In this document: positions 1 through 64,000 of the stretch, piece after piece
How positions within the stretch are numbered: the stretch's first letter is position 1
Layout: each line of letters starts with the position of its first letter
Sequence record: LR756500.1
Reading direction: 5' to 3' (one strand)
Length of the DNA: 64,000 bases
Made by a program: the position numbers and the translations under genes
The notes under the pieces: model-generated
Told to the model about the DNA's origin: nothing
Database searches by the model: none
Seen by the model: the letters and a program-made list of their open reading frames with translations, nothing else

Positions 1-381
1 TAATGCTAAATCTGCAGCATCTTTTAACTTTAGCCATTCTTTACGAAGCTTTTGAATTCTTTCATGCTGCTCAGATACTAATTTAACTCTTTCATCTGAT
101 TTTAAAATCTCTTTAGCAACAAAATGAAATAATCTATTTATACTACCTAAACTATTAACAAATCTACATTTATTTAAAAATCTTTTAAGCCTTTTTCTAT
201 CACATATTCCTAAATCAGTTATATGACTTTCTTTTACTTCTTGTAAAAGATCTTGTTTACCTTTAAAGGTATATACCTTTTTATCATCAATAATTGTGTT
301 ATTTTGTAATTTTTCAATTTCATTTATTGTATTATAATATTCATTGAACAAATTTGCGTTGTGATCTACTATTTTTTCCAT
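1..381 (-). CDS. Hypothetical protein, runs off the window edge (MEKIVDHTQICSM...KLRKEWLKLKDAADLAL)
   Basis: Manually translated: ATG at 381, frame open to position 1; absent from the ORF track because it is partial. Confidence 0.7.
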   Translation of the reverse strand, partial: MEKIVDHNANLFNEYYNTINEIEKLQNNTIIDDKKVYTFKGKQDLLQEVKESHITDLGICDRKRLKRFLNKCRFVNSLGSINRLFHFVAKEILKSDERVKLVSEQHERIQKLRKEWLKLKDAADLAL

Positions 382-435
382 TGTTTTAAATTTTTTATTT
401 TAAGTTGTTTTATTTTTGTTGGGTTTGTAATTAAT

Positions 436-483
436 TTAAAACAAATACGTAGGACCTCTAATTGTAATTTTAATCTATTTCAT
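436..483 (-). other. Short leader ORF MK*IKITIRGPTYLF with an in-frame amber at codon 3
   Basis: Minus strand reads ATG AAA TAG ATT AAA ATT ACA ATT AGA GGT CCT ACG TAT TTG TTT TAA; same GTTATGAARTAGATTAA start as the Pth2 gene. Confidence 0.5.
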
Positions 484-495
484 AACTTTAATTTT

Positions 496-837
496 TTAAA
501 TTTCACGAAGCATAAGTGGTAAACTTGAACATATTCTTTTAGACTCAATTCCTGGCTCAACAGCAATTGCAGTAAGTTGATTGCCTATATCAGGTTCTCT
601 AAATTCTGTATAAGCCAACTTAGAATGCATAAATTTAGAAATATACTTTTCTAATTCGCATTCATTTTTAACAGATAATAAACAAAGATAATTTGAATTT
701 TTATTCCAACATTTAGAAATTTCTGGATATTGATGTTGAAAATCTATAGCAGCATGTGTAGCCTGAACTGCCTGATAACCAGGCTTTAAATCTTCCCTAG
801 TAATAATAATTAGTTTATGATTATTAATCTACTTCAT
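496..837 (-). CDS. pth2: Peptidyl-tRNA hydrolase, Pth2 family, with in-frame TAG at codon 3
   Basis: MK*INNHKLIIITREDLKPGYQAVQATHAA...FREPDIGNQLTAIAVEP; the R.DL..G...Q..HA and D.G...TA.A..P motifs are typical of Pth2. Confidence 0.8.
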
Positions 838-861
838 AACAAAATTTATTTAATTATTATA

Positions 862-886
862 TGCAAATATAATAAAAATGTTTCAA
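862..886 (-). promoter_or_regulatory. Early-type promoter: AAAC-N8-TATATTTGCA (Bacteroidota TAnnTTTG -7 element)
   Basis: Minus strand TTGAAACATTTTTATTATATTTGCA just upstream of pth2; the motif recurs upstream of several other gene blocks. Confidence 0.6.
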
Positions 887-893
887 ATAAAAA

Positions 894-1316
894 TTATTTT
901 TTTAATTTATTTTTAACTATTATTTTTAATAATTCATAATTTAAATCATTTGGATGTAATTCCATACAATTTTTCATAAAAAAACCAAAATATGATTGTT
1001 CTCCATATATATGTTTATTAAATTCTTCATTATTATTTTTAATAACGTTATTTACTAAATTAATAGTTTCTTCTTCTGATAAATATTTTGGAAGATATTT
1101 TTCAATTATACAAATTTCATTTATTGCTTGTATGGTTCCTATTGTTTCTAGATTACTTATTAATGTTCTTAGAATAAAGTTAACTTCATAATCTTTTAAT
1201 ATTTTATTAAATTGTCTATGAAACTCTCCAATAATTACTTTTAATATACTAATATATTCCTTATCTTTATTTTTGATAGCTATTTTTAAGTCATTTTTAA
1301 TTTTATTTTGAAGCAT
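894..1316 (-). CDS. GatB/YqeY-like protein
   Basis: LK.AIK.KD...ISILK..IGE N-terminus and E..I..KYLP..LS.EE motif. Confidence 0.7.
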   Translation of the reverse strand: MLQNKIKNDLKIAIKNKDKEYISILKVIIGEFHRQFNKILKDYEVNFILRTLISNLETIGTIQAINEICIIEKYLPKYLSEEETINLVNNVIKNNNEEFNKHIYGEQSYFGFFMKNCMELHPNDLNYELLKIIVKNKLKK

Positions 1317-1342
1317 AATGAATGATCTTATTTATTTATTTA

Positions 1343-1585
1343 TTAAAAATAAAGTATCTGTCTTTTATTATTTTGTGGAAATATTTCCAATAATTTTTTT
1401 CTTTTATATTCTAATTCTAAAATATGATATCTTTCTAGTATTTTATCATATGCTTCTTTATCATTGTATTTTTTAAAAAATAATTCTAAATACTTTTTAG
1501 AATTATTTAATTGTGATAATGTTTTACAATTATTAACAGTACTAAAACATTTTTCGTATAATTTTACACTAATTAACAATTTCAT
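1343..1585 (-). CDS. Hypothetical protein
   Basis: 80-aa ORF in tight operon context. Confidence 0.55.
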   Translation of the reverse strand: MKLLISVKLYEKCFSTVNNCKTLSQLNNSKKYLELFFKKYNDKEAYDKILERYHILELEYKRKKLLEIFPQNNKRQILYF

Positions 1586-1783
1586 TATTTATTATTTTAA
1601 TAATTTTAGAAGAAACTAATTTATATTTATTCATAATTTCTTTAATTCTTTTTTTGGAATATCATAATGATCTGAGTGAAACTAACATTTTTTTACATTT
1701 AATTTCATTGTCATTAAATGTAAATTAAGCACGGAATACGGAATACAAATTAAATGCCTGCTATTATCACAGATAAATTCCAT
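1569..1783 (-). pseudogene. Disrupted small conserved phage protein (CD..RHL.C.PYS..NLH...C[W]FH..HYDIP type)
   Basis: In-frame TAG at 1682-1684 where Trp is expected, plus a -1 frameshift in the A-run after YDIP. Confidence 0.6.
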
Positions 1784-1793
1784 CTTTAATTAT

Positions 1794-2336
1794 TTAAGAT
1801 ATATCAATAATTAAATCTAATATTTCTTCTGCAGAATCTTCTATACTTAAAATATCAGTTCTTAATTCAAGATCTGGATCTTCTGGAGCTTCATATGGAG
1901 AATCTATTCCTGTAAAATCTTTTATTTTACCAGCTCTAACTTTTTTATAAAGTCCTTTAACATCTCTTCTTTCACATAATTCAATTGGAGCATTAACATA
2001 AATTTCTATAAAATTTTCTAAACCTATAATTTCTTTAGCTAAATCTCTAATTTCCTTAGTAGGACTAATAAAAGAAACTATTACATTTCTATTATTTAAT
2101 ATAAATAATTTTGCAATTTCGGCAACTCTTCTAATATTTTCTTTTCTATCATTATTAGTAAATCCTAAATCTTTATTTATACCAAGTCTTAAATCATCTC
2201 CATCAAGAATTATAATACCTGAATATTCTTTTTTTACCTGCTTTGCTATTGTTGTTTTACCAGCTCCAGATAATCCAGTTAACCAATATACTTTTTTCAT
2301 TGTTTTTAATTTATATATCGTATACTTCAGCGACAC
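1794..2336 (-). CDS. cysC: Adenylyl-sulfate (APS) kinase
   Basis: WLTGLSGAGKTT P-loop, LDGDDLR, DRKENIRRVAE, SFISP, CERRDVKGLY, FTGIDSPYEAP; true start probably the downstream MKKVYW. Confidence 0.95.
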   Translation of the reverse strand: MSLKYTIYKLKTMKKVYWLTGLSGAGKTTIAKQVKKEYSGIIILDGDDLRLGINKDLGFTNNDRKENIRRVAEIAKLFILNNRNVIVSFISPTKEIRDLAKEIIGLENFIEIYVNAPIELCERRDVKGLYKKVRAGKIKDFTGIDSPYEAPEDPDLELRTDILSIEDSAEEILDLIIDIS

Positions 2337-2745
2337 CGTGATCTACTATTACAACCATAGTTTCTGTTAAATTTTCTTTTAATTTTAAAGCAGCTTCTTT
2401 ATCAATAATATCAAGAACTTTTTGCATGTATTCTCTTAATGCTAAACCTCTTGCAAATGGAATTTCACCTCTATCTCTAATATCTTGCCAATTAAAATTA
2501 GGCATTAATGCATTAGCTATATCTAATCCAAATGGAGCATCAACATTAATAATAACTATAACTACATCATTATTTGTTAAATGTCTTTCATTAATTCTAT
2601 TTCTAAAATGTACAATTCTATCTATATTGAGATGAAATGTATTTATACAATTACTTTTTTCAACTGCTTTAATTACAGAAACTGCTTCAGGATCAATTAA
2701 AACAATTTCGCCATTAATATTTTCTATTCGTGGTAAATTTTCCAT
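2311..2745 (-). CDS. Hypothetical protein
   Basis: 144-aa ORF in operon context. Confidence 0.65.
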   Translation of the reverse strand: MENLPRIENINGEIVLIDPEAVSVIKAVEKSNCINTFHLNIDRIVHFRNRINERHLTNNDVVIVIINVDAPFGLDIANALMPNFNWQDIRDRGEIPFARGLALREYMQKVLDIIDKEAALKLKENLTETMVVIVDHGVAEVYDI

Positions 2746-3221
2746 TATTTTATAAAATCATTACGTAATTGTGTTAATACTTTTCCTAATAAATTTTGAC
2801 CTGGCCATTTATTTTCTGGAATATTTACAGCATCTTCTTCTAATAATCCAATACCCCATATTTTATCATAAGGACTTGCTTCTACTAAAGTTCTAGTTTC
2901 AGTAGCAATTAATTGTTTTAATAGGTTTGGATTTTGTTCAAATTTTTCTTTATTAACATCATACATAAAATTATATGATATTTTACTCCATTTATCAGTA
3001 TCAAATCCTTTAACTTTTCTTCCTAATTTTTTATTTAAACTCGGATTAGGTTCATTTAAAATTTCATTTGCTGTTTTAGAATCATTAAAATAATTTGCTT
3101 TTTCCCACATAAAAGCTTGTTCACTATTTGAAAATTCTAAACTTTTATAATTAAATTTAACAGAATACCAATTGGAATATATTCCATTCCAAAAAAATAC
3201 ATACTTATCAGTTGTTATCAT
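2745..3221 (-). CDS. NADAR (YbiA-like) family hydrolase
   Basis: FFW...SNWY, EQAFMWEKA, KKLGRKVKGFD, LVEASPYDKIWGIGL, G.NLLG..L..LR. Confidence 0.93.
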   Translation of the reverse strand: MITTDKYVFFWNGIYSNWYSVKFNYKSLEFSNSEQAFMWEKANYFNDSKTANEILNEPNPSLNKKLGRKVKGFDTDKWSKISYNFMYDVNKEKFEQNPNLLKQLIATETRTLVEASPYDKIWGIGLLEEDAVNIPENKWPGQNLLGKVLTQLRNDFIK

Positions 3222-3243
3222 TTCTAAAAATATTAAAAATTAG

Positions 3244-3314
3244 AGGGCCTAGAGGGATTCAAACCCCCGTAGTCAGCTTTGCAGGCTGCGACCTAATCAC
3301 TCGGACATAGGCCC
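3244..3314 (-). tRNA. trnC: tRNA-Cys(GCA)
   Basis: GGGCCTA/TAGGCCC acceptor stem, CT-GCA-AA anticodon loop, U73; D-loop and T-loop (TTTGAAT) slightly non-canonical. Confidence 0.82.
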
Positions 3315-3321
3315 ATATCGT

Positions 3322-4278
3322 TTATCTATTAAAAAACTCTTTTTCGTTATAATACAACATACTTAATCTAGTAGCAAATGTTTTATCAGATGTACTATCT
3401 CCTATCATTATACATTGTTTAGGATCTAACATATATTTATATATTAGATCTATACCCATTCCACTTTGAGGTTTTCTACAATAACAAATTTCCTTAGGTA
3501 TACTATGAGGACAATATTTATAATCATCAATAATATTATTCATTAAAGAATTTGTTTCTTTAATTATATCTTCAACGTTATCTATAAAGTGACCTTTATT
3601 AACTCCTGATTGATTAGTTACTGCTAAAATTAAAAATCCTCTATTTTTATATTTTTGTAAAATGCTTACGGTATTTTCTAAAATATATTGATCATTTAAG
3701 TTAATTGGATATTTTTCTCCACTAACTGTTTTTCTAACAGTACCATCTAAATCAATTAATAATGCTTTATTTTTTAAATTAGTATCCCAAATTCTTTCAA
3801 ATTCTGTAATTACTAATTCATTATAATCTGTAACTTTAGGCTTTTTAAATTCTTTTGAATACTTAAATATTGCTGGAAGAACCCAAACATTTGGATTATT
3901 TTTAAATATAATAGGAATAGTATCTGTATAATTATGAAAGCTTCCTGTAATTTTTTTAATTCTAATATAAGAATTAATTAATGCATCTTCTTTAGAAGTA
4001 TTCATTAAATGAAATCCTATTGTGTGTTTATGATATTTACAATTATCTATAAATAAATATCTTGTATTTTCATTAGGAAGAGTTGCATCAATTACTATTT
4101 TCTTAACACCGTCTTTTATATGTTTTTCATGAAGTGCAGCTAAATCTATCATAGAAATATTTAAGCTATCTCTATTTAAAATTAAATATCCTAATTTTTC
4201 GTATTCTTTTGAAATACTAGATTTTCCACTTGCTGGATATCCTCCAATTAAAACAGTATCAGTATTACAAAGTTTCAT
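3322..4278 (-). CDS. Polynucleotide kinase/3'-phosphatase-like (P-loop kinase + HAD-IIIA phosphatase)
   Basis: GGYPASGKS and IVIDAT kinase motifs; DLDGTVR, TNQSG, CRKP..GM and MIGD...D HAD-IIIA motifs. Confidence 0.8.
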   Translation of the reverse strand: MKLCNTDTVLIGGYPASGKSSISKEYEKLGYLILNRDSLNISMIDLAALHEKHIKDGVKKIVIDATLPNENTRYLFIDNCKYHKHTIGFHLMNTSKEDALINSYIRIKKITGSFHNYTDTIPIIFKNNPNVWVLPAIFKYSKEFKKPKVTDYNELVITEFERIWDTNLKNKALLIDLDGTVRKTVSGEKYPINLNDQYILENTVSILQKYKNRGFLILAVTNQSGVNKGHFIDNVEDIIKETNSLMNNIIDDYKYCPHSIPKEICYCRKPQSGMGIDLIYKYMLDPKQCIMIGDSTSDKTFATRLSMLYYNEKEFFNR

Positions 4279-4463
4279 ATTTCTTTATATTTTTTGAATA
4301 GTTCATCATATAATGCTTCATCTAACTTTTTCATTTTAGTAAACAATTTACCAATTCCTGATTCAGCTTTTGTTTTAGTACCATTCTTAATAGCATTCAT
4401 TAAGCCGATAATCTTTTGTTCAAGTTCTTTAATATGCTTCATATAATTCAACAATATGTCCAA
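4275..4463 (-). CDS. Hypothetical protein
   Basis: 62-aa ORF overlapping neighbours. Confidence 0.5.
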   Translation of the reverse strand: MDILLNYMKHIKELEQKIIGLMNAIKNGTKTKAESGIGKLFTKMKKLDEALYDELFKKYKEI

Positions 4464-4680
4464 TTTCTTTAAATTGCTTAGCTATTTCATTAGCTTCATT
4501 TATATCTTTTCTAAAAGATACTGTAATAGGTTCATTAGTATAATAAAGCTCATCATATATTTTTTTACATTCATATAATGAAAAATCAGTATTATCTTTT
4601 ATTAACCTAATTGTAAATAAAGGTCTTTTACCTTTTGTTAATAAGCTTACATTATATTTAATTTCCTCGTCTTCTTTCAT
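4429..4680 (-). CDS. Hypothetical protein (weak resemblance to the ribosomal L7/L12 C-terminal domain)
   Basis: IRLIKD.T..SL.ECK...D...EA.EI..QFKE.G..VEL pattern. Confidence 0.4.
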   Translation of the reverse strand: MKEDEEIKYNVSLLTKGKRPLFTIRLIKDNTDFSLYECKKIYDELYYTNEPITVSFRKDINEANEIAKQFKEIGHIVELYEAY

Positions 4681-4885
4681 ATTCTATATATAAATAATAT
4701 GATATTATCGTAAATAAAACCCAAAATAAAACATGATACAGATGTATCATAGTAGGTAAAAACGGCAAAGAAAGTGTTTGTAAAATTACTTCACTTACAC
4801 CAATTACTAACCACTTATTAAAAATACCTTTCTTCTTCCAAAAGTTTTTTAATTTATTCCAATAATAATTAAATTCTTTAATCAT
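4658..4885 (-). CDS. Small membrane protein
   Basis: Two hydrophobic segments. Confidence 0.5.
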   Translation of the reverse strand: MIKEFNYYWNKLKNFWKKKGIFNKWLVIGVSEVILQTLSLPFLPTMIHLYHVLFWVLFTIISYYLYIEYERRRGN

Positions 4886-4887
4886 AT

Positions 4888-4912
4888 TGTAAATATAATA
4901 ATAATGTTTAAC
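4888..4912 (-). promoter_or_regulatory. Early-type promoter AAAC-N8-TATATTTACA
   Basis: GTTAAACATTATTATTATATTTACA on the minus strand. Confidence 0.5.
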
Positions 4913-5026
4913 AAATAAAAATGTAATACTTTAAAGAGTGTAGTGAAGCTGCAGCTTCTGTGGGTACTACACATTTTATCCACTTTTATTAAAATCTCAT
5001 AGGTTAACAACCAATCATTTGAGAGT

Positions 5027-5254
5027 TTAATATGTTATTTGAATTCTTTTTTTCCCTTTACATGAATCAAGAGAGCACTGTAAATTATAATTTTCAGTTT
5101 TTAAATAAAAATTTTCTTTTTTAATTATTTCTAAATTTATTTCTTGTTCATCATTAATTTCATTATTATTTTCATCTGGAATAAACCATATAATAATTAT
5201 AATCATTATCATACCAATAAATGTAATATAGTCTTGTATTAAAATTTTATTCAT
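5027..5254 (-). CDS. Small membrane-anchored protein
   Basis: Single N-terminal hydrophobic helix; preceded by TATATAAATA. Confidence 0.5.
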   Translation of the reverse strand: MNKILIQDYITFIGMIMIIIIIWFIPDENNNEINDEQEINLEIIKKENFYLKTENYNLQCSLDSCKGKKRIQITY

Positions 5255-5279
5255 AATCTATTTATATATTGTAGCCGGG

Positions 5280-6098
5280 TTAATATCTTATTGTAAATAA
5301 AGAATAATCTATTTTATAATCTTTATAATATTCTTTAAATATTGGTAAATTTTCTAATTTTAAATTATCTAAATTTTTAAATTCATTTTTTTCTATTAAT
5401 CTTAAATCTATATTATTATATTCTAATACTTTATTCATTTTATAAATATCTCTATCTTTCATCCAGCCTTTTACTTCGATATAAATGTTAAAGTCAGGTA
5501 AATAAAAATCTGATGTATAAAACCTATTATTTAAATATTTTAATCTTTTTCTTTCCCAATAGATATTATTACTAGTTAACCATTCTGCAACTTTCTTTTC
5601 CCAGGTCCCTTGTACTTTAATATTAAATTTACCATTAAATACTTCATACCATAAAGTATGATGATCACCGTTATTTTCTAAAAATTTTATTCTACCTCTA
5701 CTTATAGATTCTTTATGTTTTTCAGTTAATGATATACCTATTCTCCGTTTAGTTGCACCTATAGATAATTTATTTCTATATTCTTTAGCCTTTTCTTTTC
5801 CTAATGCTTCTTCTAAAGTTCTTCCCTTTCTCCAAATCCATCCGTTAGTTGTAATACATCTTTTAATAGGTTCTTTCCCATTTCTATGAATTAAACAAAA
5901 TGAAAAATGTCCATTTAATGATTGTGCTTTTTCAAACTCTTTACCACATTCACATATATAAATATTTTTATCAACTATAAAATACTTACTTTTTTTCTTA
6001 ATAGCCTTTAAAATTATATCAAACTTATCACATTTAAATCCATATGTTGATAATCCTCTTTGTGTTTTAAATTCTTTTCCACAATTACACTTAAACAT
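5280..6098 (-). CDS. Free-standing PD-(D/E)xK endonuclease with Zn-finger and NUMOD3-like DNA-binding repeats
   Basis: C.CGKEF repeats, EKHKESIS, QGTWE..VA.WL, YTSDFYLPD.NIYIEVKGW. Confidence 0.75.
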   Translation of the reverse strand: MFKCNCGKEFKTQRGLSTYGFKCDKFDIILKAIKKKSKYFIVDKNIYICECGKEFEKAQSLNGHFSFCLIHRNGKEPIKRCITTNGWIWRKGRTLEEALGKEKAKEYRNKLSIGATKRRIGISLTEKHKESISRGRIKFLENNGDHHTLWYEVFNGKFNIKVQGTWEKKVAEWLTSNNIYWERKRLKYLNNRFYTSDFYLPDFNIYIEVKGWMKDRDIYKMNKVLEYNNIDLRLIEKNEFKNLDNLKLENLPIFKEYYKDYKIDYSLFTIRY

Positions 6099-6160
6099 AA
6101 TGATATTTTTATTTTATATATCATTATATCTAGTCTAAACCAATTACCATTATGACCTTG

Positions 6161-6242
6161 TAACGAAGGAGAGATTCGAACTCTCACGCAATTAAGCATC
6201 AGTTCCTAAGACTGACGGGTCTTACCGTTCCCCCACTTCGTC
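6161..6242 (-). tRNA. trnL: tRNA-Leu(TAG)
   Basis: GACGAAG/CTTCGTT acceptor, TCAGT-CTTAGGA-ACTGA anticodon arm, long variable arm, GAGAG-TTCGAAT-CTCTC T arm, A73. Confidence 0.9.
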
Positions 6243-6250
6243 ATTTATAT

Positions 6251-6484
6251 TTAAAACATTATACGGTCATCATCGGGTTCATATCGTGATTTATCAAATA
6301 ATACATGTATTGGACTATTACCATCACTTTGTATTTTAACCGTATAACCGGTTTGCTCTTTAATTCTATTAAACATCTTTTCCATTGCAGCTGGCATATC
6401 TTTAGTTGCTATACCTTCTATTTGATCACCAAATGAAATAGGCTGAACATTTCTAACTATTGGAAAACTCCATTCAAAATCCAT
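6251..6484 (-). CDS. Hypothetical protein
   Basis: 77-aa ORF. Confidence 0.55.
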   Translation of the reverse strand: MDFEWSFPIVRNVQPISFGDQIEGIATKDMPAAMEKMFNRIKEQTGYTVKIQSDGNSPIHVLFDKSRYEPDDDRIMF

Positions 6485-6495
6485 AATTTTATTTT

Positions 6496-6861
6496 TTAAA
6501 TTGTATCAATTTCTGGTGAACCATCATTCATTGTTATAAAATAATAATCTCTCGCAAACATTAATGTACTTGGATCTTCAACCATTTTATTTATCTTTCT
6601 TACTGCATCGAGAATAATCTTTGGTACATTTGAAATTCTTTTATCATTAAAATTAATTACACTTATATTTGGATAATTCTTTTTAATATAATGTTTGTGT
6701 ATATCAGGATATGATAAACTTGAAAGATAATCTATATCCCATAGTTTACCTTGATTTTTTTCAGATAGACCTATAAGCTTTCCTGATCTCCATATTCCAA
6801 ATGCATTATTTCCTAAAATTAAAATACTTAAATAAACATTCTTTATATTATTTGAACTCAT
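6496..6861 (-). CDS. Hypothetical protein
   Basis: 121-aa ORF. Confidence 0.6.
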   Translation of the reverse strand: MSSNNIKNVYLSILILGNNAFGIWRSGKLIGLSEKNQGKLWDIDYLSSLSYPDIHKHYIKKNYPNISVINFNDKRISNVPKIILDAVRKINKMVEDPSTLMFARDYYFITMNDGSPEIDTI

Positions 6862-6865
6862 AATT

Positions 6866-7102
6866 TTATTTTTTAACTCTATAACATATTCCTTCTAAAA
6901 TATATTTATCTTCTTTATCTATTCTAATTTTAGGAGCAGGAAGATCTTCATATTTACTATAAATAGCTTCTAATACACCACCATCACATTTTTTATTTTT
7001 ACATTTAGGACCATTATAATTTCTTTCGAATGATGTCCACATTTCACTTCCACATTTACTGCATATAGCAGATAGTCCTATATCATATATTCTTCCACTC
7101 AT
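6866..7102 (-). CDS. Small Zn-ribbon protein
   Basis: CSKC...CKNKKC cysteine pairs. Confidence 0.55.
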   Translation of the reverse strand: MSGRIYDIGLSAICSKCGSEMWTSFERNYNGPKCKNKKCDGGVLEAIYSKYEDLPAPKIRIDKEDKYILEGICYRVKK

Positions 7103-7347
7103 GACTTACAAATACTTAGATTACTTTCAAATACAAATGAATTTTGTTCAATTGCTTTTCTAATATATCTCATAAAAAGAATCGCTTTATCTTCATTTGA
7201 AAAAGTTGCATCTCCAATATCTTGAATAGGTACTGGAAATAAATATTTTTTATTATCAACATTTACATTATAATATAAATGTCCTGCTCTATAATATGAA
7301 AAATAAACTTTATTGTCTTTTATAATTTCTTTTATATTTGGTAACAT
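7099..7347 (-). CDS. Conserved phage hypothetical protein
   Basis: YYRAGHLYY...FPVPI.DIGDATF...KAI.FMRYIRKA pattern. Confidence 0.65.
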   Translation of the reverse strand: MLPNIKEIIKDNKVYFSYYRAGHLYYNVNVDNKKYLFPVPIQDIGDATFSNEDKAILFMRYIRKAIEQNSFVFESNLSICKS

Positions 7348-7367
7348 AACTTTTTTTATTTAGTTTG

Positions 7368-7444
7368 TCCGCTAAGATGGATTTGAACCAGCATGTAACC
7401 AATTAACCTTTCAACCGGGTATCAGCCGGAGGGTATATTAGCGG
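7368..7444 (-). ncRNA. Rearranged tRNA-like RNA with GAT (Ile) anticodon loop and no D-arm at the normal position
   Basis: CCGCTAA/TTAGCGG acceptor + A73, GCTGG-TTCAAAT-CCATC T arm, CCGG-CTGATAC-CCGG anticodon arm only 8 nt after the acceptor strand. Confidence 0.65.
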
Positions 7445-7455
7445 TTTATAATTTG

Positions 7456-7526
7456 CAGATCTACAAAGATTCGAACTCTGAAAGACGGGTCTGGAATCCG
7501 TCGTGTTACCATTACACTATAGACCT
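7456..7526 (-). tRNA. trnW: tRNA-Trp(CCA)
   Basis: AGGTCTA/TAGATCT acceptor, GTGT-AATGGTA-ACAC D arm, TT-CCA-GA loop, TTCGAAT T loop, G73. Confidence 0.9.
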
Positions 7527-7537
7527 ATTTAAATTCG

Positions 7538-7613
7538 TGGGAACTGAGAGATTTGAACTCCCGGCCTTAATTTTGTAAGAATTCTGCTCTAAACCAAACT
7601 GAGCTAAGCTCCC
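7538..7613 (-). tRNA. trnV: tRNA-Val(TAC)
   Basis: GGGAGCT/AGTTCCC acceptor, GCTC/GAGC D stem, CT-TAC-AA loop, A73. Confidence 0.92.
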
Positions 7614-7632
7614 ATTTACACCTAAACTTTTG

Positions 7633-7716
7633 TACTACGTATGGGATTCGAACCCATGAGTTGTTTCCAACACAACAGTGAAAGTGTTGCGACCTAAACC
7701 TCTAGTCGAACGTAGC
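7633..7716 (-). tRNA. trnE: tRNA-Glu(TTC) with long variable arm
   Basis: GCTACGT/ACGTAGT acceptor, CAACA-CTTTCAC-TGTTG anticodon arm, extra GTTG-GAAA-CAAC hairpin, ATGGG-TTCGAAT-CCCAT T arm. Confidence 0.88.
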
Positions 7717-7738
7717 ATTTAAATTTGGGTGGAAGATG

Positions 7739-7822
7739 GGTACCTGATAGGATTCGAACCTACGATGTTTCTAATGTATAGAGCCACAATCTATTGCCTT
7801 CGGCCGCTAGGCTACAGATACC
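7739..7822 (-). tRNA. trnH: tRNA-His(GTG) with encoded G-1 and 14-nt variable region
   Basis: G-1:C73 pair, GTATCTG/CAGGTAC acceptor, ATAGA-TTGTGGC-TCTAT anticodon arm. Confidence 0.9.
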
Positions 7823-7840
7823 ATATTAAATATTTCAAAG

Positions 7841-7880
7841 AACAAAATAAAAAGGTTCAAATCTTGCGATTTGAACCTTT
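7841..7880 (-). terminator. Intrinsic terminator directly upstream of the tRNA array
   Basis: Perfect 13-bp stem AAAGGTTCAAATC/GATTTGAACCTTT (7851-7880), GCAA loop, followed on the minus strand by a T-rich tract. Confidence 0.85.
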
Positions 7881-7910
7881 AAATATAGAATTATATAGTT
7901 AATGCACAAA

Positions 7911-7985
7911 TCACATAATATTAATGTTCACCTCTTCTAGAAGATGTTCCCAAATATGAATGATATGTACAGAAATTGCTTTCAT
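7911..7985 (-). CDS. 24-aa leader peptide MKAISVHIIHIWEHLLEEVNINIM (putative attenuator)
   Basis: Short ORF between promoter motifs (7990-7997, 8020-8042) and the terminator; codons 6-19 all match tRNA species encoded downstream. Confidence 0.65.
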   Translation of the reverse strand: MKAISVHIIHIWEHLLEEVNINIM

Positions 7986-8019
7986 TTGTTTATATATTAA
8001 AATTTTATTTGTAATTATA

Positions 8020-8042
8020 TGCAAATATATATAAAAAGTTTC
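8020..8042 (-). promoter_or_regulatory. Early-type promoter AAAC-N8-TATATTTGCA for the leader/tRNA unit
   Basis: GAAACTTTTTATATATATTTGCA on the minus strand. Confidence 0.6.
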
Positions 8043-8070
8043 GCATTTACAAATTTATTTTAAATTATTT

Positions 8071-9135
8071 TTAACTTATTTTATTTTGAAGTTCTTGTAT
8101 ACCTTTTTTATCTTTAATTTTATTACCAATATATTCAAATTGTCCTCTCCATTCATCACTTGAACTGTATGATTCTTTTTCTGTAAGAATTTTTTTATGT
8201 TGTAAATAAATTAAAATCGCATCTGCTAATTCAAAAAGTTGTTGATATTTTAATTTGCCTTTGTATTTTCCGATAAATTGATTAGTTTTAACATTATTGT
8301 ATTTTGTATTACCATTAAGTATTTTAGCAATTGAAGTACTACTATGTGAAGAAGGCAATTCATATATAAGTGTAAGTATATCATTTATGATTTCTTTTTC
8401 ATTAATTGAAAGTTCCGTTTTATCAAAAATATATAATGATAGAAATTTTTGATAATTATTCCATGAATCATTGGAATGATTATATACCGTATTCAAATCA
8501 TAATTATCATAAGTATCAATTTTATTTAAATCAAACGATTCATAACATTGTTCTTTAATAAAAAATATTTTATCAATTTCGTCTTGTGTATGAATTTGTG
8601 TATGTGGTAAGTGTAGTCTATATAACATAGCATTAGTATCTAAGTTATTATCCTTTTGGAATTTTGCCCAAAAATCATAAAAATCTTGTTCCTTTTTAAT
8701 GTAATAATTTACGCTATCATCATAATGATATTTATAACCAGAACCATTAGGATTGTTTATATCTAATTTATATTTTGTTATGCTTGCTATAGCATCAGGG
8801 TTATCTAAAAAATGAGCTCTTGATATTTTATAAAAATCTATTCTATTGAAATCATACGTATGTCCAGGTGACCATGTTATTAATTCAATATTATTTTTCC
8901 AGAAAAATTGTAATCTTGCTGCTAATTTTCTTTTTTGTAAAGTTTCATATAAATTATTATCGAATTTAAAAAGATGTAATGGAACTTCTTTTCCATATTT
9001 ATCTAAAACTATAATAAGTGGAATTTTATTGTGTATAAATATTTTAGAAATTTTATACATTTGATCTCTATGAAAATATAAAGATTGTTGTGATGCTTTT
9101 AAGCTATCACCAGGCATAAGATATTCTCTATTCAT
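8071..9135 (-). CDS. Hypothetical protein
   Basis: 354-aa ORF; no motif recognised with confidence. Confidence 0.75.
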   Translation of the reverse strand: MNREYLMPGDSLKASQQSLYFHRDQMYKISKIFIHNKIPLIIVLDKYGKEVPLHLFKFDNNLYETLQKRKLAARLQFFWKNNIELITWSPGHTYDFNRIDFYKISRAHFLDNPDAIASITKYKLDINNPNGSGYKYHYDDSVNYYIKKEQDFYDFWAKFQKDNNLDTNAMLYRLHLPHTQIHTQDEIDKIFFIKEQCYESFDLNKIDTYDNYDLNTVYNHSNDSWNNYQKFLSLYIFDKTELSINEKEIINDILTLIYELPSSHSSTSIAKILNGNTKYNNVKTNQFIGKYKGKLKYQQLFELADAILIYLQHKKILTEKESYSSSDEWRGQFEYIGNKIKDKKGIQELQNKIS

Positions 9136-9149
9136 TTAATAAAATATAA

Positions 9150-9189
9150 AAAAAGAACATAACTATATTAACTATATTATGTTCTTTTT
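9150..9189. terminator. Bidirectional-looking intrinsic terminator
   Basis: AAAAAGAACATAA / TTATGTTCTTTTT inverted repeat between ORFs. Confidence 0.6.
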
Positions 9190-9203
9190 AATTAATAAAA
9201 ATA

Positions 9204-9482
9204 TTATTTACTTTCATCAAAATATTCTTTATGAATTTTTTTCTGAAGCTCAATAGAAGCTTTAACTTCTTCAATTTCTTTGTGAATTTCTCTTATTGAA
9301 GCGAAATTTAGAGTTTGATGTTGAAATGCAGTGTTTAAAGCTCTTTTCTTAATAACAATTTCTTGTTCTAAAGAAGATACTTCTTTGTTTGATGCTGCAA
9401 TAGCTTCTTCTAATCTTAGAGAAGCATCTTGATTTGCTGTTTCTTTATCGTCAGCGCTGATTAGTTTAAGGTACTTGTTCAT
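9204..9482 (-). CDS. Coiled-coil hypothetical protein
   Basis: 92-aa ORF with heptad character. Confidence 0.6.
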   Translation of the reverse strand: MNKYLKLISADDKETANQDASLRLEEAIAASNKEVSSLEQEIVIKKRALNTAFQHQTLNFASIREIHKEIEEVKASIELQKKIHKEYFDESK

Positions 9483-9490
9483 AATAATAA

Positions 9491-10750
9491 TTATTTGGTT
9501 AATAAATTAAAAAATATATCAATTAAATGTTTTTCAAATTTTAAAGTTTTTTGTTTTGCATCACTTCTTATTAATTCTTGTTCTTTTATAAGAAGTTTGA
9601 AAAATTCCGTTTTTCTTAAATCAAATGCTTGTTCAGAAAGATAAATAGTTCTTTTAATATTATGAGATAGCAGCCCATTGTTATTAATTAAACCTTTAAT
9701 AGAAGCATTTAAGAAATATCCCTTTTTAGCTAGAAATAATCTAGCTTTTTCTACTTCATTTAGTTCTTTAGGTAAAAGTTCTCTTTCTTCACAACCTTCC
9801 GAGTTTTCAGCTAATCTACCTGCAACATGATTTATTCCACTAATTGTTTTAATGTTTTCAACCATTCCTTTAGGTAAAGATATAACTTCCTTTTTTGTTG
9901 ATTTAATAGATACCTTATAAGTATCTTTAAATTCAGATTCAACTATTCTTTTATTGCTTAAAACTTTTTTCCAAGAATCATTATAAGTATAAGCTCCAAA
10001 CCAATCCCATCTAAGATTTGCTTCATAAGTTTTTTCGATTTCATTACATACAGTAATTACTAAATCTTCTGGAAGAGATCCCGCAATTATTCTCACTATC
10101 TTATCATCCATATCCCAAGTATCTTTTACAATACGAGATTCATTTATTTTAAGATTATCTATATCATAATGAAAAATAGATGGAGCATTATATTCATAGC
10201 ATTTAATTCCTTTTCTGTAAATAATTAATTTATCTCCTCCTTTAAAAAGTTTAAATCCATTTCCTGTATATAATAAATCTTTTCGTTCAAATGAAAAATA
10301 ATAATCCCATTTATTAATAACTTCTTTTATAGATGGAATGATATCAATAAAAATACAAGTCTTATTATCTTCAGAATTAACTTCTTCAACAATTTCCCAT
10401 ATAGGATTTTCTTCATCTAAAGCATTACAATAAATTTCACGTATTACCATCCAAGGTTCCCATATAGTACCTCCCATATCAACACAAAAAGAAGTTTCTT
10501 TTCCATCTATAACAATAAATTCTGCATCTTCACCTCTAAATTTATGTGATGTTATACTAAAAAGTATTTCTCTATGACCAGAAAATGCATGAAATTTTAT
10601 TTTATTTCTCATTAACCAAGCAATAGCATAATTAAGACCACTTCCATATTCTCCTATTTTAGTGTCATCATTTTTCTTAGTAGAAAATCCTATTTTTTCA
10701 AAAGCTTTAGGTTCTATTTTACCTTTATTTGAAATTTTTAAGAATGCCAT
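9491..10750 (-). CDS. GHKL (HATPase_c)-family ATPase domain protein
   Basis: ISNKG.I...AF..IG.STK......IG.YGSGL.YA motifs; later W....REIYCNALDE. Confidence 0.75.
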   Translation of the reverse strand: MAFLKISNKGKIEPKAFEKIGFSTKKNDDTKIGEYGSGLNYAIAWLMRNKIKFHAFSGHREILFSITSHKFRGEDAEFIVIDGKETSFCVDMGGTIWEPWMVIREIYCNALDEENPIWEIVEEVNSEDNKTCIFIDIIPSIKEVINKWDYYFSFERKDLLYTGNGFKLFKGGDKLIIYRKGIKCYEYNAPSIFHYDIDNLKINESRIVKDTWDMDDKIVRIIAGSLPEDLVITVCNEIEKTYEANLRWDWFGAYTYNDSWKKVLSNKRIVESEFKDTYKVSIKSTKKEVISLPKGMVENIKTISGINHVAGRLAENSEGCEERELLPKELNEVEKARLFLAKKGYFLNASIKGLINNNGLLSHNIKRTIYLSEQAFDLRKTEFFKLLIKEQELIRSDAKQKTLKFEKHLIDIFFNLLTK

Positions 10751-10861
10751 TTAAATTATATTTAATGAATTAATTATGTAAATATAATAAAAAAGAGTTT
10801 AATTAAAAACAAAAAGAGCATAATTAAAAATTACACTCCTTATTAATTTAAAATATTTTGT

Positions 10862-11614
10862 TTATTTATTTTCAGTTGTTCCTTTTGCAGATTCTTTAAT
10901 TTCCTCAAATTGCTTTTGTACTTCAGCATAAGGTATTTGTTGTAAATCAAATGCTATAATATGTATAACCTTTAATTCATTATCTATAGTATTTGTAAAT
11001 GATGAATCAATTATAGAAGTAGATAAATATGTTTGAATTTGATTATCCATATTTGCATACATTTTATAATGTTCTTTATTTGAAGATAAATTTTCATCCA
11101 TTTTTAATCCTAATGGAATTATTTTACTAAATAATAAAATACCAGTACATATCAAAAATGTTGCTAATAAATTATCTGAAGAATCTCCCCATCCTTTTTT
11201 AGAAATAATTAAACCTAAAATTAAACAAACTATCATAAATATAGTTTGTAAAATTATAAAATAATATAAATTAGCTATAAAAAAATCTATAGTTTTATCG
11301 TGTGAATCTGCTCTTTTTCTTATAATTTTTAGTTGATTAAATATTCTATTTAATGTATATTTATCTTCATTTTTTTTAGGATTAACAATATATCTAGCAT
11401 TAGATACTTTATCATAAATGACTACAGTTTTTTCAGAATTAATAGAAGTATCCTTTAGGGTTAAAATATTTTTATCACCAGATAATTTATCTGATTTAGT
11501 TTCAGCCATTCTAATAGTAATAAAATGAAATATAAATAACATTAATATTAATATAATGGCTGAAACTAAAACAAATCTTTTTTTAATAAAATTTATAACC
11601 TTTACATAATTCAT
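10862..11614 (-). CDS. Multi-pass membrane protein
   Basis: Three hydrophobic segments. Confidence 0.65.
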   Translation of the reverse strand: MNYVKVINFIKKRFVLVSAIILILMLFIFHFITIRMAETKSDKLSGDKNILTLKDTSINSEKTVVIYDKVSNARYIVNPKKNEDKYTLNRIFNQLKIIRKRADSHDKTIDFFIANLYYFIILQTIFMIVCLILGLIISKKGWGDSSDNLLATFLICTGILLFSKIIPLGLKMDENLSSNKEHYKMYANMDNQIQTYLSTSIIDSSFTNTIDNELKVIHIIAFDLQQIPYAEVQKQFEEIKESAKGTTENK

Positions 11615-11659
11615 AGAATTAACTATATTAAATTATATATTGATCATAAACCCTTTTAA

Positions 11660-12280
11660 TTAGTCATTTAATAAACTAGATTTAGATTTATATAATTTTT
11701 CTTTACTCATACCTCTATAATTAGATGTACCTTTACTTATAGTGGCATAAGCGTTATTTGTTCCATCTGCAGTAGCTGCAAAACACATAGAATTACTTGT
11801 TGACATTCCCATAGATTGTCCAGCTTGCATAGCATCTTGATTTGCTGCTAAAAATATAAATTCCCAATCACCTTTTCTTTTCTCTTCAATAAGTTTAAAA
11901 ATATTTTCTCTTGTGAATTCTCTACTTGCATTTTCTTCTCCATCTGTAAGAATAACACATAGATATCTATCTGCTTCTATTTGCATTGATTCAACTTGGT
12001 GTACTCCTTTTCCAATTGCATCATATAATGCAGTTGAACCTCTAGGTACAAAAGTTTTGTCATTTAATTCTTCTATATTTTTGATATCTTCACCATGAGC
12101 AATAAGATCATATTCAGTATCAAATAAAGCTATGCTCATCATACATTTTCCTTCAATATTTTTTTGATCATTTAAAAATGTATTAAATCCACCTATAGCA
12201 TCATTTTTTATAGTTGACATAGATCCTGATCTATCTATAATTGCTAATATAACTGTTCCGTCAAATTTTTCTTTTTTCAT
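11660..12280 (-). CDS. von Willebrand factor A (vWA) domain protein
   Basis: MIDAS DRSGSM, T.LYDAI and ILTDG.EN.S motifs. Confidence 0.9.
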   Translation of the reverse strand: MKKEKFDGTVILAIIDRSGSMSTIKNDAIGGFNTFLNDQKNIEGKCMMSIALFDTEYDLIAHGEDIKNIEELNDKTFVPRGSTALYDAIGKGVHQVESMQIEADRYLCVILTDGEENASREFTRENIFKLIEEKRKGDWEFIFLAANQDAMQAGQSMGMSTSNSMCFAATADGTNNAYATISKGTSNYRGMSKEKLYKSKSSLLND

Positions 12281-12303
12281 AATTATTTTTATTTAAATTT
12301 AAT

Positions 12304-13273
12304 TGTTAAATATTCTCACTTTGTTGATTAAGTTGTTAAGGCTTTTAATCTAATTTTTCTCCACATGTTGGACAAAATTTCCATGTCGATTTTTTAATTC
12401 TTGATCTACATTCTGGACAATATTGTCTATTATCAGTTGGAAAAATAACAGTTTTTTGAGATTCAGGAAGAATCTTATATTCAACAAATGATGAACAATA
12501 AGAATTAAATTCAATATCTATTTGATCAAAATATTGACTTGAAGTTTTACCTTTAGATATTCTACCAGTTTCTTTTGTCGCAGACATTTTAGAACATTTA
12601 ACTGATCTTTTATTTTCATTTAAAAATCCTTTAGTTTGTTCTTGATTAGAATTTACATTAATATTGATATCTAAGCTATCTGTTGTAGTAGAATATTGTC
12701 CACTAGTATTTGTAACTCCTGTTGAATAAAAACATGTATTAATATTTTGAGTTCCATTTGTATACGTACCAGGAAACCAATAATCTTTGTCAAAAGATAA
12801 TGTTAAATTTTGATTTTTAACTTTTTCATCATAAAATTCTATACGTAAAATACCATTTTTTGCAATAGCATGATTAGTTGATTGATTATTTTCAACTTCA
12901 TACGTTTCAAAAAGAAATTTACGATTCTGATCTAAATATCTATCTAACCAAACTCGTTCACCTGGTTTTAAAACAAGTAAATTCTTTGACATAGAATTAC
13001 CATTAAAGATAATTTTAATACCGATAGTATTTTGTTTTGGATTATAGAGTTCTAATTCAAACTCATCTTTGTCTCTTAAAAAGACATTATTATCGTTTGC
13101 CTGGGAACGATAAACCCTTTGTCTGTTTTTGCCTATGGCCACGTGAGCCTCTGGCGTTCCATAAAATAATTGTACCATTTTTAATCTCTATTTTTATTTT
13201 TGCTAATTTTTTTGTCGCTCTTAAACGACTCTAAGCTTATTAAACTCAAAACTAACAAAGTGAGACCTTAACA
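12304..13273. repeat. Inverted repeat flanking gene 12345-13178 (12 bp perfect + 6 bp)
   Basis: TCTCACTTTGTT at 12314-12325 and AACAAAGTGAGA at 13254-13265; TGTTAA (12304-12309) and TTAACA (13268-13273). Confidence 0.6.
12345..13178 (-). CDS. Conserved phage protein with C-terminal Zn ribbon
   Basis: EFELELYNP...LVLKPGERVWLDRYLD; C-terminal YCPEC...FCPTCG. Confidence 0.75.
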   Translation of the reverse strand: MVQLFYGTPEAHVAIGKNRQRVYRSQANDNNVFLRDKDEFELELYNPKQNTIGIKIIFNGNSMSKNLLVLKPGERVWLDRYLDQNRKFLFETYEVENNQSTNHAIAKNGILRIEFYDEKVKNQNLTLSFDKDYWFPGTYTNGTQNINTCFYSTGVTNTSGQYSTTTDSLDININVNSNQEQTKGFLNENKRSVKCSKMSATKETGRISKGKTSSQYFDQIDIEFNSYCSSFVEYKILPESQKTVIFPTDNRQYCPECRSRIKKSTWKFCPTCGEKLD

Positions 13274-13307
13274 TTAATTATATGAAAATAAAATTAAAAG
13301 TTTCGAT

Positions 13308-14087
13308 TTAATTATCGAAAAATCCGAAATCACTTGAATTTTTTAAATGTTCATATTTATCTTTAAACCAGTTTGGAAAAAATTTCCAATTTTTATCATT
13401 TATATTGTTTATAAATTTTAAATTTTTAGATAAAATATCATCTAAATCTTTCCAAATATTTTTATTTTTATTTATTAATTTAGTATCAAATTCTAATGTA
13501 TCTTTTTCAAACATTGTATAATTTTTTCCTAAATCAAAAATTTTACGTATTTTATCTCCATCTTTATGATATTCTAATAAAGCAAAAAATAATCTACCTA
13601 AACTATTAAATTCTTCTGAATTTCCTACACCATTAGAATCTTCTATATCACCAGAATATAAAGCAGGATTACTAGTATTACTTGCTTCACATACAACATA
13701 TCTTATAGGAATATTTATTAAAAAATTATCATTAAATATATCATTTAAATTATCAACTCCACTAATATTATAATACTGATATCCTTTAAGAGATGGTAAA
13801 ATAGCAATTATAATTCTATAATCATCATTTTTTAAAAAAATTGGTGATACATCTGTTATATCACCTTCTTCCTTTAAATATTTAGTTGACCAATATTCTA
13901 ATTCAATACTTATAATATTAATATCATTACCGTGTTTAGATTCATAATTTTTAACTAAATGTTGAAATATTTCAATAACTATATCACCTTTAGCATTGTT
14001 ATATAAAATTTTACTAATTTCAGGGTATGGATTTCCATATGATTTACCTTCATTTAAAAAACTAATATAATCTTTAATAAATTTCAT
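13308..14087 (-). CDS. Hypothetical protein, possibly virion-associated
   Basis: MKFIKDYISFLNE N-terminus resembles T4-like head-internal proteins. Confidence 0.6.
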   Translation of the reverse strand: MKFIKDYISFLNEGKSYGNPYPEISKILYNNAKGDIVIEIFQHLVKNYESKHGNDINIISIELEYWSTKYLKEEGDITDVSPIFLKNDDYRIIIAILPSLKGYQYYNISGVDNLNDIFNDNFLINIPIRYVVCEASNTSNPALYSGDIEDSNGVGNSEEFNSLGRLFFALLEYHKDGDKIRKIFDLGKNYTMFEKDTLEFDTKLINKNKNIWKDLDDILSKNLKFINNINDKNWKFFPNWFKDKYEHLKNSSDFGFFDN

Positions 14088-14100
14088 TAATTATTTTATT

Positions 14101-14334
14101 TTATATATTTTCTTTTTTAGCTCTTAAAATTTTTGGTATAAATTCTTCATTAATATTTTTGCAATCTGCACATCTAAAACCTGGTATAGGTAAATTTTCC
14201 TTTTTACCTGTTCCTGATTGTAAAATAGATGCAATTTTAATTATATAAATTTGTTCAAATACATCACTACCACATTTTGAACAAACTGCATTAGGCATAT
14301 TTGGAATTTCATTTTTAATTGTTAATTGATTCAT
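14101..14334 (-). CDS. Small Zn-binding protein
   Basis: CSKCG...FRCADC. Confidence 0.6.
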   Translation of the reverse strand: MNQLTIKNEIPNMPNAVCSKCGSDVFEQIYIIKIASILQSGTGKKENLPIPGFRCADCKNINEEFIPKILRAKKENI

Positions 14335-16070
14335 GACATTAAATTTTTTAATCTGTTATTAAAGTGATCTGGAAAATTTTCTCTATTATTTAATATATTC
14401 ATTATAGTACCATCTATAAAATAAGTTATAGCCCAATCGTCTTTTGTTCTAATTGATCTACCCACGCCCTGAAAAATACTGATTTCTGTTTTCCAAGAAT
14501 ACCATTCATTTGATTTTTTTAATTTTGCTTTAACTAATGGATCTGATAATGATGGATATGGAACTTTAAAAAATATTTGAAATCTACTTATATCATCTTT
14601 TAAATCTAAACCTTCTAAAAGAGATGGTCCTATAAGTATTAAACCTTCTTTGTTATTTTTAAAAGTATTTAATATTTGTAATTTTTCTTGAGTATTAACG
14701 TAACTAATTAATCTATTTTTGTATTTTGAATTTTTTAAAATATAATTCATGAATTCATAAGATCCAGTATGAATAATACCTGAATTATTTTTATGTTTTT
14801 TCTCAATAATATAATCCATTACTTTTAATACATACGGAAGATTTTTTTCTTTTTCTTTATATGATAATTTATATTTAGGTAAATAGAAAATAGGTGATTT
14901 ATCATAATTAAAATCACTAGGTATTCTCATAAATTTAACTTTATCTAAAGCTATAACATTTGCATATCTCTGAGGTGTTCCAATAGTAGCACTCATAAAA
15001 ATTTTAAAACCTGCTTGTTTATGCATATGTTTAATTATCATAAATCTTTCATCTAAACAATTAAATTTAATTTCATCATTAGCTTCATTCTTTATAATAT
15101 TATCTACAGAAGTTAAAGTTATTATTTCATTATAATCTTCTAATTTACAATGTAAATCTTTTATCCAATCTAATATCCATAAACCTCTTTTCCATTCTTT
15201 AGGTAATTTTCTTTTATCAAAGGGATATAAATCTTTAAGTACTGTTTTTATTTCTTCCGCAATACTAATAAAAGGAACTAATATAGATTCAACTTCTTTT
15301 AATAATTCAAATAATATAGATGTGCTTTCATTATCATAAATACGCTCAATAATTTTTAATAAATTTGAATGATTATAACTAGCATTTAATTTAAAAAGAA
15401 AACCATTTTTATTAATAATTTGAGAAATTTCATATAAATAATCTCCAATATTTCTAGTTATTTTCGGTGAAAAATGATTCTGTATTATATCATCTATTTT
15501 ATGTGCTTCATCAAAAAATATAAAATCTCTTTTTTGAAAAGGAACTGGCTTATCGGCTTCTTCCATTTTTCTGGCTACGTAATTTCTTTGTATAAGCCAG
15601 TAATTATATGTTAATAAAGTAATTTTATTTTCAATAGCTTTATCTCTTGTAACTAAATATTCGCAATTACTTCTGCAATATAACAAATTAGGATTTAAAT
15701 TTCTACATCTACATTCTCCAATAGAAAATTTTTCATCATTAATATGACATTTATAATTATCTACACCATTAATAAATCCAAAATTTAATTTGTATTTTAT
15801 AAAATCTTCTTTATACTGTTCATATAACGAAATTTCACTAGTTAAAATATATCCAGAATATTTTAATTTTTCTAATACATATGATACAGCAAGTGCAATT
15901 ATACTTTTACCTGAACCTGTCGGTGCATCTAAAATAATTGAATCATATTTATTTTCTAAATATGTATTAATTACTTCTAATATTGCTTCTTTTTGCCATA
16001 ATCTAAATTTAAAATCATTAGAAATGCTAATTTTAAAATTATTTAAATGCTCATTTATAATATTAATCAT
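14331..16070 (-). CDS. dinG: DinG/XPD-family SF2 helicase
   Basis: Q motif FRLWQ, DAPTGSGKS, Fe-S cysteines (C..C..C...C), DEAH, MSAT, EGLD, K.PYP, QGVGRSIR. Confidence 0.9.
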   Translation of the reverse strand: MINIINEHLNNFKISISNDFKFRLWQKEAILEVINTYLENKYDSIILDAPTGSGKSIIALAVSYVLEKLKYSGYILTSEISLYEQYKEDFIKYKLNFGFINGVDNYKCHINDEKFSIGECRCRNLNPNLLYCRSNCEYLVTRDKAIENKITLLTYNYWLIQRNYVARKMEEADKPVPFQKRDFIFFDEAHKIDDIIQNHFSPKITRNIGDYLYEISQIINKNGFLFKLNASYNHSNLLKIIERIYDNESTSILFELLKEVESILVPFISIAEEIKTVLKDLYPFDKRKLPKEWKRGLWILDWIKDLHCKLEDYNEIITLTSVDNIIKNEANDEIKFNCLDERFMIIKHMHKQAGFKIFMSATIGTPQRYANVIALDKVKFMRIPSDFNYDKSPIFYLPKYKLSYKEKEKNLPYVLKVMDYIIEKKHKNNSGIIHTGSYEFMNYILKNSKYKNRLISYVNTQEKLQILNTFKNNKEGLILIGPSLLEGLDLKDDISRFQIFFKVPYPSLSDPLVKAKLKKSNEWYSWKTEISIFQGVGRSIRTKDDWAITYFIDGTIMNILNNRENFPDHFNNRLKNLMS

Positions 16071-16878
16071 TATTTAATTTTAAGTTATAACTCCAAAAAT
16101 AATTTTTGAATTTTTTATTTTTTCTAGCGACATATGAAATACTATTTCTTAAAAATCCAAGATTTTCATTTATTTCATTTGAAGAATTCCAAATTTTTAA
16201 TAATTTCCAATTTAAATCATATTGATATATTTTTTTAATATATTTACTCATAGCATTTTTAATATTATTTTTACCTTTTTCTGATCTAGGTTTACTCATA
16301 TTTTGTATTCTTTCTTTTGTATGTAATTTATTTTTTAATGAATTAGAAATATTTTTTTTTCTTTCTATTGAAAATATTTTATTTTTATTACCTTTTGATA
16401 TTTTTTCTTTATGATCTTTTGATAATTTTTTACCGTACATTGGATTTTTTGATCCTTTTTTTAAATCAGATAATTTTTTTTTTAATTCTGGATTATTAGC
16501 ATACATTATTTTTAATGATTCTGATTTTTTTCTACCTTCCTCTTTAGATCCTTTCCTATACTTAAATGAATATGCTATAGGTAAAATATTAAATCCTTTA
16601 TCTCTTTCATATGATTTATATAAATCTATATAATATTGTTCTCTCTCCTTTAATTGTTCTAAAAAAAATTCATCATAATATTCTAGTATTTCAATTTTAA
16701 AACATTCTTCTCCATATTTATTATAGCTTCTTTGTAATAATATTTGAGCTTTATTTTTTCTTAAAGCTTTAAAATGACCATTAATTCTTCTATTAATATC
16801 TTTACTTGAACCTATATAAATTTTATTATTAGCTTCACATATAATTTTATATATGCCCGGTTTACTTTTATAATACAT
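16063..16878 (-). CDS. Free-standing GIY-YIG homing endonuclease with NUMOD3/NUMOD1 tails
   Basis: GIYKI...NNKIYIGSS.D...R; NPMYGKK.S.DHK.KIS; IYQYDLN..LLK.W.S. Confidence 0.9.
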   Translation of the reverse strand: MYYKSKPGIYKIICEANNKIYIGSSKDINRRINGHFKALRKNKAQILLQRSYNKYGEECFKIEILEYYDEFFLEQLKEREQYYIDLYKSYERDKGFNILPIAYSFKYRKGSKEEGRKKSESLKIMYANNPELKKKLSDLKKGSKNPMYGKKLSKDHKEKISKGNKNKIFSIERKKNISNSLKNKLHTKERIQNMSKPRSEKGKNNIKNAMSKYIKKIYQYDLNWKLLKIWNSSNEINENLGFLRNSISYVARKNKKFKNYFWSYNLKLNND

Positions 16879-16943
16879 TTGTTTTTATTTATATATCAAA
16901 TATAATTATAGTAATTAGTTAATTCAATGGTTGATATGTCTAT

Positions 16944-17534
16944 TTAAAATAGTCCCTTTTTATTTCCAAATTTTTTGAGCATTAACCAAATTATAAAAGC
17001 GTGACCCATACTTTTATCTTCATAATTTATAACGTCTTTAAAAGACATAGATTTTTTAATATGATTATATCCATCGAAATCTCTTAAATAAATATCTTTA
17101 TCAGTTTCATTATATACATTTAAAAGTTGTTTAAATGCTTTAGATTTAATTAAAGCGTTTGCATATAATGGAAGATATATTTTTTTTCTTGCATCAATAT
17201 ATCCTAATCTTTTATTATTCCACAATGCAAATAATGGTTTACGTCCTTTACCCATTGGATATCTATAAGCTCTTATATCATTCCAACCTTTAATAGCCCA
17301 TTCAAAATAAGTATTTTTGATATTATTATTTTCATCTATAAATTCATTATATACTTTTGAAAACTGCCAAGCATTCTCGATATTTTTAGATACATAATTT
17401 TCATAAAGTTTAATTGGTCCTAAATAAAATGGACTTAATCCTTTAGTCCAATTCAATGATCTAGATGTAGTATTTATGTCTAAAGCATTTTCTGGAATTT
17501 CATCATCATATTTTGCTACAAATAAATTATTCAT
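16944..17534 (-). CDS. DUF6939-like conserved protein
   Basis: LSPFYLGP, SKNIENAWQFSKVY, Y.DARKKIY.PLY, L.DFD, GHA.I motifs; family assignment from memory. Confidence 0.55.
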   Translation of the reverse strand: MNNLFVAKYDDEIPENALDINTTSRSLNWTKGLSPFYLGPIKLYENYVSKNIENAWQFSKVYNEFIDENNNIKNTYFEWAIKGWNDIRAYRYPMGKGRKPLFALWNNKRLGYIDARKKIYLPLYANALIKSKAFKQLLNVYNETDKDIYLRDFDGYNHIKKSMSFKDVINYEDKSMGHAFIIWLMLKKFGNKKGLF

Positions 17535-17893
17535 TATTCTTTATTCTTTATAAAAAAAAATTCTTCATCATTTTCATCTCTCATGCTATCTATTATACCT
17601 TTTTGTTTTAAAGTATATAAGTGCACGCATGAAAAAATTAATTGTAAATCATTAACAGCAATTTTTTCATTTGTCCAAATAGTAATACAGTCTCCATTAT
17701 TGATATAATTATCAAATACTTTTTGACCTATTATTGAAGTAATAGCAGCTTCATATACAATATCATTTGTATTAAGAGGTTCAATACAATTTTCATATGC
17801 ATCATCTAATACCATATCTTTTATAACAGGTATTATACTCCTTAATACTTTTTGGACTTTTTTAGGATATATTGGTAAATCAAATTCATTCAT
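17534..17893 (-). CDS. Hypothetical protein
   Basis: 119-aa ORF. Confidence 0.6.
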   Translation of the reverse strand: MNEFDLPIYPKKVQKVLRSIIPVIKDMVLDDAYENCIEPLNTNDIVYEAAITSIIGQKVFDNYINNGDCITIWTNEKIAVNDLQLIFSCVHLYTLKQKGIIDSMRDENDEEFFFIKNKE

Positions 17894-17895
17894 AT

Positions 17896-19122
17896 TTAAT
17901 TATTTTTAGATTTTTCTCCTAAGTAACCGCCATGATGTCTTTTAGAATAATCTTCTTTTGTAAAATTTATTTTTTTCATTAATTGAACAACTATAATATC
18001 TCCAATAACCATCATAGCGGTTGTTGAAGCAGTAGGTGTTAATCCTAATGGACAAAGTTCTTCTTGTTCTCCCGTATAAAGTACAAAGTTAGCCAATTTA
18101 ACTAATTCAGAATCTAAATTTCCAATTAATACAATAACTTTTAAATCAGAATAAAGATTATGTGCTAAATGAATAAATTCTATAACTTCTTTAGTTTTAC
18201 CGGAATTAGAAATTAAAAATAAAACATCATTTTTTTGAATCATTCCCATATCACCATGCTGTGCTTCTGCTGCATGAATATATATAGCCGGAGTACCAGT
18301 TGAACTTAGTGTTGTTGCTATATTTAATCCAACTTGTCCAGCTTTTCCCATTCCAGAAATGACTACCTTAGATCCTAATTCATGAATATGTTTATAAATT
18401 AAATTAATAACTTCTTCATAAGGATTATCTAATGGTATTTTTTTTATAGCATAAATTTCTTTATCTAATAAATCTTTTATTTCGTTATTTAAATTATTTT
18501 TAACTTTTATTCTTAATCTTTTTATATTTGTATTAACATCACCTAATTTAGCTATTGTAAATAAATTATTATAAGATAATAATAAATGAATACCTTTATA
18601 AATTTTATTTCCAGAATGTTTTCTATAAACAATAATATCATCATTTACTCTTTCATCTATTATAACATCGAATGAGGAAATTTTATAATCTATAATATCA
18701 TTATCATATTTAACAATATTTAAATATTCTTTAAGATTATCATTAATAAAATTAAAAGTATTATTACTGATTACTATTATATTTCCAGGACCTATTCGAG
18801 ATTCTATAGAAATAGAAGATCCAGCACTTATTATTTTTGATAAATATTTTTTTGCTAATAATTTTTTATCATTGATATCATCTAAAACTATATCAATATT
18901 TTTATCTTTTGTTAATGTTAATAATTCATTTATTAATGTATCTTTAACATTAATTAAACTAAAATGTTTATCACATAAAAAGTTTGCTTCTATAATATCT
19001 AATTCTGGATATCCAGTTCTTATTATATTAGGTTCAGATTCATTAAAATCAAAATATTTTATAATATTTTCATCATTTTTGACTCTAATTACAGATATAA
19101 TTTGTTTTATTTTTTCTTCCAT
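17896..19122 (-). CDS. kdsD: Arabinose-5-phosphate isomerase (SIS-only KdsD) with ~205-aa N-terminal extension resembling a gp23-like capsid fragment
   Basis: SGMGKAG.V...IATTLSSTGTP, EAQHGD.G, SNSGKT.E, L.PT.STT, YSKRHHGGYLG. Confidence 0.9.
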   Translation of the reverse strand: MEEKIKQIISVIRVKNDENIIKYFDFNESEPNIIRTGYPELDIIEANFLCDKHFSLINVKDTLINELLTLTKDKNIDIVLDDINDKKLLAKKYLSKIISAGSSISIESRIGPGNIIVISNNTFNFINDNLKEYLNIVKYDNDIIDYKISSFDVIIDERVNDDIIVYRKHSGNKIYKGIHLLLSYNNLFTIAKLGDVNTNIKRLRIKVKNNLNNEIKDLLDKEIYAIKKIPLDNPYEEVINLIYKHIHELGSKVVISGMGKAGQVGLNIATTLSSTGTPAIYIHAAEAQHGDMGMIQKNDVLFLISNSGKTKEVIEFIHLAHNLYSDLKVIVLIGNLDSELVKLANFVLYTGEQEELCPLGLTPTASTTAMMVIGDIIVVQLMKKINFTKEDYSKRHHGGYLGEKSKNN

Positions 19123-19829
19123 TTTATTAAAAGTTTATATAAATCTTCTTTAGTATCAATTCCTATATGATCAAAATGTGTTTCTACACCATAAATATTA
19201 AGTCCATTATCAAGCCATCTTAATTGTTCTAAACTTTCAGATTTTTCTAATTCACTTTCAGATAATTGATTAATCTTAAACAATGCTTTATATGAAAACC
19301 CGTATATTCCTATATGTTTATATGGGTTATAATTATTTTGTTTTAAATTATATGGTATTGGAGATCTACTAAAATATAAAATTCTTTTATTAGATGCTAT
19401 AATTGCTTTAACTGTATTTTTATCTAAATATTCTTCTTTATCTTCTATCTTTTTATAAAGAGTTACAATATTTTTATTTTTTAACAGTTTACAAATATCA
19501 TCTATACATGTTGGATTAATTTCGGGTTCATCTCCTTGTATATTTAAATAATAATCATAATTATATTTTAAATATATTTCTATTAATCGTTCTGTTCCAT
19601 TCTTATGATCTTTGTTTGTAAATTCTACATTACCATTAAATGATTTTACTACATCATATATTCTTTGATCATCTGTTGCAACAATAACATTAGTTAATAA
19701 TTTAGATTTTTTAACTTGTTCATAAACACATTGTATCATAGGTTTTCCATTAATATCTATTAATGGTTTACCGGGTAATCTAGTAGAATTATAACGAGCT
19801 GGAATAACTCCTAAATATGTTTTATTCAT
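19107..19829 (-). CDS. kdsB: CMP-Kdo synthetase (3-deoxy-manno-octulosonate cytidylyltransferase)
   Basis: IPARY.STRLPGKPL, VATDD, NGTER, NIQGDEP, YFSRSPIP, KHIGIY, E.LEQLRWL. Confidence 0.95.
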   Translation of the reverse strand: MNKTYLGVIPARYNSTRLPGKPLIDINGKPMIQCVYEQVKKSKLLTNVIVATDDQRIYDVVKSFNGNVEFTNKDHKNGTERLIEIYLKYNYDYYLNIQGDEPEINPTCIDDICKLLKNKNIVTLYKKIEDKEEYLDKNTVKAIIASNKRILYFSRSPIPYNLKQNNYNPYKHIGIYGFSYKALFKINQLSESELEKSESLEQLRWLDNGLNIYGVETHFDHIGIDTKEDLYKLLIKWKKK

Positions 19830-20091
19830 ATTCTTTAAATGTGGGAGAACACCCTAAATATATTGTATTTCTAATCATTTGCTTTTCATAATCTGCTAAT
19901 CTTTTTTTATTAAAATTTGCTTCGATTATTTCATCACATCTTTTTTTATCTATTGTATAATTTGTAAAGAAAAATTCTTGTTCTGTTTCTTTAGTTGCTA
20001 CCATATTATCCCAATCTCCGACAGGATCTGTTTCTTTATAAAGATCTCTATAAATATTTTCAATAATTATTAAAAGTTTTTTATCTCTCAT
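19822..20091 (-). CDS. Hypothetical protein
   Basis: 89-aa ORF between kdsA and kdsB. Confidence 0.6.
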   Translation of the reverse strand: MRDKKLLIIIENIYRDLYKETDPVGDWDNMVATKETEQEFFFTNYTIDKKRCDEIIEANFNKKRLADYEKQMIRNTIYLGCSPTFKEYE

Positions 20092-20861
20092 TGTAATGCA
20101 TTTTTAATACGTAAACATTTAACTAATATATCATATAGCTTATCTATATGCAATATACTCGATGCATCCGATAAGCTCTCAGAAGGATTTGGATGTACTT
20201 CGAAAAATAATCCATCTACTCCTACTGCAGTAGCTGCTACTGCTAATGTTTCAATCATTTCAGGATTACCTCCTGTAGTATTTCCATTATTAGGTTTTTG
20301 AACAGAATGAGTACAATCCATAATTACTTTATCTGCATATCGTTTCATAATTGGAATAGATGTCATATCCACAACTAAATCTTTATATCCAAATGAACTT
20401 CCTCTTTCTGTTAGCCATACTTCACCGGTTGAAACAGATTTAACTTTTTCTACAACATTTTTCATTGATTCAGGCGACATCCATTGTCCCTTTTTAACAT
20501 TAACTATAGAATTAGTTTTACCTGCACTAATTAATAAATCAGTTTGTCTACATAAAAATGCAGGTATTTGTAAATATGATACATATGAAGATGCTAATGC
20601 AACTTCTATAGTTTCATGCACATCTGTTATAACTGGAATATTATATTGTTCCTTAATGTTTTTAAGAATTTTTAATGCTTCTATATCTCCTATTCCTGTA
20701 AATGAATTTAGATCAGATCTATTTGCTTTTTTATAACTTGCTTTAAATATTAAATCAACGTTTAAATCTTTAGTTATTTTTATTAATTTATTAACAATAT
20801 AATATGTAATATCATTATTTTCTATAACACAAGGACCTGCTATTAAAATTAAATTACTCAT
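20088..20861 (-). CDS. kdsA: Kdo-8-phosphate synthase
   Basis: IAGPCVIE, KASYKKANRS, TDVHE, QIPAFLCRQTDLL, NVKKGQ, ERG.SFGY, D.THSVQ, FFEVHP.P. Confidence 0.96.
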   Translation of the reverse strand: MSNLILIAGPCVIENNDITYYIVNKLIKITKDLNVDLIFKASYKKANRSDLNSFTGIGDIEALKILKNIKEQYNIPVITDVHETIEVALASSYVSYLQIPAFLCRQTDLLISAGKTNSIVNVKKGQWMSPESMKNVVEKVKSVSTGEVWLTERGSSFGYKDLVVDMTSIPIMKRYADKVIMDCTHSVQKPNNGNTTGGNPEMIETLAVAATAVGVDGLFFEVHPNPSESLSDASSILHIDKLYDILVKCLRIKNALQ

Positions 20862-21472
20862 ATCAATTTTTTAAATATTACTTCATTATTATTATATGAC
20901 AATTTTTCATTTTGTTTATTAAATTTATGAACAAATCCACTTTCATTTATAGTAGTATCTGTTATGATTTCGTATTTTGAAAATATATCAGAGTCACTAA
21001 ATAAATAATTTGCATTATAAATAACTAAATATCCATTTATATTTAATAATGAATCTAATTCATTAATCATGTCATTATACTTTTCAAACTCATAAATTCC
21101 TTTACTAGATAATACTTTTTCAGTTTCTGGCCATCTACATAAAACAGACATCGCAAAAATAATATCATATTTATGTTGTTTATGTTCATTTGTATCATAC
21201 AAGAAAAAATTATTATCCTTATATTTATTTTTTGCTTTTTTTATTGCATCAATATTAATATCAACACCATAAATATTTGAATTCTTAAAATACAATTCTT
21301 TTAATGTTTGTGTTTCTGCTCCTATTGAACATCCAAATGATAAAATTTTATCAGCATCCTTTTTTAATTCTGATAATTTTAAAAAAATATTAGGATATCT
21401 ATTATAATTTGTAACTATAGTACTTTGATGTAAATTATTCATATTAATTTTTATTTTTAAATGGACACACAT
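20858..21472 (-). CDS. Class I SAM-dependent methyltransferase
   Basis: ILSFGCSIG.E, IYGVDIN, YDIIFAMSVL. Confidence 0.75.
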   Translation of the reverse strand: MCVHLKIKINMNNLHQSTIVTNYNRYPNIFLKLSELKKDADKILSFGCSIGAETQTLKELYFKNSNIYGVDINIDAIKKAKNKYKDNNFFLYDTNEHKQHKYDIIFAMSVLCRWPETEKVLSSKGIYEFEKYNDMINELDSLLNINGYLVIYNANYLFSDSDIFSKYEIITDTTINESGFVHKFNKQNEKLSYNNNEVIFKKLI

Positions 21473-22229
21473 TATATAATTTATCTAAATCTATATCTAA
21501 TTTATAGGGTTTATATAAATTAAATACACTAGATATACTAGATGAATTATTAATTATTAATGGATTAGTATCATTTCTATTAACAGATCTAAAATAATCA
21601 TTAAATTTAAATCCGGCACCTAACACAGCATCAGAAAATTTTATCCAATAACTTGGAATTCCATAACTATCACCTGCTATTATTCCATGTAATGAACTAG
21701 ATACTATCATTTTACATGATTTAATTTCATTAACAACTTTATTTATATCATCTAAAATATTGATAATTTTTATATTAGATAAATCTTTAACATTATTTAA
21801 CCATTCATTATTTTGATCTACGTAATGTGGAATAATTCCTAAATCATATATTTGTTCTACTTTAGGATTATAAAATATAGAATATAAAAGAGCAGGATCA
21901 CCATATATTTCTGGGCATTTAATTCCTAATTGTATTAATCTATTTTTAGTTAAAGGTCCACGAACGGCATAAATATTTTTAGGAATAGATTTAACATTTC
22001 CATTTCTATTTATAAATCCAGATCCCCATATATTACAAGTTAAGTTAGCATTATCCAAAATACTACCAATAACTAAAAATTTTTCATTATCATTATTAAT
22101 CAAATTATATTCTACTTCTTTATTAGATATTAATTGTACAAGTAATGGATTTAATGCATCACCCCAATTATTACCTTTAATAGATTTAAACCACCATAAT
22201 GGTATTTTATTTATTATAATTTGCCCCAT
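21444..22229 (-). CDS. Polysaccharide pyruvyl transferase family protein
   Basis: NWGD.LN, IGSIL, WGSG, AVRGPLT, GDPALL, GIIPH, SSSLHGII..DSYGIP. Confidence 0.9.
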   Translation of the reverse strand: MGQIIINKIPLWWFKSIKGNNWGDALNPLLVQLISNKEVEYNLINNDNEKFLVIGSILDNANLTCNIWGSGFINRNGNVKSIPKNIYAVRGPLTKNRLIQLGIKCPEIYGDPALLYSIFYNPKVEQIYDLGIIPHYVDQNNEWLNNVKDLSNIKIINILDDINKVVNEIKSCKMIVSSSLHGIIAGDSYGIPSYWIKFSDAVLGAGFKFNDYFRSVNRNDTNPLIINNSSSISSVFNLYKPYKLDIDLDKLYNVCPFKNKN

Positions 22230-23029
22230 TCTTGTCCTATATTTCTAATTATTGAGTGATCGGATGCTAATAAAACATCTTGTTTTTTTCTTTCAACTTG
22301 TAATTTTTCAACATTTTCTGCTACTCTATCTTCTTCAGTAAACTTATGTCTATAATATAAATGCATAGATAAAATATTATCGTCTTTTATAGATTTTGCT
22401 CCGCCTTTTGTGTTTAAATATTTAAAAAGTCTTCTATGGAAATCAGAATCTTCATGTCCATATACTTTAAATCTTTCATCAAACCCTCCTATATTTAATA
22501 CATTATCTTTGTGAGTTACTAACCATGGTGCAAATGGCATTGTCTGTTTTAAATTTTTAGTAGGGTTTGATTCTTCTAAAAAATAACCAGTTATAATTGG
22601 CATATTAGGTTCAACTGAAAATGCTGTTTTATTTCTAATTAACCACCATTTTCCAGAAGTTAATACTATGTTTTTATTTTCAACATCTTTAAAATGTTCT
22701 AATGTTATACTTATAACATCTGAAAAATGAATTATATCACCATCACAAAAAGCTATTATATTTCCTTGAGCTTGTTTAATTCCAATATTTCTTGCATATC
22801 CTGGATTTCTAGAAATTATTTTTTCTTTACTTTTTATTACTTTTATATTAGAATATCTTTTTGTGATATCACTTAAATAATCATCGGTCCCATCTATCGA
22901 TCCATCGTCAACAACAATAATTTCCCATTTATCTATAGGAGCTAATGTAAATAGCATTGATCTAACTGTTAAATCAACGTGCATTTTTCTATTATATGTT
23001 GGTATAATTATACTTAAAAAATCATTCAT
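22214..23029 (-). CDS. GT2-family glycosyltransferase
   Basis: SIIIPTYNR, IIVVDDGS.D, ARN.GI, F.DGD, GGFDE.F..YG.EDSD. Confidence 0.92.
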   Translation of the reverse strand: MNDFLSIIIPTYNRKMHVDLTVRSMLFTLAPIDKWEIIVVDDGSIDGTDDYLSDITKRYSNIKVIKSKEKIISRNPGYARNIGIKQAQGNIIAFCDGDIIHFSDVISITLEHFKDVENKNIVLTSGKWWLIRNKTAFSVEPNMPIITGYFLEESNPTKNLKQTMPFAPWLVTHKDNVLNIGGFDERFKVYGHEDSDFHRRLFKYLNTKGGAKSIKDDNILSMHLYYRHKFTEEDRVAENVEKLQVERKKQDVLLASDHSIIRNIGQEWGKL

Positions 23030-23031
23030 AG

Positions 23032-23613
23032 TTAAAATTTATAGTTAAATAATTTAATATCTTTTTCATATATTTCAGATACTAATTGTATACTTTCTTT
23101 ATCATAATATACTTTATATGATTCGTATTCTTTAATACTTTTATTTATATTTAAAAGATCTAAATTAAAAATATTTTTAAATTGATTATTTATATTTTCA
23201 TGTTTATATACATTATTAATCATTAGTTTATTATCTTCATCATAAATATATTTATATTGATTTTTCCAACCTGGATGCCAAAATTTATCTGGATTATTTT
23301 TAAGTAATATTAAACACTCTTTAAATGTTAATCCTAATAATAAATCATAATCTTTATGTTTAGTTTCATCTTCAGTTGAATGCCAATAACTTTTTTCCAT
23401 TTTTGCATACTCATAGTTTGATACTACTCTATCCCAAGGATTTCTAACTACTGCAAATTTAAAATAATTATTCCAATTATCAGGAAAAGTATCTTTATAA
23501 TATTTCCAAGCTCTATGAAAAGATCTTTTCATATCTAAAATTTTAATAATAGATGTACCTGCATTTTTAGGTATATGTATAAATATTGCTCTGTACTTAT
23601 CTGATATTGGCAT
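23032..23613 (-). CDS. Sulfotransferase (Sulfotransfer_2 family)
   Basis: FIHIPKNAGTSI (5'-PSB), FAVVRNPWDR.VS.Y (3'-PB), Y..DI.LF.Y.F. Confidence 0.88.
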   Translation of the reverse strand: MPISDKYRAIFIHIPKNAGTSIIKILDMKRSFHRAWKYYKDTFPDNWNNYFKFAVVRNPWDRVVSNYEYAKMEKSYWHSTEDETKHKDYDLLLGLTFKECLILLKNNPDKFWHPGWKNQYKYIYDEDNKLMINNVYKHENINNQFKNIFNLDLLNINKSIKEYESYKVYYDKESIQLVSEIYEKDIKLFNYKF

Positions 23614-24229
23614 AATTATTAATATTTATATTTTCATTAACTATTCCTAATTTTGTTAACAAATATGATCTATCTTCTCTTTTCCAATATCCTATAAATT
23701 TTATACTTTTTCTCCTCATAAAAATCGTTTTAAACCCTGGAAATATTTCAAATATTTTATAAATATCATAACTTTGTAAATGATCTGGAGTTAATGGATT
23801 TTGATTATATGGAAATGAAAAATAAACATCATTTAAATTTTTCATCATAGTTTCTTTAAAATATATTAATGATTTATTATCTAAATGTTCTAGAACTTCT
23901 AATGCTATTAATAAATTACATTCTTTTAGAATTTCATTCGTTTGATCTAAATCTAATTTAATTAATGATAAATTTTTATATTTTCTAAAATATTCATTTC
24001 CATAATCTATAGCATCTTGAGCCATATCAAACCCTATAAATGTTAAATCAGGCCGTTTTGACGCTAAATATGCAGTTCCTACTCCTATTCCACATCCCAT
24101 TTCTACTACTTTTCCTGATTTAGGTAAAAATCTTTCAGCAAGTTCATATCTAAATTTAATATATGGAGCAATACTATCCCAATCAATTAATGTTGTTCTA
24201 TATTGTCCATCTGGTACATTTTTATTCAT
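23597..24229 (-). CDS. Class I SAM-dependent methyltransferase
   Basis: VVEMGCGIG.G, GFD, LEVLEHL. Confidence 0.8.
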   Translation of the reverse strand: MNKNVPDGQYRTTLIDWDSIAPYIKFRYELAERFLPKSGKVVEMGCGIGVGTAYLASKRPDLTFIGFDMAQDAIDYGNEYFRKYKNLSLIKLDLDQTNEILKECNLLIALEVLEHLDNKSLIYFKETMMKNLNDVYFSFPYNQNPLTPDHLQSYDIYKIFEIFPGFKTIFMRRKSIKFIGYWKREDRSYLLTKLGIVNENININNYANIR

Positions 24230-24232
24230 ATT

Positions 24233-25231
24233 TTATTCAAAGTATTTTAATGTTTTAATAATATCAGGATTTCCTGAATTAAACTGTAAATTTAATAATG
24301 ATGTTAAATATTTATTAATATTTGATTCATTAATTTTATAATTTAAAAAATTTCTTTGTTCTTCTATATTTTCCGAAGTTACTTCATATGTAACTCCTTT
24401 GTTTGAAAAATAATTTATACCATAAGTCATAATAGGTTTATGAAATAATAACATTTCATTAATAATAGTAGAATTAATTGCTATTATACCATTAGAATAA
24501 TAACCCCATGATATACTATTTAAACTTTCTGTATATTGTGTATTTGTATATTTTTGACATTCTTTTAAAATGTTCTGTTTATTAATAATACTATCTTTTG
24601 GATGAGGTTTAATAATTATTAATTTATCTTGAAATAACATAACAATATGTTTAATAAAACTTTCCATATCTTTAAAATATGGAGAATATTTAACTATTTG
24701 TGTATCAGTTTTTATTTGTAATGGTATAAATAAATAATTATTTGCATCAGGTTTTTTTATGTCTTTAATATATTCATTTTGTTTTATACGTATTAAATTT
24801 AAATTTATATTTTCATCTATAATATTTTTTTCTACATGTTCTGAACCACCATTAGTACCTTTTCTATCTATTACAAATATTCCTTTTTGTGGAAACCAAC
24901 CGTGTTCACAATATATTATTTTTGTGAATTTTTTTAATTCATTTAAAATAATAGGTTGATGTCCACGCTCTTCATCATCAAAATCTCCATTCCAAACAAT
25001 TACATGCGTAGCATTTAATGATTTAATTTTTTGTATAACTTCAATATCACTATTAAAAGAAAAAGAATTAGATTTCGTCATTAAATTATTATCGAAAAGC
25101 CGCGGAGGTTTAATATGATTTCTGCATATAAAATATTTTTGATATGGTATGCCCCAATATAAATTTTTAATTAATCCTGGCAAACTATTATGCCATGATA
25201 AAAAAATTATGATTTTATTGTCTCTTTCCAT
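24233..25231 (-). CDS. Capsule-synthesis (KpsS/KpsC, GT107-like) putative beta-Kdo transferase
   Basis: E.GWFP, F.PLQ...DTQI, IIKPHP.D, INST...E.LL..KP. Confidence 0.75.
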   Translation of the reverse strand: MERDNKIIIFLSWHNSLPGLIKNLYWGIPYQKYFICRNHIKPPRLFDNNLMTKSNSFSFNSDIEVIQKIKSLNATHVIVWNGDFDDEERGHQPIILNELKKFTKIIYCEHGWFPQKGIFVIDRKGTNGGSEHVEKNIIDENINLNLIRIKQNEYIKDIKKPDANNYLFIPLQIKTDTQIVKYSPYFKDMESFIKHIVMLFQDKLIIIKPHPKDSIINKQNILKECQKYTNTQYTESLNSISWGYYSNGIIAINSTIINEMLLFHKPIMTYGINYFSNKGVTYEVTSENIEEQRNFLNYKINESNINKYLTSLLNLQFNSGNPDIIKTLKYFE

Positions 25232-27717
25232 AATTGTACATATTGTTTAACGTGATTTTCCCATGTTAAATTTTTAACTTTTTCGCTGTTGATTAATCTA
25301 TTTTCTTCTAAAATTGATCTATTTTTATTAATATTATTAAGTGCATTAACAAACCCTTCGACATTATTTTGTTCAAATATGTATTCAGAACTTAAATGTT
25401 CAGGTACTTCTCCAACTCTTGTTGATAAAACAGTATGACCATATTTCATAGATTCTATTAATGGTAGTGGAGTACCTTCATATTTAGAAGTAATTAAAAC
25501 CACATCTATATTTTTATATAAATTAACAAAATTTCCATCTTTATTAGTTATTACTTCAAATCCTAATGCTTTAAGTTTATTAATAATTATATCCATATTA
25601 GGTGAAAGAATAGTAAATTTAAAAGATTTATTATCTATAGCATTTGCAATGGTTAATAATTTTTCTTCATTTTTTACTCCATCACTATAAGATCGTCCAA
25701 TATATCCTATATTTATTTTATTTTGTGAATTAATTGAATCTTTAGTAATAATAAAGTCGCTTACTCCTAATGGTATATACCTAACATCTATATTGCTAAG
25801 ACGACTTTTAATATAATTATATTGTTCTTTTGAAGTACATACTATAGTTTTAAACTTATCCATATTTTTAATTCTATAATTTGTGTTTGCTCTAGAAATA
25901 TCAAACAAACTGTCATGGATCATATGTATTCCTTTTCTTAATACATTATTTTTAATATTATATTTCATTCTTTCAAAATATAGTATAGATGTTCTATACA
26001 CAGGTCTCCAATGTTGATATACATCACAATCCATTAAAGGATTAATGGAAGGTATTATAGTAAATTCTGGAGCATATTTTTGATATTCTTTAATCATAGA
26101 GCTAAAAACCCAGCCCCAATGATTAGACATAACCATATTTATAATTGGTTTATTTATAGATTTTGCTTCTAATCTTTTCCTATTAGATTCTTCTTGTAAT
26201 TTTTTAAAAAATATTTCTTTTTCTGCAACAGTTTTTAATGTATTACTATATAACTCATTATCATTAAATAATTTTTCATCAATATTTTTGATATGATAAT
26301 TATTTTCATTAAACAGTACTTTTCTATTAGGTATACTATTATAGTTTGTAATACTTTTTTGTGTAGTCGAAACTTTATTTTTAAATCTTCTAGAGGCTTG
26401 ATAATGAATAATAACTGGATGTATATTTGGATATAATTTTTTCATCAAATCAAAAATAAATGTATATTCAGGAGGAAGATTTTTAACTATCAATCCATTA
26501 TTTTTCATTTTATCCATAGCTTTACCAAGGTTCCATTGTTCCATTGTTTTAGCATTAGGACCTTCTGCATTATTTTGATCTCTCCATATTCTACATAATT
26601 CTCGAGTTCTTTCATTATTTTCCATATATATGGTTCCACTAAGGCATTCATTTTCTCTCCATCTAAAATCTTGAAATCTAACTGCAACATCAGCTGTATA
26701 ATTTATAAAAAGCTCGGGAACTCTTTGTATAATTGCATCACAATCAATATATAACAATCTTTTATCTTTAAATTCATCTAGAACATAAAGCATAAATTCT
26801 GCTTTAAATCTAGTATTTTTTTGCCAATCACCTAAATTTTCTATACCTGCAAAATAATAATTTAGTTCAAATTTATCACATGATGCAATAGTTTTTTTAG
26901 CTTCTTCTTCATATGGAGTATTAATGGTAAAATATCCTACAACTAATATATCAGATAATCTATTTTTATTATTATAATTACATATAATAGATTTAATATT
27001 GCCTATATTATTTGTGATATTTATTTTATTATTTTTATCATCAGTAGTTTTCACTTTTTCATTATTATGTATTATATTAATATGTTTAAATTTATTTTTT
27101 GCATTGCTTAAAGATTTTTCAAAATTAGTTTTTATTCTTAAATCACTTATATTATTAGTATTTAAATCATAAATTATAATTTCTTGATAATCCATCAATA
27201 ATCCCAATTGTATAGCAGAATAATTACTACTATTTCCATTAATAAAATTATTTTTATCATTTGAAAATTCATTATTATTTAATGATTTAGATTCTAAAAT
27301 ATAATCAAATTTATGTAATTTATCATAAACTAATCCATGTTTATGATCATAAAAATGCCCATTATGAGAAGATAAATTAGAATTTATATTATTTAAAATA
27401 AATATCTTCTTAATTGAATTTTCAATATCTAATTTATTTAAATTTGAATAATTAATAGTTAAAAAAATATCAACTCTTTTTATATTATTAGTTGATATAT
27501 TACTAGCTAATATATCATATTCTTCTATATTAACTAATGAACTAATTTTAGAATATGATAAATTACCACATAAAATAATAAGTTTATTTCTTTTTTTAAC
27601 GGGTAACATATTTAAAATATTTGAATTATTTAAATTTTCATTTTTTTTACATAATTTTTTTGTATGAATATTTTTACTTAGAATTTGCGCATTTATTTTT
27701 AAAAAGTTCTGTTTCAC
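25207..27717 (-). CDS. Multidomain glycosyltransferase: degenerate N-terminal domain + GT-A (DxD) + C-terminal GT4-like GT-B
   Basis: YFT..TPYE...W.KN...KA...LYIDCDA central domain; S.YEG.PL.LIE.M..G..V.ST.VG C-terminal domain. Confidence 0.8.
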   Translation of the reverse strand: MKQNFLKINAQILSKNIHTKKLCKKNENLNNSNILNMLPVKKRNKLIILCGNLSYSKISSLVNIEEYDILASNISTNNIKRVDIFLTINYSNLNKLDIENSIKKIFILNNINSNLSSHNGHFYDHKHGLVYDKLHKFDYILESKSLNNNEFSNDKNNFINGNSSNYSAIQLGLLMDYQEIIIYDLNTNNISDLRIKTNFEKSLSNAKNKFKHINIIHNNEKVKTTDDKNNKINITNNIGNIKSIICNYNNKNRLSDILVVGYFTINTPYEEEAKKTIASCDKFELNYYFAGIENLGDWQKNTRFKAEFMLYVLDEFKDKRLLYIDCDAIIQRVPELFINYTADVAVRFQDFRWRENECLSGTIYMENNERTRELCRIWRDQNNAEGPNAKTMEQWNLGKAMDKMKNNGLIVKNLPPEYTFIFDLMKKLYPNIHPVIIHYQASRRFKNKVSTTQKSITNYNSIPNRKVLFNENNYHIKNIDEKLFNDNELYSNTLKTVAEKEIFFKKLQEESNRKRLEAKSINKPIINMVMSNHWGWVFSSMIKEYQKYAPEFTIIPSINPLMDCDVYQHWRPVYRTSILYFERMKYNIKNNVLRKGIHMIHDSLFDISRANTNYRIKNMDKFKTIVCTSKEQYNYIKSRLSNIDVRYIPLGVSDFIITKDSINSQNKINIGYIGRSYSDGVKNEEKLLTIANAIDNKSFKFTILSPNMDIIINKLKALGFEVITNKDGNFVNLYKNIDVVLITSKYEGTPLPLIESMKYGHTVLSTRVGEVPEHLSSEYIFEQNNVEGFVNALNNINKNRSILEENRLINSEKVKNLTWENHVKQYVQLWKETIKS

Positions 27718-28334
27718 ATTAATGTAATATTATTTGCTTTATTTATATATTTTGTAAAATATGTTTTTTCCACAATAGATGAATGACTTTTATGATAAAT
27801 AGATCTAAATACATTTTTTTCATTTTGTTTAAAATTTTCAAAAAAATCAAATCCATATAAGTTTAATTCTAAAAAATTTATTCTAGTAACTAAAAAATTA
27901 AAAGTAGCAGCTCCAGTGGAAGGAATAAACATTATTTTAAAATCTTTTCTTCTAAATTCATCATAAAACTCTTTACTACATATATAAACGTTATTAAATA
28001 ATTCTAAAAGTTTATTCTCTCTATCTGAATATCCAGTTTTCGACCATCTACTTAATTGAAGAATATATTTAGCATTTGCAGCTTTACATAATCTAACAGC
28101 ATTGGAAACAGTATTCATTTGTGGAACAAATATATGTGTTTTTTCTCCTAATGCATTTTTATATTTTGGTAATGCATCTATAGAATAATTTAATCTTATT
28201 ATTATATCGTTTGAATCAATAGATTTTCCATTATTTTCATTTAATAATTTAGTTGAATTTCCAACCAAAGCTATTTTTTTTCCATTACAATATTCTTGTA
28301 TTTTTTCTAAAGGAATAGATATATTTTTATTCAT
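27714..28334 (-). CDS. GT29 (sialyltransferase-like) protein
   Basis: IALVGNS..L....G..IDS.D.IIRLN...G.KT (L-motif), PSTG, LYGFDF. Confidence 0.75.
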   Translation of the reverse strand: MNKNISIPLEKIQEYCNGKKIALVGNSTKLLNENNGKSIDSNDIIIRLNYSIDALPKYKNALGEKTHIFVPQMNTVSNAVRLCKAANAKYILQLSRWSKTGYSDRENKLLELFNNVYICSKEFYDEFRRKDFKIMFIPSTGAATFNFLVTRINFLELNLYGFDFFENFKQNEKNVFRSIYHKSHSSIVEKTYFTKYINKANNITLM

Positions 28335-28420
28335 ATGGTAATACTTGGTAATAGCATATTTTAATTAATATGGTAAATTATATATTATTTATGCATACAT
28401 CAAGATGCATTATATAAACA

Positions 28421-28450
28421 CCGAATGCTAACAATAATGTTAGCATTTGG
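28421..28450. terminator. Hairpin/terminator downstream of hsp20
   Basis: AATGCTAACA-ATAA-TGTTAGCATT 10-bp stem. Confidence 0.5.
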
Positions 28451-28473
28451 AATATTTTAAATTTTAAGCTATA

Positions 28474-28830
28474 TTATAAAATTTTTACTTTCTTTGATTT
28501 TAGTTTTTCTTTTAAAGGACATTTAATACTTAAAACTCCATTTTTTATAGAAGCCTCTATATTATCTAAATCTACGTCCCCTTTTACTTTAAATTTCTTT
28601 TCAAATTTCTTTTTTAAACCTATTTCTTCTCCAGAGTAAGAAATTAAAATAATATCACCTTCAGTTTTTAAATCTATATCCGATTTATCATATCCGGGAA
28701 TAAGTACATCTAAAATATAATAATCATCTTCTTTTTTAACTTCATATGAAGGTGAAGTTATTGTATTTACACTTGTTAAAAGTGAATTAAATAATTCATT
28801 TGCTAAATCATTAAATGTTGTTGTTGTCAT
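28474..28830 (-). CDS. Small heat-shock protein (Hsp20/alpha-crystallin)
   Basis: Y.L....PG..K.DI, F.K.F......D...I.A...NGVL.I..P. Confidence 0.9.
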   Translation of the reverse strand: MTTTTFNDLANELFNSLLTSVNTITSPSYEVKKEDDYYILDVLIPGYDKSDIDLKTEGDIILISYSGEEIGLKKKFEKKFKVKGDVDLDNIEASIKNGVLSIKCPLKEKLKSKKVKIL

Positions 28831-28863
28831 AATTTAAAATTTTTTATATTAATTTATAAAATA

Positions 28864-28937
28864 TATTCAAAAATTATACCAAAAGTATATTTTAATTTAA
28901 AAATGACTATTCGTCATATATTTGACAAAAATGACAA
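28864..28937 (-). promoter_or_regulatory. Candidate sigma54-like promoter (TGGTAT-N-TTTGA) with upstream TGAC/GTCA boxes
   Basis: GG at 28880-28879 followed by N10 then GA; TGACGAATAGTCA and TGTCATTTTTGTCA upstream on the minus strand. Confidence 0.35.
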
Positions 28938-28940
28938 ATT

Positions 28941-28973
28941 AAAATAGGAATCTAGATTATAAATTCCTATTTT
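28941..28973. terminator. Intrinsic terminator
   Basis: AAAATAGGAAT / ATTCCTATTTT inverted repeat right after ORF 28981-29238. Confidence 0.6.
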
Positions 28974-28980
28974 AAAGTTA

Positions 28981-29238
28981 TTATGCTTGTACTTCAGCAT
29001 TAACTACTGGAGTTGAAGCTTCTGCTTCTTTTCTTGGTTTAAATACTCTAACTGCTTTAGATACTAATTCAGCATCTTCTAACGAATATACACCAGCTTT
29101 TTGAGCAAGTGATGCTCCTTGAATTAAAATACCAATTGCTTGTTCTTGAGTTAACTCATCTTTAAAAGGATCAAATTGTTTTTCTTTACTTTCCATAATT
29201 TTAAAATTTTTATTTGTAATTACATTTATTATATGCAA
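28981..29238 (-). CDS. Hypothetical protein (true start probably MESKEKQF)
   Basis: A TAGGTTTG promoter element (29236-29243) overlaps the annotated start. Confidence 0.6.
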   Translation of the reverse strand: MHIINVITNKNFKIMESKEKQFDPFKDELTQEQAIGILIQGASLAQKAGVYSLEDAELVSKAVRVFKPRKEAEASTPVVNAEVQA

Positions 29239-29256
29239 ACCTAATTATAAGTTTCA

Positions 29257-30345
29257 TTAAATATTTTTAATTATTATTTTAGATATATATTCAACATCAT
29301 TTTCAGTTAGTTCAGAATACATTGGTATAGCTAATACTTCTTTTGACAAATTTAATGCAATTGGCATTTCTATATTTCCATAAAGTTTTTTAATTAATGT
29401 AAATTCTGAACATATAGGATAAAAATAAGGTCTACTTGATACATTTTTAACTAATAAATCATTTTTAATTTTATCTCTATTTGGATGTTTAATTATCATA
29501 TAGATATAATTATAATGAATATTTTTATTATCATATTTGGTAAATATTATATCATTTGGAAGATATTTTTTATAAAACTCAAATACATTCTTTCTTTTTG
29601 ATATTATTAAATCCAAATCATCTAATATACATAAACCCATAGATGCTTGAAATTCATTCATTTTACCGTTTGTTCCTGGATATATTACGTCATATTCTTC
29701 ATTAAATCCAAAGTTACTGAATAGTTTAGATATTCTAAATATTTCTGGATTATTAAATGTAATTAATCCTCCTTCTATTGTATGAAATACTTTTGTAGCA
29801 TGAGTTGAAAAAACAGAAACATCTCCAAAATTACCTATACCAATATTATTAATAGTAACTCCAAACATATGAGCTGAATCATATATTGTATACAAATCAT
29901 ATTTTTTAGCAATAATTTCTATCTTTTCTATATCTACAGGATTACCATAAATATGAACTGGTAATATAGCAGCTGTATTTTTTGTTATTTTTTCTTCTAT
30001 TTTATTAATATCTATATTACCATCATTAATGTTAACATCAATAAATATAGGAATATTTCCAGAATTAATAATAGATGTTATGGTTGCAGCAAATGTAAAA
30101 GGAGTAGTTATTATTTCTTTTCCTTTTATTCCTAAAATAGAAATAGTAGCTTCTAAAGATGTTGTTCCATTTAAAAAAGGATACACATAATTTACACCTA
30201 AATAATTTTTAGCAGAATTAATATATTCATTATGAATAGGACCAAAATTAGTAAGCCAAGATTCTTTCCAAATTCTATTTAAATATTTAATATATTTCTT
30301 TTTATCAGGTAAATAAGGTTTAACTACAGGTATATGTTTTTTCAT
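29257..30345 (-). CDS. DegT/DnrJ/EryC1/StrS PLP aminotransferase (VioA-like NDP-4-keto-sugar aminotransferase)
   Basis: LTNFGP, NGT..L, TPFTF.AT, PVH.YGNP, YDSAH.FG, SFHATK-like STHATKVFHTIEGG, NGKMNEFQA. Confidence 0.92.
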   Translation of the reverse strand: MKKHIPVVKPYLPDKKKYIKYLNRIWKESWLTNFGPIHNEYINSAKNYLGVNYVYPFLNGTTSLEATISILGIKGKEIITTPFTFAATITSIINSGNIPIFIDVNINDGNIDINKIEEKITKNTAAILPVHIYGNPVDIEKIEIIAKKYDLYTIYDSAHMFGVTINNIGIGNFGDVSVFSTHATKVFHTIEGGLITFNNPEIFRISKLFSNFGFNEEYDVIYPGTNGKMNEFQASMGLCILDDLDLIISKRKNVFEFYKKYLPNDIIFTKYDNKNIHYNYIYMIIKHPNRDKIKNDLLVKNVSSRPYFYPICSEFTLIKKLYGNIEMPIALNLSKEVLAIPMYSELTENDVEYISKIIIKNI

Positions 30346-31265
30346 TATAAAATTTTATCACCAGTTGAATTAATAATTTTCCTTTTTGGAACTGTTTGTT
30401 TAATATCTTTTTTTAATTCTTCAGCGGTTTTATCTAACTCTTTTTCAAAATTTGATTTCTTCTTTTGATTATCTAATTCTTTTTTTATGTCTTCTAATTC
30501 TTTTTCAAATTTTGTTTTTTCTTCTTCGTATTTATTTTTATCTTTAAAATTAGAATTTTTTAAATTGTTAATAGTATCTATATGATCCTTTTCTTTTTCT
30601 TCTAACTCTTTAATTTTTATATGCTTTTCTTCTAACTCTTGTTGAATTTTATCATCTATTACGGATTGTAACTCATTTGTTAAATTTTTAGTAATTTCTT
30701 CTTCTTTATCTAATCCATATTCTTTCGATAATACTTCAATATTATTATCGTTAATTTCTTTTATTTTTTTATCTATAATATCTTCTCTTTTGTTTAATTC
30801 ATCATTTTTATCGGATTGTTTATCTGGTCTAATATAATCAACAAGTGATTTTATAAAGCCTAAAGCAACTATTGGTAATAAAGCACCTGATACTATTGCT
30901 AAAATTCTTTTTTGTAAAATTAATTCTAAATTATTTAATCCGAAAAGTTCAATCCATGCTTGAAAATTTATAACATTAACATAAGCAAAATAGGTATTAC
31001 CCATCATTTGAACAAGTGTTAAAAGAATAAATAAAAACCATATAAGATTTTTATTCATTTTATCTAATATAATTAATGATGCTAATGATGCTGCTGCTCC
31101 AATTTCGAAAGCAATAGCTAAACTTACAGATAACCAATACGGATTAGATAAAGCAAAAAAATCTATTACGTGAATAGTGGATATAACGCTCACAATAATA
31201 TAGAGAAATACAAATATTCCAATTACTGAATAATGAACTATATTGTGTTTTTTATTTAATTCCAT
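30345..31265 (-). CDS. Four-TM membrane protein with coiled-coil tail
   Basis: Four hydrophobic helices followed by a Lys/Glu-rich coil. Confidence 0.7.
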   Translation of the reverse strand: MELNKKHNIVHYSVIGIFVFLYIIVSVISTIHVIDFFALSNPYWLSVSLAIAFEIGAAASLASLIILDKMNKNLIWFLFILLTLVQMMGNTYFAYVNVINFQAWIELFGLNNLELILQKRILAIVSGALLPIVALGFIKSLVDYIRPDKQSDKNDELNKREDIIDKKIKEINDNNIEVLSKEYGLDKEEEITKNLTNELQSVIDDKIQQELEEKHIKIKELEEKEKDHIDTINNLKNSNFKDKNKYEEEKTKFEKELEDIKKELDNQKKKSNFEKELDKTAEELKKDIKQTVPKRKIINSTGDKIL

Positions 31266-31748
31266 TTAGTTATCCTCCTGACTTCTCAAGTATCTTTCTA
31301 TTCTTGATATTTTTATTTTACCTATAGATAAACATCCAATAGTTCTTATATTAGAAGGTTTATTATCTATTTGATTAAATGTTAATCTAATTTCTGCATA
31401 TAATCCTCCCATCATCATATTACTTGTCATTTCAGATGTTAAAGGTAATAATATTTTTCCTTGATTTTCTATACTAGAAGTTGATTCAAATTGTAATATT
31501 TGAATTTCATCAGTTACAAACGAATCTGTTGGATATTTAAACAAATTAGTTACTTCATCTCTATCATCGAAAAGAGCTATAAATATTTCAGAAACATTAT
31601 TTAAATCTAATAATGTCCCATCAGGATTAGTTAATTGTATGCTAATCTCAGTATCAGAACCTTGATAAATATTTTCAACACATGGTATAGAAGCAGTAAA
31701 AGATTTACAAGATGCACTACCACTACATTTAATTAAATCATTTGACAT
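31266..31748 (-). CDS. Hypothetical, possibly structural beta-sandwich protein
   Basis: IYQG.DT.I.I.L.N.DG..LDL pattern seen in baseplate-associated Ig-like domains. Confidence 0.5.
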   Translation of the reverse strand: MSNDLIKCSGSASCKSFTASIPCVENIYQGSDTEISIQLTNPDGTLLDLNNVSEIFIALFDDRDEVTNLFKYPTDSFVTDEIQILQFESTSSIENQGKILLPLTSEMTSNMMMGGLYAEIRLTFNQIDNKPSNIRTIGCLSIGKIKISRIERYLRSQEDN

Positions 31749-31755
31749 TATCTAT

Positions 31756-32094
31756 TTATTTTTTTATTATTGTATAATAGTCTTTAATTGTATAAGAATT
31801 ATATTCTGGTTTATCAGCTTGTCTTTCCCAATATAAAAATTTAGCAGTTTGTTCGTCATCATTTTCTTGAAATTTCACCGGTAAACTATCTACAATATTT
31901 TTATATTCTAATACAACATCATCTAATGAATCAATTTCATTCTTTAAAACTATTAATTCTTTTCTCATTAAAGTATTTTCACTATTATGAGAGCATGAAT
32001 TACAAGTATTTATTAATGTTAAAAAAAACATTCCAAATATAGAATATATTAGCCATTTAGCGGCTAAATCATGTAAAAATTTCATATTTTTCAT
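31756..32094 (-). CDS. Membrane/lipoprotein-like protein (possible spanin-like)
   Basis: N-terminal hydrophobic helix, CNSC, coiled coil. Confidence 0.45.
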   Translation of the reverse strand: MKNMKFLHDLAAKWLIYSIFGMFFLTLINTCNSCSHNSENTLMRKELIVLKNEIDSLDDVVLEYKNIVDSLPVKFQENDDEQTAKFLYWERQADKPEYNSYTIKDYYTIIKK

Positions 32095-32129
32095 TTTAAT
32101 TTATTTGTTTTTAATTATATATATAATAT

Positions 32130-32693
32130 TCAATTTGTTTCGTTTTTAACATGAAACACTTCTATTTTAATATTAAATTTAGATTCTAATTTCTTTACTT
32201 CATCTAAGTTTCTAATATCATCATCATAATAAATAAATTCTTTATATCCCTTATCTATTAATTCAATAAAAGCTTGCTTTTTCTTTAATGCAGTATTGCC
32301 ATTATATTTAATATTACCAACTGCATAAATCATATCAAAGGGAATATCAAATCCTAATGTATTTAAATAAGTTTTAACTAATATACTATCAGCTCTTGCT
32401 GTAATAATAGCAATTGGTTTATTATTATTATAATCTTCTCTAAATATATTTACTATTTTTGTATTAATACTTCCTTTAATAAGATAATCAATTTCATTAA
32501 ATTGATTCAAATCTAATTCTTCATTATCTTTAAGCTGTAAATTTGTAAATTCTGCTGATGTTAATTCTTTAATAATTTTGCCCGTTAATTTATCTTTAAT
32601 TAATGCCTTTGCAGAACTGTATACTATACAATCATCTAAATCGAAAATTGTAATTTTATAATTCCAATCTTGATACATTTCTAAAAGTTCCAT
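32130..32693 (-). CDS. HAD-superfamily phosphatase
   Basis: IFDLDDCI, IITAR, K, YYDDD..NL. Confidence 0.75.
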   Translation of the reverse strand: MELLEMYQDWNYKITIFDLDDCIVYSSAKALIKDKLTGKIIKELTSAEFTNLQLKDNEELDLNQFNEIDYLIKGSINTKIVNIFREDYNNNKPIAIITARADSILVKTYLNTLGFDIPFDMIYAVGNIKYNGNTALKKKQAFIELIDKGYKEFIYYDDDIRNLDEVKKLESKFNIKIEVFHVKNETN

Positions 32694-32705
32694 TTATTTA
32701 TTTTA

Positions 32706-33437
32706 TTAATTTATTTTATATTTTTTATGATATTCAATAACTCCATTCATAAAATCTTTAAAATATTTTTTAATTTCATTTTTTGAAACTGTAAATATTT
32801 GAGGAGTATAATCTTGTTCATTACTGATCCATATTTCTGCATGTGATGGTAATTTTCCAGTCATTTTATAGTATGCAACATAATAAGCTGAAAGTTGCAT
32901 TTTATAATTATCTACCCATTCATATTGTTTAGGTTTTTTACTAGTTTTAAAATCACAAATAACGTGATTATCTAATGAATCTGCATATATTAAATCTACT
33001 CTACCGGCGTATCCTCCACCCATAAAATTATAAAGCATTTTTTCTTGGATTATAACCTCTTTAACTTTATCAAATATTTGAGCATTATAAAAATTAAAAA
33101 ATAATTTTCTTCCAACTTCTATTTCGTCTGGAGTAAATCCTTCATTAATTCCCCATATTGAAGTTTTTTCTAAAGTATCTAAAAGCTTATCTTTTTTATT
33201 TTTTAAAGTACTACTTAAATAATTTTCATTAAACATGTGCATGCATGTTCCTCTATTTGCAGAAAATTTTGAAATAGCATTTGCCTTTTCTTCACCTATT
33301 CTTTTTTTCCAATCATCTAACCACTTGTCATCACTCATTGAACTTATTATAGTTGTAACACTTGGTAAATAATTAATTTGGTCGTCAGTTTTTACTATAT
33401 AGTGACGACCCCCATTTATTGTAACTGTATCAGACAT
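32706..33437 (-). CDS. Cas4-like PD-(D/E)xK exonuclease
   Basis: LPSVTTII, RGT.MH, YAGRVDL, DFKTS.K, Y..QLSAY. Confidence 0.88.
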   Translation of the reverse strand: MSDTVTINGGRHYIVKTDDQINYLPSVTTIISSMSDDKWLDDWKKRIGEEKANAISKFSANRGTCMHMFNENYLSSTLKNKKDKLLDTLEKTSIWGINEGFTPDEIEVGRKLFFNFYNAQIFDKVKEVIIQEKMLYNFMGGGYAGRVDLIYADSLDNHVICDFKTSKKPKQYEWVDNYKMQLSAYYVAYYKMTGKLPSHAEIWISNEQDYTPQIFTVSKNEIKKYFKDFMNGVIEYHKKYKIN

Positions 33438-33873
33438 TCTTAAAAAATTGAGTAATATAATCTATAACATTATTATCTATTATAGCAGTTATTAAAAATT
33501 TAGAAATAAAAAATATAACTGTCCATAATATAGTATTAAATAATATTTTTCTAAAACTTATATAAAATCTGCTTCCTTCTAAAACTAATAAATATGAATC
33601 AGTTCCATCTATTTTTTCAAATGTCGGATATATTAATTCAGTTAAATTTAATTTTAAAAGTATTGCATCATAATCTCTTAATTTAGAAAGTACATATGAC
33701 TCTTGAGATAATGGTTGAGATGCTATTTCTTCAGGCAAATTAATAACAGTATACATTCTTCCAAATGGATCAACTCTTATTTTATTTTCTTCTAAAAACT
33801 TTATATTTTTTTTTGTAGTCTTTTTTATAATTAACCAGTAATTAATTTCTTTAAATAAATTTATAAAATACAT
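33430..33873 (-). CDS. Conserved hypothetical membrane protein
   Basis: R.D..GR.YTVINLP; C-terminal TM helix. Confidence 0.65.
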   Translation of the reverse strand: MYFINLFKEINYWLIIKKTTKKNIKFLEENKIRVDPFGRMYTVINLPEEIASQPLSQESYVLSKLRDYDAILLKLNLTELIYPTFEKIDGTDSYLLVLEGSRFYISFRKILFNTILWTVIFFISKFLITAIIDNNVIDYITQFFKNV

Positions 33874-34241
33874 TATAATTCTCCTTTATAATTTTGCTCC
33901 TCTTGACCTAATAATCTTTGGAATTCAGTTTCATCGGCATCGATTTGCATTCGTAAATGTTCTATTTCTTTTTTTAAATCATTCTTTTCTTGAAAATCTT
34001 TATATGTAAGATTTAAGAATTTTTCTCTAAGCTTTAAATGATTTTCAATATTTGCTTTATGTTTATAAAATAATTCTTTTAATGGATTAGAATGTTTTTT
34101 AGTAGAATCAAATTTACCACTAAAACTATCTTTTTTAGAAGGTTCTGACTTTTTCTCAACCTTAATTTTTAAATTTTTTTCAGCATTTGAAACATTTTCT
34201 TCAAAAATATAATCTTCATATTTTGGTACTAATTCGTTCAT
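33873..34241 (-). CDS. Hypothetical protein
   Basis: 122-aa ORF. Confidence 0.6.
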   Translation of the reverse strand: MNELVPKYEDYIFEENVSNAEKNLKIKVEKKSEPSKKDSFSGKFDSTKKHSNPLKELFYKHKANIENHLKLREKFLNLTYKDFQEKNDLKKEIEHLRMQIDADETEFQRLLGQEEQNYKGEL

Positions 34242-34445
34242 AATATATTATTTTTTAATATATATTTGTTTTTATGATTATTTTTTGATATATAAATTAA
34301 ATAAGAAATTTGTGGAATAGATATTATTTAAATTAAATAATAAAAAGTAGTCAATAATTCTTAAAAAGATAATTGATAATAGGTTTATAGTATAACCTTT
34401 AATGATTAATATCTTATAAATAATACTATATCATAGTAATTTTAA

Positions 34446-35207
34446 TTACACTAACTCTATTCCCATAATTTCTGATAATATTTTACGGCCTCTTGCTATT
34501 CTATTTTTAACTGTTTGTTCTGTAATCATATTCTTTTTAATTTCATCTCTTTCAGATTTAAGAGTATTAAATAAAGTTTTATCTCCATTCGTATATGCTA
34601 CTTTTATTTTATCACATAAATCATTATATTTAGATTTATATTCTTCATTAAATTTTTCTTCTATTTGTCTATAACTTAAACCATTAAGGAATCGTTCTAC
34701 CATTATACATTTATAAATAGGTTTTAAATTATGTATTGCATCTAGTAATTTACTGTATTGATCATCTTTTTCATTTTGTTCTTTTTCATAATCACTATCA
34801 TCTTTAATTTCATCAATATCATGTTCATAAAAATCTGTAAAATTTCTATCTTTTTTACCAATTTCTGAATTATCAGTATTCTCACTAACTTCATATCCAT
34901 ATGATAAAGATACTCTTGAATTTCTTTCTCTTATAAATTGAATTGAATCATGATATGCTATAGTATATAGCCAAGTAGTTATTTGATATGTTTTATCGTA
35001 TTCATCAATTCTAGTATATAATTTAAACATTGTATTAGAAACCACGTCGTTCGCTGCATCTTCATCTTGAACTATTTTTAAAACATAATTTCTTATATTT
35101 GGATATATTTTTTCATATAAATTTTTAAATGCCTCATCACTACGAGTAGTATAAAATTCATTTGCTAATTCAGCATAAGTTACTTTTGATAAATCTAATT
35201 TTGCCAT
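34446..35207 (-). CDS. ECF-like RNA polymerase sigma-70 factor
   Basis: AF..LY.......V......D.D.A.DVVS.T..K....I..YD......TWLY.IA (region 2); LSY.QI and TVKNRIARGR (region 4). Confidence 0.88.
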   Translation of the reverse strand: MAKLDLSKVTYAELANEFYTTRSDEAFKNLYEKIYPNIRNYVLKIVQDEDAANDVVSNTMFKLYTRIDEYDKTYQITTWLYTIAYHDSIQFIRERNSRVSLSYGYEVSENTDNSEIGKKDRNFTDFYEHDIDEIKDDSDYEKEQNEKDDQYSKLLDAIHNLKPIYKCIMVERFLNGLSYRQIEEKFNEEYKSKYNDLCDKIKVAYTNGDKTLFNTLKSERDEIKKNMITEQTVKNRIARGRKILSEIMGIELV

Positions 35208-35236
35208 ATAATTTGCCTTTTTATTGTTATAAAAAT

Positions 35237-35767
35237 TTATAACGTTTGTTTATATTCATTAATTAATTCTTTTATTGTATCTATTTCAACAGGAGCTAAA
35301 TTCCAACAATCTGCGCATACATTAATTCTATTTTCATTTGCTTTATGCGGAAAATCTTTATAATTATGACCGTGAAAATGGAATATTCCATCTTCTTTTC
35401 CATTCCAGTATTCAAGAGGCCAATGACATAAAATAGCTTTTAATTTAGGTAATTCAATTATTTGATCATCATACATTTTTACATTATCATATAATTGAGC
35501 AGATTCTTTTAAAGCTTTATCTGTATTACCGTTTAAAAAATAAATTTTACCTTTTAATTTGCCTAGCATAATATTTGCTATAAAAGGATCCCATGCAAAA
35601 TTTCCTAAATGATAAACTATATCATTATCTTTAACTTTATCGTTCCATAATTTAGTCATTTTTTCATCCATTTCTTCAACTGATTTAAATGGTCTTTTAG
35701 CATGATTAATAATGTTCTTACGACCAAACATCGTATCGGAAGTAAGAAATATTTTAGTTTTACTCAT
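35237..35767 (-). CDS. Calcineurin-like metallophosphoesterase
   Basis: TSDT.FG..NII, WN..V..D.VYHLG.F, GN.D, LCH.P, HFHGH. Confidence 0.85.
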   Translation of the reverse strand: MSKTKIFLTSDTMFGRKNIINHAKRPFKSVEEMDEKMTKLWNDKVKDNDIVYHLGNFAWDPFIANIMLGKLKGKIYFLNGNTDKALKESAQLYDNVKMYDDQIIELPKLKAILCHWPLEYWNGKEDGIFHFHGHNYKDFPHKANENRINVCADCWNLAPVEIDTIKELINEYKQTL

Positions 35768-35769
35768 AA

Positions 35770-36750
35770 TTATCCAAATAATTTAATTTTAATTTGTTTT
35801 TCAGGAGTATTTTCTCCATAATATTCATCATGCCAATCATTAACTAAAGAAAAATCAAATTTGTCAAAATAATCATGTATTTCGCGTTCTTGAAAATTAG
35901 ATAATGAAGTTATTGATTTTTTAAACACTTGTTGTTTATAACTTTTATGCGTTATAACTAATGGCCATTTTTCTTGAAATAAATCATATTCTTTTTTTCT
36001 TATTTCCATTCTTCTATCTCCACCAATTGAACCTTTAGAATTATTAACATTATCTAAAGTTTCAAACTTTCTTTTTCCGTCTTCAAAATTTATTGTTGAC
36101 ATCGGTATAGTATGCATAAATGAAAAATACCTACTAATAATTAAAGGTAAAAATTTATGAGATGCAACCTGCATAGTAAAATCTGTATCTGATCTAAAAT
36201 TTTCAAATCTATTATCATAATTACATTTTTTAGCCACTTTAGTATTTATTATTACTAATTGAGCAGGATTTGAATATAAATTTATATAATTCTTTTGTTG
36301 TTTAGAAAAATGATGTATACTAATAGATGGAACTGTAACTAATCCTATTCTATCTAAGTCTGTTTTCATAACATGTTCTAAAGCTAATAATGTAGGATTA
36401 GATTCAAAAGTTTGTGAATGTTTAACATCATCATCATGATGAATATAATAATCTCCTAATGTACAACCCCAATCTTTAAGATATTTAAATGTATTAATTA
36501 TACCCATTCTAGTTGGATACCATTTAAATTCAACTTGTTTAAATTTTTCAACTAAATATTTTTTATCTTCATCTGAATATTCTTGTCCTAACACATGAAC
36601 ATTTGTTGCATTATAATGTTTAAATAAATTATCTAAACATGCATCAATCATTAACGTTTCTTTCTTATGTTTAGTATATCTTTTTAAAGATGGAATCATT
36701 ATAACTCCATTATATTCAAATCTATCATTTATTTTATTAGACATAATCAA
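35770..36750 (-). CDS. GT-A glycosyltransferase, TAGT / T2-T6 glucosyl-hmC glucosyltransferase-like
   Basis: YIHHDDDV, ..DTDFTMQV, S.GG, L.EKWP motifs. Confidence 0.6.
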   Translation of the reverse strand: MIMSNKINDRFEYNGVIMIPSLKRYTKHKKETLMIDACLDNLFKHYNATNVHVLGQEYSDEDKKYLVEKFKQVEFKWYPTRMGIINTFKYLKDWGCTLGDYYIHHDDDVKHSQTFESNPTLLALEHVMKTDLDRIGLVTVPSISIHHFSKQQKNYINLYSNPAQLVIINTKVAKKCNYDNRFENFRSDTDFTMQVASHKFLPLIISRYFSFMHTIPMSTINFEDGKRKFETLDNVNNSKGSIGGDRRMEIRKKEYDLFQEKWPLVITHKSYKQQVFKKSITSLSNFQEREIHDYFDKFDFSLVNDWHDEYYGENTPEKQIKIKLFG

Positions 36751-36958
36751 TCAATATTTTAGTTTTATGTTTTAAATTAATTTCTTCTTCAAATGATCTA
36801 TATTGAAACCAATAATCTCCAAAAGATTTTTCTTGACCTTCCTTCCAATTCATTTCTATATGTATAATATCATTTATTTCATTTATATTTTTTATACACA
36901 ATAAAGGATATTGTTTTACTAACTCTGATATATTTTCTATTAATTTATTATTTTTCAT
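36737..36958 (-). CDS. Hypothetical protein
   Basis: 73-aa ORF. Confidence 0.5.
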   Translation of the reverse strand: MKNNKLIENISELVKQYPLLCIKNINEINDIIHIEMNWKEGQEKSFGDYWFQYRSFEEEINLKHKTKILIDYV

Positions 36959-37643
36959 CTTTAATCAGTTTAATAAATTCATTTATTCCTTCAGTTGCTT
37001 TACTTTCAATTTTATTTATATACGCATAACCACCTACATTAGGAGTAGGATCAATATAATAAATAGGTTTTAAATCATTAACATATTGTAATAAAGTAGC
37101 AGCTGGATAAACTTGTAATGTTGTTCCAATAATTAAAAAAATATCAGCAGATTTAACAATATTCATAGCATCAGATAATAATGGAACACCCTCTCCAAAC
37201 CAAACTACAGCTGGCCTATATTCATTTAATTTAGAATTAGATAATTCTAAATATCCTATATTTATCCATTTAGAATTATCCATATCATCTTCATATTTTC
37301 GTATTTTTCTTAATTCACCATGAAGATGTAATATGTTTTTACTACCAGCTCTTTCGTGTAAATCATCCACATTTTGTGTTATAATAAATACATTATAATC
37401 TTTTTCTAATTCAACTAATTTAATATGACATTCATTTGGATGTACATTTGCTAATTCAGCTCTTACCGAATTATAAAAGGAATTCATTTCTTCTCTAATA
37501 GAATTCCATCCATTAATAGATGCATAAACTTCTGGATCATATTTTTCCCAAAGTCCACCTTTATCTCGATATGTAGGAATTCCGCTTTCTTGTGAAACAC
37601 CAGCTCCTGTAAATACTACTAAATTTTTCTTATTTTTTCCCAT
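36948..37643 (-). CDS. cobB: Sir2/CobB NAD-dependent deacylase
   Basis: FTGAGVSQESGIPTYRD, TQNVDDLHERAGS, HLHGEL, RPAVVWFGE, IGTTLQVYPAA. Confidence 0.95.
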   Translation of the reverse strand: MGKNKKNLVVFTGAGVSQESGIPTYRDKGGLWEKYDPEVYASINGWNSIREEMNSFYNSVRAELANVHPNECHIKLVELEKDYNVFIITQNVDDLHERAGSKNILHLHGELRKIRKYEDDMDNSKWINIGYLELSNSKLNEYRPAVVWFGEGVPLLSDAMNIVKSADIFLIIGTTLQVYPAATLLQYVNDLKPIYYIDPTPNVGGYAYINKIESKATEGINEFIKLIKDEK

Positions 37644-37941
37644 CTGCTATTTTATATCTTGAAATTAATTTTTTATTTGGTAATACACAATCTTCAATTA
37701 TAGCCGGTTCTCGTGTAGGAATAAACCAAGGAACCCATACATGTCCAGGTGTTTTTTCTTCAACGCTCATTTGCCAATCATTATATTCTTCATTTAAAAA
37801 TATATTTATTTTTTCTATTTTATCTGAATATGTTTTTTTACAATATTCTATAAAATCTTTAACAATAGGTTCTTGTACAAATATAAGATTTCCTTTAGGT
37901 AATTTAGGTAATTTTTCCATTTTATTAAAATAAATCTTCAA
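37630..37941 (-). CDS. Hypothetical protein
   Basis: 103-aa ORF. Confidence 0.55.
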   Translation of the reverse strand: MKIYFNKMEKLPKLPKGNLIFVQEPIVKDFIEYCKKTYSDKIEKINIFLNEEYNDWQMSVEEKTPGHVWVPWFIPTREPAIIEDCVLPNKKLISRYKIADGKK

Positions 37942-39181
37942 TTATATTATCTACCGATTTTGATTCAACTTTATTTTTTTTAGACTTTAAAGTTTTAATA
38001 CTTTTTGTAACATCATGCACTTTATGTAATTCAATTTGAATTGGTGTAACTTTATATTTTTCTTTATTGTCTCGTAATATATTAACCAATTCTTTAGAAT
38101 ATTCTTTATCATTAAAATTAACTGCTTTAAACTGTTCTTCTATTATTTGTTTTCTCATAGAAGGATTACTCTTTATAGCTTTTATTCTTTTTTCTACATC
38201 TTCTCTATTAGATACATAATTAAATTTTTGGCAAATATCTGAATGACCAAATACACGTTTAGTAGGATCTAATTCAATATCAATTAAAGTTATAACAGAA
38301 GCCCATATACTTTGATAACATCTCTGAGGCATATCTCTTCCTTCATACCACTCATCGCCTATAACAACATGAGTATATGTATCATTAGATTTTTCCATAT
38401 AATCTTTAGCATCAACTGACTTTCCATAAATAGGAGGTCTGGGATTACCATTTTTAGAAGCAATATTTAATAAATCTTCTGAATTTATTTTTCCAAACAT
38501 TTCAACATTTATACTATCAGAATATCCAAAATAATATTTAACCATTTTTTTAATTCTTCTATTACCTCGCATTGTCCCTCCATATATTAAATCATAATTT
38601 GGTTTATCATTCATGGATAACGGATTATCAAGACATGGAAATTTTTCGAATGGAAAATGAATAACATCTGCTACTTGTATTTCTGTTTTAGAAATAACTT
38701 CTCTAACATCATCTAATTTATATGGCTGTGAAATATATATTATATCATTTCGTGTTATTTCAATATCTTCTTGTTTATAATTAGAACTCCATTCTTTTCC
38801 TTTAATTGATCCCCAAGTTTGTCTTAATACTAATGCTGGATCACAATAAATATAATAAATTTGACCGACAAATTTATTAATAATGAAATAATTTAAAATT
38901 TGATCCCTAGATTCAGCACCACCAAAATAATTTATGGTTCCGTTCAATATAATTAATGCATCATATTTTCTATCATTAATTTTATCAAAATTATCTTCAA
39001 TATTATAAAAATTAAATGTATTTGGATTATTATCTTTTGCTAAAATTTTTGTATAAATATCTATTTTTGCCCCACCTCTATGTAGAGTTTCAATTATATA
39101 TCTAGCCTCATAATTTCCACCAGATGTATCTCTAGCATCCCATGCTATCCTAGAACCTATTTTAATTACTGCTATTTTCAT
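37925..39181 (-). CDS. bgt: T4-type DNA beta-glucosyltransferase homolog
   Basis: MKIAVI, YDALIILNGTINYFGG (T4: YDRLIVVNSSINFFGG), IYYIYCDP.L.L.Q.W..IK.K.W, LIYGGTMRG..R.KKM..Y.F (T4: VIYGGSFRSG.RE.KM..FLF). Confidence 0.85.
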   Translation of the reverse strand: MKIAVIKIGSRIAWDARDTSGGNYEARYIIETLHRGGAKIDIYTKILAKDNNPNTFNFYNIEDNFDKINDRKYDALIILNGTINYFGGAESRDQILNYFIINKFVGQIYYIYCDPALVLRQTWGSIKGKEWSSNYKQEDIEITRNDIIYISQPYKLDDVREVISKTEIQVADVIHFPFEKFPCLDNPLSMNDKPNYDLIYGGTMRGNRRIKKMVKYYFGYSDSINVEMFGKINSEDLLNIASKNGNPRPPIYGKSVDAKDYMEKSNDTYTHVVIGDEWYEGRDMPQRCYQSIWASVITLIDIELDPTKRVFGHSDICQKFNYVSNREDVEKRIKAIKSNPSMRKQIIEEQFKAVNFNDKEYSKELVNILRDNKEKYKVTPIQIELHKVHDVTKSIKTLKSKKNKVESKSVDNIIEDLF

Positions 39182-39467
39182 ATCTCATTACTTGTTCAAG
39201 TCTACCAAATATTAAATCTACAAATTTATGTGTTGTAGTATCTCTATCATATATTATTTTTGCACCTAATAAATTCATATCGATAATTTGTGGTACATTA
39301 TTAGTTTCATCACAAATAACATCAATATTTTCGTGATTAATTAAAAATATTCCCTTTAAAATTAAAGCAAATCCTTCTCTAAATTCAGCAGTATTAAAAT
39401 AATGAGGATTATTCATTAATTCAGAGTTAACTTTACTATAAATATTTGACACTAATTCTTTTTTCAT
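39162..39467 (-). CDS. Hypothetical protein
   Basis: 101-aa ORF. Confidence 0.55.
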   Translation of the reverse strand: MKKELVSNIYSKVNSELMNNPHYFNTAEFREGFALILKGIFLINHENIDVICDETNNVPQIIDMNLLGAKIIYDRDTTTHKFVDLIFGRLEQVMRYENSSN

Positions 39468-39524
39468 TATATTCTTATTTTATTATTCAGACCTATCTCA
39501 AACTATATTAAATTTAAGATCTAA

Positions 39525-39740
39525 TTATTTGTTAAGTTGGAAGATTCTTGATAGATATTCTTTACTTAAAGTTTCAGCATCTTTTAGTTTACTAAACATT
39601 TCTTCTCTGACATCTTTCAAAGTCCTATCATTTGTTTCAAAACGCGATTGTAGGAAAGTATGAAAATTTATTTTATCTTCATCAGATAATTTATCGTATA
39701 TTTTTTTAATTGCTTCTAAATATGTTAATTTATTTTGCAA
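39525..39740 (-). CDS. Hypothetical protein
   Basis: 71-aa ORF; similar to its neighbour (IY.KLS..DKI.F). Confidence 0.5.
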   Translation of the reverse strand: MQNKLTYLEAIKKIYDKLSDEDKINFHTFLQSRFETNDRTLKDVREEMFSKLKDAETLSKEYLSRIFQLNK

Positions 39741-39949
39741 ATTTGTTTTGTTAAAAATTCAACATTAAAATAAGGTTCTTCTTTATCATTTTTTAATTTT
39801 AATAAATCATTAATAATATCTAATCTTTCATTAATTAATTCTAGATTTTCAACTTCTTGACTTCGTTTAATAAAAAAACCAAATTTTATTTTATCTCTAT
39901 GACTTAATGATTTATATAAATCTTTTATGTCTTCTAATTTATTTTCCAT
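39725..39949 (-). CDS. Hypothetical protein
   Basis: 74-aa ORF (LYKSLS..DKIKF). Confidence 0.5.
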   Translation of the reverse strand: MENKLEDIKDLYKSLSHRDKIKFGFFIKRSQEVENLELINERLDIINDLLKLKNDKEEPYFNVEFLTKQICKIN

Positions 39950-40100
39950 TTTTATCCTCCGTATTTTGTAATTTTTGTTTTAATTCTATTAAAATTTTAT
40001 ATTGATCGTCTGACCAAATTTGAACTTTCTTTTTATTAAAACCTTCATTTTCATCATTTCTATTTCGATCATTATTAGATCTTTCTTTAGTATTTTCCAT

Positions 40101-40604
40101 TTAAAAAATTTTGTTTTGTTTTATTTTATTATTGTTTTTATTATCTAAATATATTATATCTATATCAAAAGGTGATACATAATATTTATTTATTTTATAA
40201 TCAGCATATTTAACTTTGTTTATTTGATAATATATTTTAATATTTGAATTATTTTCTAATGTATACCAAATATATTTAACAGATTTATTATTTAATCTGA
40301 ATTCTTGTCTTTCTTTTATTTTTAAATGATTTTTATCGAATTCAATATATGGTCCATGATCACCTATAACTATTCTATTATATCCTATTACAAAAACTTC
40401 TTTGTTAAAAATTAATAAATTATTTTCAGAAATATTTTGAAATTTATAATATTTATCTAAATATTTTTTATAAATATTTCTTATTATTTGACTATCAATA
40501 TTATCTAAACAATTATAATTTCCTCTATTAATATTTTCCCAATAAAAATTCCAAACTTCTAATTCTTTATTATCTTTAATTTCTTTTAATATAAAATTAT
40601 ACAT
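40101..40604 (-). CDS. Conserved hypothetical protein
   Basis: GYNRIVIGDHGPYIEF, KY.WY, V.YADYK...YYVSP. Confidence 0.65.
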   Translation of the reverse strand: MYNFILKEIKDNKELEVWNFYWENINRGNYNCLDNIDSQIIRNIYKKYLDKYYKFQNISENNLLIFNKEVFVIGYNRIVIGDHGPYIEFDKNHLKIKERQEFRLNNKSVKYIWYTLENNSNIKIYYQINKVKYADYKINKYYVSPFDIDIIYLDNKNNNKIKQNKIF

Positions 40605-41478
40605 TACTTTTTATATTTGTATAAATCCAATTAAATAATTTATCTTCACTTATAAATAATTTATCTTCTAATATACATGAAGTTAAATATTTAAATACAG
40701 AACTCATTTTACCTTTATTATCTATTATATTTAAATCTATTAATGGTAATTCTAAAGGTACAAAAGGATGCGCTAACATTTCATTAATGAGTTCAAAATT
40801 TCGTTGATATATGTGAAGTGAATTATCTATATGTGTATATTTTCCAAGTTGTAAATCATGATATTTATCTTCCTTAAGAAGTTTAAACATTTGTTGATGT
40901 AATAAAGTAAAAAACGCTATATCAGTTGGTAAACCTAATATAGCATCGTTTGACCGCATTTCAACAGTAAAATCTAATTTATTATCTCTAATATGAAATA
41001 TACCTGTTAGTGTACATACAAAATCTTTATTACCTTCAAATTGATGATCTGGTGTATTAAAATGCATTATAGCTTGTCTTGTATCTTTATCAGATATTAA
41101 TGAATCATAAGCCCATTCCCATTGATTTTTATTATGTTCATTTACTCTATTAAATAATAAATATCCATAAGCACTATTAACAGTTAATCCATCAGGATTA
41201 ACTATTTGATTCCAAAATTTTGCGTATTTTGATATAAATTCTATAGTATTATAACCATTAAAATACCATATTAATTCCGCGGAAATATATTGTAATTGAC
41301 TGCCTCTTCTTTCATTTTTATATAATGCTGACAATGGATTTGTTATTTCAATAGATACATTAATATCTTCATTTACATTTTGACCTCTTGGAGATGTAAT
41401 ATATTGAGGATTATAATACAAATCAACTAATATTTTTTTATATGCTAAAGCAAATGTCTGTTCAGTATAAGTTTTCAT
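40597..41478 (-). CDS. Thymidylate-synthase-family enzyme, dCMP hydroxymethylase (T4 gp42)-like
   Basis: EL.WY, VNSAYG (gp42 INSNYG), DTRQAI, DFVCT, MRSNDAILGLPTD with Asp at the dCMP-specificity position (gp42 MRSNDVVFGFRND), SLHIY. Confidence 0.85.
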   Translation of the reverse strand: MKTYTEQTFALAYKKILVDLYYNPQYITSPRGQNVNEDINVSIEITNPLSALYKNERRGSQLQYISAELIWYFNGYNTIEFISKYAKFWNQIVNPDGLTVNSAYGYLLFNRVNEHNKNQWEWAYDSLISDKDTRQAIMHFNTPDHQFEGNKDFVCTLTGIFHIRDNKLDFTVEMRSNDAILGLPTDIAFFTLLHQQMFKLLKEDKYHDLQLGKYTHIDNSLHIYQRNFELINEMLAHPFVPLELPLIDLNIIDNKGKMSSVFKYLTSCILEDKLFISEDKLFNWIYTNIKSNV

Positions 41479-42114
41479 TACTGATTAGCTTTTAATATTA
41501 TATTTTTTATTTGATTATTAATTTCTTCAGGTGTATGATTAGAAACATTTATAAGATATTTATGATAAATTTTACTTTTATTAAAAGCTTCTTCAAATGC
41601 TTCTTTTTCTATTTTAACTTCTTCTACATTTTTATAAAATGATAAACCATCATCTCTTTTAAGAATTGTTTCTGGATCATTTACAAATACAAACATAAAT
41701 AAATTATCTTTTAATTCATTTACATATTGTTTTTCTATATCTAAAATATAATCACCAGAATATTTTCTATATAAAGGAGCATATACCAATTCTCCTAAAT
41801 GACTCCTATCAAAAATATAATTATAAGAATTATTAGAAAACAAATCTGATGACATTTTATTATTTATACTTTCTATCATCATTGTAAACATTTGATTGTA
41901 TAAAGTAGTAGAATAATTTATATGTTCTTCGTCTTTATTGAAAGGTAATCCACTATAATGAAATGTTTGAAATACATTTCCTTTTCCTAAAATATCAGAA
42001 GCTTGTATAAGTTTTATTTGAGTTCCTTTACCTGTATTGTACTCAGTCTGGCCCTTCCATAATAATATGCAATGGAAGGGCCAGATTTTTAATTTTATTT
42101 TTTATTTTGTTCAT
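41478..42114 (-). CDS. tmk: Thymidylate/dNMP kinase interrupted by a 7-nt insert containing TGA in the P-loop
   Basis: IIMEGPD-[TGAGTAC]-NTGKGTQ; downstream frame open through DRSHLGELVY. Confidence 0.7.
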
Positions 42115-42140
42115 ATTTTAAATATTTTTCTTGTGTTATT

Positions 42141-42758
42141 TTATCGAATATTATTAATTTCTGCTTTATTATCAATAAAGGATTCTATAGTACCCTTATT
42201 TTTTTCTTCTTTAACGTTTTCTTCTACTAAAATTAAGTCTCTATAATTAGGATATCTTTTAATTAAAATTTCTAACATTTTAATATCATTATGTTCTCTT
42301 ATTTCTTCTGATTTTAATTTTTTTATTTTTTCTTCTTCAATATGAGCTAACTCAACCTCTTTTCTAAGAAGTTCTATAACTTTCCAATCTTTATGTGTTT
42401 TAATTAAAACATCTGCATTTTCATGATTATGAATTAATTCAATATTAAAATAAAGTTCTTTAATATTAGAATTTAAAGTATTATAACTTGATTGTAATGG
42501 TAAAAATTGTGATAAATATTTATTAATATCTATATCAGCATATAAATCTATATTTAATTCATTAATTACATTATATTTAATAATATAAAAAGAATATTCA
42601 TAATAAGCTAATTTATTTTGGTTTTCTATTTCAGTTAATAAAATATTAATAATTTCTTCAACATTTGAACCTTTTATTACAATTTCATTATCATAAAATT
42701 TAGTATATCCTTTTAATTGAAATTCACTCTTGTAATTTAATGCTAATTTATTTTCCAT
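42141..42758 (-). CDS. Hypothetical protein
   Basis: 205-aa ORF. Confidence 0.65.
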   Translation of the reverse strand: MENKLALNYKSEFQLKGYTKFYDNEIVIKGSNVEEIINILLTEIENQNKLAYYEYSFYIIKYNVINELNIDLYADIDINKYLSQFLPLQSSYNTLNSNIKELYFNIELIHNHENADVLIKTHKDWKVIELLRKEVELAHIEEEKIKKLKSEEIREHNDIKMLEILIKRYPNYRDLILVEENVKEEKNKGTIESFIDNKAEINNIR

Positions 42759-42805
42759 AATTTTTATTAATTTTATTATATTATATGCACAATATTATAT
42801 TTTGT

Positions 42806-43099
42806 TTAAATTTTATTAAATAATTTTTCAATTATTAATTCCGTTTCTTTTATATCGTCTTCAGTAGGTATAGGAACAATATTAACTTCAAAGATTGGAC
42901 CTTTTTCTACTTTTCCATTATCTATTATTTTGCCCATCGCTCTTAATGATATATTTAAAGTTTGTCCAAATTTTTCCTTTATTTCATTAAACAATGAGTT
43001 GTTAGTAATTTTAAAATTTATTAGTGTATTATTACTTTCATCAAATTCAGTCCAGCCGACAATCTGTTCTATATATTTAACAGGTACTAATCCGTTCAT
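42806..43099 (-). CDS. Hypothetical, weakly like a degenerate prohead protease fragment
   Basis: ISLRAMG.I resembles the gp21 GxSSRG.G motif. Confidence 0.4.
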   Translation of the reverse strand: MNGLVPVKYIEQIVGWTEFDESNNTLINFKITNNSLFNEIKEKFGQTLNISLRAMGKIIDNGKVEKGPIFEVNIVPIPTEDDIKETELIIEKLFNKI

Positions 43100-43100
43100 C

Positions 43101-43847
43101 TTATTTTATATTATTGAAATAATTATTAATTTCATTTAATTCACTTTCAGTATTAAAACTTTTTGTTAAAAATTTATCATCTAATATTAATAAATGAGCA
43201 GGTTCATTTATATTCCATAAATAATGAACAATATCTAAAAATATTAATTCTTTATTTATATACTTTCCATTTTTATCTAAAACATTATGAGCAGTTAATA
43301 AATGATTATAAAAATTATTATTTATCACAAATATAGATTGATCGTGATATCCATCCGAAATTTTATCACCTCTTTTACTAAACATTGCTTGTTCTGCTTT
43401 ATTGTCTGAAAATTTAAACCATACATACGGATTTTTTTCATATATTACAGGTATAGTAAGACTAGTAGTAGTTTTAATATTTGATATATTTTCAAACAAT
43501 TCTTTATTTGAAAAATAAGTATCTCCCCAACAAATAGAAATATTATCATATACATTAGTATCTATAAATCCTAATGTTTCTAATATTGCATGCCCACAAC
43601 CTCTTCCTGATTTAATAGGTATTAAATGTATTTTATCATCTAAATCTATATAATTATGTATAACTTCTTTATAAAGATCAAAATTTGTATGATTAGAGGC
43701 AATTATAATTTGATCATAAAATTCATAAGCATTTTCTATAGTATGCAATAAATTTGGTTTACCGTTTATTAAAGATATCGCTTTAGGCAAATATCCCATT
43801 CTTGAACTGTCACCAGCCGCTATTATAAGTAATACTTTTTTATTCAT
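43101..43847 (-). CDS. NTP-transferase (nucleotidyltransferase, MobA/GlmU-like fold)
   Basis: LIIAAG.SSRMG.LPK, GCGHA, I.WGD, FNT..EL. Confidence 0.82.
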   Translation of the reverse strand: MNKKVLLIIAAGDSSRMGYLPKAISLINGKPNLLHTIENAYEFYDQIIIASNHTNFDLYKEVIHNYIDLDDKIHLIPIKSGRGCGHAILETLGFIDTNVYDNISICWGDTYFSNKELFENISNIKTTTSLTIPVIYEKNPYVWFKFSDNKAEQAMFSKRGDKISDGYHDQSIFVINNNFYNHLLTAHNVLDKNGKYINKELIFLDIVHYLWNINEPAHLLILDDKFLTKSFNTESELNEINNYFNNIK

Positions 43848-44244
43848 TAGTAATGAGATCGAATGTAAATATTTTTTTAAAAATTATTTCTTGTTCATTT
43901 TGTGTGCCTGTAGATCTAATTCCAACTCTTAAATCATCTAAAATTTCTTTTGCTATATTACCTTTAGGTGTTTTTAATATTTCTAAATTAACATAAATTT
44001 CATTATCATTTTCATAATAAATGTCTGTTATAAGATGAGATACATTAGCTAAAGAAATTTCAAATTCAGTAGGATTATATAATTCTCCTAATAATGTTTT
44101 ATTTTTAATTTTTTCTTTTAAGTGTTCTATATTTTGTTTTAGACTTTCCTTATTAACATTTACCCATCTAGGTTCTGTTAAATCTAATGCTAATGCTTTA
44201 TAAGCAATAGGAATTAATTTATATTTTTCTTTATTCATTTTCAA
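43840..44244 (-). CDS. Short gp21/S77 prohead protease paralog, probably inactive
   Basis: LLGELYNP, VSHLI, EIL.TP.G..AK, GIRSTG. Confidence 0.7.
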   Translation of the reverse strand: MKMNKEKYKLIPIAYKALALDLTEPRWVNVNKESLKQNIEHLKEKIKNKTLLGELYNPTEFEISLANVSHLITDIYYENDNEIYVNLEILKTPKGNIAKEILDDLRVGIRSTGTQNEQEIIFKKIFTFDLITNE

Positions 44245-44701
44245 TAATTAAATTTGTAAAATATCTTTTTTTAATTTCAAAAAAATTATTTTTAGAATTT
44301 GAATATTTTTTTACAGTATCTTTATCACAATATCCAGCAAATATAATATTTATTTCATTATGTGATATATTTTCAATTTGCATTAATGCAATATAATCAA
44401 ATGTTAATTTTTTAAAATAAACATTATCGTGATATGTAGCTCTATTTGTTTTAACATCTATTTTAAATCCAGCATGTATAAAATCATATCCACCATCACC
44501 TTTAACATTATTAGTATAATTTATTTCTGATACTTTATCTTCAAATAATTTTTTATACGCTAATTCACCTAATTTGCCTATAATAATATCTTTCTTAACT
44601 TTTCGTTTTTCTCTATATTGAGCATTATGATTATTGAAAGATTTATTTGCAAATTCAAATAAATCTTTCAATTCATTTCGTTTTATTTGTATTTTTATCA
44701 T
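44231..44701 (-). CDS. Restriction-endonuclease-like PD-(D/E)xK protein
   Basis: G.LGE.A, DGGYDF...G.KIDVKT. Confidence 0.65.
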   Translation of the reverse strand: MIKIQIKRNELKDLFEFANKSFNNHNAQYREKRKVKKDIIIGKLGELAYKKLFEDKVSEINYTNNVKGDGGYDFIHAGFKIDVKTNRATYHDNVYFKKLTFDYIALMQIENISHNEINIIFAGYCDKDTVKKYSNSKNNFFEIKKRYFTNLIIENE

Positions 44702-45077
44702 AATTGCTTTTAAATAATTCTATAAATTCAGGATAAAACCATCCTTTAAAATTTTTATCTTTTTCTAATTTTAAAATAAAATCATAAGACTCTTTAGATC
44801 CTATTTGTACATGTAATGTTTTAAGTTCTCTTTCACTTTCACGAAGTTTAATATGATCATTAGAAAAATTTCTAGCAATTTTATAAATATCTTTTGGATC
44901 AGGAGCATTATCAGGATTATGAACACGCTTCCAAATGAGATTATGAATATAAGCACTTGCTGTTTTAGTATGATAATCTGTTTTAACTTCTTCTGAATAT
45001 TCACGTTTAACAATATAATAGTATTGTAATTCTCCTATTGCTCCATCTTGTAATTCAAAAAATCCATCTTCTATCAT
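44673..45077 (-). CDS. Hypothetical protein
   Basis: 134-aa ORF. Confidence 0.55.
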   Translation of the reverse strand: MIEDGFFELQDGAIGELQYYYIVKREYSEEVKTDYHTKTASAYIHNLIWKRVHNPDNAPDPKDIYKIARNFSNDHIKLRESERELKTLHVQIGSKESYDFILKLEKDKNFKGWFYPEFIELFKSNYDKNTNKTK

Positions 45078-45078
45078 T

Positions 45079-46917
45079 TTACGAAATTAATTTTAAAAGT
45101 TTCAATGTATCATGTGGATTATTGACATCATATACAATAGTTGTTTTAACTTCTCTAAATACTGAATCGTTTCCTTTTTCTAATTCATCTCCGACGAATA
45201 AAATTGATGCGTCTTTAAATCTATTATATTCAAATATAACTAATTTACTATATCCTTTATGCATTATGTCTATAGTAGATCTTCCATTTAATTTAATTTC
45301 ATATTTATCTCCAATTAATACTTCTAAATCTTTCGCCTTTATTATTCTTTCATTTTCTTTAAATCGTCTAAATGAAATAATCACATTATTTCTATTTTCA
45401 AATTTATATACTGGTATATTACATTTAACTGCAGCATTATAAATTTCATTAATTTGATCATTTGTTAATACATATTTATTAGTTAAGTAATGCGAAAAAA
45501 TATATTCTCTTTTCTTATTATCCCATACACATTTACTATTTCCACCATCACAAAATAACTCGTTTTTATAATCACCAGAAGTATTACAATATTTTTTAAG
45601 TTGTTTATTAATGTGCTCAACAGAATTACCAGTTAAAATTGAAAATTCTGGATTTTTATATATTATTTCTAGATTATGTCTAGATTCGTTAATAAATGAA
45701 TCCTCGTATCTAGATACTAAAGTACCATCAAAATCAAATATAATTTTATCTTTATTAATTAATTCTGTATAATAATTTCTAATAATTATTTTGGCTAAAA
45801 GATCACCATTATGTACACTTGCAATAGTTAGAGAATAAGGATCATTAATAATATCTTCTGTTATAATATCATTAGTTAAAGCAGTTTCAATATATTTAAA
45901 AGAAGGATCAATTTTTCGCATACTTTCATGAGCATTAGAATTAACTATAGTTATTATGTCTTCTAATGGAAGATATTTATTTAGAATATGTTGCATTTGA
46001 CCAGCATTTATGCCTTTCATATCGCTATCTTGTACATTATTCATAATTAAAAATTTTAAAGCTTTTGATTCTTTAATAATTTTTTTGAAGTCTTTATGTT
46101 TATAAGTAGGTATTAAAGAGGACCACTGTGTACCAGGTCCAAAAGTTATGATATCTGCTTCTTTAATTTTTTCTAAAACTTCATTAGAAATTTCGGGAAT
46201 TACTTCTTCATTTTTATTATTTACCAATCTAATATCTACTATAGGATCATCTTCATTATCCCATTTAACAATAATTGCTTCATCTAATAGTAATTTACCA
46301 GATTTAGTAAATGCTTGTAAATATAAACTAACATCTGATATTAATAATACTCTATCTTCAAGTATTCTAAATACCTCTTTAGCCATTATCTTACCAGCAG
46401 TCGCTAATGAAAAATTATTCAATCCAGCTAAACCTGCATATATCATGTTAGCAATAGAAAAATTATTAAATGATATTAAATCTATATTCCTTTGAGAAAA
46501 GAAACTATCTACAGCAGGATTAATTATATTATCTAAAATATTTAAATTTAATGTTTTATCTTCTTCATTAAATGAACAATTATTAATAATTTCTTTTTTT
46601 ATTTCTAATAACATTTCATTAATATGATTAAAACTAGCATCTTTAGAATTTAAATCTATTCTTTTAAATAAAAAACCTTTAATTAAATTAGCAAGTGGAC
46701 TATTATCGATAAATCCATATGCGTATTCTTGATTTTTTCTTAAATCTGAAGGTCCTAATATTTTACCATCATAATTTTTTCTAACTTCTCCTGTTGATAA
46801 TCCATTATCATAACAATTAGTTATTAAAGTTAAAGTTAAATCTTTATCAAGAAGTCTATCTAATCCATTTTGTAGAGTTATTGTACCTCCACCACCTGTA
46901 AATGATACTATTTTCAT
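45079..46917 (-). CDS. CofD/YvcK-family transferase fused to a HAD-IIB phosphatase
   Basis: GGGG..L..GL, T.YDNG.STG..R, GPSDLRKN, ADII.FGPGT.WSSLIP; C-terminal FDFDGTL, LTGN, K, FVGDE..GND. Confidence 0.8.
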   Translation of the reverse strand: MKIVSFTGGGGTITLQNGLDRLLDKDLTLTLITNCYDNGLSTGEVRKNYDGKILGPSDLRKNQEYAYGFIDNSPLANLIKGFLFKRIDLNSKDASFNHINEMLLEIKKEIINNCSFNEEDKTLNLNILDNIINPAVDSFFSQRNIDLISFNNFSIANMIYAGLAGLNNFSLATAGKIMAKEVFRILEDRVLLISDVSLYLQAFTKSGKLLLDEAIIVKWDNEDDPIVDIRLVNNKNEEVIPEISNEVLEKIKEADIITFGPGTQWSSLIPTYKHKDFKKIIKESKALKFLIMNNVQDSDMKGINAGQMQHILNKYLPLEDIITIVNSNAHESMRKIDPSFKYIETALTNDIITEDIINDPYSLTIASVHNGDLLAKIIIRNYYTELINKDKIIFDFDGTLVSRYEDSFINESRHNLEIIYKNPEFSILTGNSVEHINKQLKKYCNTSGDYKNELFCDGGNSKCVWDNKKREYIFSHYLTNKYVLTNDQINEIYNAAVKCNIPVYKFENRNNVIISFRRFKENERIIKAKDLEVLIGDKYEIKLNGRSTIDIMHKGYSKLVIFEYNRFKDASILFVGDELEKGNDSVFREVKTTIVYDVNNPHDTLKLLKLIS

Positions 46918-47192
46918 TTTAAAATTGTTAAAATTATCATATTAATAATTGCGAATATAAACCAATACATTAAATATTCATTAGTATCCGAATTAAATTT
47001 TATACTAAATTCTTCTTGAGATATCTCTTTTATTATTTTATATCCCATATAATTATATTCTATATTATTTGAATCAATATAAACATTTTTATTATTACTA
47101 TTTTGAATAGCCTCATCTATTAATTTATCAGTTCCATTTATATTCAGATAATACTGATCTTTATTTTGTATTTTAATTTTTTTCATAATCAA
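46914..47192 (-). CDS. Small membrane-anchored protein
   Basis: C-terminal hydrophobic helix. Confidence 0.5.
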   Translation of the reverse strand: MIMKKIKIQNKDQYYLNINGTDKLIDEAIQNSNNKNVYIDSNNIEYNYMGYKIIKEISQEEFSIKFNSDTNEYLMYWFIFAIINMIILTILK

Positions 47193-47878
47193 AAATCGGG
47201 ATTTGTAATTCTTATATCGTAAGTTGTAAAATTTTCAAAATCTAATTCATCTGCTTCTAATCTTCTATTTAAACTATCACCTGGCATTTTTCTTTGTGCT
47301 AATCTAGTTTTTCTAACAGTTTTAGGTATGTCAAAATACATTATAAAACAATTTTTTCTATCAGCTTGTGAAATTTTAGATATACCAGATGGTGTCATTA
47401 TAAAAATATCATCTTTATAAAATTGTTGTTTTGATGTTCCATAATGCCATCCATTAAAACTAACGTATTCATACCAAAACCTTGATTGTATTTTTTCTTC
47501 AAAATCTTTATTTGAAATAAAAACATAATCTTTATTATTTACTTCTCCATCTCTTGGTGGCCTAGTAGTATACGATGTAGCATACACATATCCTTTATCT
47601 TCAAATAATTTTCTAGCATAATCTTTGCCAGATGCAGCTGCTCCTACTAATATTATTCTTTTATGATTTCTATAAAAATATTTTACTTCTATTGTGCATG
47701 TTTGCATACTTCTAGCAACTGGTAAAATATTAATTTCTTGAATATCAACCATTATAGGATCTAAACCATTTCTAATTAAATTTTTTTCTAATATAATATT
47801 AGTCAATTTATTATTTCTATCATATTTTTCAAATAAGCTAGAATCATCTTTTGATATTATAAAAGTTGTAGATAACAT
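47189..47878 (-). CDS. gmk: Guanylate kinase-like protein with N-terminal extension
   Basis: VGAAASGKD, SYTTRPPRDGE.N.KDY.F, YGTS, RRL.AD. Confidence 0.85.
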   Translation of the reverse strand: MLSTTFIISKDDSSLFEKYDRNNKLTNIILEKNLIRNGLDPIMVDIQEINILPVARSMQTCTIEVKYFYRNHKRIILVGAAASGKDYARKLFEDKGYVYATSYTTRPPRDGEVNNKDYVFISNKDFEEKIQSRFWYEYVSFNGWHYGTSKQQFYKDDIFIMTPSGISKISQADRKNCFIMYFDIPKTVRKTRLAQRKMPGDSLNRRLEADELDFENFTTYDIRITNPDF

Positions 47879-48402
47879 TATATTTTCATTTTAAAATTAT
47901 GTTGTTTAATAATTGCTAATATAGCTTCTGCATTTCCTTTTGCATCGTCTAAAGCATTATGTGTATGCTTGGTTTTTCTTAAATGTTTAAAAGAAGCATA
48001 ATAATCTCCTGCTATACCTTTATATAGTGATGTTAAACTTGTACAACTAAATCCAAAGGGATTTGATTGAGTATAATGATTTAAATACCAACACATAAAC
48101 ATCCAATCAAATCCAGCATTATCTGCTATCATTCTAGGTTGTCCTATATTTGTTTTTAAAATCCAGTCTTTGAATTCAAGCATAACATCTAATGGATTTC
48201 TAAACGTTATACATTGATCTCTGGTAAATCCTGATACTGATAATGCTTCTGGAATCCATTTTTGTGAAATAGGTTTAAGTTCTGTGTAAAATGTTTTGTC
48301 TAATTTTCCTTCTTTATCTATCATTACAGCACCAAACGAAATCATTGAATAGTCACCAGGTATAGGGCCATCAGCCTCTACATCTATTGAGAAAAAACTC
48401 AT
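47878..48402 (-). CDS. DEDDh 3'-5' exonuclease
   Basis: SIDVEADGP, MISFGAV, N.GFDW.F, H.H.ALDDA. Confidence 0.88.
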   Translation of the reverse strand: MSFFSIDVEADGPIPGDYSMISFGAVMIDKEGKLDKTFYTELKPISQKWIPEALSVSGFTRDQCITFRNPLDVMLEFKDWILKTNIGQPRMIADNAGFDWMFMCWYLNHYTQSNPFGFSCTSLTSLYKGIAGDYYASFKHLRKTKHTHNALDDAKGNAEAILAIIKQHNFKMKI

Positions 48403-48458
48403 AGTTATTTAATTTTAAATTTATTTAATTATAAGGGAATAATTAATTTAGTTTCGCA

Positions 48459-49256
48459 TTAAACCGATGTAGTTTTAGCGAAATGATTTTCTAATCTTTG
48501 TAATAGTTTTGTTGTTACAAATTTAGTATCTAAAGGCATATCTGATTTATTAATAATCCAGCTAAAATAGCTTTTATCTGTCTTAAAAACTTCAGCTACG
48601 GTTTTTCCTTGATATTTACCAAAATTAAAAATGATTTTTTTATCTTCAGTCATTTTAAATCTTCTAGCATAATCAACAATGTTAGGTTCATTAATCAATT
48701 TATCGATTTCATCTATTGATGAAGGCATTTTTTCACCATAAACCTCTAATTGTTTATTAAATATTTCTATTGTTGCATCTATATCAGCTTCTGCTGTATG
48801 CGCATTTTCTAATGTTTTTCCTGTATATTTTTCGTATACTGCTTCTAATTTTCTAGATTCCATCGTAGTTAAAATTGAATATGCATCTATAACTCTAACT
48901 TGACGAGGATCATAATTAATTCCAGCTCTCATGAATTCTTCAATTAGTATTGGAATATCAAATCTCATACAGTTATATCCACCTAAATCACAATTATTTA
49001 TAAATGAAAATATTTCATTTGAAACAGATTTAAATGTTGGACTATTTTTAAGATCTTCTAAACTAATACCATGTTTTTCGAAAGCACCAAGTTCAATCGT
49101 TTTTCCCTCTGGATTAATCCTTGAATAATATACTGCTGTAGAATAATCTACATTAATTTTTTTAATACAAATTTCTATAATTCTATCTTGTGATATATTT
49201 AAGCCTGTCGTCTCTACATCAAAAAAGGCTATACTTTTATTTAATTTTATTTTCAT
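48459..49256 (-). CDS. DNA polymerase III epsilon-like 3'-5' exonuclease
   Basis: FFDVETTG, DRIIEI, GYN..RFD.P.L, AH.AEADI, FNFGKY.G. Confidence 0.9.
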   Translation of the reverse strand: MKIKLNKSIAFFDVETTGLNISQDRIIEICIKKINVDYSTAVYYSRINPEGKTIELGAFEKHGISLEDLKNSPTFKSVSNEIFSFINNCDLGGYNCMRFDIPILIEEFMRAGINYDPRQVRVIDAYSILTTMESRKLEAVYEKYTGKTLENAHTAEADIDATIEIFNKQLEVYGEKMPSSIDEIDKLINEPNIVDYARRFKMTEDKKIIFNFGKYQGKTVAEVFKTDKSYFSWIINKSDMPLDTKFVTTKLLQRLENHFAKTTSV

Positions 49257-49396
49257 TTTATAATTTTATTGCAAATTATTAATATTAAGTTAATTTAAAT
49301 AATATTTCGGTATTTGCTATTAAATCTTAATTATAATTTAATATGGCATTATATTAAATTATATGCTATTACGGATATGCACCGGTTAGGACTTAA

Positions 49397-49675
49397 TTAG
49401 GTAAAATATTTTTTAAGAGTTTCAATTGATAAATCTGCGTTTTTTAATTGCTCTGTATATTCAACTAATTTTGTTAAAATACTTTTATCCTGTAAAACAG
49501 ATATATCCTCAAGAGTAAAAGCCTTGCTTAAAACAGCTAAGGCTTCATCTCTTCGAGATTCATAATATCTAAATAATGATTTAAATAAAAGTTCTTGTGT
49601 ACTTTCATTTTCATTATGTTCAGAATCTTCAGGAATCTTATTTAATGGATTATTATGATTTTTAATTAATTCCAT
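49397..49675 (-). CDS. Hypothetical protein
   Basis: 92-aa ORF. Confidence 0.55.
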   Translation of the reverse strand: MELIKNHNNPLNKIPEDSEHNENESTQELLFKSLFRYYESRRDEALAVLSKAFTLEDISVLQDKSILTKLVEYTEQLKNADLSIETLKKYFT

Positions 49676-49905
49676 TATATTGATTTAAAATCAAATTTAT
49701 CTTTTATATTATTATTGAAAAATGTTCCTTGAGAATCTGAATATACAAATTTATTAAATGTATCTTCATCGACATTGTAATAATTATAACATTTTCCACC
49801 TTTAAATTCTACTGTTAAAACATTTTTAGTATGGTTATAGCTACTTTTAACAATCATAGTTGAATCAAATTCGTGATTCGAAATTTTTTCTGCTGTTTTT
49901 TTCAT
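49675..49905 (-). CDS. KTSC domain protein
   Basis: S..I....Y......L.VEFK.G..Y.Y.NV....F..F..S.S.G.FFN..IK. Confidence 0.88.
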   Translation of the reverse strand: MKKTAEKISNHEFDSTMIVKSSYNHTKNVLTVEFKGGKCYNYYNVDEDTFNKFVYSDSQGTFFNNNIKDKFDFKSI

Positions 49906-49924
49906 AAATTTATTTTTAAATTGT

Positions 49925-50404
49925 TTATAATATTTCTATTCTATTATGTATTTCCATTTTAACTAAAACATTACTAGATTTATCGTTATAATTAGATTTT
50001 TCTTCTATATAAAGATTATACTCTTTAACACAATGATTATTAACAAAAAAATACATTATATGAAAATTTTGTTTTTTACTAAAAAGGCTATATATAATAG
50101 TATCATTATCAGTATTATGTGTTATATCTAAACTAAAATGTTCAAGCATTACCTTTTCAAGTATTTCTTCATGAGTACGAATTCCACATTCTGGACTACA
50201 GACTGATACAGTAACTAAAACATTACTTTCATTTATATATGAATAACATTTATTTTCTAATTCTTCATATACATAATTAATCATTGGAATATAAGAGTCT
50301 TTAACTAAATTTATGTATACTCCATTTATTTCAACTTGTTTATTTTCTTGACTAAACGACATTAATGTTAATATTATTAATGCTAAAGTAAAAATTTGTT
50401 TCAT
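49925..50404 (-). CDS. Secreted hypothetical protein
   Basis: MKQIFTLALIIL..MSFSQ Bacteroidota-style signal peptide. Confidence 0.6.
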   Translation of the reverse strand: MKQIFTLALIILTLMSFSQENKQVEINGVYINLVKDSYIPMINYVYEELENKCYSYINESNVLVTVSVCSPECGIRTHEEILEKVMLEHFSLDITHNTDNDTIIYSLFSKKQNFHIMYFFVNNHCVKEYNLYIEEKSNYNDKSSNVLVKMEIHNRIEIL

Positions 50405-50405
50405 A

Positions 50406-50985
50406 TTATTTCATATTATCTGCTAAAGTGAAAAGCAGTAGTTTATTAAAATCTATTAAATCAGTTTCTGTATTGCCTATTCTATTCATTAGTTTTTTTC
50501 GTTTAGAGTCTTTCATTTCATAAAAAACTTTAATTTTTCATATGATTTTCAACTAACCATTTTATTAAAATTACATCACCACCTAAATCCTCAATAAATT
50601 TAATATTTTCTTTTTCATTTATAAATTTAATAGCAAGTGTTGGATGATCATGAGTTTTTAATTTTCCAGTTTTCATATTTAATAAAAAACGATTTATTGA
50701 AAAATGTTTATTATCATTGAATTCTTCCATTGCTAATTTATAATCATTATTTATATCTAAAATAGCAGCGTCAAATTTACATATATCGTGATATAAACCT
50801 GCCAATATTAAATTAATATCATTTGTAGTAATTAATTTTTCAACAACAATTTTAATATGCTCTGCTGTATTTTTTTCAGAATGAAAATCACTTCTTTCTT
50901 TTAAACGTTTGCATTGAAGAAATTTTTGTATTAAAAATAAAGGAGCAATATTTAATAAATCATAAATAGAATTAATTTTATGCAT
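50406..50985 (-). pseudogene. HD-domain protein with an apparent frameshift near the C-terminus
   Basis: FH.E...EH, AGLYHDICK, H; one extra A at 50534-50538 stops the ORF, and removing it gives NHMKIKVFYEMKDSKRKK...LLLFTLADNMK. Confidence 0.55.
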
Positions 50986-51023
50986 TATAAATTTATATGG
51001 GATATTAATAAATTGTTTAAAAA

Positions 51024-51224
51024 TTAATGTGTTCCGTTAATTAATGAGATTCCATGTTTTAAACCTCTTATAAAATCATCTTTTTCGAATCCTAAATCAT
51101 TTGAAATATATTTACCGATTACAATACCTATAATATTACCAACATCTCCAAGATCACCTTTTTCAAATGATACTTTATCTATTTCATTTTTAATTTCTAA
51201 AAATATTTTTTCTAAGTTTTGCAT
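51024..51224 (-). CDS. Hypothetical protein
   Basis: 66-aa ORF. Confidence 0.5.
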   Translation of the reverse strand: MQNLEKIFLEIKNEIDKVSFEKGDLGDVGNIIGIVIGKYISNDLGFEKDDFIRGLKHGISLINGTH

Positions 51225-51471
51225 TGAATATAATATTAATAATTAAAAAAAATAATTGCAGCGGTGCAATAACTATAAATAAAAAAATTAAAATAACAAT
51301 TAATATTAAAACTATAATTGTATAAATAATACCTACTTTATTAGTTTCTTTAAATAAAGAATTTAATGTTTCATTTAATTTATATGTTTCATTTTTAAGT
51401 ATTATAAAACATATTAATGTATATAAAAATCCAATAAAAATCCAATTAGTAATAAATTGATTTAATTCCAT
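51190..51471 (-). CDS. Small membrane protein
   Basis: Two hydrophobic helices. Confidence 0.55.
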   Translation of the reverse strand: MELNQFITNWIFIGFLYTLICFIILKNETYKLNETLNSLFKETNKVGIIYTIIVLILIVILIFLFIVIAPLQLFFLIINIIFNAKLRKNIFRN

Positions 51472-51746
51472 CTTGCTCCAGTTAAATCTTCAATTAATTG
51501 TTCAAAATCTAAACATATTGATTGTAATTTAGTTTTAACCATACTATGTGTTTCAGAATAATTATTTATTACTTCATTTTCATTATATAGTGTTTTTGTA
51601 ATATCAATCATTCCATTTTCTCTAACTGTAACAAAAATATCTGAATTAATTTCACAACACCATATTGTTTCCATATCAGTTAATTCAAATTTTTTATCTA
51701 ATCTATTTTCTAATAAACTTTTTAATCTTATTGCTGATAGTTCCAT
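51462..51746 (-). CDS. Hypothetical protein
   Basis: 94-aa ORF. Confidence 0.55.
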   Translation of the reverse strand: MELSAIRLKSLLENRLDKKFELTDMETIWCCEINSDIFVTVRENGMIDITKTLYNENEVINNYSETHSMVKTKLQSICLDFEQLIEDLTGARWN

Positions 51747-51757
51747 ATAAATATATT

Positions 51758-52144
51758 TTAAATTAAAAGATTTCTAGCTATAGAAGATGCATCTTGTCCA
51801 TTATACTGACCTACATATTTATTATTTAGAAAACTCATTATTTTTCCTATAGAATTTTTACCAATTAAATTAGAATTAGATATTTCTTGTTTAATTATTT
51901 CTTCTAATTGTTCTTTTTCTAATAATTTAGGTAGATATTCCTTTAAATATATATTCTCATGTTCACAGTGCGTAATTTCATTATTTTCAACCATTTTTTT
52001 AATAATTCTTATTACATCACTATCACTTGGATCTTTAGATTCTCTATCTAATTCACCTATTAAAGTTCCTAATACTAATCTTTTTTCAGGCTGCTTATTT
52101 ATCATAGCCTGTTTACGATCATCAATTATTTTTTCTTTTAACAT
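51758..52144 (-). CDS. GatB/YqeY-like protein (second copy)
   Basis: I..D.K.AM..K......L..LIGE, E..YL.EYLP..L, G.IM..L...Y.GQ..G. Confidence 0.82.
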   Translation of the reverse strand: MLKEKIIDDRKQAMINKQPEKRLVLGTLIGELDRESKDPSDSDVIRIIKKMVENNEITHCEHENIYLKEYLPKLLEKEQLEEIIKQEISNSNLIGKNSIGKIMSFLNNKYVGQYNGQDASSIARNLLI

Positions 52145-52148
52145 ATTT

Positions 52149-53381
52149 TTATTTTAGAGATTTTTTTAATTCTTTTAAATCATTAATATACATTTCTTTA
52201 GGAATTAATTTTTTAGTTTCAATTAATTCTGCCTTTTTAATTTCAAACTGATTCATTAATTCATCATATTTTTCTTTTGTTAATGAATGAATAGCCATTG
52301 ACAATAAATAAGAATAAGAATCATCAATTTTATCAAATTTTAACTTACTTAATGATTCAATTATTTTATCTTTAGGAACTTTATTAACTTTAATTTCATT
52401 ATCTATTATTCCCTTTATAAAGCGTGCTTTGTTAGATAATATTTTAACTTCATATTCTGATTTATCGATTAGATAATCTTTTCTTTTTTGATAGTAATTT
52501 AATCTAAAATCAACAAAATATTGAACTATATCTTTAGCAGATTTAAATATTTTAAGCTTTCCTGTTTCATCAAGAGTTGTTAAATTTTCAGTTTCATATT
52601 CTTGTAGCTTAAATAAATCTTCAATTTTTTCCTTTTTAAGGAAAGTCGCTAAATTTGTTCTAGAAAATTTAATTTCATAATTTATATTTTGTGAACAATT
52701 ATCTTCATATGAAGCTATTTCTTTTTTTGCTAATTTAGAATTTAAATGTTTTTCATATTTTTCATATGTTGTGCTAGGTGGTAATTCTGATATAATTATT
52801 GTACTTGTATTTGTTACTGCATATTTTCCTTCAAATATCCACCTGTTAGATTTTTCTTCATCTTTATAAATGCCTCCTGTAAAATCTTTAATCCATGGTG
52901 GTAATTCTCTAATTTTTTTACTATCTAAATGATCAAGACATGCATCAATTAATGTTTTTGGATTTCTATTTAATATATTTGTTGCAAATCCTACAGCAAT
53001 TCCTGAACTTCCATTTAATAATACAGTCGGTATTATGGGTAAGAAGAAATTCGGTTCAATTTCATTTCCTTCTTCTATTTTAGATTCTAATAATTCGAAA
53101 TCTTTATATAATAATCTAAAATTAGGATGTAACCTAGTTGATATATATCTAGGAGCTCCTGCTTCGGGAGATCTTAAACTACCAAATTGTCCAATTTCAT
53201 CTAGTAGTGGCATAGAATTTTTATAAGATTGTGCCATTCCTATAATTGCTTGATTTAATGCTGAATTATGAACTACTATTTTAGATTTACCTACTACAAA
53301 ACTTTCATATTCAGGAACTGATATATCATAATATTTTTTAGGTTCATTTAAAATATTAATTTTTATACTCTTTATTTTCAT
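52149..53381 (-). CDS. gyrA: Type II topoisomerase A subunit (gp52/GyrA-like), C-terminal fragment preceded by a 39-aa split-intein C part
   Basis: MKIKSIK...YDISV....F......VVHN|S, then AIIGMAQ, GQFGS, APRY (catalytic Tyr), PTVLLNG..GIAVGFATNI; no GyrA pinwheel CTD. Confidence 0.92.
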   Translation of the reverse strand: MKIKSIKINILNEPKKYYDISVPEYESFVVGKSKIVVHNSALNQAIIGMAQSYKNSMPLLDEIGQFGSLRSPEAGAPRYISTRLHPNFRLLYKDFELLESKIEEGNEIEPNFFLPIIPTVLLNGSSGIAVGFATNILNRNPKTLIDACLDHLDSKKIRELPPWIKDFTGGIYKDEEKSNRWIFEGKYAVTNTSTIIISELPPSTTYEKYEKHLNSKLAKKEIASYEDNCSQNINYEIKFSRTNLATFLKKEKIEDLFKLQEYETENLTTLDETGKLKIFKSAKDIVQYFVDFRLNYYQKRKDYLIDKSEYEVKILSNKARFIKGIIDNEIKVNKVPKDKIIESLSKLKFDKIDDSYSYLLSMAIHSLTKEKYDELMNQFEIKKAELIETKKLIPKEMYINDLKELKKSLK

Positions 53382-54280
53382 ATATTTTCATTTATAAAAT
53401 CAATACATAGTTTATAATTTTCTTCAATAGATTCTGTATCCCATATAACTAAAACTTTAAAATTATTTAATTTTGCTAATTGTATTTTTTCTTCAAATAT
53501 TTTTAAATATTTTTTATATCCTTCTTTAGTCATTGGATGATACCATTTATTTAATTTGTTAATATATCTATAATCTGGATGCCATCTACATCCATTAAAT
53601 TCTATTATTAATTTTTTTGTTTTAATTGTTAAATCATAGAAAAAATAACTATTATTTTTTCTTTCTAAATAAAATTCATTTTTATTTTTATTACTATCTC
53701 CATAATAAATATCATAAGTATTAATACTTTTATCGGTTATTAAATAATTTATAACTTTACTAAAAACTTTCATAGAAGCATTAGAAGCATTAGAATTAAA
53801 AGGTTTATAATACCCATTTCTTTTTATTAATATATTTTTAACTTTTAATTTTACTTCTTCTATTTGACCTGGATTAATAATTCCTTCTCCATATCTTTCT
53901 GTAAANNNNNNNNNNNNNNNNNNNNNTACTTTATCTCTTTGAAAAACATTTACAATTCCCTCAGTTTCTAATAATTTATTTTCCCAATTAATTCTAGATT
54001 TAGAGTTTTTAGAAAAATTATGTTTAGTTCCACAACTTTTGATATATCCAAGTTTTTTATTTTCATCTCCACATTTTTTAGAACAAGTTTCTTCACCATT
54101 TTTATTAAAATATTCTTTATCACATATTTTACACTTTTGATATTTTCTACATTTAGAACATTTAGTTGAATATAAATTTAAATCTTTTTCAATATATTTT
54201 AAACTTATAAATTTATTATTATATTCTTTATTACATCTTTTACATATTAAATTTTCATTTTTAATTTCTTTTAAATCCAT
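53378..54280 (-). CDS. Vsr-like (EDxHD) homing endonuclease; contains a 21-N assembly gap (53906-53926)
   Basis: FFYDL......IIEFNG.RWH...K...A...F.VL.IW; CKIC/TCSKKC Zn motifs. Confidence 0.8.
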   Translation of the reverse strand: MDLKEIKNENLICKRCNKEYNNKFISLKYIEKDLNLYSTKCSKCRKYQKCKICDKEYFNKNGEETCSKKCGDENKKLGYIKSCGTKHNFSKNSKSRINWENKLLETEGIVNVFQRDKVXXXXXXXFTERYGEGIINPGQIEEVKLKVKNILIKRNGYYKPFNSNASNASMKVFSKVINYLITDKSINTYDIYYGDSNKNKNEFYLERKNNSYFFYDLTIKTKKLIIEFNGCRWHPDYRYINKLNKWYHPMTKEGYKKYLKIFEEKIQLAKLNNFKVLVIWDTESIEENYKLCIDFINENI

Positions 54281-54331
54281 GTTTTATTTTATATATTAAC
54301 ATAAATTTAAGCTTTTTATTAGCATGAAGAC

Positions 54332-54871
54332 TTAGGTTAAATAAGATATAATATCATCACCTTCTTTTAAGTCTTTTACATATTTCCAAATATTACCTTT
54401 TAATAAAAATGGATGATACTCGGTAAATTTAAATATTTCGCCATTTTCCATTTCTATTTCGTATTCTTTATCTGTAATTTGACCTATACGTGCATTGCAT
54501 CCTTCAGCAATAACAAATTTATTATTAATATCATCAAATGCGATTATATTCATTTTTTTATTAGGGTAGTTTTCAGCCCATTCACCAATTTTAATATAAC
54601 TACCGTCTTCTAATAAAATAGGAGTATCATAATCCCCGCAGTCACCATGATGATAAAAAGCTTCTGCAGATACTTTACCTCCTAATTGAAATACTTTTAA
54701 AGGTTTTTCTTTACCTGTCTTCCAAATTTTATTTGCAATAAAAACTATTTTTCTTGCTGTAGGTTTTAACCCATCAATTACGGATGGAATTGCTCTATGT
54801 TCAACTACGTATTGTGCATACTCTAAATAATCTTCATCACAATATTGTGATATTGTTTTATTATTTACCAT
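54332..54871 (-). CDS. gyrA: Type II topoisomerase A subunit, N-terminal fragment + 102-aa split-intein N part
   Basis: RAIPSVIDGLKPTARK, YHHGD|CGDYDT.I, block B FT.YHPF, W..VKDLK.GD.I. Confidence 0.92.
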   Translation of the reverse strand: MVNNKTISQYCDEDYLEYAQYVVEHRAIPSVIDGLKPTARKIVFIANKIWKTGKEKPLKVFQLGGKVSAEAFYHHGDCGDYDTPILLEDGSYIKIGEWAENYPNKKMNIIAFDDINNKFVIAEGCNARIGQITDKEYEIEMENGEIFKFTEYHPFLLKGNIWKYVKDLKEGDDIISYLT

Positions 54872-54879
54872 AAATGTGT

Positions 54880-55614
54880 TTAAAATAAAGCTGTTTCTAA
54901 AATTAAAGGTTCACCTAATATTTTTTCTTTTCGTTCATCAGATTCCCCAGCAAACCAAGCTGATAATGTACTTTGATATTCTCCATCCTTTGTAATTTTT
55001 ATTACTTTAGGATTTTTTAATATTTCTTCATACTCATAATCTTCCAATGAAGCTAATCCCTTTTTATATTCTACATTCCAACTTTTAACATCTTTAATAG
55101 AATGCTCCCATTTATCATATTCATCTTGAGTATAAAAATAATTTATAGCAGTTCCTTTTTTAGTTACAACTAACGGAGTCATAACTTTATATATTTTTTC
55201 CTGCTCGAATAATTCTGGCCAATATTTTGCAAAGAAATGTATTAATGCGCCTGCAATAGCATTACCATCTGGATCAGCATCTGTATAAATATATAATTTT
55301 CCATATCTTAATCCAGCAGGTACTTCACCTAATTTTAATCCTACTGCGCCCATTAAACCTAATACTTCTTCGTTTTTAATTACTTTAGCATTAGTTAATT
55401 CACTTACATTAATAAATTTACCTTTTAATGGAAAAGCTCCAAACTTTTGAGAATCTCTAAATTTACGTACGGCTGAAAGGGCTGAATTGTGTGAAATAAT
55501 TCCATTAGATAAAATAAAACTCTCATCTTCATCTATTGCTATATCGACGACATTTTTATATCCATTATCTTTAATATACTCTATATCACATAATTCTAAA
55601 AAATTATTTTCCAT
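54880..55614 (-). CDS. gyrB: Type II topoisomerase B subunit TOPRIM fragment preceded by a 43-aa split-intein C part
   Basis: VVDIAI....SFILSNGIISHN|SA, FPLKGK, LRYGK..I.TDAD.DG..I, YKKGLAS. Confidence 0.92.
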   Translation of the reverse strand: MENNFLELCDIEYIKDNGYKNVVDIAIDEDESFILSNGIISHNSALSAVRKFRDSQKFGAFPLKGKFINVSELTNAKVIKNEEVLGLMGAVGLKLGEVPAGLRYGKLYIYTDADPDGNAIAGALIHFFAKYWPELFEQEKIYKVMTPLVVTKKGTAINYFYTQDEYDKWEHSIKDVKSWNVEYKKGLASLEDYEYEEILKNPKVIKITKDGEYQSTLSAWFAGESDERKEKILGEPLILETALF

Positions 55615-56725
55615 ATTTACTAATCTTTTCTATTAATTCATTAATATTAATACTACATTTACCTTTTTTTCCTAAGTTTACTTTAGCATCAACTAAAGCT
55701 AAATTTTCAATATGACCTATTATATTAGGACTAATCATATTTAAAAATCCAAATTTAATACTTATCATATGATCTAGATGTAACTTATTTTCCTTTTTAT
55801 ATTTTTTCCATTCTACACCAAATTTTGCTTTTCCACCTATTAATAAATTATAGTTGGTTTCATCCCATACTAATTGTGAATATATTAAATATTCATATTT
55901 TTTATCTTTAGGAATTAATTCGTATCCTTTTTCAATTAATGAAATAAGTCTATTTGATGTTCTTTTATTTATTAATTTTAACCCTTTATCAATTCCGTAT
56001 TTATCTATATAATCTTCATTAGAAGAAGAGCAGGTTGCTTTCCAATGTTCTAATTTAATAGTAGCATCATCTACACCATATTTATTTATCAAATTTGTTA
56101 GTGTTATTGCTTTTTTAGCACATAGTTGTTTCCACAAATCTTCACCGCTATCTCCATAATTATCTAAATAATATTGTTTACTGTTACTATATTTACTTTT
56201 TTTACAAAAATCTTCATATTTGTAAATTCCTTGTTCTTCTCCATATTTAGTAATAAAATATTTTTTATTTCTACTTTGACTTTTTTTATAGTCATCATAA
56301 TTTTTATGATTAATTAAATAAAATGGTGACTTATTATTTTTATGAATATAATCTAATGCTTCATTTTTATTTAAATTTAAAGTTAACGAAATAAATTCAG
56401 CAGAATTAGAATTCATTTTTAAGCCAGGACAATTTAAATTTTTTCCATAACAATAATTTTTATTATAATTACCGGTTCTCTTACCATATTGTATATTTGA
56501 AATAAATACTTGATTATCTTTAATATCAAATTCTAAATAAAAATTATGATTGTATTCTTTATTACATATATTACATTTTTTAATTTTAAATCCTAAACTT
56601 ATTAAATAATTAATTAAATTTATATTATTTTTAATTAACAACTTTTTAACAACGGCTCCAATTAATTCTATTTTAGAAGATTTAAAATATTTTTTTTCAT
56701 TATTTATTATGATATAATATTGCAT
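55604..56725 (-). CDS. HNH homing endonuclease with KYG repeats
   Basis: Four (K/N)YG repeats; C-terminal HLDH.IS......G...NL......N..K. Confidence 0.75.
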   Translation of the reverse strand: MQYYIIINNEKKYFKSSKIELIGAVVKKLLIKNNINLINYLISLGFKIKKCNICNKEYNHNFYLEFDIKDNQVFISNIQYGKRTGNYNKNYCYGKNLNCPGLKMNSNSAEFISLTLNLNKNEALDYIHKNNKSPFYLINHKNYDDYKKSQSRNKKYFITKYGEEQGIYKYEDFCKKSKYSNSKQYYLDNYGDSGEDLWKQLCAKKAITLTNLINKYGVDDATIKLEHWKATCSSSNEDYIDKYGIDKGLKLINKRTSNRLISLIEKGYELIPKDKKYEYLIYSQLVWDETNYNLLIGGKAKFGVEWKKYKKENKLHLDHMISIKFGFLNMISPNIIGHIENLALVDAKVNLGKKGKCSININELIEKISKYGK

Positions 56726-56739
56726 ATGTTTTATTTTAT

Positions 56740-56775
56740 ATATTTGAAGGCTACTAGTACTTTTCCTTCAAATAT
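56740..56775. other. 11-bp hairpin overlapping the gyrB-N stop codon and the promoter-like motif of the HNH gene
   Basis: ATATTTGAAGG (56740-56750) / CCTTCAAATAT (56765-56775). Confidence 0.5.
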
Positions 56776-58558
56776 GTAGAACGTTAACGAAAAACATTAT
56801 ATCTTTATTTATTTCTGTAATATCTAACATTTTTATTTCATTTGTAATTATATTAAATATTGCCAATTTTGTATTAACAGTTATTAATAATTCATCATTT
56901 TTTAAAATAATTTTATATTTAAATTTTTTATCATTTATTTCAATAATATCCAATATTTCATCAAGTGATTTTAAATATATTAATTTATTTTTAACAAATT
57001 GATGATATTCTATATTTATATCTTTAACTTGTACCCAATCAAATAAATTATTTCTTTTATCATATAAATAAAAAGCGTGCTTTTCAGTAGGTTCAATTAT
57101 ACCTACTCCTTTTATTTTTATTTGTTTAACTTTTTCTATTCTTTTTGATATTTGGTTTACATCACGTAATCTATTTTTATGAGTAATTACAGTATCTGTT
57201 ATTTTTAAATCTTTTATTTTTATATCTTCTAAAAATGAGTCTCTTAATACTTTTACAAATGTATTTTCTTCTAAACATAGTCCCTCGAATATTCCTAATA
57301 TACAATGATTTCTTTGTCCTTTTGCTTTTGCATCAATTAATTTTTCAACTTTAGTAGAAGATAAATTTTTATTTAATTTTCTTAATTCTCTTCTTTCTTC
57401 TGCAGATTTTTTCTTTTCTAACCAATCTAAAACATTTTTAACTATATCAGATTCAAATACTGCCTTCATAAAGGTATCTGATACTATATGTTCTGTACCA
57501 AAATCTATTTGAGCTGTTATAAGTTTTTCCTTTGTTTGGGATCCAAATGAACTATTAATAACAGTAGCATTAACAAATAAAAACATATATTGTTTTAGTT
57601 CTGATGGTTTAACATCTATTTTATATTTCTTTTGTATTTTATCTCGTAACCAATTTATTATTTGATTAATTATATAATCAACATGAGTTCCACCTTCCTT
57701 TGTTTCAACTGAATTAACAAATGAAACGTGTCTATAACCATCTTTTGATAATCCTAACCCTATTTGCCAATCTTTTGATTTTTCGTAAAATACATGTGGA
57801 ACATATAATTCAGTATATTTATGAAAATCAGAATATTTTAATAATTTTTCATTTAAATATATTTTAAGATTAGGATTACAGGCTGCAATATCTATTAATC
57901 GTTTTGTTATAATATCTTTACTAATTTCATCTATACCTATTTTTAACATTCCAAATTTATCTAAATCTGGATAATAAATTATTTCAGTATAATGTTTTGT
58001 AGTGGTTTTAATAATAGGATTAGATCGTTTACGCATGTTTTCAGTAAATTCCTGTTCAAATGATTTTTCACCATCTGCAGTTTTAACAATAAACTTTTTA
58101 CTAAAAATATTTGTAAGTGTTGCTCCTTCACCGTGCAAGCCTGCTCCTGTTCGATCATCAACATCATTAAAATTACTGCCTGCTTTTAATTCAGAAAATA
58201 ACATTTCCGGTATATAAATATTTTCTACTGGATGTATTTCTACTGGAATTCCACCATTATCCCATATTGATATAAAATTTTCAGTTGTATTAATTGTAAC
58301 TTTAATTGTATTTAATAGTGAATCTTTATTTTTGAATTCATCAACTGAATTTGAAATAATTTCATCAAATAATTTCAAAAATCCAGGATTGAATGTAATA
58401 TCGTAAAGTTCAAATTTTTGAGAATCTTCATCAAATAAATATGATTCTCTTTTATGAAATGAAGTAGATCCAATATATCGTCCAGGTCTTAAAAGAACAT
58501 GATCTACATCATCTAATTTTTTGTATTTATTTGCTAAAAAATCTTTTGATTTTTTCAT
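56768..58558 (-). CDS. gyrB: Type II topoisomerase B subunit ATPase fragment + 169-aa split-intein N part
   Basis: HVLLRPG.YIGS, FDEII.NSVDE, WDNG.GIP, GSNF.D, G.HG.GA, KL.DA, EGL|CL.ENT.V, block B T.KH.F. Confidence 0.93.
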   Translation of the reverse strand: MKKSKDFLANKYKKLDDVDHVLLRPGRYIGSTSFHKRESYLFDEDSQKFELYDITFNPGFLKLFDEIISNSVDEFKNKDSLLNTIKVTINTTENFISIWDNGGIPVEIHPVENIYIPEMLFSELKAGSNFNDVDDRTGAGLHGEGATLTNIFSKKFIVKTADGEKSFEQEFTENMRKRSNPIIKTTTKHYTEIIYYPDLDKFGMLKIGIDEISKDIITKRLIDIAACNPNLKIYLNEKLLKYSDFHKYTELYVPHVFYEKSKDWQIGLGLSKDGYRHVSFVNSVETKEGGTHVDYIINQIINWLRDKIQKKYKIDVKPSELKQYMFLFVNATVINSSFGSQTKEKLITAQIDFGTEHIVSDTFMKAVFESDIVKNVLDWLEKKKSAEERRELRKLNKNLSSTKVEKLIDAKAKGQRNHCILGIFEGLCLEENTFVKVLRDSFLEDIKIKDLKITDTVITHKNRLRDVNQISKRIEKVKQIKIKGVGIIEPTEKHAFYLYDKRNNLFDWVQVKDINIEYHQFVKNKLIYLKSLDEILDIIEINDKKFKYKIILKNDELLITVNTKLAIFNIITNEIKMLDITEINKDIMFFVNVLHI

Positions 58559-58690
58559 ATAGAAAATATAAAATATTAAATATTAAATTTATATGCTAAT
58601 ATAATAATAAAGTTTCAAAAATAAAACGATAGAAATAAAAAAAGCCACATAATTTTCATTATATAGCTTTTTTTAATTTTTTAAAACTTA

Positions 58691-59908
58691 TTATTTTTTG
58701 ATTCCTAAATCAAGACTTAAATCATTTGCATATTTAACAGTCATGAAATCTACTAATTTATTTGCTCCATTACTATTGCCTTGAGATTCACCCATTACTA
58801 TATTTGGTACCCAATTTCCTGTATATCCTTTAACAGCATCAGCCCAATATTTTTGTACATTTTCATATGTTTCTAATTTTTGCTTTAGAGCACCATCTGC
58901 TTGCATTACTAATCTTTTATAAGTTGCTTCTCCCTCACCACGTAGTGTTTGTTCTTTCTTATAGTATTCAGCTTCTTCTGCACCTAATCTTGCTACTTCT
59001 TTTGTTTGTTCAGCTTCAGTTACCATTTTAGCTTTTATAACCTCTTGATCCCATTTAGCTTTAGCTGCAGATGCTTTACCTTCTTCTTCTACTTTAATAG
59101 CATTTTGTTCAGCTTTCTTTGTTTCAGCAATAGCTGTTTGAACATCCATTATAGCCTTTTGTTGAGCTTTAATTTGTTGATCAACTACTTCATCATATAC
59201 AATTTTATTAATAGATAAATTATAAATACCGATACCTATATCAGCAAGAGGTGATTCACCTTGTCTTTTAAGAGTATTAGCAGTTGTATCTTTAACTATT
59301 TCTACAACAGTAACAGTCTTTTCTTTTCCAGATAATGGATCTATACCTTTAACTTCTTTAGTAGTTGTTTTATAAACTCCATATGCTGCTTGATCATCTA
59401 TAAATGACAATAAATCATTTCTACGTTCAGCATAAGATTCTTTTGAACTCATTAATGGGCCTGTCATATAAACAGATTTTTCTATTACTGTTCTAATTAA
59501 TTGTTGTTCTACTGCTTCTTGTGAACCATATAACATATGAATTTTACTCATATTAGTCTCATCCATTGGTAATTTAAAACGAATACTACCTGAAATTTTA
59601 GCATGCCCACCATCATTAAAACGAATTTTAATACTTTGATCTGCAGCACTACCTTGATCAACTGCAGATGAAAACCAATACTGTGATTCTTTTTTGTAAT
59701 GTTGTGCTGTACCAAAATTTTGATACTTTAAACCTGGCGAAAAATAGAAATGTAATTCTCCGTCAACTGGATCTTGTATTACTACAATTTCATCGGCATC
59801 TACACTTTCAACTATACTGCCTGAAAGTGCAATTAATACTATTGCGGCAATTGCAAATAAAACGAGGAAAAATAATTTTGTTCCTCTGGGTTTGATTGAA
59901 TCTGTCAT
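58691..59908 (-). CDS. SPFH / band 7 / prohibitin-family membrane protein
   Basis: N-terminal TM helix, VVIQ...G.L, I.F.DGG.A.ISG..R, Ala/Glu-rich coiled-coil tail. Confidence 0.88.
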   Translation of the reverse strand: MTDSIKPRGTKLFFLVLFAIAAIVLIALSGSIVESVDADEIVVIQDPVDGELHFYFSPGLKYQNFGTAQHYKKESQYWFSSAVDQGSAADQSIKIRFNDGGHAKISGSIRFKLPMDETNMSKIHMLYGSQEAVEQQLIRTVIEKSVYMTGPLMSSKESYAERRNDLLSFIDDQAAYGVYKTTTKEVKGIDPLSGKEKTVTVVEIVKDTTANTLKRQGESPLADIGIGIYNLSINKIVYDEVVDQQIKAQQKAIMDVQTAIAETKKAEQNAIKVEEEGKASAAKAKWDQEVIKAKMVTEAEQTKEVARLGAEEAEYYKKEQTLRGEGEATYKRLVMQADGALKQKLETYENVQKYWADAVKGYTGNWVPNIVMGESQGNSNGANKLVDFMTVKYANDLSLDLGIKK

Positions 59909-59932
59909 TGTTAATTTAAATTTAAGTGAATA

Positions 59933-60160
59933 TTAATTATTTGGTGTTATTGGTGTTTCGTTTTCATTCTTTTTGTTAGTTGTATCATGCCCATTACATT
60001 TATCGTCATGACAACATTTACAATCTTTCTTTTTATAAAAAATTGATTTGAAAATACTAAATAATGGTTTATTTGTTAAAATGGGAATTAATATATCAAA
60101 AATTGCCCATACTAAAATTACTATTGGAAGTAAAACTCTTATAAAAAATAATATAATCAT
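59933..60160 (-). CDS. Small membrane protein
   Basis: N-terminal hydrophobic helix. Confidence 0.5.
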   Translation of the reverse strand: MIILFFIRVLLPIVILVWAIFDILIPILTNKPLFSIFKSIFYKKKDCKCCHDDKCNGHDTTNKKNENETPITPNN

Positions 60161-60186
60161 AATGCAATAAATTAATTAAACTTGTA

Positions 60187-60260
60187 TGTAAATATAATAA
60201 AAAAGAATTTAATTAAAAATATATAGTTTAATTTTAAATTAATTTGTAAATATAATAAAA
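60187..60260 (-). promoter_or_regulatory. Tandem early-type promoters (TTATATTTACA x2)
   Basis: TTTTTTATTATATTTACA at 60187-60204 and 60245-60262. Confidence 0.5.
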
Positions 60261-60263
60261 AAG

Positions 60264-60291
60264 AAAGGGTATAAATTAATTTATACCCTTT
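60264..60291. terminator. Perfect 28-bp palindrome, probable terminator
   Basis: AAAGGGTATAAATT|AATTTATACCCTTT directly after ORF 60297-60590. Confidence 0.6.
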
Positions 60292-60296
60292 AAAAA

Positions 60297-60590
60297 TTAT
60301 AATTCTGATGGATGTAATCGAACAGAATCTATAGTTAGATTTTGTTCATATCCATATTCTGTTTGTAATGTTACACCCTCATCTGGCCAACCTGGATCAC
60401 CAGCATAATGATATGATTTCATATATTTTTTTTCTTCATATTCATCTCCAGCAACCCATATTCTTTTACCTTTACATAATGATAGTACTTTTTCATTACG
60501 ATCTATTTTAGCCCATACATAATAAAGAATATTATGTTTTTTAGTATATTTAATCTCTGTTAAATATTTTATATCATTTTCAAATATCAT
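60297..60590 (-). CDS. Hypothetical protein
   Basis: 97-aa ORF. Confidence 0.55.
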   Translation of the reverse strand: MIFENDIKYLTEIKYTKKHNILYYVWAKIDRNEKVLSLCKGKRIWVAGDEYEEKKYMKSYHYAGDPGWPDEGVTLQTEYGYEQNLTIDSVRLHPSEL

Positions 60591-60700
60591 AATAAATAAT
60601 CTTTTTATTCTTATATATTACATTTTTCCGACTCAATAGCGATAAATTTTATATTGGGTAATTAAAAAATGTTTTGGATTACCCAGGTTATTTTTATAAA

Positions 60701-63700
60701 TTATTGAATATTTAATTGTTGATTAGTAACTCTGACTTTAAGTTCACCTTTTATTTCATTAATTAATTCATCTAATTTACTAGACATGTTATCCATAGAT
60801 AATTTAAGAGATGTTAGATCAGCAACTGCTTGTACAGTTGCTGATTTTGTTGGTGCATTCGTAGGTTCATTTTTAGTAATTGCAACAGGTGTTACTACTG
60901 CAGCAGATTTAGTACTAGATTTAAACATATTATTTATTTTATCTGAAAATTGTCCTATTAAATCTAAACCTTTTTCTATACCAGTACTTATACCTTCTGA
61001 TATTCCTGATGCTATACCATCTCCACCAACTTTAATTTCATATTTGTATATTTCTGAAATACTATCAAACATAGTATTCATTTTATCTACTTTACGTATA
61101 TTTAAATCATTAATTGCTTCTTTAAAATCTGCAGTACTTTTAGCTATTCTTTCAAAAGATGATGCAACTTTATCCATTGCATTTGCATGTTTAGCAATTG
61201 CTTCAACCATACCTGCAAAATTTTGTGGCATAGTTTCAGTTAATAATTTTACAGTATTTTTATCTCTTAATTGATCTTTAGTTAAATTATATACTGCTAA
61301 TAAACCAAGAGGAGCTGCCATTATTATATGTTTAACGTTACTTGCTAATAATTCAGCATCATCAAACTTTGAAATTCTTTCTGTTATATCAATAAGATTG
61401 TCAAATTTTCCATCTAACATTTCAATTATTTCAACACCTTTTTTAATATTATCTATTCCAAATATATTGTATTTTAAATGTGTAGCTTTATCATCAGATC
61501 CTAATAATCCTATAGGAAAAGTTAATCCTCTAATCATAGAATTAATATTATTTTCAAATAATCCAGGCGCTAAAAGTATTCCATTTTTGTCGTATACTCC
61601 AAATATTCCATCATTTTCAGTTCCAATTTTAATTATATCATCTACTACTCCAATTAATACTCCAAATCTATTTCCTATATTTTCTATTACATCTAATCCA
61701 TTAGTCATATCTGAATCAGTAAACCAACCATGTTTAGCACTATCTTTAGAACCTACTTCTCCTATAGTTTTAGTTAATCCCATTACCATAGCTTTAATAT
61801 TTTTATCAACTACAGCAATTTTATTTTCATCTAATTTAACGTCACCAAATGTTAAATTAGCCATTTTTTCAACCATTGTTGCTAAATTTAAAAGAGGTTC
61901 ACCAATATTTTTAATTTGATTAATACCTTTTTCAATATTAGATTCTCCGAAAAACCAATCAGTTTGTGCACCACCAGATGCACCTAACTCACCAAATATT
62001 CCAGTTAATCCACCAGTACGTTTTCCATTTTTATCTACGTATCCACTAATTATAGATCTAATATTATTTTGAACCATTGCAATATGTCCTGGTGTTATTT
62101 GAATTTCATGACCATTATACATAAATTTAAGCCCGGCCCAATCTATAATTGCTTTAGCTAATTCTGATAAAGGTTCACCCATTCCTTTAATTGAATTGAT
62201 ACCTTTTTCAATATTAGATTCTCCAAACCACCAATCAGTTTGTGCATTGGGACTAGCACCTAATGTTCCAAATACTCCAGTTAATCCTCCTTTGCCATCT
62301 TCCCCACTTATTATCATTTTAATATTTCTCTCAAGATTTCTAAAGTCTCCACGTCCTAATTTAAATTCTTTTCCATTTAATGTAAATTTAAGATTTGCCC
62401 AGGATTGAACTCCATAAGCTAAACTAGAAAGTACTTCTCCCATTCCACTTACCATTCTTATTCCTTTGGAAACTGGATCACCACCCATAAAACTTAATAC
62501 TAATCCTGTTAAACCTGATCCTCCAAATTTTATACCTATATCTCCAAATGCTTTAGCTACTACCATTGTGATATAAGCTATATTAAGTCCTAATGTTTTT
62601 ATATCAATTTTATCTTTTACTAATTGTGTAAATTTAGCAAGACCTTCTCCTATTGTTATTAATGATAATCCTGCCATTATTAATGCTGGTGCTACTGCAT
62701 ATATTTTAAGTGTATCTTTAAATCCTATACTAGAAAAACCATTAGTAACTGATTGTAACATTATTTCTAAATTAGTTTTCTTTCTATCTAAAGAACTTGG
62801 TAAAAATAATTCTCTACCTTCATTATATACTTTACTCATAATAAATAAACCACCCGCAATTAAAACTAATGCACTACCTGCAACTATCATAGCACCAGCA
62901 CCTAATGTTATAAATGCGGCAATTACTGGTATACCTGCTGCAGCCATAGCAGCCCCTAATCCAACAATTACAGTTCCCATTAATGCAGTCATTTCCCAAG
63001 GACTATCTACTTTAGATAATGCATCCATAAATATCCAAACTCCTGCACTTATAACACCTAAAGCTGCTGCTGCAATTAACATTACTTCTGCACCTTTTTT
63101 AATAGAATCATTTACTCCTTTTAATCCAGCTACTGCCATTACAGCTCCTAATCCAACTACAATTGCTCCCATTATTGCAATCATCTCCCAAGGATCTCCT
63201 TTAATTCTGCCTAAGCCTTCTATAAATAAAAATATACCTGCACCTATTGCGCCTATTGCTGCGCCTGCATATAACATCGAAGTAGCTCCATTTTTTATAG
63301 AATCACCTCCAAATTTACCTATAATTGCTAAAGCCGTACCAAATACAACAATTGCAATACCTGTCGATATAATCCATTCTAACGGTAGTGCTTTTGGATC
63401 ATTAGGCAGTGCTTGAAATATCCATGCTAATGATACTATTGATGCACCTATTACGTCAAGCTGAAGTGACGTATAAAGAAGATTTTTAATTTTTAATTTA
63501 CTAAATATTAAATAAGTTAATCCAAATAATGAAACTGCAATAGCGGCTTTTAATGACCATGCATATGGAGGTGATTTAAATTGTTTTTCGTCAGGAAGAG
63601 CTTTAAAAGTCCAAGCTAAAAGTACAATAGCTACACCAATAATGCCCATAGCAAGAGCAACTAAACCAATAGATCCTATATCAGCTCCTTTAATATTTCT

Positions 63701-64000
63701 AATTAATATAGCCATTCCAATTGAAAATGCTGCTACTGCTAATCCAGCTTTAAGACTCCATGCAAATGGAGGAGATTTAAATGCTTTTTCTGTGGGCAAA
63801 AACATAAATAAATATGCTAAACCTATTACTCCTAATCCAATACCTAACATAGCTAAAGTAGCCAATCCTATTTCTTTTAATCCAAGTTTTTGTCCTAATT
63901 CATTTTCACCTTTTATTGATTTAATTAACATTGACATTCCAATTGAAAACATAACAGCTGCTAATCCTACTTTAAGAATCCACATTAATGGGGGAGCTTT
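60701..64000 (-). CDS. Tail tape-measure-like protein, 5' end beyond the window
   Basis: >1094 aa, Gly/Ala-rich amphipathic repeats with periodic Trp/Pro (KSPP.AWSLKA; QTDW.FGESNIEKGIN x2); frame open to 64000. Confidence 0.7.
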   Translation of the reverse strand, partial: KAPPLMWILKVGLAAVMFSIGMSMLIKSIKGENELGQKLGLKEIGLATLAMLGIGLGVIGLAYLFMFLPTEKAFKSPPFAWSLKAGLAVAAFSIGMAILIRNIKGADIGSIGLVALAMGIIGVAIVLLAWTFKALPDEKQFKSPPYAWSLKAAIAVSLFGLTYLIFSKLKIKNLLYTSLQLDVIGASIVSLAWIFQALPNDPKALPLEWIISTGIAIVVFGTALAIIGKFGGDSIKNGATSMLYAGAAIGAIGAGIFLFIEGLGRIKGDPWEMIAIMGAIVVGLGAVMAVAGLKGVNDSIKKGAEVMLIAAAALGVISAGVWIFMDALSKVDSPWEMTALMGTVIVGLGAAMAAAGIPVIAAFITLGAGAMIVAGSALVLIAGGLFIMSKVYNEGRELFLPSSLDRKKTNLEIMLQSVTNGFSSIGFKDTLKIYAVAPALIMAGLSLITIGEGLAKFTQLVKDKIDIKTLGLNIAYITMVVAKAFGDIGIKFGGSGLTGLVLSFMGGDPVSKGIRMVSGMGEVLSSLAYGVQSWANLKFTLNGKEFKLGRGDFRNLERNIKMIISGEDGKGGLTGVFGTLGASPNAQTDWWFGESNIEKGINSIKGMGEPLSELAKAIIDWAGLKFMYNGHEIQITPGHIAMVQNNIRSIISGYVDKNGKRTGGLTGIFGELGASGGAQTDWFFGESNIEKGINQIKNIGEPLLNLATMVEKMANLTFGDVKLDENKIAVVDKNIKAMVMGLTKTIGEVGSKDSAKHGWFTDSDMTNGLDVIENIGNRFGVLIGVVDDIIKIGTENDGIFGVYDKNGILLAPGLFENNINSMIRGLTFPIGLLGSDDKATHLKYNIFGIDNIKKGVEIIEMLDGKFDNLIDITERISKFDDAELLASNVKHIIMAAPLGLLAVYNLTKDQLRDKNTVKLLTETMPQNFAGMVEAIAKHANAMDKVASSFERIAKSTADFKEAINDLNIRKVDKMNTMFDSISEIYKYEIKVGGDGIASGISEGISTGIEKGLDLIGQFSDKINNMFKSSTKSAAVVTPVAITKNEPTNAPTKSATVQAVADLTSLKLSMDNMSSKLDELINEIKGELKVRVTNQQLNIQ

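Follow-up and report, generated by a model that had tools for sequence, protein, structure and literature searches.

The window analysed here is a stretch of 64,000 nucleotides that corresponds to positions 111001-175000 of LR756500.1, the genome of a 462-kb uncultured phage; the sequencing runs that contain the sequence are groundwater metagenomes. A Pth2-like gene lies on its minus strand at window 837-496, and the third codon of this gene is an amber stop. The features around it are as follows (window positions).

496..837, minus strand: Pth2-like gene, consisting of an ATG AAG leader, the amber codon, a Pth2 domain of 110 codons and TAA
829..831, minus strand: in-frame TAG at codon 3, the proposed target of the phage tRNA(CUA)
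436..486, minus strand: second copy of the start motif, GTTATGAAATAGATTAA, which opens a 15-codon frame MK*IKITIRGPTYLF with its own TAG
1..381, minus strand: gene between Pth2 and the suppressor tRNA, 144 aa, running out of the window, no Pfam match
894..1316, minus strand: YqeY/GatB-C-terminal-like gene directly upstream of Pth2 (Pfam YqeY, E=2.2e-10)
1794-4278, minus strand: genes for an adenylylsulfate kinase (E=2.6e-55) and a NADAR protein (E=8e-45), upstream of the Pth2 region

The Pth2 frame and its surroundings

On the minus strand, ATG occupies positions 837-835, AAG 834-832, TAG 831-829 and ATT 828-826, and behind the TAG the translated frame runs without interruption until the TAA at 498-496. 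The 110 residues behind the TAG match Pfam PTH2 (PF01981) with 30.8 bits and E=3.7e-7, at a cut-off of 23 bits and over profile positions 2-103 of 115. Because this match begins at profile position 2, the codons directly behind the TAG are needed for the domain. The next in-frame ATG, GTG or TTG follows only 66 codons further along the frame, which leaves no canonical start behind the TAG from which the Pth2 domain could be made. The first-pass annotation of this DNA had described a TAG as the third codon, with the Pth2 domain following in frame. Both the translation and the Pfam match agree with this and show the Pth2-like gene to be intact. The TAG is spanned by a 28.5-kb contig of the likely source sample and by a contig from a second groundwater sample of the same study, both of them showing 0 differences. 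Identical contigs from two samples argue that the TAG is no assembly slip or sequencing error. The annotation had taken the same position, which is strengthened further by conservation of the TAG in 51 loci as described below. No read-through-stimulating RNA structure was found near the TAG (z=0.06).

The annotation had also pointed to a recurrence of the start motif about 350 nt downstream. This 17-nt motif, GTTATGAA[G/A]TAGATTAA, is indeed found again at window 486-470 on the minus strand, at a distance of 354 nt, and the two copies are the only exact matches in the 64 kb. In-frame TAA stops lie between the second copy and the ATG of the following gene at 381. The repeat is real and at the same time peculiar to LR756500: it is absent from all 49 related loci examined, and it is probably a local duplication of the 5' end of Pth2. 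We rejected the repeated motif as a promoter or regulatory site, given that its 14-mer with at most 2 mismatches has 22 matches in the window versus 15.9 expected. The early promoter that the annotation had placed ahead of the gene found no confirmation in a sigma-70 scan of the minus strand upstream of the ATG, which gave no match; host promoters may differ.

Several further observations concern the neighbouring genes. A further protein encoded at window 1794-4278 (minus strand) has a HAD-type domain of the polynucleotide kinase 3'-phosphatase kind and matches AAA_33 weakly. In the Xanthomonas phages XacN1 and Xoo-sp13, a gene annotated as 'glutamyl-tRNA amidotransferase' is located about 1.2 kb upstream of the gene with the Pth2-like domain, and this domain forms the C-terminal part of a 280-aa protein. 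The YqeY/GatB-like genes of these two loci lie at the following positions.

L099:345-788: YqeY/GatB-like gene, XacN1 locus
L100:654-1100: YqeY/GatB-like gene, Xoo-sp13 locus

Where two minus-strand genes of LR756500 meet, a near-perfect hairpin of 69 nt is found (L003:9647-9715). It gives sub-threshold matches to miRNA-precursor models on both strands, so that it is simply a long palindrome.

Membership of the protein in the PTH2 family is supported by the profile score above threshold and by the alpha/beta Pth2 fold of the model. The AlphaFold model has a pLDDT of 95.3 and a pTM of 0.88. Its top Foldseek matches are all Pth2 structures (2zv3, 3erj, 1q7s, 1xty, 1wn2 and 1rlk; TM 0.77-0.81), and the structures superposed on the model include archaeal and human Pth2. 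A profile built from 40 homologs matches solved Pth2 chains with E=1e-8 to 2e-3. In the model, the TAG position is part of a coil five residues ahead of the first strand, which starts six residues past the TAG. With the TAG in this coil, the model predicts that any amino acid should fit there. The catalytic residues of Pth2, known from work on the archaeal enzyme, are the lysine of a Gly-Lys motif together with an aspartate and a threonine. When the phage family is aligned by HMM with solved chains, it retains the aspartate (ePD) and the threonine (iTA), and the column of the Gly-Lys lysine holds a nearly invariant tyrosine (PGYQ). With tyrosine replacing this lysine, the hydrolase activity of the phage family is putative.

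Conservation of the leader TAG

A scan of IMG/VR gave 80 loci before removal of duplicates. At 51 non-redundant related loci (50 and L063), an ATG leader of 2-7 codons is followed by an in-frame TAG, which lies 1-11 codons ahead of a conserved KL(I/V/Y)xxTR strand. Leaders with two sense codons are the most frequent (27/50), followed by those with three (16/50). Only one locus has a canonical start between the leader TAG and the domain. Four more records of huge phages begin with ATG TCG TAG ATT, ATG AAC AAT TAG ATT, ATG ACA TAG ATT and ATG TTA CAC TAG ATT. Upstream of the domain, the nearest in-frame stop is TAG in 51 of 52 leaders (binomial p=6e-36, with a baseline of 19% TAG among stop trinucleotides taken from the LR756500 genome). 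On a 675-kb IMG/VR contig (L052:9980-10010), TAA replaces TAG behind an MKET leader, and no tRNA is found within 20 kb. The first-pass annotation had proposed to align homologs for a conserved ATG-NNN-TAG. The TAG of this pattern is conserved in the 51 loci, and the single intervening codon is not, as leader length varies.

The codons on both sides of the TAG were tabulated for 50 leaders. The residue before it is Lys in 17, Thr in 8, Leu in 8, Asn in 4, His in 4 and Ser in 3, and Tyr, Ile, Phe, Ala or Arg occur in some others. Behind it follow ATT in 27 leaders, GTT in 8 and GTA in 4, and further ATA, ATC, ACN, CTT, AAN and AGC. Protein identity of the domain among the TAG loci is only 40-70%; the domain is intact and under clear purifying selection.

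The comparison with TAG-less homologs, which are located on GC-rich contigs, is informative for the reading of the frame. These homologs start with MATIKMGD-KLY, MASIKMGD or MAPIKMGD, and TAG-bearing homologs start with MA-TAG-IKEGD-KLY, MS-TAG-IKYGD or MCL-TAG-VKEGD. The TAG column aligns with Thr, Ser, Pro or Ala of the TAG-less relatives. Since the leader and the Ile/Val-Lys are homologous on both sides of the TAG, the frame appears to be read through and the TAG site to be translated. The Ile/Val behind the TAG is kept as an amino acid and not as a start codon, and it is internal in the TAG-less relatives. A sense codon at the TAG position in homologs, which the annotation had named as evidence against its reading, is found in the GC-rich clades only, and most of the family keeps the TAG. 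Database homologs at 60-69% identity seem to begin with M-[T/K]-Q-I-N. We rejected this 'Q' as evidence for glutamine, because it comes from TAG codons translated under code 15 (TAG=Q), which the gene caller had assumed.

On a tree of 68 domain sequences, for which the leader columns were left out, the TAG state requires only 2 changes, compared to a mean of 14.6 for shuffled states, and none of 500 shuffles gave a number as low. TAG-bearing branches cover most of this tree. A stop codon that was neutral or harmful would not last in such a pattern. We consider it likely from these comparisons that the Pth2-like gene with TAG as third codon is intact and that its TAG is kept by selection.

tRNAs next to Pth2

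tRNAs were called with ARAGORN and Rfam. According to ARAGORN, the whole 462-kb genome contains a single tRNA(CUA), at LR756500 110652-110720 on the minus strand (L003:10652-10720). Pth2 lies on this strand too; from its stop it is about 0.78 kb downstream to the tRNA, which falls outside the window, 281-349 nt past window position 1. Its score against the Rfam tRNA model is 43.7 bits, at a gathering score of 29, and its D arm is shortened by a 3-nt deletion in the D stem. It forms a cloverleaf with CUA in a 7-nt loop, preceded by U and followed by A. A YU-CUA-AA loop is common to the 34 relatives of this tRNA, and 18 of 19 pairs have compensatory changes among them; the tRNA(CUA) genes of the related loci are diverse in sequence and fold into cloverleaves. 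An assignment of the amino acid of the suppressor by likeness to other tRNAs was rejected for inconsistency. For the genome as a whole, ARAGORN gives 26 tRNAs, all encoded on one strand together with a tmRNA at 94511-94921, whose tag is GNNAEMRMAA. Several of the tRNAs are longer than is usual for their type, with 85 nt for Glu, 84 nt for His, 81 nt for Ala and 78 nt for Asp. tRNA-bearing stretches are found at window 6160-7821 (minus strand) and at LR756500 61428-118821.

Presence of the leader TAG goes together with presence of the tRNA. A same-strand tRNA(CUA) is found at 47 of the 49 TAG-leader loci with adequate flank versus 3 of 19 TAG-less loci (Fisher p=9e-11), a co-occurrence that rests on few independent events, given about two state changes on the tree. 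Two loci stop at a contig edge just past Pth2 and are unscored. The tRNA(CUA) mostly lies within about 2 kb of Pth2, usually 60-350 nt upstream or 0-1.9 kb downstream, and at about ten loci it is the sole tRNA in 10-20 kb. LR756501, included in the 47 on the basis of wider flanks, has two tRNA(CUA) genes, which are the only tRNAs in 20 kb. The two exceptions, both from 635-kb phage genomes, are the following.

L105, LR745206 328000-348000: TAG leader present, no tRNA(CUA) within 10 kb on either side
L106, LR756504 372000-392000: TAG leader present, no tRNA(CUA) within 10 kb on either side

A wider search of LR745206 and LR756504 by covariance model and loop pattern, with part of the tRNA hits inspected, also gave no tRNA(CUA). 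In LR756504, a tRNA with 'tcta' in its 8-nt loop lies about 100 kb from Pth2 (L123:1488-1563). We looked for a conserved protein partner in the module of Pth2 and tRNA and rejected it, because the neighbouring ORF families vary and mostly have no Pfam match. The exceptions among these neighbours are a NUMOD3 homing endonuclease, a weak Macro match and a PD-(D/E)XK nuclease.

Unusual tRNAs are also found next to Pth2 genes of other kinds. GC-rich TAG-less homologs are followed after 0.3-2 kb by a lone tRNA that carries UUCA in an 8-nt anticodon loop (UUAU in L074). Against the Rfam tRNA model these tRNAs score 41-53 bits, with one extra base in the loop. The codons that they may decode are opal or ochre stops, or quadruplets. 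Their positions are listed here.

L065:10332-10404: tRNA with 8-nt loop
L072:11494-11566: tRNA with 8-nt loop
L073:10737-10809: tRNA with 8-nt loop
L074:11300-11372: tRNA with 8-nt loop
L092:1537-1608: tRNA with 8-nt loop
L094:11945-12019: tRNA with 8-nt loop

In L098 and in Lak-A1, an ochre tRNA(tta) lies near Pth2. The Mycobacterium phage Catera has ATG-TAG in frame directly before the annotated GTG start of Pth2 (L101:2471-2479), and Myrna has GTG-TAG at the same place (L103:2480-2488). Both encode a tRNA directly downstream (Catera L101:3102-3175, Myrna L103:2972-3043) with anticodon CTA according to ARAGORN, annotated in GenBank as tRNA-Arg or tRNA-Ser. Pth2 seems to be linked to stop-reading tRNAs more generally.

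Amber suppression as a probable gate for Pth2 synthesis

The reading that we favour is a programmed amber suppression. Ribosomes would begin at the Pth2 ATG and, with no suppressor, would halt after two codons. Where the UAG is decoded by the adjoining phage tRNA(CUA), translation would proceed into the Pth2 fold, and the yield of Pth2 would be conditional on, and scale with, the amber-suppression activity in the infected cell. We infer that the tRNA(CUA) is charged and decodes the UAG of Pth2. The support for gating is comparative throughout, and on this basis Pth2 synthesis is probably gated by suppression from the neighbouring phage tRNA. The recurrence of TAG and adjacent tRNA(CUA) in about 50 distant phages suggests that the enzyme is probably made only with a working suppressor. 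In all likelihood, Pth2 gene and tRNA(CUA) make up a two-part module that is conserved among many huge phages with standard code, which would make Pth2 the one clear natural client of the suppressor.

An in-frame TAG next to a tRNA(CUA) would also be expected if the phage as a whole used genetic code 15 (TAG = Gln), as Lak and crAss-like phages do, with the TAG of Pth2 as one of many. The encoded suppressor fits such a code, and so do the low number of TAG stops and the TAG=Q that gene callers gave to short homologous contigs. The genome, with 23% G+C, is however densely filled with genes under the standard code. By ORF-based coding tests, which are crude, ORF coverage of the 462 kb is 0.83 under code 11 and rises with TAG as sense to 0.84, no further than in the control with TGA as sense. 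The 475 long ORFs end in TAA (384), TGA (67) or TAG (24). Only six ORFs have an internal TAG between sizeable pieces; none is convincing in this ORF-based view, and most resemble adjacent genes or short noise ORFs. Arrangements of ATG, short leader and TAG are not enriched in the genome over their TAA and TGA equivalents. The 45 related loci likewise resemble the TGA control: in the same crude test, their median ORF coverage is 0.69 under code 11 and increases to 0.76 if TAG is counted as sense and to 0.74 if TGA is, and TAG closes 111 of their 1063 long ORFs. Recoding of the whole genome is therefore rejected on the basis of coverage by ORFs, choice of stop codons, ORFs with an internal TAG and numbers of amber leaders relative to the TAA and TGA controls, and we regard a phage-wide code 15 as very improbable. 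By these sequence criteria the genome is not code-15, and Pth2 is its one clear gene with an in-frame TAG. The only other long ORF (354 codons) with a leader of ATG, 2 codons and TAG is found at LR756500 255827 on the minus strand (locus L005). It begins MII*KEKV... and has no canonical start for 25 codons behind the TAG.

The first-pass annotation had described ATG-AAG-TAG as a minigene that terminates or drops off, with Pth2 made by read-through or by re-initiation at the ATT and the arrangement sensing release factor or tRNA-Lys. Its proposal that amber read-through gates the hydrolase gains support from the tRNA(CUA) adjacent at 47 of 49 loci, which makes read-through the likelier route on comparative grounds. 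Re-initiation would be in keeping with the very short leaders, mostly of two or three codons, with ATT, ATA or ATC directly behind the TAG in 30/50, with the GTG behind the TAG of Catera and Myrna, which is an annotated start with a well-spaced Shine-Dalgarno sequence, and with an IF3 gene close to Pth2 in locus L013. It is not general, as GTT, GTA, ACN, CTT, AAN or AGC, none of them a plausible start, stands behind the TAG in 20/50, and the Ile/Val at this position is conserved as an amino acid that is internal in TAG-less relatives. Sensing of release factor or tRNA-Lys finds no support, with Lys last in the leader in only 17/50 and a tRNA(CUA) adjoining. A minigene also leaves unexplained why the stop is TAG in 51/52 leaders of TAA-dominated genomes and why a tRNA(CUA) lies next to it, and we hold this model to be improbable. 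Little probability is also given to a TAG that silences Pth2, with the tRNA(CUA) as substrate or partner of the enzyme and not as codon reader. The tRNAs with 8-nt UUCA loops and the ochre tRNA(tta) that adjoin TAG-less Pth2 homologs suggest a partnership of Pth2 and tRNA that is independent of the TAG. A permanently silent gene would nevertheless decay, yet the domain is under purifying selection, and the simplest role for a cognate anticodon encoded beside the sole in-frame UAG is to decode it. A null allele, a pseudogene or a sequencing error at the TAG can be practically dismissed: a single transition separates TAG from CAG, but the contigs are identical across two samples, and a TAG in 51 loci with an intact domain, modelled with a pLDDT of 95, refutes such an explanation.

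The proposed amber suppression of Pth2 can be compared with two known systems. The prfB gene for RF2 has an early in-frame UGA that is passed by +1 frameshifting and senses RF2 itself. Similar to prfB, Pth2 would be a termination or quality-control factor gene with an early in-frame stop whose decoding sets its own synthesis; it differs in using tRNA suppression instead of a +1 frameshift, and any feedback of Pth2 on suppression is putative. The bar minigenes of lambda are free-standing, end in UAA or UGA and sequester tRNA, and they are linked to Pth (rap) sensitivity. They share with the present arrangement the two-codon ORF followed by a stop and the tie to peptidyl-tRNA hydrolase. In contrast to bar, the Pth2 frame runs on into the enzyme, the stop is UAG in all leaders but one, and leader length and last codon vary. 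The arrangement does not qualify as a minigene of the bar type, as the frame enters the conserved domain at all loci and a cognate tRNA gene adjoins.

Read-through of normal host and phage UAG stops should raise stalling and peptidyl-tRNA drop-off, and this would be the benefit of coupling the enzyme to the suppressor. We put forward only tentatively that, through this coupling, peptidyl-tRNA is recycled to an extent that follows suppression; the chances of this are somewhat below even. A rather unlikely extension, drawn by analogy to prfB, is that Pth2 and tRNA(CUA) form a self-regulating circuit in which the enzyme, through its own UAG, sets or buffers how much stop-codon suppression takes place in the infected cell. 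The enzyme with Tyr for Lys would in this unlikely case act on peptidyl- or aminoacyl-tRNA(CUA) or on stalled read-through products.

PTH2 of jumbo phages has already been described (Iyer et al. 2021, PMC7824862); the word 'suppressor' is absent from this survey, and no in-frame stop is noted in the PTH2 passages located there. The authors of the XacN1 genome reported suppressor tRNAs and found no target gene for them (PMC5852040). Like the present phages, XacN1 is a jumbo phage, and its genome combines tRNA(CUA) genes with a Pth-type and a YqeY/GatB-like gene. It differs in the placement of the Pth2-like domain at the C-terminus of a longer protein, which is without TAG; the present family would supply the target. 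Recoding as a suppressor-dependent translational switch has been proposed for code-15 and code-4 phages (Borges et al., preprint 10.1101/2021.08.26.457843), and the word 'hydrolase' is absent from this preprint. Code-15 phages (Lak, crAss-like and other gut phages) share with LR756500 the phage tRNA(CUA) and an in-frame TAG in a standard-code host. They carry TAG in many late and lysis genes, and their coding density collapses under code 11. LR756500, in contrast, has one TAG gene with a fixed N-terminal site and a syntenic tRNA, and TAG is still used as a stop. Our literature search found no account of a Pth2 amber codon or of a Pth2-suppressor module; many subscription papers are outside its coverage.

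The pairing of Pth2 and tRNA(CUA) would give the orphan suppressor tRNAs of standard-code jumbo phages a specific and conserved client, which is a translation quality-control enzyme. It would also explain why gene callers truncate Pth2 or wrongly give code 15 to short contigs. Catera and Myrna are cultured phages of M. smegmatis (cluster C) and offer a possible test system. One recoded gene together with one suppressor tRNA appears as a stable state, which bears on the evolution of full stop-codon reassignment. If the self-regulating circuit holds true, Pth2 and its suppressor tRNA, including the UUCA-loop and ochre tRNAs of GC-rich phages, would represent a general device for controlled read-through, and it could also be a stable first step toward a full change of the code.

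Follow-up and report, generated by a model that had tools for sequence, protein, structure and literature searches.

How a phage adjusts the output of its own tRNA genes is the question raised by a locus on the minus strand of LR756500.1, an unannotated 462,018-bp genome (24% G+C) of an uncultured phage, where a tiny ORF written in the codons that the tRNAs behind it read is followed by a transcription stop signal. The window analysed here is the whole 64,000-nucleotide stretch corresponding to positions 111001-175000 of that record, and all coordinates refer to the window unless stated otherwise. An initial annotation made from the sequence alone had proposed that this ORF is the leader peptide of an attenuator whose codons match the tRNA array that it controls. 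Our analysis confirmed the observation and supports the core of this interpretation, although the evidence is entirely computational and translation of the ORF, the response of read-through to tRNA supply and the participation of anticodon nucleases are not supported by any data here.

Organization of the leader and tRNA block

The elements follow the end of a 354-codon gene (stop at 8071), and every feature listed in the initial annotation was present at its place. Reading along the minus strand, they are:

8043-8014, minus strand: conserved promoter-like motif, CGAAAC (8043-8038), an 18-nt spacer and TATAAT (8019-8014)
7985-7911, minus strand: leader ORF of 24 codons plus TGA (MKAISVHIIHIWEHLLEEVNINIM)
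7970-7929, minus strand: codons 6-19 of the leader, the proposed regulatory run
7915-7903, minus strand: region 2, the predicted 5' strand of the antiterminator, spanning the last sense codon and the TGA stop
7880-7851, minus strand: intrinsic terminator hairpin with a 13-bp stem and a GCAA loop, followed by a T-tract at 7850-7841
7843-7833, minus strand: GTTCTTTGAAA motif of unknown role
7821-7738, minus strand: tRNA-His(GTG), 84 nt
7716-7632, minus strand: tRNA-Glu(TTC), 85 nt
7613-7537, minus strand: tRNA-Val(TAC)
7526-7455, minus strand: tRNA-Trp(CCA)
7444-7368, minus strand: Ile(GAU) tRNA-like gene with no D arm and a long variable region
7347-6251, minus strand: four small protein genes, probably in the same transcription unit
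6242-6160, minus strand: tRNA-Leu(TAG)

The initial annotation had placed two promoter boxes at 8020-8042 and 7990-7997, but the conserved element is the CGAAAC/TATAAT motif given above and the second box is not conserved among the paralogous copies. The ATG at 7985 lies about 22 nt downstream of the inferred start site. The region holds 3 terminator-like sites against 0.8 expected from shuffles. ARAGORN and Rfam both called the His, Glu, Val, Trp and Leu tRNAs, whereas the Ile-like gene was not called by ARAGORN and scored 22.5 bits with the Rfam tRNA model, below the 29-bit cut-off; its acceptor, anticodon arm (loop CUGAUAC) and T arm are good, but the D arm is missing and there is an 18-nt insert. 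Additionally, a tRNA-Cys(GCA) at 3314-3244, missed by ARAGORN, lies further down the same strand and has no codon in the leader. Although a tRNA with a CTA anticodon is present, reading TAG or TGA as sense barely changed the coverage of long ORFs, so table 11 stands and the TGA of the leader is taken as a stop. Pfam and PHROGs gave no function for the small proteins after the array, the first of which (7347-7099) belongs to phrog_20427, a family that recurs inside tRNA regions of huge phages.

Codon content of the leader

Codons 6-19 are an unbroken run of V, H, I, W, E and L, every one of them read by a tRNA, or by the Ile tRNA-like gene, of the block downstream, and 17 of the 24 codons of the ORF belong to that set. 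However, six of these 17 matches rest on the non-canonical Ile tRNA-like gene, which may not be functional. We counted only the five canonical tRNAs with strict wobble, and on that basis 10 of the 23 codons after the start are cognate against a genomic frequency of 12% (binomial p of 2e-4; empirical p of 0.007 against all 1776 ATG-ORFs of 18-28 codons in the genome), a figure that becomes 16 of 23 when the Ile-like gene is added. All five canonical tRNA species are represented, which a random leader achieves with p 0.0018. The synonymous choices also fit the anticodons, as the initial annotation had noted: ATA makes up 47.5% of Ile codons in long ORFs, yet none of the six Ile codons of the leader is ATA, and TTA is 76% of Leu codons, yet the two Leu codons of the leader are CTT and CTA.

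One case chosen by eye cannot carry this claim, and coincidence, with the hairpin being an ordinary terminator or insulator after the 354-codon gene and the ORF a chance reading frame in AT-rich spacer, had to be considered. In this regard, off-frame short ORFs in this AT-rich genome have skewed compositions, Ile, Leu and Glu are common residues here, and the leader ranked only 10th of 2494 in a crude genome-wide ranking of short ORFs starting at the first ATG after a stop. This ranking was a poor test, since two of the real leaders are hidden by upstream in-frame ATGs, and it was replaced by the empirical null of all ATG-ORFs. The replication described below strongly disfavours coincidence, which we regard as very improbable.

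Sister modules in the same genome

If the interpretation is right, other tRNA blocks should carry their own matched leaders. The genome has 26 tRNA genes and a tmRNA gene, all on this strand between 61 and 119 kb of LR756500.1, with five to seven of the tRNAs in the window. The CGAAAC/TATAAT motif, with a spacer of 17-18 nt, occurs only eight times in the 462 kb, always on this strand, and the promoter region of the window's module is about 80% identical to the other copies over about 80 nt. Four copies, including that of the window, are followed by an ORF of 20-24 codons, a terminator and a tRNA or tmRNA block; the three sister modules (ORFs of 20-23 codons) precede the tmRNA (around 45104 of the locus labelled L002), tRNA-Asn (L002, around 37496) and tRNA-Ala (L002, around 15819). 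A fifth copy heads an 83-codon ORF ending just before tRNA-Ser, and a sixth directly precedes an interrupted tRNA-like gene. The three sister modules were picked by architecture and not by composition. The numbers of codons of each leader that are cognate to each block were:

His-block leader: His block 10, tmRNA block 2, Asn block 3, Ala block 1
tmRNA-block leader: His block 1, tmRNA block 6, Asn block 4, Ala block 4
Asn-block leader: His block 1, tmRNA block 0, Asn block 10, Ala block 2
Ala-block leader: His block 0, tmRNA block 1, Asn block 0, Ala block 15

The diagonal is the best of all 24 possible assignments. The match is individually significant for the Asn and Ala leaders (empirical p of 0.0011 and 0.0006) and not for the tmRNA leader (p 0.18), and Fisher's combination of the three gives 1.7e-5. 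Furthermore, the Ala-block leader (MKTLSTYPLGQAQTLGTPPITG) holds at least one codon for each of the eight tRNAs in the 4.2 kb behind it, with a probability of 0.0005 for a random leader. The discrimination extends to the level of codons: Leu is CTT/CTA in the His-block leader, whose block holds Leu(TAG), whereas the Ala-block leader uses TTA three times and its block holds Leu(TAA), and the Asn-block leader uses AGA twice and its block holds Arg(TCT).

These data also bear on the possibility that the short ORFs are free-standing micropeptide genes, or that the promoter-to-terminator units are small RNAs, with the tRNAs transcribed from their own promoters and the terminator simply ending the small gene. 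Each unit has its own strong promoter and terminator, a second promoter-like sequence lies between the terminator and the first tRNA or tmRNA in the tmRNA and Asn modules, and attenuator RNAs are known to act in trans elsewhere (rnTrpL, PMC6614838). Nevertheless, the four peptides share no sequence, only their match to the local tRNA set, and a micropeptide model predicts neither codon-level choices such as CTN against TTA nor a copy of the terminator's 3' arm at the stop codon. In addition, only 29 nt separate the terminator from tRNA-His in the window's module, leaving little room for a promoter. We consider this alternative unlikely, although the tRNAs may also be expressed independently, as suggested by the second promoter-like sequences and by the unexplained GTTCTTTGAAA motif, which recurs 16-36 nt upstream of the first tRNA or tmRNA of the sister blocks.

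Predicted antiterminator

The initial annotation had proposed that GUGAUUUG, spanning the leader stop codon, pairs with CAAAUCGC in the terminator 5' arm and loop to form an antiterminator. This pairing is real and extends to 9 bp plus 2 further pairs across a 1-nt mismatch (-12.3 kcal/mol, against -6.5 +/- 1.6 for dinucleotide shuffles; p 0.004). In all four modules the strongest partner of the terminator's 5' arm, anywhere between the ATG and the terminator, lies at or just before the leader stop, with energies of -12.3, -14.7, -7.1 and -11.2 kcal/mol and shuffle p values of 0.004, 0.004, 0.14 and 0.02 for the His, tmRNA, Asn and Ala modules, respectively. In the tmRNA module a perfect 10-nt copy of the terminator's 3' arm starts at the stop codon.

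To further investigate this, the nascent RNA up to the terminator loop was folded with a ribosome footprint moved codon by codon. In all four modules the antiterminator formed for A-site positions up to about codon 17-20 and was lost at the last codons and the stop, and in the window's module it formed for A-site codons 2-23 and was lost at codon 24 and the stop. This also explains why non-cognate residues cluster at the two ends of each leader. By contrast, equilibrium folding of the full transcript kept the terminator whatever the ribosome position, except for one mid-leader position in the Ala module, so that the switch otherwise appears only when the 3' arm is withheld, which is a modelling assumption, and, as in classical attenuators, would have to be kinetic. 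Untranslated nascent RNA also formed the antiterminator. Although the full-length minimum-energy fold of the window's module pairs codons 6-10 with region 2, no clear anti-antiterminator was seen in these folds, and the default state of untranslated RNA looks like read-through, with termination requiring a ribosome that finishes the leader in time.

Matched leaders in other phages

An identical copy of the region lies on a 429-kb groundwater metagenome contig. Apart from this identical contig of the same phage, searches through the upstream 354-codon gene found only 40%-identical homologues on short contigs with no tRNA array next to them, and an exact pattern from the T arm of tRNA-His gave no hit in IMG/VR, so there are no covariation data for this exact module. 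We used homologues of the phrog_20427 protein as an arbitrary sample of phage tRNA arrays. Matched ORFs were found in at least five unrelated phage contigs, mostly with the full layout, as in the following loci:

L041, 2681-2758: regulatory run LLLKLEQLEKHEK; downstream tRNAs His, Glu, Lys, Lys, Glu, Leu, Leu, Lys
L019, 1553-1648: regulatory run rich in R, Q, I, D, V; downstream tRNAs Gln, Gln, Asp, Arg, Val, Ile, Asp, Arg, Arg
L035, 2331-2438: regulatory run AAEHTFAEAFTAPAEP; downstream tRNAs His, His, Phe, Pro, Phe, Glu, Gln, Glu, Ala, Tyr, Pro, Thr
L012, 1931-2035: regulatory run ISVISSIKRHWSFK; downstream tRNAs Trp, His, Phe, Ile, Lys, Arg, Ser, Val

Each of these modules also has a terminator, and a copy of its 3' arm lies a few codons after the regulatory run. 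The antiterminator segment lies in the last codons of the leader, at the stop codon in the window's genome and 3-10 codons before it in the longer foreign leaders. Further blocks of the same contigs carry their own different leaders, for example one rich in T, Q, G, A and P before Gly, Pro, Ala, Gln, Pro, Gly, Thr (corrected p 5e-10). These contigs range from 22 to 41% G+C and some have consensus sigma-70 promoters and Shine-Dalgarno sites, so the design is not tied to one host group. A terminator-anchored scan of 79 metagenome loci gave only 7 heads and one clear case, and was replaced by a scan of 86 array heads that did not require a terminator, in which 5 reached a corrected p below 0.001, against 0.35% in controls scored with another locus's tRNA set. 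In addition, two homologous leaders (from loci L095 and L101, 85% identical DNA) differ at nine residues; three of these changes are within the cognate set and most of the others move a residue into or out of it, whereas region 2 is conserved and one G:C pair is lost from both arms of the terminator.

Among cultured phages, Xanthomonas phage XacN1 has two strongly matched short ORFs inside its tRNA arrays (p 4e-6 and 1e-5 among 29 tested), each followed by a hairpin without a U-tract, while phage T5 and Cronobacter phage GAP32 showed no convincing matched leaders. The XacN1 case raises the possibility that the matched ORF senses decoding speed but acts on something other than intrinsic termination, such as Rho access, RNase processing of the tRNA precursor or transcript stability, the hairpin being mainly a processing or insulating element. 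In the window's genome, the 83-codon ORF that ends in a Ser-rich tail 8 nt before tRNA-Ser, with no terminator, and the unexplained GTTCTTTGAAA motif between terminator and tRNA point in the same direction. However, all four modules of this genome have canonical hairpin plus T-tract terminators whose 5' arm has its best partner at or just before the leader stop, the specific signature of termination/antitermination, and this alternative seems improbable to us.

Proposed model and relation to known systems

We consider it likely that this is a ribosome-mediated transcription attenuator that sets the output of a phage tRNA operon according to how fast the codons served by that operon are decoded, with translation of the leader, its coupling to transcription in an unknown host, the kinetic switch and the physiological trigger being inferred. 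In this model, transcription starts at the CGAAAC/TATAAT promoter and a ribosome loads on the leader while RNA polymerase moves towards the terminator, about 30 nt past the stop codon. If His, Glu, Val, Trp, Ile and Leu(CUN) codons are read quickly, the ribosome reaches the last codons or the TGA and covers region 2, the terminator hairpin forms and the transcript ends before tRNA-His. If any of these codons is read slowly, the ribosome stays in codons 6-19, region 2 remains free and pairs with the terminator's 5' arm, and polymerase reads through into the tRNA genes. The new tRNAs would speed up the leader, closing a negative feedback loop, and each of the four leader-headed tRNA or tmRNA blocks would have its own leader tuned to its own set, although the tmRNA-block leader matches only weakly.

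The closest parallel is probably with the multivalent leader-peptide attenuators of enterobacterial amino-acid operons (ilvGMEDA, with Leu/Val/Ile codons, thr, with Thr/Ile codons, and his, trp, leu and pheA), where a short ORF enriched in regulatory codons precedes an intrinsic terminator and a mutually exclusive antiterminator whose 5' strand is covered by a ribosome that finishes the leader. The phage modules differ in that their cargo is tRNA and tmRNA genes and not biosynthetic enzymes, in that the output acts directly on the signal, in that up to seven amino acids and eight anticodons are sensed by one leader, in the choice of synonymous codons to fit the anticodons, in the absence of a clear 1:2 anti-antiterminator in our folds and in being encoded by a phage and repeated once per tRNA block. 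The E. coli pheST attenuator, with its Phe-rich pheM leader, would likewise apply leader-peptide attenuation to a component of the translation apparatus and report on charged tRNA supply, but with a single amino acid, a protein cargo and a cellular origin. T-box riboswitches also couple tRNA status to read-through of a terminator ahead of translation-related genes, but they bind uncharged tRNA directly and need no ribosome, and an Rfam scan of 5500-9500 at E up to 1 returned only tRNAs and two sub-threshold unrelated hits, with no T-box or any other cis-regulator. The cysteine-responsive short-ORF attenuators of mycobacteria (bioRxiv 10.1101/834739) also act through ribosome stalling on short ORFs rich in one codon type, but they sense a single amino acid, are leaderless mRNAs, carry a cellular metabolic cargo and have no tRNA genes downstream.

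Phage tRNAs have been described as codon supplements and as replacements for host tRNAs cut by defence nucleases (PMC10264068; PARIS, PMC11464382), which explains why a phage would keep particular tRNA species topped up during infection. In the literature that we searched, those works treat which tRNAs phages carry and not how their expression is controlled, and no leader ORF or attenuator controlling phage tRNA genes was found, although older work cannot be excluded. The initial annotation had linked the switch to anticodon nucleases, which is plausible since phage tRNAs do rescue infection from such systems, but this link is speculation, and codon-usage mismatch with the host, host shut-off or amino-acid limitation are also candidate triggers. 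It seems more probable than not that huge phages of very different hosts regulate their tRNA and tmRNA supply with a previously unrecognised class of such multivalent attenuators, each block having one leader written in the codons of its own anticodons, the phage thereby sensing a shortfall of any of up to eight tRNA species and replacing just that set.

Phage tRNA genes have been debated for fifty years in terms of which tRNAs are carried, and a demand-sensing attenuator would show that tRNA supply is actively balanced during infection, extend leader-peptide attenuation from amino-acid biosynthesis to the decoding machinery itself and make the connection to tRNA-targeting defence systems experimentally approachable. 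The leaders would also be compact natural sensors for many tRNAs at once and possible parts for synthetic biology. Lastly, leader composition would predict which tRNAs and interspersed genes belong to one transcription unit and suggest which odd tRNA-like genes are functional; here, the six ATT/ATC codons argue that the D-arm-less Ile gene is used.

Further promoter copies and motifs

In addition to the copies that precede a leader and a terminator, the CGAAAC/TATAAT promoter was found in other contexts, and a second motif recurs close to the first tRNA or tmRNA of each block:

L003:295-589 (L003 being a piece of the phage genome record), minus strand, genome 100295-100589, outside the window: fifth copy of the promoter, with an 83-codon ORF.
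Window 13260-13305, minus strand, genome 124305: another copy of the promoter, within the window.
Window 7833-7843 and genome 94937, 87361, 87304, 65675, 108534 and 108341: motif GTTCTTTGAAA and its variants.
Window 7868-7880: 5' arm of the terminator.

The fifth copy of the promoter drives an 83-codon ORF in which nine of the last 17 codons are Ser (AGT, TCA, TCG, TCT), and its stop lies 8 nt before tRNA-Ser(GCT), which is followed by tRNA-Ser(TGA), with no terminator. This may be a terminator-less variant of the same sensing idea. In contrast, the copy at window 13260-13305 is followed by a 17-codon ORF and then by a protein gene, with no terminator or tRNA, and it is probably an ordinary promoter of this class. 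Additionally, the motif GTTCTTTGAAA, with variants GTTCATTGAAA, GTTCTTTGGAA and GTTCTTTGACA, sits 16-36 nt upstream of the first tRNA or tmRNA of each block and also lies just after two promoter copies; it could be a start-site region, a processing site or a protein-binding site. Furthermore, the 5' arm of the terminator contains GGTTCAAATC, the same string as the T arm of the neighbouring Ile tRNA-like gene, and the terminator might derive from a tRNA remnant.

tRNA genes, tRNA-like genes and the tmRNA

The following concern tRNA, tRNA-like and tmRNA genes of this phage, both in the window and in the rest of the genome:

Window 7738-7821: tRNA-His, 84 nt.
Window 7632-7716: tRNA-Glu, 85 nt.
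Window 3244-3314, minus strand: tRNA-Cys(GCA).
Genome about 108390-108510, 107975-108115, 86264 and 64423 (L003 and L002, the latter another piece of the same record), minus strand, outside the window: interrupted tRNA-like genes.
Near genome 110800-110990: apparently split tRNA.
Genome 110652-110720 (L003, just outside the window): tRNA with a CTA anticodon.
Genome 94511-94921 (L002:44511-44921): tmRNA.

tRNA-His and tRNA-Glu apparently have long variable regions, which is unusual for these two acceptors, whereas tRNA-Cys(GCA) was found by Rfam (46.6 bits) but missed by ARAGORN, and it has no codon in the leader. Several tRNA-like genes outside the window have perfect 7-bp acceptor stems and good T arms, but they are interrupted after the 5' acceptor strand by inserts of about 55-70 nt that share the motif CTCAAAGTYATTACAGAAAAA, and a further apparently split tRNA lies just upstream of the CTA-anticodon tRNA. 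These may be an unusual tRNA intron or insertion element. Although the tRNA with a CTA anticodon is of the TAG suppressor type, treating TAG as sense adds almost nothing to long-ORF coverage anywhere in the genome. Lastly, the phage encodes a tmRNA (tag GNNAEMRMAA), which sits behind its own leader-terminator module and a second promoter-like sequence.

Proteins encoded close to the tRNA genes

Two protein genes of the window that lie close to tRNA genes matched phage protein families:

Window 7099-7347, minus strand: 82-residue protein, phrog_20427, function unknown.
Window 5280-6098, minus strand: 272-residue protein, just downstream of tRNA-Leu(TAG).

The 82-residue protein has homologues embedded in or near tRNA regions of many huge phages, including cultured ones (XacN1, RsoM2USA, GAP32, CBB, Serratia phage BF and Yersinia fHe-Yen9), and it may have a tRNA-related role. 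In addition, the 272-residue protein matches phage endonuclease and Holliday-junction-resolvase families (phrog_9019, 1e-13), which recalls the homing endonucleases found in other phage tRNA regions.

What the first reader, a model, noticed from the sequence alone, without database searches (positions are those of the whole stretch)
17896..30345. Giant-virus-like glycosylation island centred on CMP-Kdo
kdsD, kdsB and kdsA (kdsC not seen in the window) sit with two candidate CMP-ulosonate transferases (KpsS/KpsC GT107-like; GT29-like). The island also has GT2, a multidomain GT-A+GT4, a pyruvyltransferase, a sulfotransferase, two methyltransferases and a VioA-like aminotransferase. This is a self-contained pathway for a decorated Kdo glycan. 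No flippase, polymerase or export genes are visible, which favours a cytoplasmic target such as virion proteins over a cell-surface capsule. Comparable sets are known in Mimiviridae (Kdo genes in CroV, viosamine in mimivirus), much less so in phages.
Basis: partly seen in the sequence, partly recalled or inferred. Interest (0 to 1): 0.7.

Follow-up and report, generated by a model that had tools for sequence, protein, structure and literature searches.

The report
Kdo sugar-coat operon in huge phage
A 462-kb T4-like phage from groundwater carries an 11-kb operon that makes the bacterial sugar Kdo in activated form and holds about ten enzymes to build and decorate a Kdo-containing glycan; related phages carry variants of the same operon, and what the glycan is attached to is still unknown.

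Summary
KdsA and KdsB pass curated equivalog cut-offs. The "KdsD" is a CBS-less SIS isomerase fused to an unknown 210-aa domain. The KpsS/C-like protein keeps the GT107 QXXXD and HP motifs. The 206-aa "GT29-like" protein keeps sialylmotifs L, S and VS and folds (pLDDT 95.6) like mammalian sialyltransferases. The 836-aa protein is a fusion of a degenerate Maf/MptE-like domain, a GT-A domain most like the chlorovirus capsid glycosyltransferase A64R, and a GT4.

The genome is not a giant virus. It is a T4-like huge phage (gp23 capsid, T4-type replication genes; LR756500.1). Variants of the island sit in the same slot, after HSP20, in related T4-like phage contigs. The pathway is not self-contained: KdsC, NDP-sugar synthesis and ATP sulfurylase are missing. 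An APS kinase (1794-2336) and a 4,6-dehydratase lie elsewhere in the genome.

The whole genome lacks flippase, ABC exporter, polymerase/ligase and priming transferases. This fits virion glycosylation, but it fits LOS/LPS-core-type assembly exported by host MsbA/Lpt equally well. I favour the host-envelope reading slightly (0.45 against 0.30). This is a new variant of the known phage "LPS-like" gene clusters.

The parts
17896..19122 (-). 408-aa fusion protein. Residues 213-406 are a CBS-less single-domain SIS arabinose-5-phosphate isomerase (first Kdo step). Residues 1-210 are a domain of unknown function.
   Evidence: Pfam SIS 1e-16. It matches only positions 2-152 of 268 in the NCBIfam KpsF/GutQ model. 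PDB 3ETN, a 220-aa SIS-only isomerase, matches at E 6e-70. Relatives encode a stand-alone 198-aa SIS protein that aligns to residues 211-407 at 52-62% identity. The N-domain has no Pfam or Atlas hit.
19107..19829 (-). KdsB, CMP-Kdo synthetase
   Evidence: NCBIfam NF003952 276 bits against cut-off 193; TIGR00466 188 against 155. It is the only CTP_transf_3 gene in the genome.
19822..20091 (-). 89-aa ORF of unknown function between kdsB and kdsA
   Evidence: No Pfam hit. L060 has a small ORF in the same position but without detectable similarity.
20088..20861 (-). KdsA, Kdo-8-phosphate synthase
   Evidence: NCBIfam equivalogs NF003543 344 bits against 242 and TIGR01362 334 against 314. The nearest cellular relatives (48-57% identity) are Bacteroidota or Ignavibacteriota.
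20858..21472 (-). SAM-dependent methyltransferase 1
   Evidence: Methyltransf_31 1.6e-11
21444..22229 (-). Polysaccharide pyruvyltransferase
   Evidence: PS_pyruv_trans 1.8e-16. Orthologues at 45-48% identity in L061 and L064.
22214..23029 (-). GT2 glycosyltransferase
   Evidence: Glycos_transf_2 1.4e-23
23032..23613 (-). PAPS-dependent carbohydrate sulfotransferase (Sulfotransfer_2)
   Evidence: PF03567 1.9e-12. Orthologue at 47% identity in L060.
23597..24229 (-). SAM-dependent methyltransferase 2
   Evidence: Methyltransf_12/25 about 1e-8
24233..25231 (-). Single-module GT107-like (KpsS/KpsC family) candidate retaining beta-Kdo transferase
   Evidence: Capsule_synth 6.9e-15. PDB KpsC 6MGD E 0.002, with QXXXD and KPHP aligned. 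The family invariants are E109, Q172, D176, H210, P211 and INST. 15 relatives at 45-53% identity. No cellular genome carries the subfamily signature motifs.
26968..27717 (-). N-domain of the 836-aa protein (residues 1-250): Maf/MptE/Cst-like fold with degenerate motifs, probably catalytically inactive here
   Evidence: VIA-align: MptE 8SD5 Z 10.9, Maf 5MU5 Z 9.9, Cst-I 2P56 Z 9.5 over residues 34-220. The GxGPS, GFD and THFH motifs of the relatives are lost.
26371..26958 (-). Middle domain of the 836-aa protein (residues 254-449): GT-A, Nucleotid_trans (GT77-type) with an invariant DxD motif
   Evidence: PF03407 2.5e-6, 28.1 bits against cut-off 22. D325 and D327 are invariant. Best fold match is PBCV-1 A64R, 2P6W, Z 17.2 over 183 residues.
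25207..26370 (-). C-terminal GT4 domain of the 836-aa protein (residues 450-836)
   Evidence: Glyco_trans_1_4 and Glycos_transf_1 1.4e-10. Best NCBIfam hit is LPS 1,6-galactosyltransferase, 7e-10. It is a separate gene in L061, L064 and L065.
27714..28334 (-). Mini-GT29: 206-aa soluble sialyltransferase-fold enzyme, candidate inverting CMP-Kdo transferase; first gene of the operon
   Evidence: PF00777 1.9e-9. Motifs L, S and VS are conserved. AlphaFold2 pLDDT 95.6. Foldseek: ST6GalNAc2 E 7e-9, then ST8SiaIII, ST3Gal-I and CstII. 2,560 cluster representatives at E<=1e-10.
28424..28447 (-). Terminator-like hairpin between HSP20 and the GT29 operon
   Evidence: 10-bp stem followed by a T-rich tail
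28474..28830 (-). HSP20: conserved anchor gene beside the island, not a glycan gene
   Evidence: PF00011 5.9e-11. It sits directly upstream of GT29 in L060, L064, L065, L068, L069 and L070.
28981..29238 (-). Conserved 85-aa ORF that accompanies HSP20 and GT29 in the lineage; function unknown
   Evidence: 43-48% identity to ORFs in L060, L062, L064 and L065
29257..30345 (-). DegT/DnrJ/EryC1 sugar aminotransferase (DesI/VioA-type 4-aminotransferase is plausible but not resolved)
   Evidence: PF01041 3.7e-83. Best NCBIfam hits are DesI 5.7e-65 and PseC, both below cut-off. PDB 7B0D and 2PO3.
1794..2336 (-).
   Evidence: PF01583 2.6e-55. APS kinase also accompanies the island in L060 and L070.
16944..17893 (-). 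Two further ORFs packed directly after the isomerase gene (119 aa unknown; 196 aa DUF6939); their role is unknown
   Evidence: Adjacent or overlapping coordinates with no gap. DUF6939 1e-9.

Best explanation
The island is an auxiliary glycan-assembly operon of a T4-like huge phage.

Shown by homology:
- A CBS-less SIS isomerase makes arabinose-5-P.
- KdsA condenses it with PEP to give Kdo-8-P.
- KdsB activates free Kdo to CMP-Kdo.
- The phosphatase step is not encoded and must come from the host.

Inferred:
- CMP-Kdo is used by two soluble transferases of opposite stereochemistry. One is a single-module GT107-like enzyme, which would retain configuration and give beta-Kdo through an Asp176 adduct. 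The other is a mini-GT29, which would invert and give alpha-Kdo.
- A GT2, an A64R/GT8-like GT-A domain and a GT4 add hexoses from host UDP-sugars.
- The product is decorated by pyruvyl-, sulfo- and methyl-transferases. PAPS comes from the phage APS kinase acting on host APS.
- The product may also carry a 4-amino-6-deoxy sugar made by the DegT enzyme together with the distant 4,6-dehydratase.
- The result is a strongly anionic Kdo heteroglycan built at the cytoplasmic face.

Most likely acceptor (inferred, not shown): a host envelope glycolipid, either lipid A-core (LOS-type outer-core extension) or a phosphatidylglycerol-type anchor. Housekeeping host machinery (MsbA/Lpt) would then carry it to the surface. 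That would remodel the infected cell's surface, for example by masking receptors against superinfecting phages or against re-adsorption of progeny.
For: - Pathway enzymes pass curated cut-offs. Kdo is the only ulosonate route in the genome.
- GT107 catalytic motifs are conserved (motifs as defined in PMC10148158).
- The GT29 motifs and fold are confirmed.
- A GT29 enzyme using CMP-Kdo has a precedent in plants, RCKT1 (PMC11288761).
- Mini-GT29 travels with Kdo genes in two separate phage lineages: 22 of 80 IMG/VR loci. In the second lineage it is the only glycosyltransferase beside kdsB-kdsA.
- All the enzymes lack transmembrane segments.
- The enzyme families here and in the relatives' islands (GT4 WaaB-like, GT8/A64R-like GT-A, GT2, GT25, GT11, sialyltransferase-like, Kdo transferases) are those of LOS/LPS-core assembly, which needs no dedicated flippase or polymerase. 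That matches the genome-wide absence of those genes.
- All characterised GT107 and GT99 beta-Kdo transferases act on lipid-linked glycans (PMC10148158, PMC9587256).
- KdsA and the SIS isomerase are Bacteroidota-like, which implies a Gram-negative host that makes LPS.
- Earlier authors read similar clusters in cyano- and pelagimyophages as host LPS modification (PMC7029224, PMC12801897).
Against: - No acceptor has been shown, and no experiment on any member of this island family exists.
- The phage GT107-like subfamily was not found in 185,579 cellular species genomes. It has His instead of the Asp that follows the catalytic Glu in KpsC and contacts the Kdo acceptor there, so its acceptor may be new.
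- The best structural match of the GT-A domain is a capsid-glycosylating enzyme of a chlorovirus, and the N-domain fold is that of Maf flagellin glycosyltransferases.
- A conserved core with a variable periphery across phages of presumably different hosts also fits a conserved phage-encoded acceptor.
- Sulfation and pyruvylation are unusual on LPS cores.
- The benefit of surface remodelling to a lytic phage is assumed, not shown.
Confidence: 0.45

Rival explanations
1. Virion glycosylation. The same cytoplasmic enzymes build the Kdo glycan on the phage's own structural proteins, as giant viruses and some mycobacteriophages do. This would give the particle an anionic coat.
For: - All enzymes are soluble, and the 462-kb genome has no lipid-carrier priming, flippase or export genes.
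- The GT-A domain best matches the PBCV-1 capsid glycosyltransferase A64R (Z 17.2). The N-domain has the Maf fold, and Maf glycosylates a protein in the cytoplasm with CMP-nonulosonates.
- The GT107-like family was not found in cellular genomes, and Atlas clusters of the MptE/GT-A family are 100% Uroviricota.
- The conserved core (GT29 plus MptE/GT-A) across the lineage fits a conserved phage acceptor.
Against: - No protein-linked Kdo is known, to my knowledge.
- GT107 and pyruvyltransferase families have only lipid-linked glycan acceptors so far.
- The Maf-like domain is degenerate in this phage.
- The island sits among early/metabolic-type genes (PhoH, HSP20, helicase), not structural genes.
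- Fold matches to A64R are to a generic retaining GT-A fold; glycogenin and LgtC follow closely.
- Missing export genes do not discriminate between this and LOS-type assembly.
Confidence: 0.3
2. Precursor boosting only. The phage mainly raises CMP-Kdo and PAPS supply to keep host LPS synthesis and the envelope intact during a long infection. The transferases would then be minor accessories or act on host pathways unchanged.
For: Many IMG/VR viral contigs carry only kdsA, or kdsA with kdsB, without the rest of the island. Auxiliary genes of phages often reinforce bottleneck steps.
Against: Here ten transferases and modifying enzymes are translationally packed with the Kdo genes in one operon. 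The transferase core is more conserved in the lineage than the Kdo genes are.
Confidence: 0.1
3. DNA hypermodification. The glycosyltransferases decorate hydroxymethyl-pyrimidines in phage DNA with an oligosaccharide.
For: Phage glycosyltransferase clusters related to LPS enzymes attach mono- to trisaccharides to 5hmC (bioRxiv 10.1101/2023.12.21.572611). A T4 beta-glucosyltransferase homologue lies about 10 kb away at 37925-39181.
Against: The BGT homologue is not in the operon. Kdo, sulfate and pyruvate would add negative charge to packaged DNA. None of the island's families (GT107, GT29, pyruvyl- or sulfotransferase) is among the DNA-glycosylating enzymes described there. No 5hmC-forming enzyme lies in the island.
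Confidence: 0.04
4. Artefact: a bacterial capsule or LPS locus mis-assembled into, or mis-binned with, a phage contig.
For: KdsA and the SIS isomerase are 50-60% identical to Bacteroidota proteins.
Against: - GC content and strand bias match the flanks.
- T4-like genes lie on both sides within the window.
- One 28.5-kb contig at about 54x depth spans the laid 6-kb stretch of the island without differences.
- The same island sits in the same slot in at least ten other phage contigs.
Confidence: 0.01

Closest known systems
Kdo gene clusters of giant viruses (CroV crov265-267; Fadolivirus fdv948-951)
   Same: A virus encodes an isomerase, Kdo-8-P synthase and cytidylyltransferase next to glycosyltransferases and methyltransferases. 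The isomerase is the C-terminal domain of a fusion protein. All functions are known only in silico (PMC9614988).
   Different: Those are Nucleocytoviricota that infect eukaryotes; this is a T4-like tailed phage. In CroV and Fadolivirus the N-terminal fusion partner is the KdsC phosphatase. Here the N-domain shows no HAD signature and KdsC is absent. GT107-like and GT29-like transferases are not reported for CroV.
'LPS/cell-wall' gene clusters of T4-like cyanomyophages and pelagimyophages (S-SCSM2R, P-SSM2, S-SCSM1, PMP genomes)
   Same: T4-like phages with clusters of glycosyltransferases and sugar-nucleotide enzymes. S-SCSM2R has kdsA and kdsB at 43% identity to the window KdsA. They share PhoH/HSP20-type neighbourhoods. 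The proposed role is host-surface modification (PMC12801897, PMC7029224).
   Different: Those papers describe no Kdo transferase, GT29-like, GT107-like, sulfotransferase with APS kinase, or pyruvyltransferase set. Kdo is not mentioned at all for pelagimyophages. The present phage comes from groundwater, is 462 kb long, has 23% GC and carries Bacteroidota-like genes.
KpsS/KpsC (GT107) of E. coli group 2 capsules and WbbB (GT99)
   Same: Capsule_synth family; conserved QXXXD nucleophile motif, HP motif and catalytic Glu; soluble or peripheral enzymes that use CMP-beta-Kdo (PMC10148158).
   Different: A single 332-aa module rather than the dual-module 675-aa KpsC. The residue after the catalytic Glu is His, not Asp. 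No KpsM/T/E/D partners are present. The subfamily was found only in phage-type contexts.
Plant RG-II enzymes: GT29 RCKT1 (putative CMP-beta-Kdo transferase) and GT77 RGXT
   Same: A GT29 protein working with Kdo rather than sialic acid, together with a GT77-type (PF03407) GT-A enzyme and methylated sugars (PMC11288761).
   Different: The plant enzymes are Golgi type II membrane proteins of about 400 aa. The phage protein is a 206-aa soluble core without a TM segment or the disulfide cysteines, like the 23 bacterial GT29-like sequences noted in PMC5811610.
LOS sialylation and Maf flagellin glycosylation in Campylobacter and relatives (Cst-I/II GT42; Maf/DUF115)
   Same: Small soluble GT-A-variant CMP-ulosonate transferases act in the cytoplasm, with no dedicated exporter, beside GT2, GT4, GT8 and GT25 enzymes. 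The fold matches are CstII E 6.6e-5 for the mini-GT29 and Maf Z 9.9 for the N-domain.
   Different: The donor here is inferred to be an 8-carbon Kdo, not a 9-carbon nonulosonate, because the genome has no NeuB. The Maf-like domain has lost its motifs in this phage.
PBCV-1 A64R capsid glycosyltransferase; mycobacteriophage virion glycosylation (the latter from my own knowledge, not checked here)
   Same: Virus-encoded cytoplasmic glycosylation of structural proteins. A64R domain 1 is the best structural match of the GT-A domain (Z 17.2).
   Different: There is no evidence here for a protein acceptor. Sequence identity to A64R is only 10%.

Membership tests
Kdo-8-phosphate synthase (KdsA) | Scores above the curated equivalog cut-off of the NCBIfam KDO8P synthase models | tested here: met
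   NF003543 344.4 bits against 242; TIGR01362 334.4 against 314
CMP-Kdo synthetase (KdsB) | Scores above the curated cut-off of the KdsB models and better than NeuA/PseF-type cytidylyltransferases | tested here: met
   NF003952 276 bits against 193; TIGR00466 188 against 155; PseF only 48 bits
Arabinose-5-phosphate isomerase (KdsD/GutQ/KpsF) | SIS catalytic domain of the KpsF/GutQ type | tested here: met
   TIGR00393 3e-46 over model positions 2-152; PDB 3ETN E 6e-70
Arabinose-5-phosphate isomerase (KdsD/GutQ/KpsF) | C-terminal CBS domain pair of canonical KdsD | tested here: not met
   The protein ends right after the SIS domain and scores fall below the full-length cut-offs. It belongs to the CBS-less single-domain type represented by 3ETN.
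Complete bacterial Kdo pathway | KdsC Kdo-8-P phosphatase present | tested here: not met
   For TIGR01670 the best hit in the genome is E 0.03 with an internal stop. The only HAD-like gene in the window is a T4 Pnk-type protein at 3322-4278.
GT107 (KpsS/KpsC beta-Kdo transferases) | Membership of Pfam Capsule_synth and similarity to solved KpsC | tested here: met
   PF05159 55.7 bits against cut-off 20; 6MGD E 0.002
GT107 (KpsS/KpsC beta-Kdo transferases) | Invariant QXXXD motif (Asp nucleophile) and HP motif | tested here: met
   Q172-I-K-T-D176 aligns with QVESD of KpsC. H210-P211 is conserved. Both are invariant in 16 family members (motifs defined in PMC10148158).
GT107 (KpsS/KpsC beta-Kdo transferases) | Catalytic Glu base followed by Asp (Glu66-Asp67 of KpsC-N), and the Trp42 equivalent | tested here: inconclusive
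   E109 and W80 are invariant at plausible spacing, but the next residue is His110, not Asp. The N-terminal region is not covered by the HMMER alignment, so the equivalence is inferred.
GT107 (KpsS/KpsC beta-Kdo transferases) | Works with KpsM/T/E/D ABC export on a phosphatidylglycerol-Kdo anchor | tested here: not met
   No ABC-2 permease anywhere in the phage genome. Use of a host system was not testable.
GT107 (KpsS/KpsC beta-Kdo transferases) | Transfers Kdo from CMP-beta-Kdo with retention of configuration | not testable with these tools
   Needs an enzyme assay or intact-mass detection of the Asp-Kdo adduct
GT29 (sialyltransferase family) | Pfam GT29 match and sialylmotifs L, S and VS | tested here: met
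   PF00777 37.8 bits against cut-off 23; all 78 aligned family members hit it. VGNS..ID..D (L), PS[TS]G..GFDFF (S) and H184-x4-E189 (VS) are invariant or nearly so.
GT29 (sialyltransferase family) | GT-A variant 2 sialyltransferase fold | tested here: met
   Model pLDDT 95.6. The top 23 Foldseek hits are mammalian GT29 structures (E 7e-9 to 8e-7, TM by query 0.57-0.65), followed by GT42 CstII.
GT29 (sialyltransferase family) | Type II membrane topology and conserved disulfide cysteines of the eukaryotic enzymes | tested here: not met
   No hydrophobic segment. 206 aa against about 270 aa for the eukaryotic catalytic domain. This is as described for bacterial GT29-like sequences (PMC5811610).
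GT29 (sialyltransferase family) | Donor is a CMP-activated ulosonic acid (here proposed to be CMP-Kdo) | not testable with these tools
   The support is indirect. Kdo is the only ulosonate pathway in the genome, and Kdo genes co-occur with the family in two phage lineages.
Maf / MptE-like (DUF115) CMP-nonulosonate transferases | MptE-like fold | tested here: met
   Residues 34-220: 8SD5 Z 10.9, 5MU5 Z 9.9, 2P56 Z 9.5. The model is only moderate there, pLDDT about 70-85.
Maf / MptE-like (DUF115) CMP-nonulosonate transferases | Conserved nucleotide-binding and catalytic motifs (GxGPS, GFD, following His) | tested here: not met
   The motifs are present in the L064, L065, L068, L069 and L070 homologues but replaced in the window protein (GNLSY; YDL; no HFH).
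GT77-type Nucleotid_trans GT-A | Pfam PF03407 above cut-off plus a DxD motif | tested here: met
   28.1 bits against 22 when scanned as a separate domain. D325-x-D327 is invariant.
Nucleocytoviricota (giant virus) | Giant-virus genome context rather than a tailed-phage one | tested here: not met
   T4 gp23 capsid protein E 2e-34. T4-type topoisomerase II, gp41, UvsX, gp46/47 and beta-glucosyltransferase homologues. The record is deposited as a phage. NCLDV capsid models were not searched.
Wzx/Wzy- or ABC-transporter-dependent polysaccharide locus | Priming transferase, flippase or ABC permease, and polymerase or ligase | tested here: not met
   PF02397, PF00953, PF01943, PF01061 and PF04932 are all absent from the 462-kb record, while the controls ring.

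The most novel reading that the evidence does not exclude
A tailed phage of a Gram-negative host glycosylates its own virion proteins in the cytoplasm with a sulfated, pyruvylated, Kdo-containing glycan. It would use phage-specific CMP-Kdo transferases (mini-GT29, GT107-like, and Maf-like in relatives). This would be the first protein-linked Kdo, and a bacteriophage counterpart of giant-virus capsid glycosylation, diversifying across a whole lineage of T4-like phages.
Probability: 0.25. Interest if true: 0.85.

Novelty: new variant of a known kind. Interest (0 to 1): 0.6.

Why it matters
Glycan gene clusters in large aquatic phages are usually written off as "LPS-related auxiliary genes", and none has been characterised. 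This island gives them a concrete, testable chemistry:

- A complete CMP-Kdo supply apart from the phosphatase step.
- Two intact Kdo-transferase candidates of opposite stereochemistry.
- A PAPS-dependent sulfation branch.

The work also exposes two enzyme families that are almost unstudied. One is a ~190-aa soluble "mini-GT29" with 2,560 cluster representatives at E<=1e-10; it may be the minimal sialyltransferase-fold enzyme and a ready source of Kdo or ulosonate transferases for glyco-engineering. The other is a GT107-like family seen so far only in phage-type contigs.

Finding the acceptor would settle an old question: do large lytic phages remodel the host surface, or coat themselves as giant viruses do?

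Tried and rejected
- KdsC: the TIGR01670 search of the genome gave only E 0.03 with an internal stop. The HAD-containing ORF at 3322-4278 is a T4 polynucleotide kinase/phosphatase type.
- N-terminal 210 aa of the isomerase fusion: no Pfam hit, no usable Atlas feature hit, and structural neighbours only at TM below 0.5. The idea that it replaces KdsC, as the fusion partner does in CroV, has no support.
- WaaZ (KdoIII transferase) lead: this came from 'faint' precomputed hits on relatives' ~500-aa proteins. The family is not in the searchable library, and hmmscan of the window domains at E<=5 gave nothing. Dropped.
- Word-based homologue search for the N-domain of the 836-aa protein found only the protein itself. 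BLASTP shows it is not a recent duplicate of the mini-GT29.
- Expression timing from promoters: sigma-70-like matches are at chance level (197 against 174 expected). The T4 late motif TATAAATA is not enriched in intergenic DNA and is absent upstream of gp23. No conclusion.
- No RNA runs hold the sequence. Laying contigs at 80% likeness showed no strain variation in the island; the listed 'joints' are AT-rich noise with sides under 30 letters.
- The deep GT29 alignment A3 was too divergent for a pattern scan; A1 was used instead.
- The genome-contig scan with the GT107-like alignment found no relatives. This is pattern-limited, so absence from cells is not proven.
- Host assignment rests only on KdsA and SIS similarity to Bacteroidota/Ignavibacteriota. 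No CRISPR-spacer or tRNA evidence was sought.
- No balanced phylogeny was built, because only the 80 best cellular hits, all from the FCB group, were available.
- Complex prediction was not used, because no specific protein-protein contact is claimed.

Full report
WHAT IS THERE

The window has 21-33% GC, and nearly every ORF lies on the minus strand. Pfam and NCBIfam give these assignments:

- an SIS sugar-phosphate isomerase
- KdsB (276 bits against a cut-off of 193)
- KdsA (344 bits against 242)
- two SAM methyltransferases
- a polysaccharide pyruvyltransferase
- a GT2
- a Sulfotransfer_2 enzyme
- a Capsule_synth (KpsS/KpsC) protein
- an 836-aa multidomain glycosyltransferase
- a short GT29-like protein
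- HSP20
- a DegT aminotransferase

The genes from 28334 down to 16944 overlap or abut one another. A terminator-like hairpin (28424-28447) and a 139-bp gap separate them from HSP20. I therefore read GT29 through the SIS gene, plus two unknown ORFs, as one operon. DegT lies in the upstream unit.

WHAT GENOME IT IS

The region is 100% identical to LR756500.1, an "uncultured phage" of 462,018 bp. The following points show that this is a T4-like huge phage and not a eukaryotic giant virus:

- The record encodes a T4 gp23-type major capsid protein (E 2e-34).
- It has T4-type topoisomerase II subunits and a helicase.
- It has gp41-, UvsX- and gp46/47-like genes.
- It has a sigma factor, a PD-(D/E)XK nuclease and a T4 beta-glucosyltransferase homologue.

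The DNA comes from a groundwater metagenome. It appears at low depth in a second sample of that study, and as a few near-identical short contigs in a soil metagenome of another study.

The nearest cellular relatives of KdsA (48-57% identity) are Bacteroidota or Ignavibacteriota in 79 of the 80 best hits. The isomerase domain matches the CBS-less stand-alone SIS isomerase 3ETN at E 6e-70. Together these point to an FCB-group origin and probably an FCB-group host. This is an inference from a pattern-limited scan.

ANATOMY OF THE LESS OBVIOUS PROTEINS

(i) The 408-aa "KdsD".
- Related phages encode a stand-alone 198-aa SIS protein that aligns to residues 211-407 at 52-62% identity.
- The first 210 residues are therefore an added domain. 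It has no detectable relatives and no confident fold.
- In CroV and Fadolivirus the isomerase is also the C-terminal half of a fusion, whose N-terminal half is the KdsC phosphatase (PMC9614988). Here nothing supports a HAD phosphatase, and KdsC is absent from the genome.

(ii) The Capsule_synth protein.
- It aligns to the KpsC crystal structure across the catalytic region.
- In an alignment of 16 family members it keeps E109, Q172-x3-D176, H210-P211 and an INST nucleotide-binding motif invariant.
- These correspond to the QXXXD aspartate nucleophile, the HP motif and the glutamate base that define retaining beta-Kdo transferases (PMC10148158).
- It differs from KpsC in three ways. It is a single 332-aa module. 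It has His rather than Asp after the glutamate. Its subfamily signature was not found in any of 185,579 cellular species genomes.

(iii) The 206-aa GT29-like protein.
- The Pfam match covers only motif L. Alignment with syntenic relatives, and then with 78 members, shows motif L (VGNS..ID..D), motif S (PS[TS]G..GFDFF) and motif VS (H184-x4-E189) all conserved. Every member hits Pfam GT29.
- The AlphaFold2 model is excellent (pLDDT 95.6, pTM 0.92).
- Its best PDB matches are human ST6GalNAc2, ST8SiaIII and pig ST3Gal-I (E about 1e-8, TM about 0.65), followed by GT42 CstII and MptE.
- A profile search found 7,591 cluster representatives at E<=1e-3 and 2,560 at E<=1e-10; most of the 150 listed are ~190-aa stand-alone proteins. 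The literature I could search notes only 23 bacterial GT29-like sequences and no viral ones (PMC5811610).

(iv) The 836-aa protein is a three-domain fusion. Relatives encode it as two or three separate genes.
- Residues 34-220 adopt the MptE/Maf/Cst-I fold (Z 10.9, 9.9 and 9.5). They have lost the GxGPS, GFD and THFH motifs that the relatives keep, so this domain is probably inactive here.
- Residues 254-449 are a PF03407 (GT77-type) GT-A domain with an invariant DxD. Its best structural match is the PBCV-1 capsid glycosyltransferase A64R (Z 17.2 over 183 residues). Retaining GT8- and GT6-type enzymes follow at Z 13-15.
- Residues 450-836 are a GT4 domain. Its best named hit is an LPS 1,6-galactosyltransferase.

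None of the island's enzymes has a predicted transmembrane segment.

WHAT THE REST OF THE GENOME ADDS

- Absent from all 462 kb, with positive controls ringing: KdsC, ABC-2 permease, Wzx, Wzy/O-antigen ligase, polyprenyl-phosphate priming transferases (PHPT and WecA types), WaaA, NDP-sugar nucleotidyltransferases, NeuB, ATP sulfurylase and CysD.
- Present: an APS kinase inside the window at 1794-2336, and one SDR 4,6-dehydratase among the replication genes (best hit dTDP-glucose 4,6-dehydratase, below cut-off).
- The island holds the genome's only cytidylyltransferase, its only GT4 and one of its two GT2 genes.

Kdo is therefore the only ulosonate the phage can activate. The pathway leans on the host for the phosphatase step, UDP/dTDP-sugars, APS, SAM and PEP. 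It is not self-contained.

THE ISLAND IS ONE VARIANT OF A RECURRENT PHAGE MODULE

Contigs that carry close homologues of the GT107-like or mini-GT29 proteins show the same slot and order:

sigma factor ... PD-(D/E)XK ... membrane protein - PhoH - amidase - HSP20 - small ORF - mini-GT29 - MptE-like/GT77-like protein - (GT4) - (GT107-like)

A variable set follows. It draws on GT2, GT25, GT11, GT-D, pyruvyl-, sulfo-, methyl- and acetyl-transferases, SIS, KdsA, KdsB, APS kinase and DegT (L060, L061, L064, L065, L068, L069, L070). The window has the same anchor genes. These relatives have 29-32% GC and come from Tara Oceans, Saanich Inlet and other metagenomes.

Among 80 IMG/VR loci with a mini-GT29, 22 have a Kdo-pathway gene within 10 kb. 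They fall into two lineages:

- The first is the HSP20-anchored lineage described above.
- The second (about 34% GC) carries a compact cassette: JmjC, radical-SAM, SDR, cupin, KdsB, KdsA, one unknown ORF, then the GT29-like gene. There the GT29-like enzyme is the only glycosyltransferase beside the CMP-Kdo genes.

This is independent support for pairing mini-GT29 with CMP-Kdo. A plant GT29 (RCKT1) is already the genetically supported Kdo transferase of pectin RG-II (PMC11288761).

In GenBank phages, KdsA is rare. Besides this record, the clearest match among 50,697 records is cyanophage S-SCSM2R; the other 12 hits are two Acinetobacter records with annotated kdsA and weaker matches (at or below 30% identity) in unannotated Listeria, Staphylococcus, Enterococcus and faecal phage records. 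Its authors called kdsA/kdsB a first report for cyanophages in December 2025 (PMC12801897). Work on pelagimyophages mentions LPS-related glycosyltransferases but not Kdo (PMC7029224).

HOW IT MOST LIKELY WORKS

Shown by homology:
ribulose-5-P -> arabinose-5-P (SIS) -> Kdo-8-P (KdsA) -> [host phosphatase] -> Kdo -> CMP-Kdo (KdsB).

Inferred:
- The GT107-like enzyme adds beta-Kdo through an Asp176 adduct.
- The mini-GT29 adds alpha-Kdo by inversion.
- GT2, the GT-A domain and GT4 add hexoses.
- Pyruvyl-, sulfo- (via the phage APS kinase) and methyl-transferases decorate the product.
- DegT with the 4,6-dehydratase may supply a 4-amino-6-deoxy sugar. "VioA-like" is plausible, but DesI-, PseC- and perosamine-type enzymes score similarly.

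The product would be a strongly acidic heteroglycan built at the cytoplasmic face.

The acceptor is the open question. I confirm the absence genome-wide, but it does not discriminate. LOS/LPS-core extension uses exactly these kinds of soluble enzymes on lipid A-core (GT4, GT8-like, GT2, GT25, sialyltransferase-like, Kdo transferases) and is exported by housekeeping MsbA/Lpt.

All characterised beta-Kdo transferases and pyruvyltransferases act on lipid-linked glycans. I therefore rate host-envelope remodelling at about 0.45.

Virion glycosylation gets about 0.30, on these grounds:
- the A64R and Maf fold matches
- the apparently phage-restricted enzyme families
- the conserved core with a variable periphery

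The remaining rivals and their weights:
- Precursor boosting alone: about 0.10.
- DNA hypermodification: about 0.04. It is documented for other phage glycosyltransferase clusters, and a BGT homologue lies nearby, but an anionic glycan on DNA is implausible.
- Assembly artefact: about 0.01.

NOVELTY AND VERDICT

Virus-encoded Kdo pathways (CroV, Fadolivirus, one cyanophage) and phage "LPS-like" clusters are known, and all remain uncharacterised. The following points are new here:

- CMP-Kdo synthesis is coupled to two intact, phage-type Kdo-transferase candidates and a sulfation branch.
- The island is recognised as a conserved but hypervariable module of a T4-like phage lineage.
- The mini-GT29 family is very large.
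- A degenerate Maf-like domain is fused to an A64R-like GT-A domain and a GT4.

I classify it as a new variant of a known kind, with interest 0.6. The most novel reading not excluded is protein-linked Kdo on virions (probability 0.25).

Noticed in passing
window 1794-2336 (-): APS kinase (PF01583, 2.6e-55) lies 16 kb from the island. The genome has neither ATP sulfurylase nor CysD, so the phage supplies only the APS-to-PAPS step. APS kinase also accompanies the island in L060 and L070.
   Followed up: yes
window 30345-31265 (-): 306-aa polytopic membrane protein (4-5 hydrophobic segments in the first 150 aa) with a long Lys/Glu-rich coiled-coil tail. Its N-terminal half is conserved (31-59% identity) at the same position in L060, L064 and L065. 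It is the only membrane protein next to the island; its function is unknown.
   Followed up: partly
window 37925-39181 (-) and 36948-37643 (-): A T4 beta-glucosyltransferase homologue (PF09198 6.7e-23; phrog_7922 2e-52) sits next to a SIR2-family gene. This suggests glucosylated hydroxymethyl-pyrimidine DNA in this phage.
   Followed up: no
window 16063-16878 (-): A GIY-YIG plus NUMOD3 homing endonuclease lies directly downstream of the operon, between it and a phage helicase (14331-16070).
   Followed up: no
window 6160-7821 (-): Cluster of five tRNA genes (Leu-TAG, Trp, Val, Glu, His).
   Followed up: no
window 52149-58558 (-): The T4-like topoisomerase II subunits (gp52-like 52149-53381; gp39-like 56768-58558) are separated by three ORFs of unknown function (53378-56725). 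Two of them hit phrog_22677, a family of unknown function.
   Followed up: no
window 894-4278 (-): YqeY-like protein, NADAR domain protein (8e-45) and a T4 Pnk-type kinase/HAD-phosphatase lie near the APS kinase.
   Followed up: no
window 60701-63985 (-): 1094-aa ORF in the most GC-rich part of the window (about 33% against about 22%). It has no PHROG hit.
   Followed up: no
L200:5416-10792 (IMG/VR 3300030389_002268) and about 20 similar loci: A second phage lineage carries a compact cassette: JmjC, radical SAM/SPASM, SDR, cupin, KdsB, KdsA, a 216-aa unknown ORF, then a GT29-like gene. It sits beside a 1940-aa ORF on the other strand. It may make and transfer a modified Kdo.
   Followed up: partly
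L069:9635-11716 and L070:1-7457: In L069 the MptE-like/GT-A protein has two tandem MptE-like domains (693 aa). L070 (GCA_033813855.1) has an ORF of more than 2846 aa with many GT2 and methyltransferase domains next to its HSP20-GT29 island.
   Followed up: no
L063 (Logan SRR26992429 contig, GC 43%): The GT107-like, GT29, GT77-like and pyruvyltransferase set occurs beside an arylsulfotransferase and a membrane Acyl_transf_3/SGNH O-acyltransferase. Those enzymes act outside the cytoplasm, which hints that in that organism the glycan is exported. Whether the contig is phage or bacterial is unknown.
   Followed up: no
W01 (LR756500.1) 408547-408933 (-): The genome's only other GT2 gene (306-aa ORF) lies far from the island. 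Its neighbourhood was not examined.
   Followed up: no
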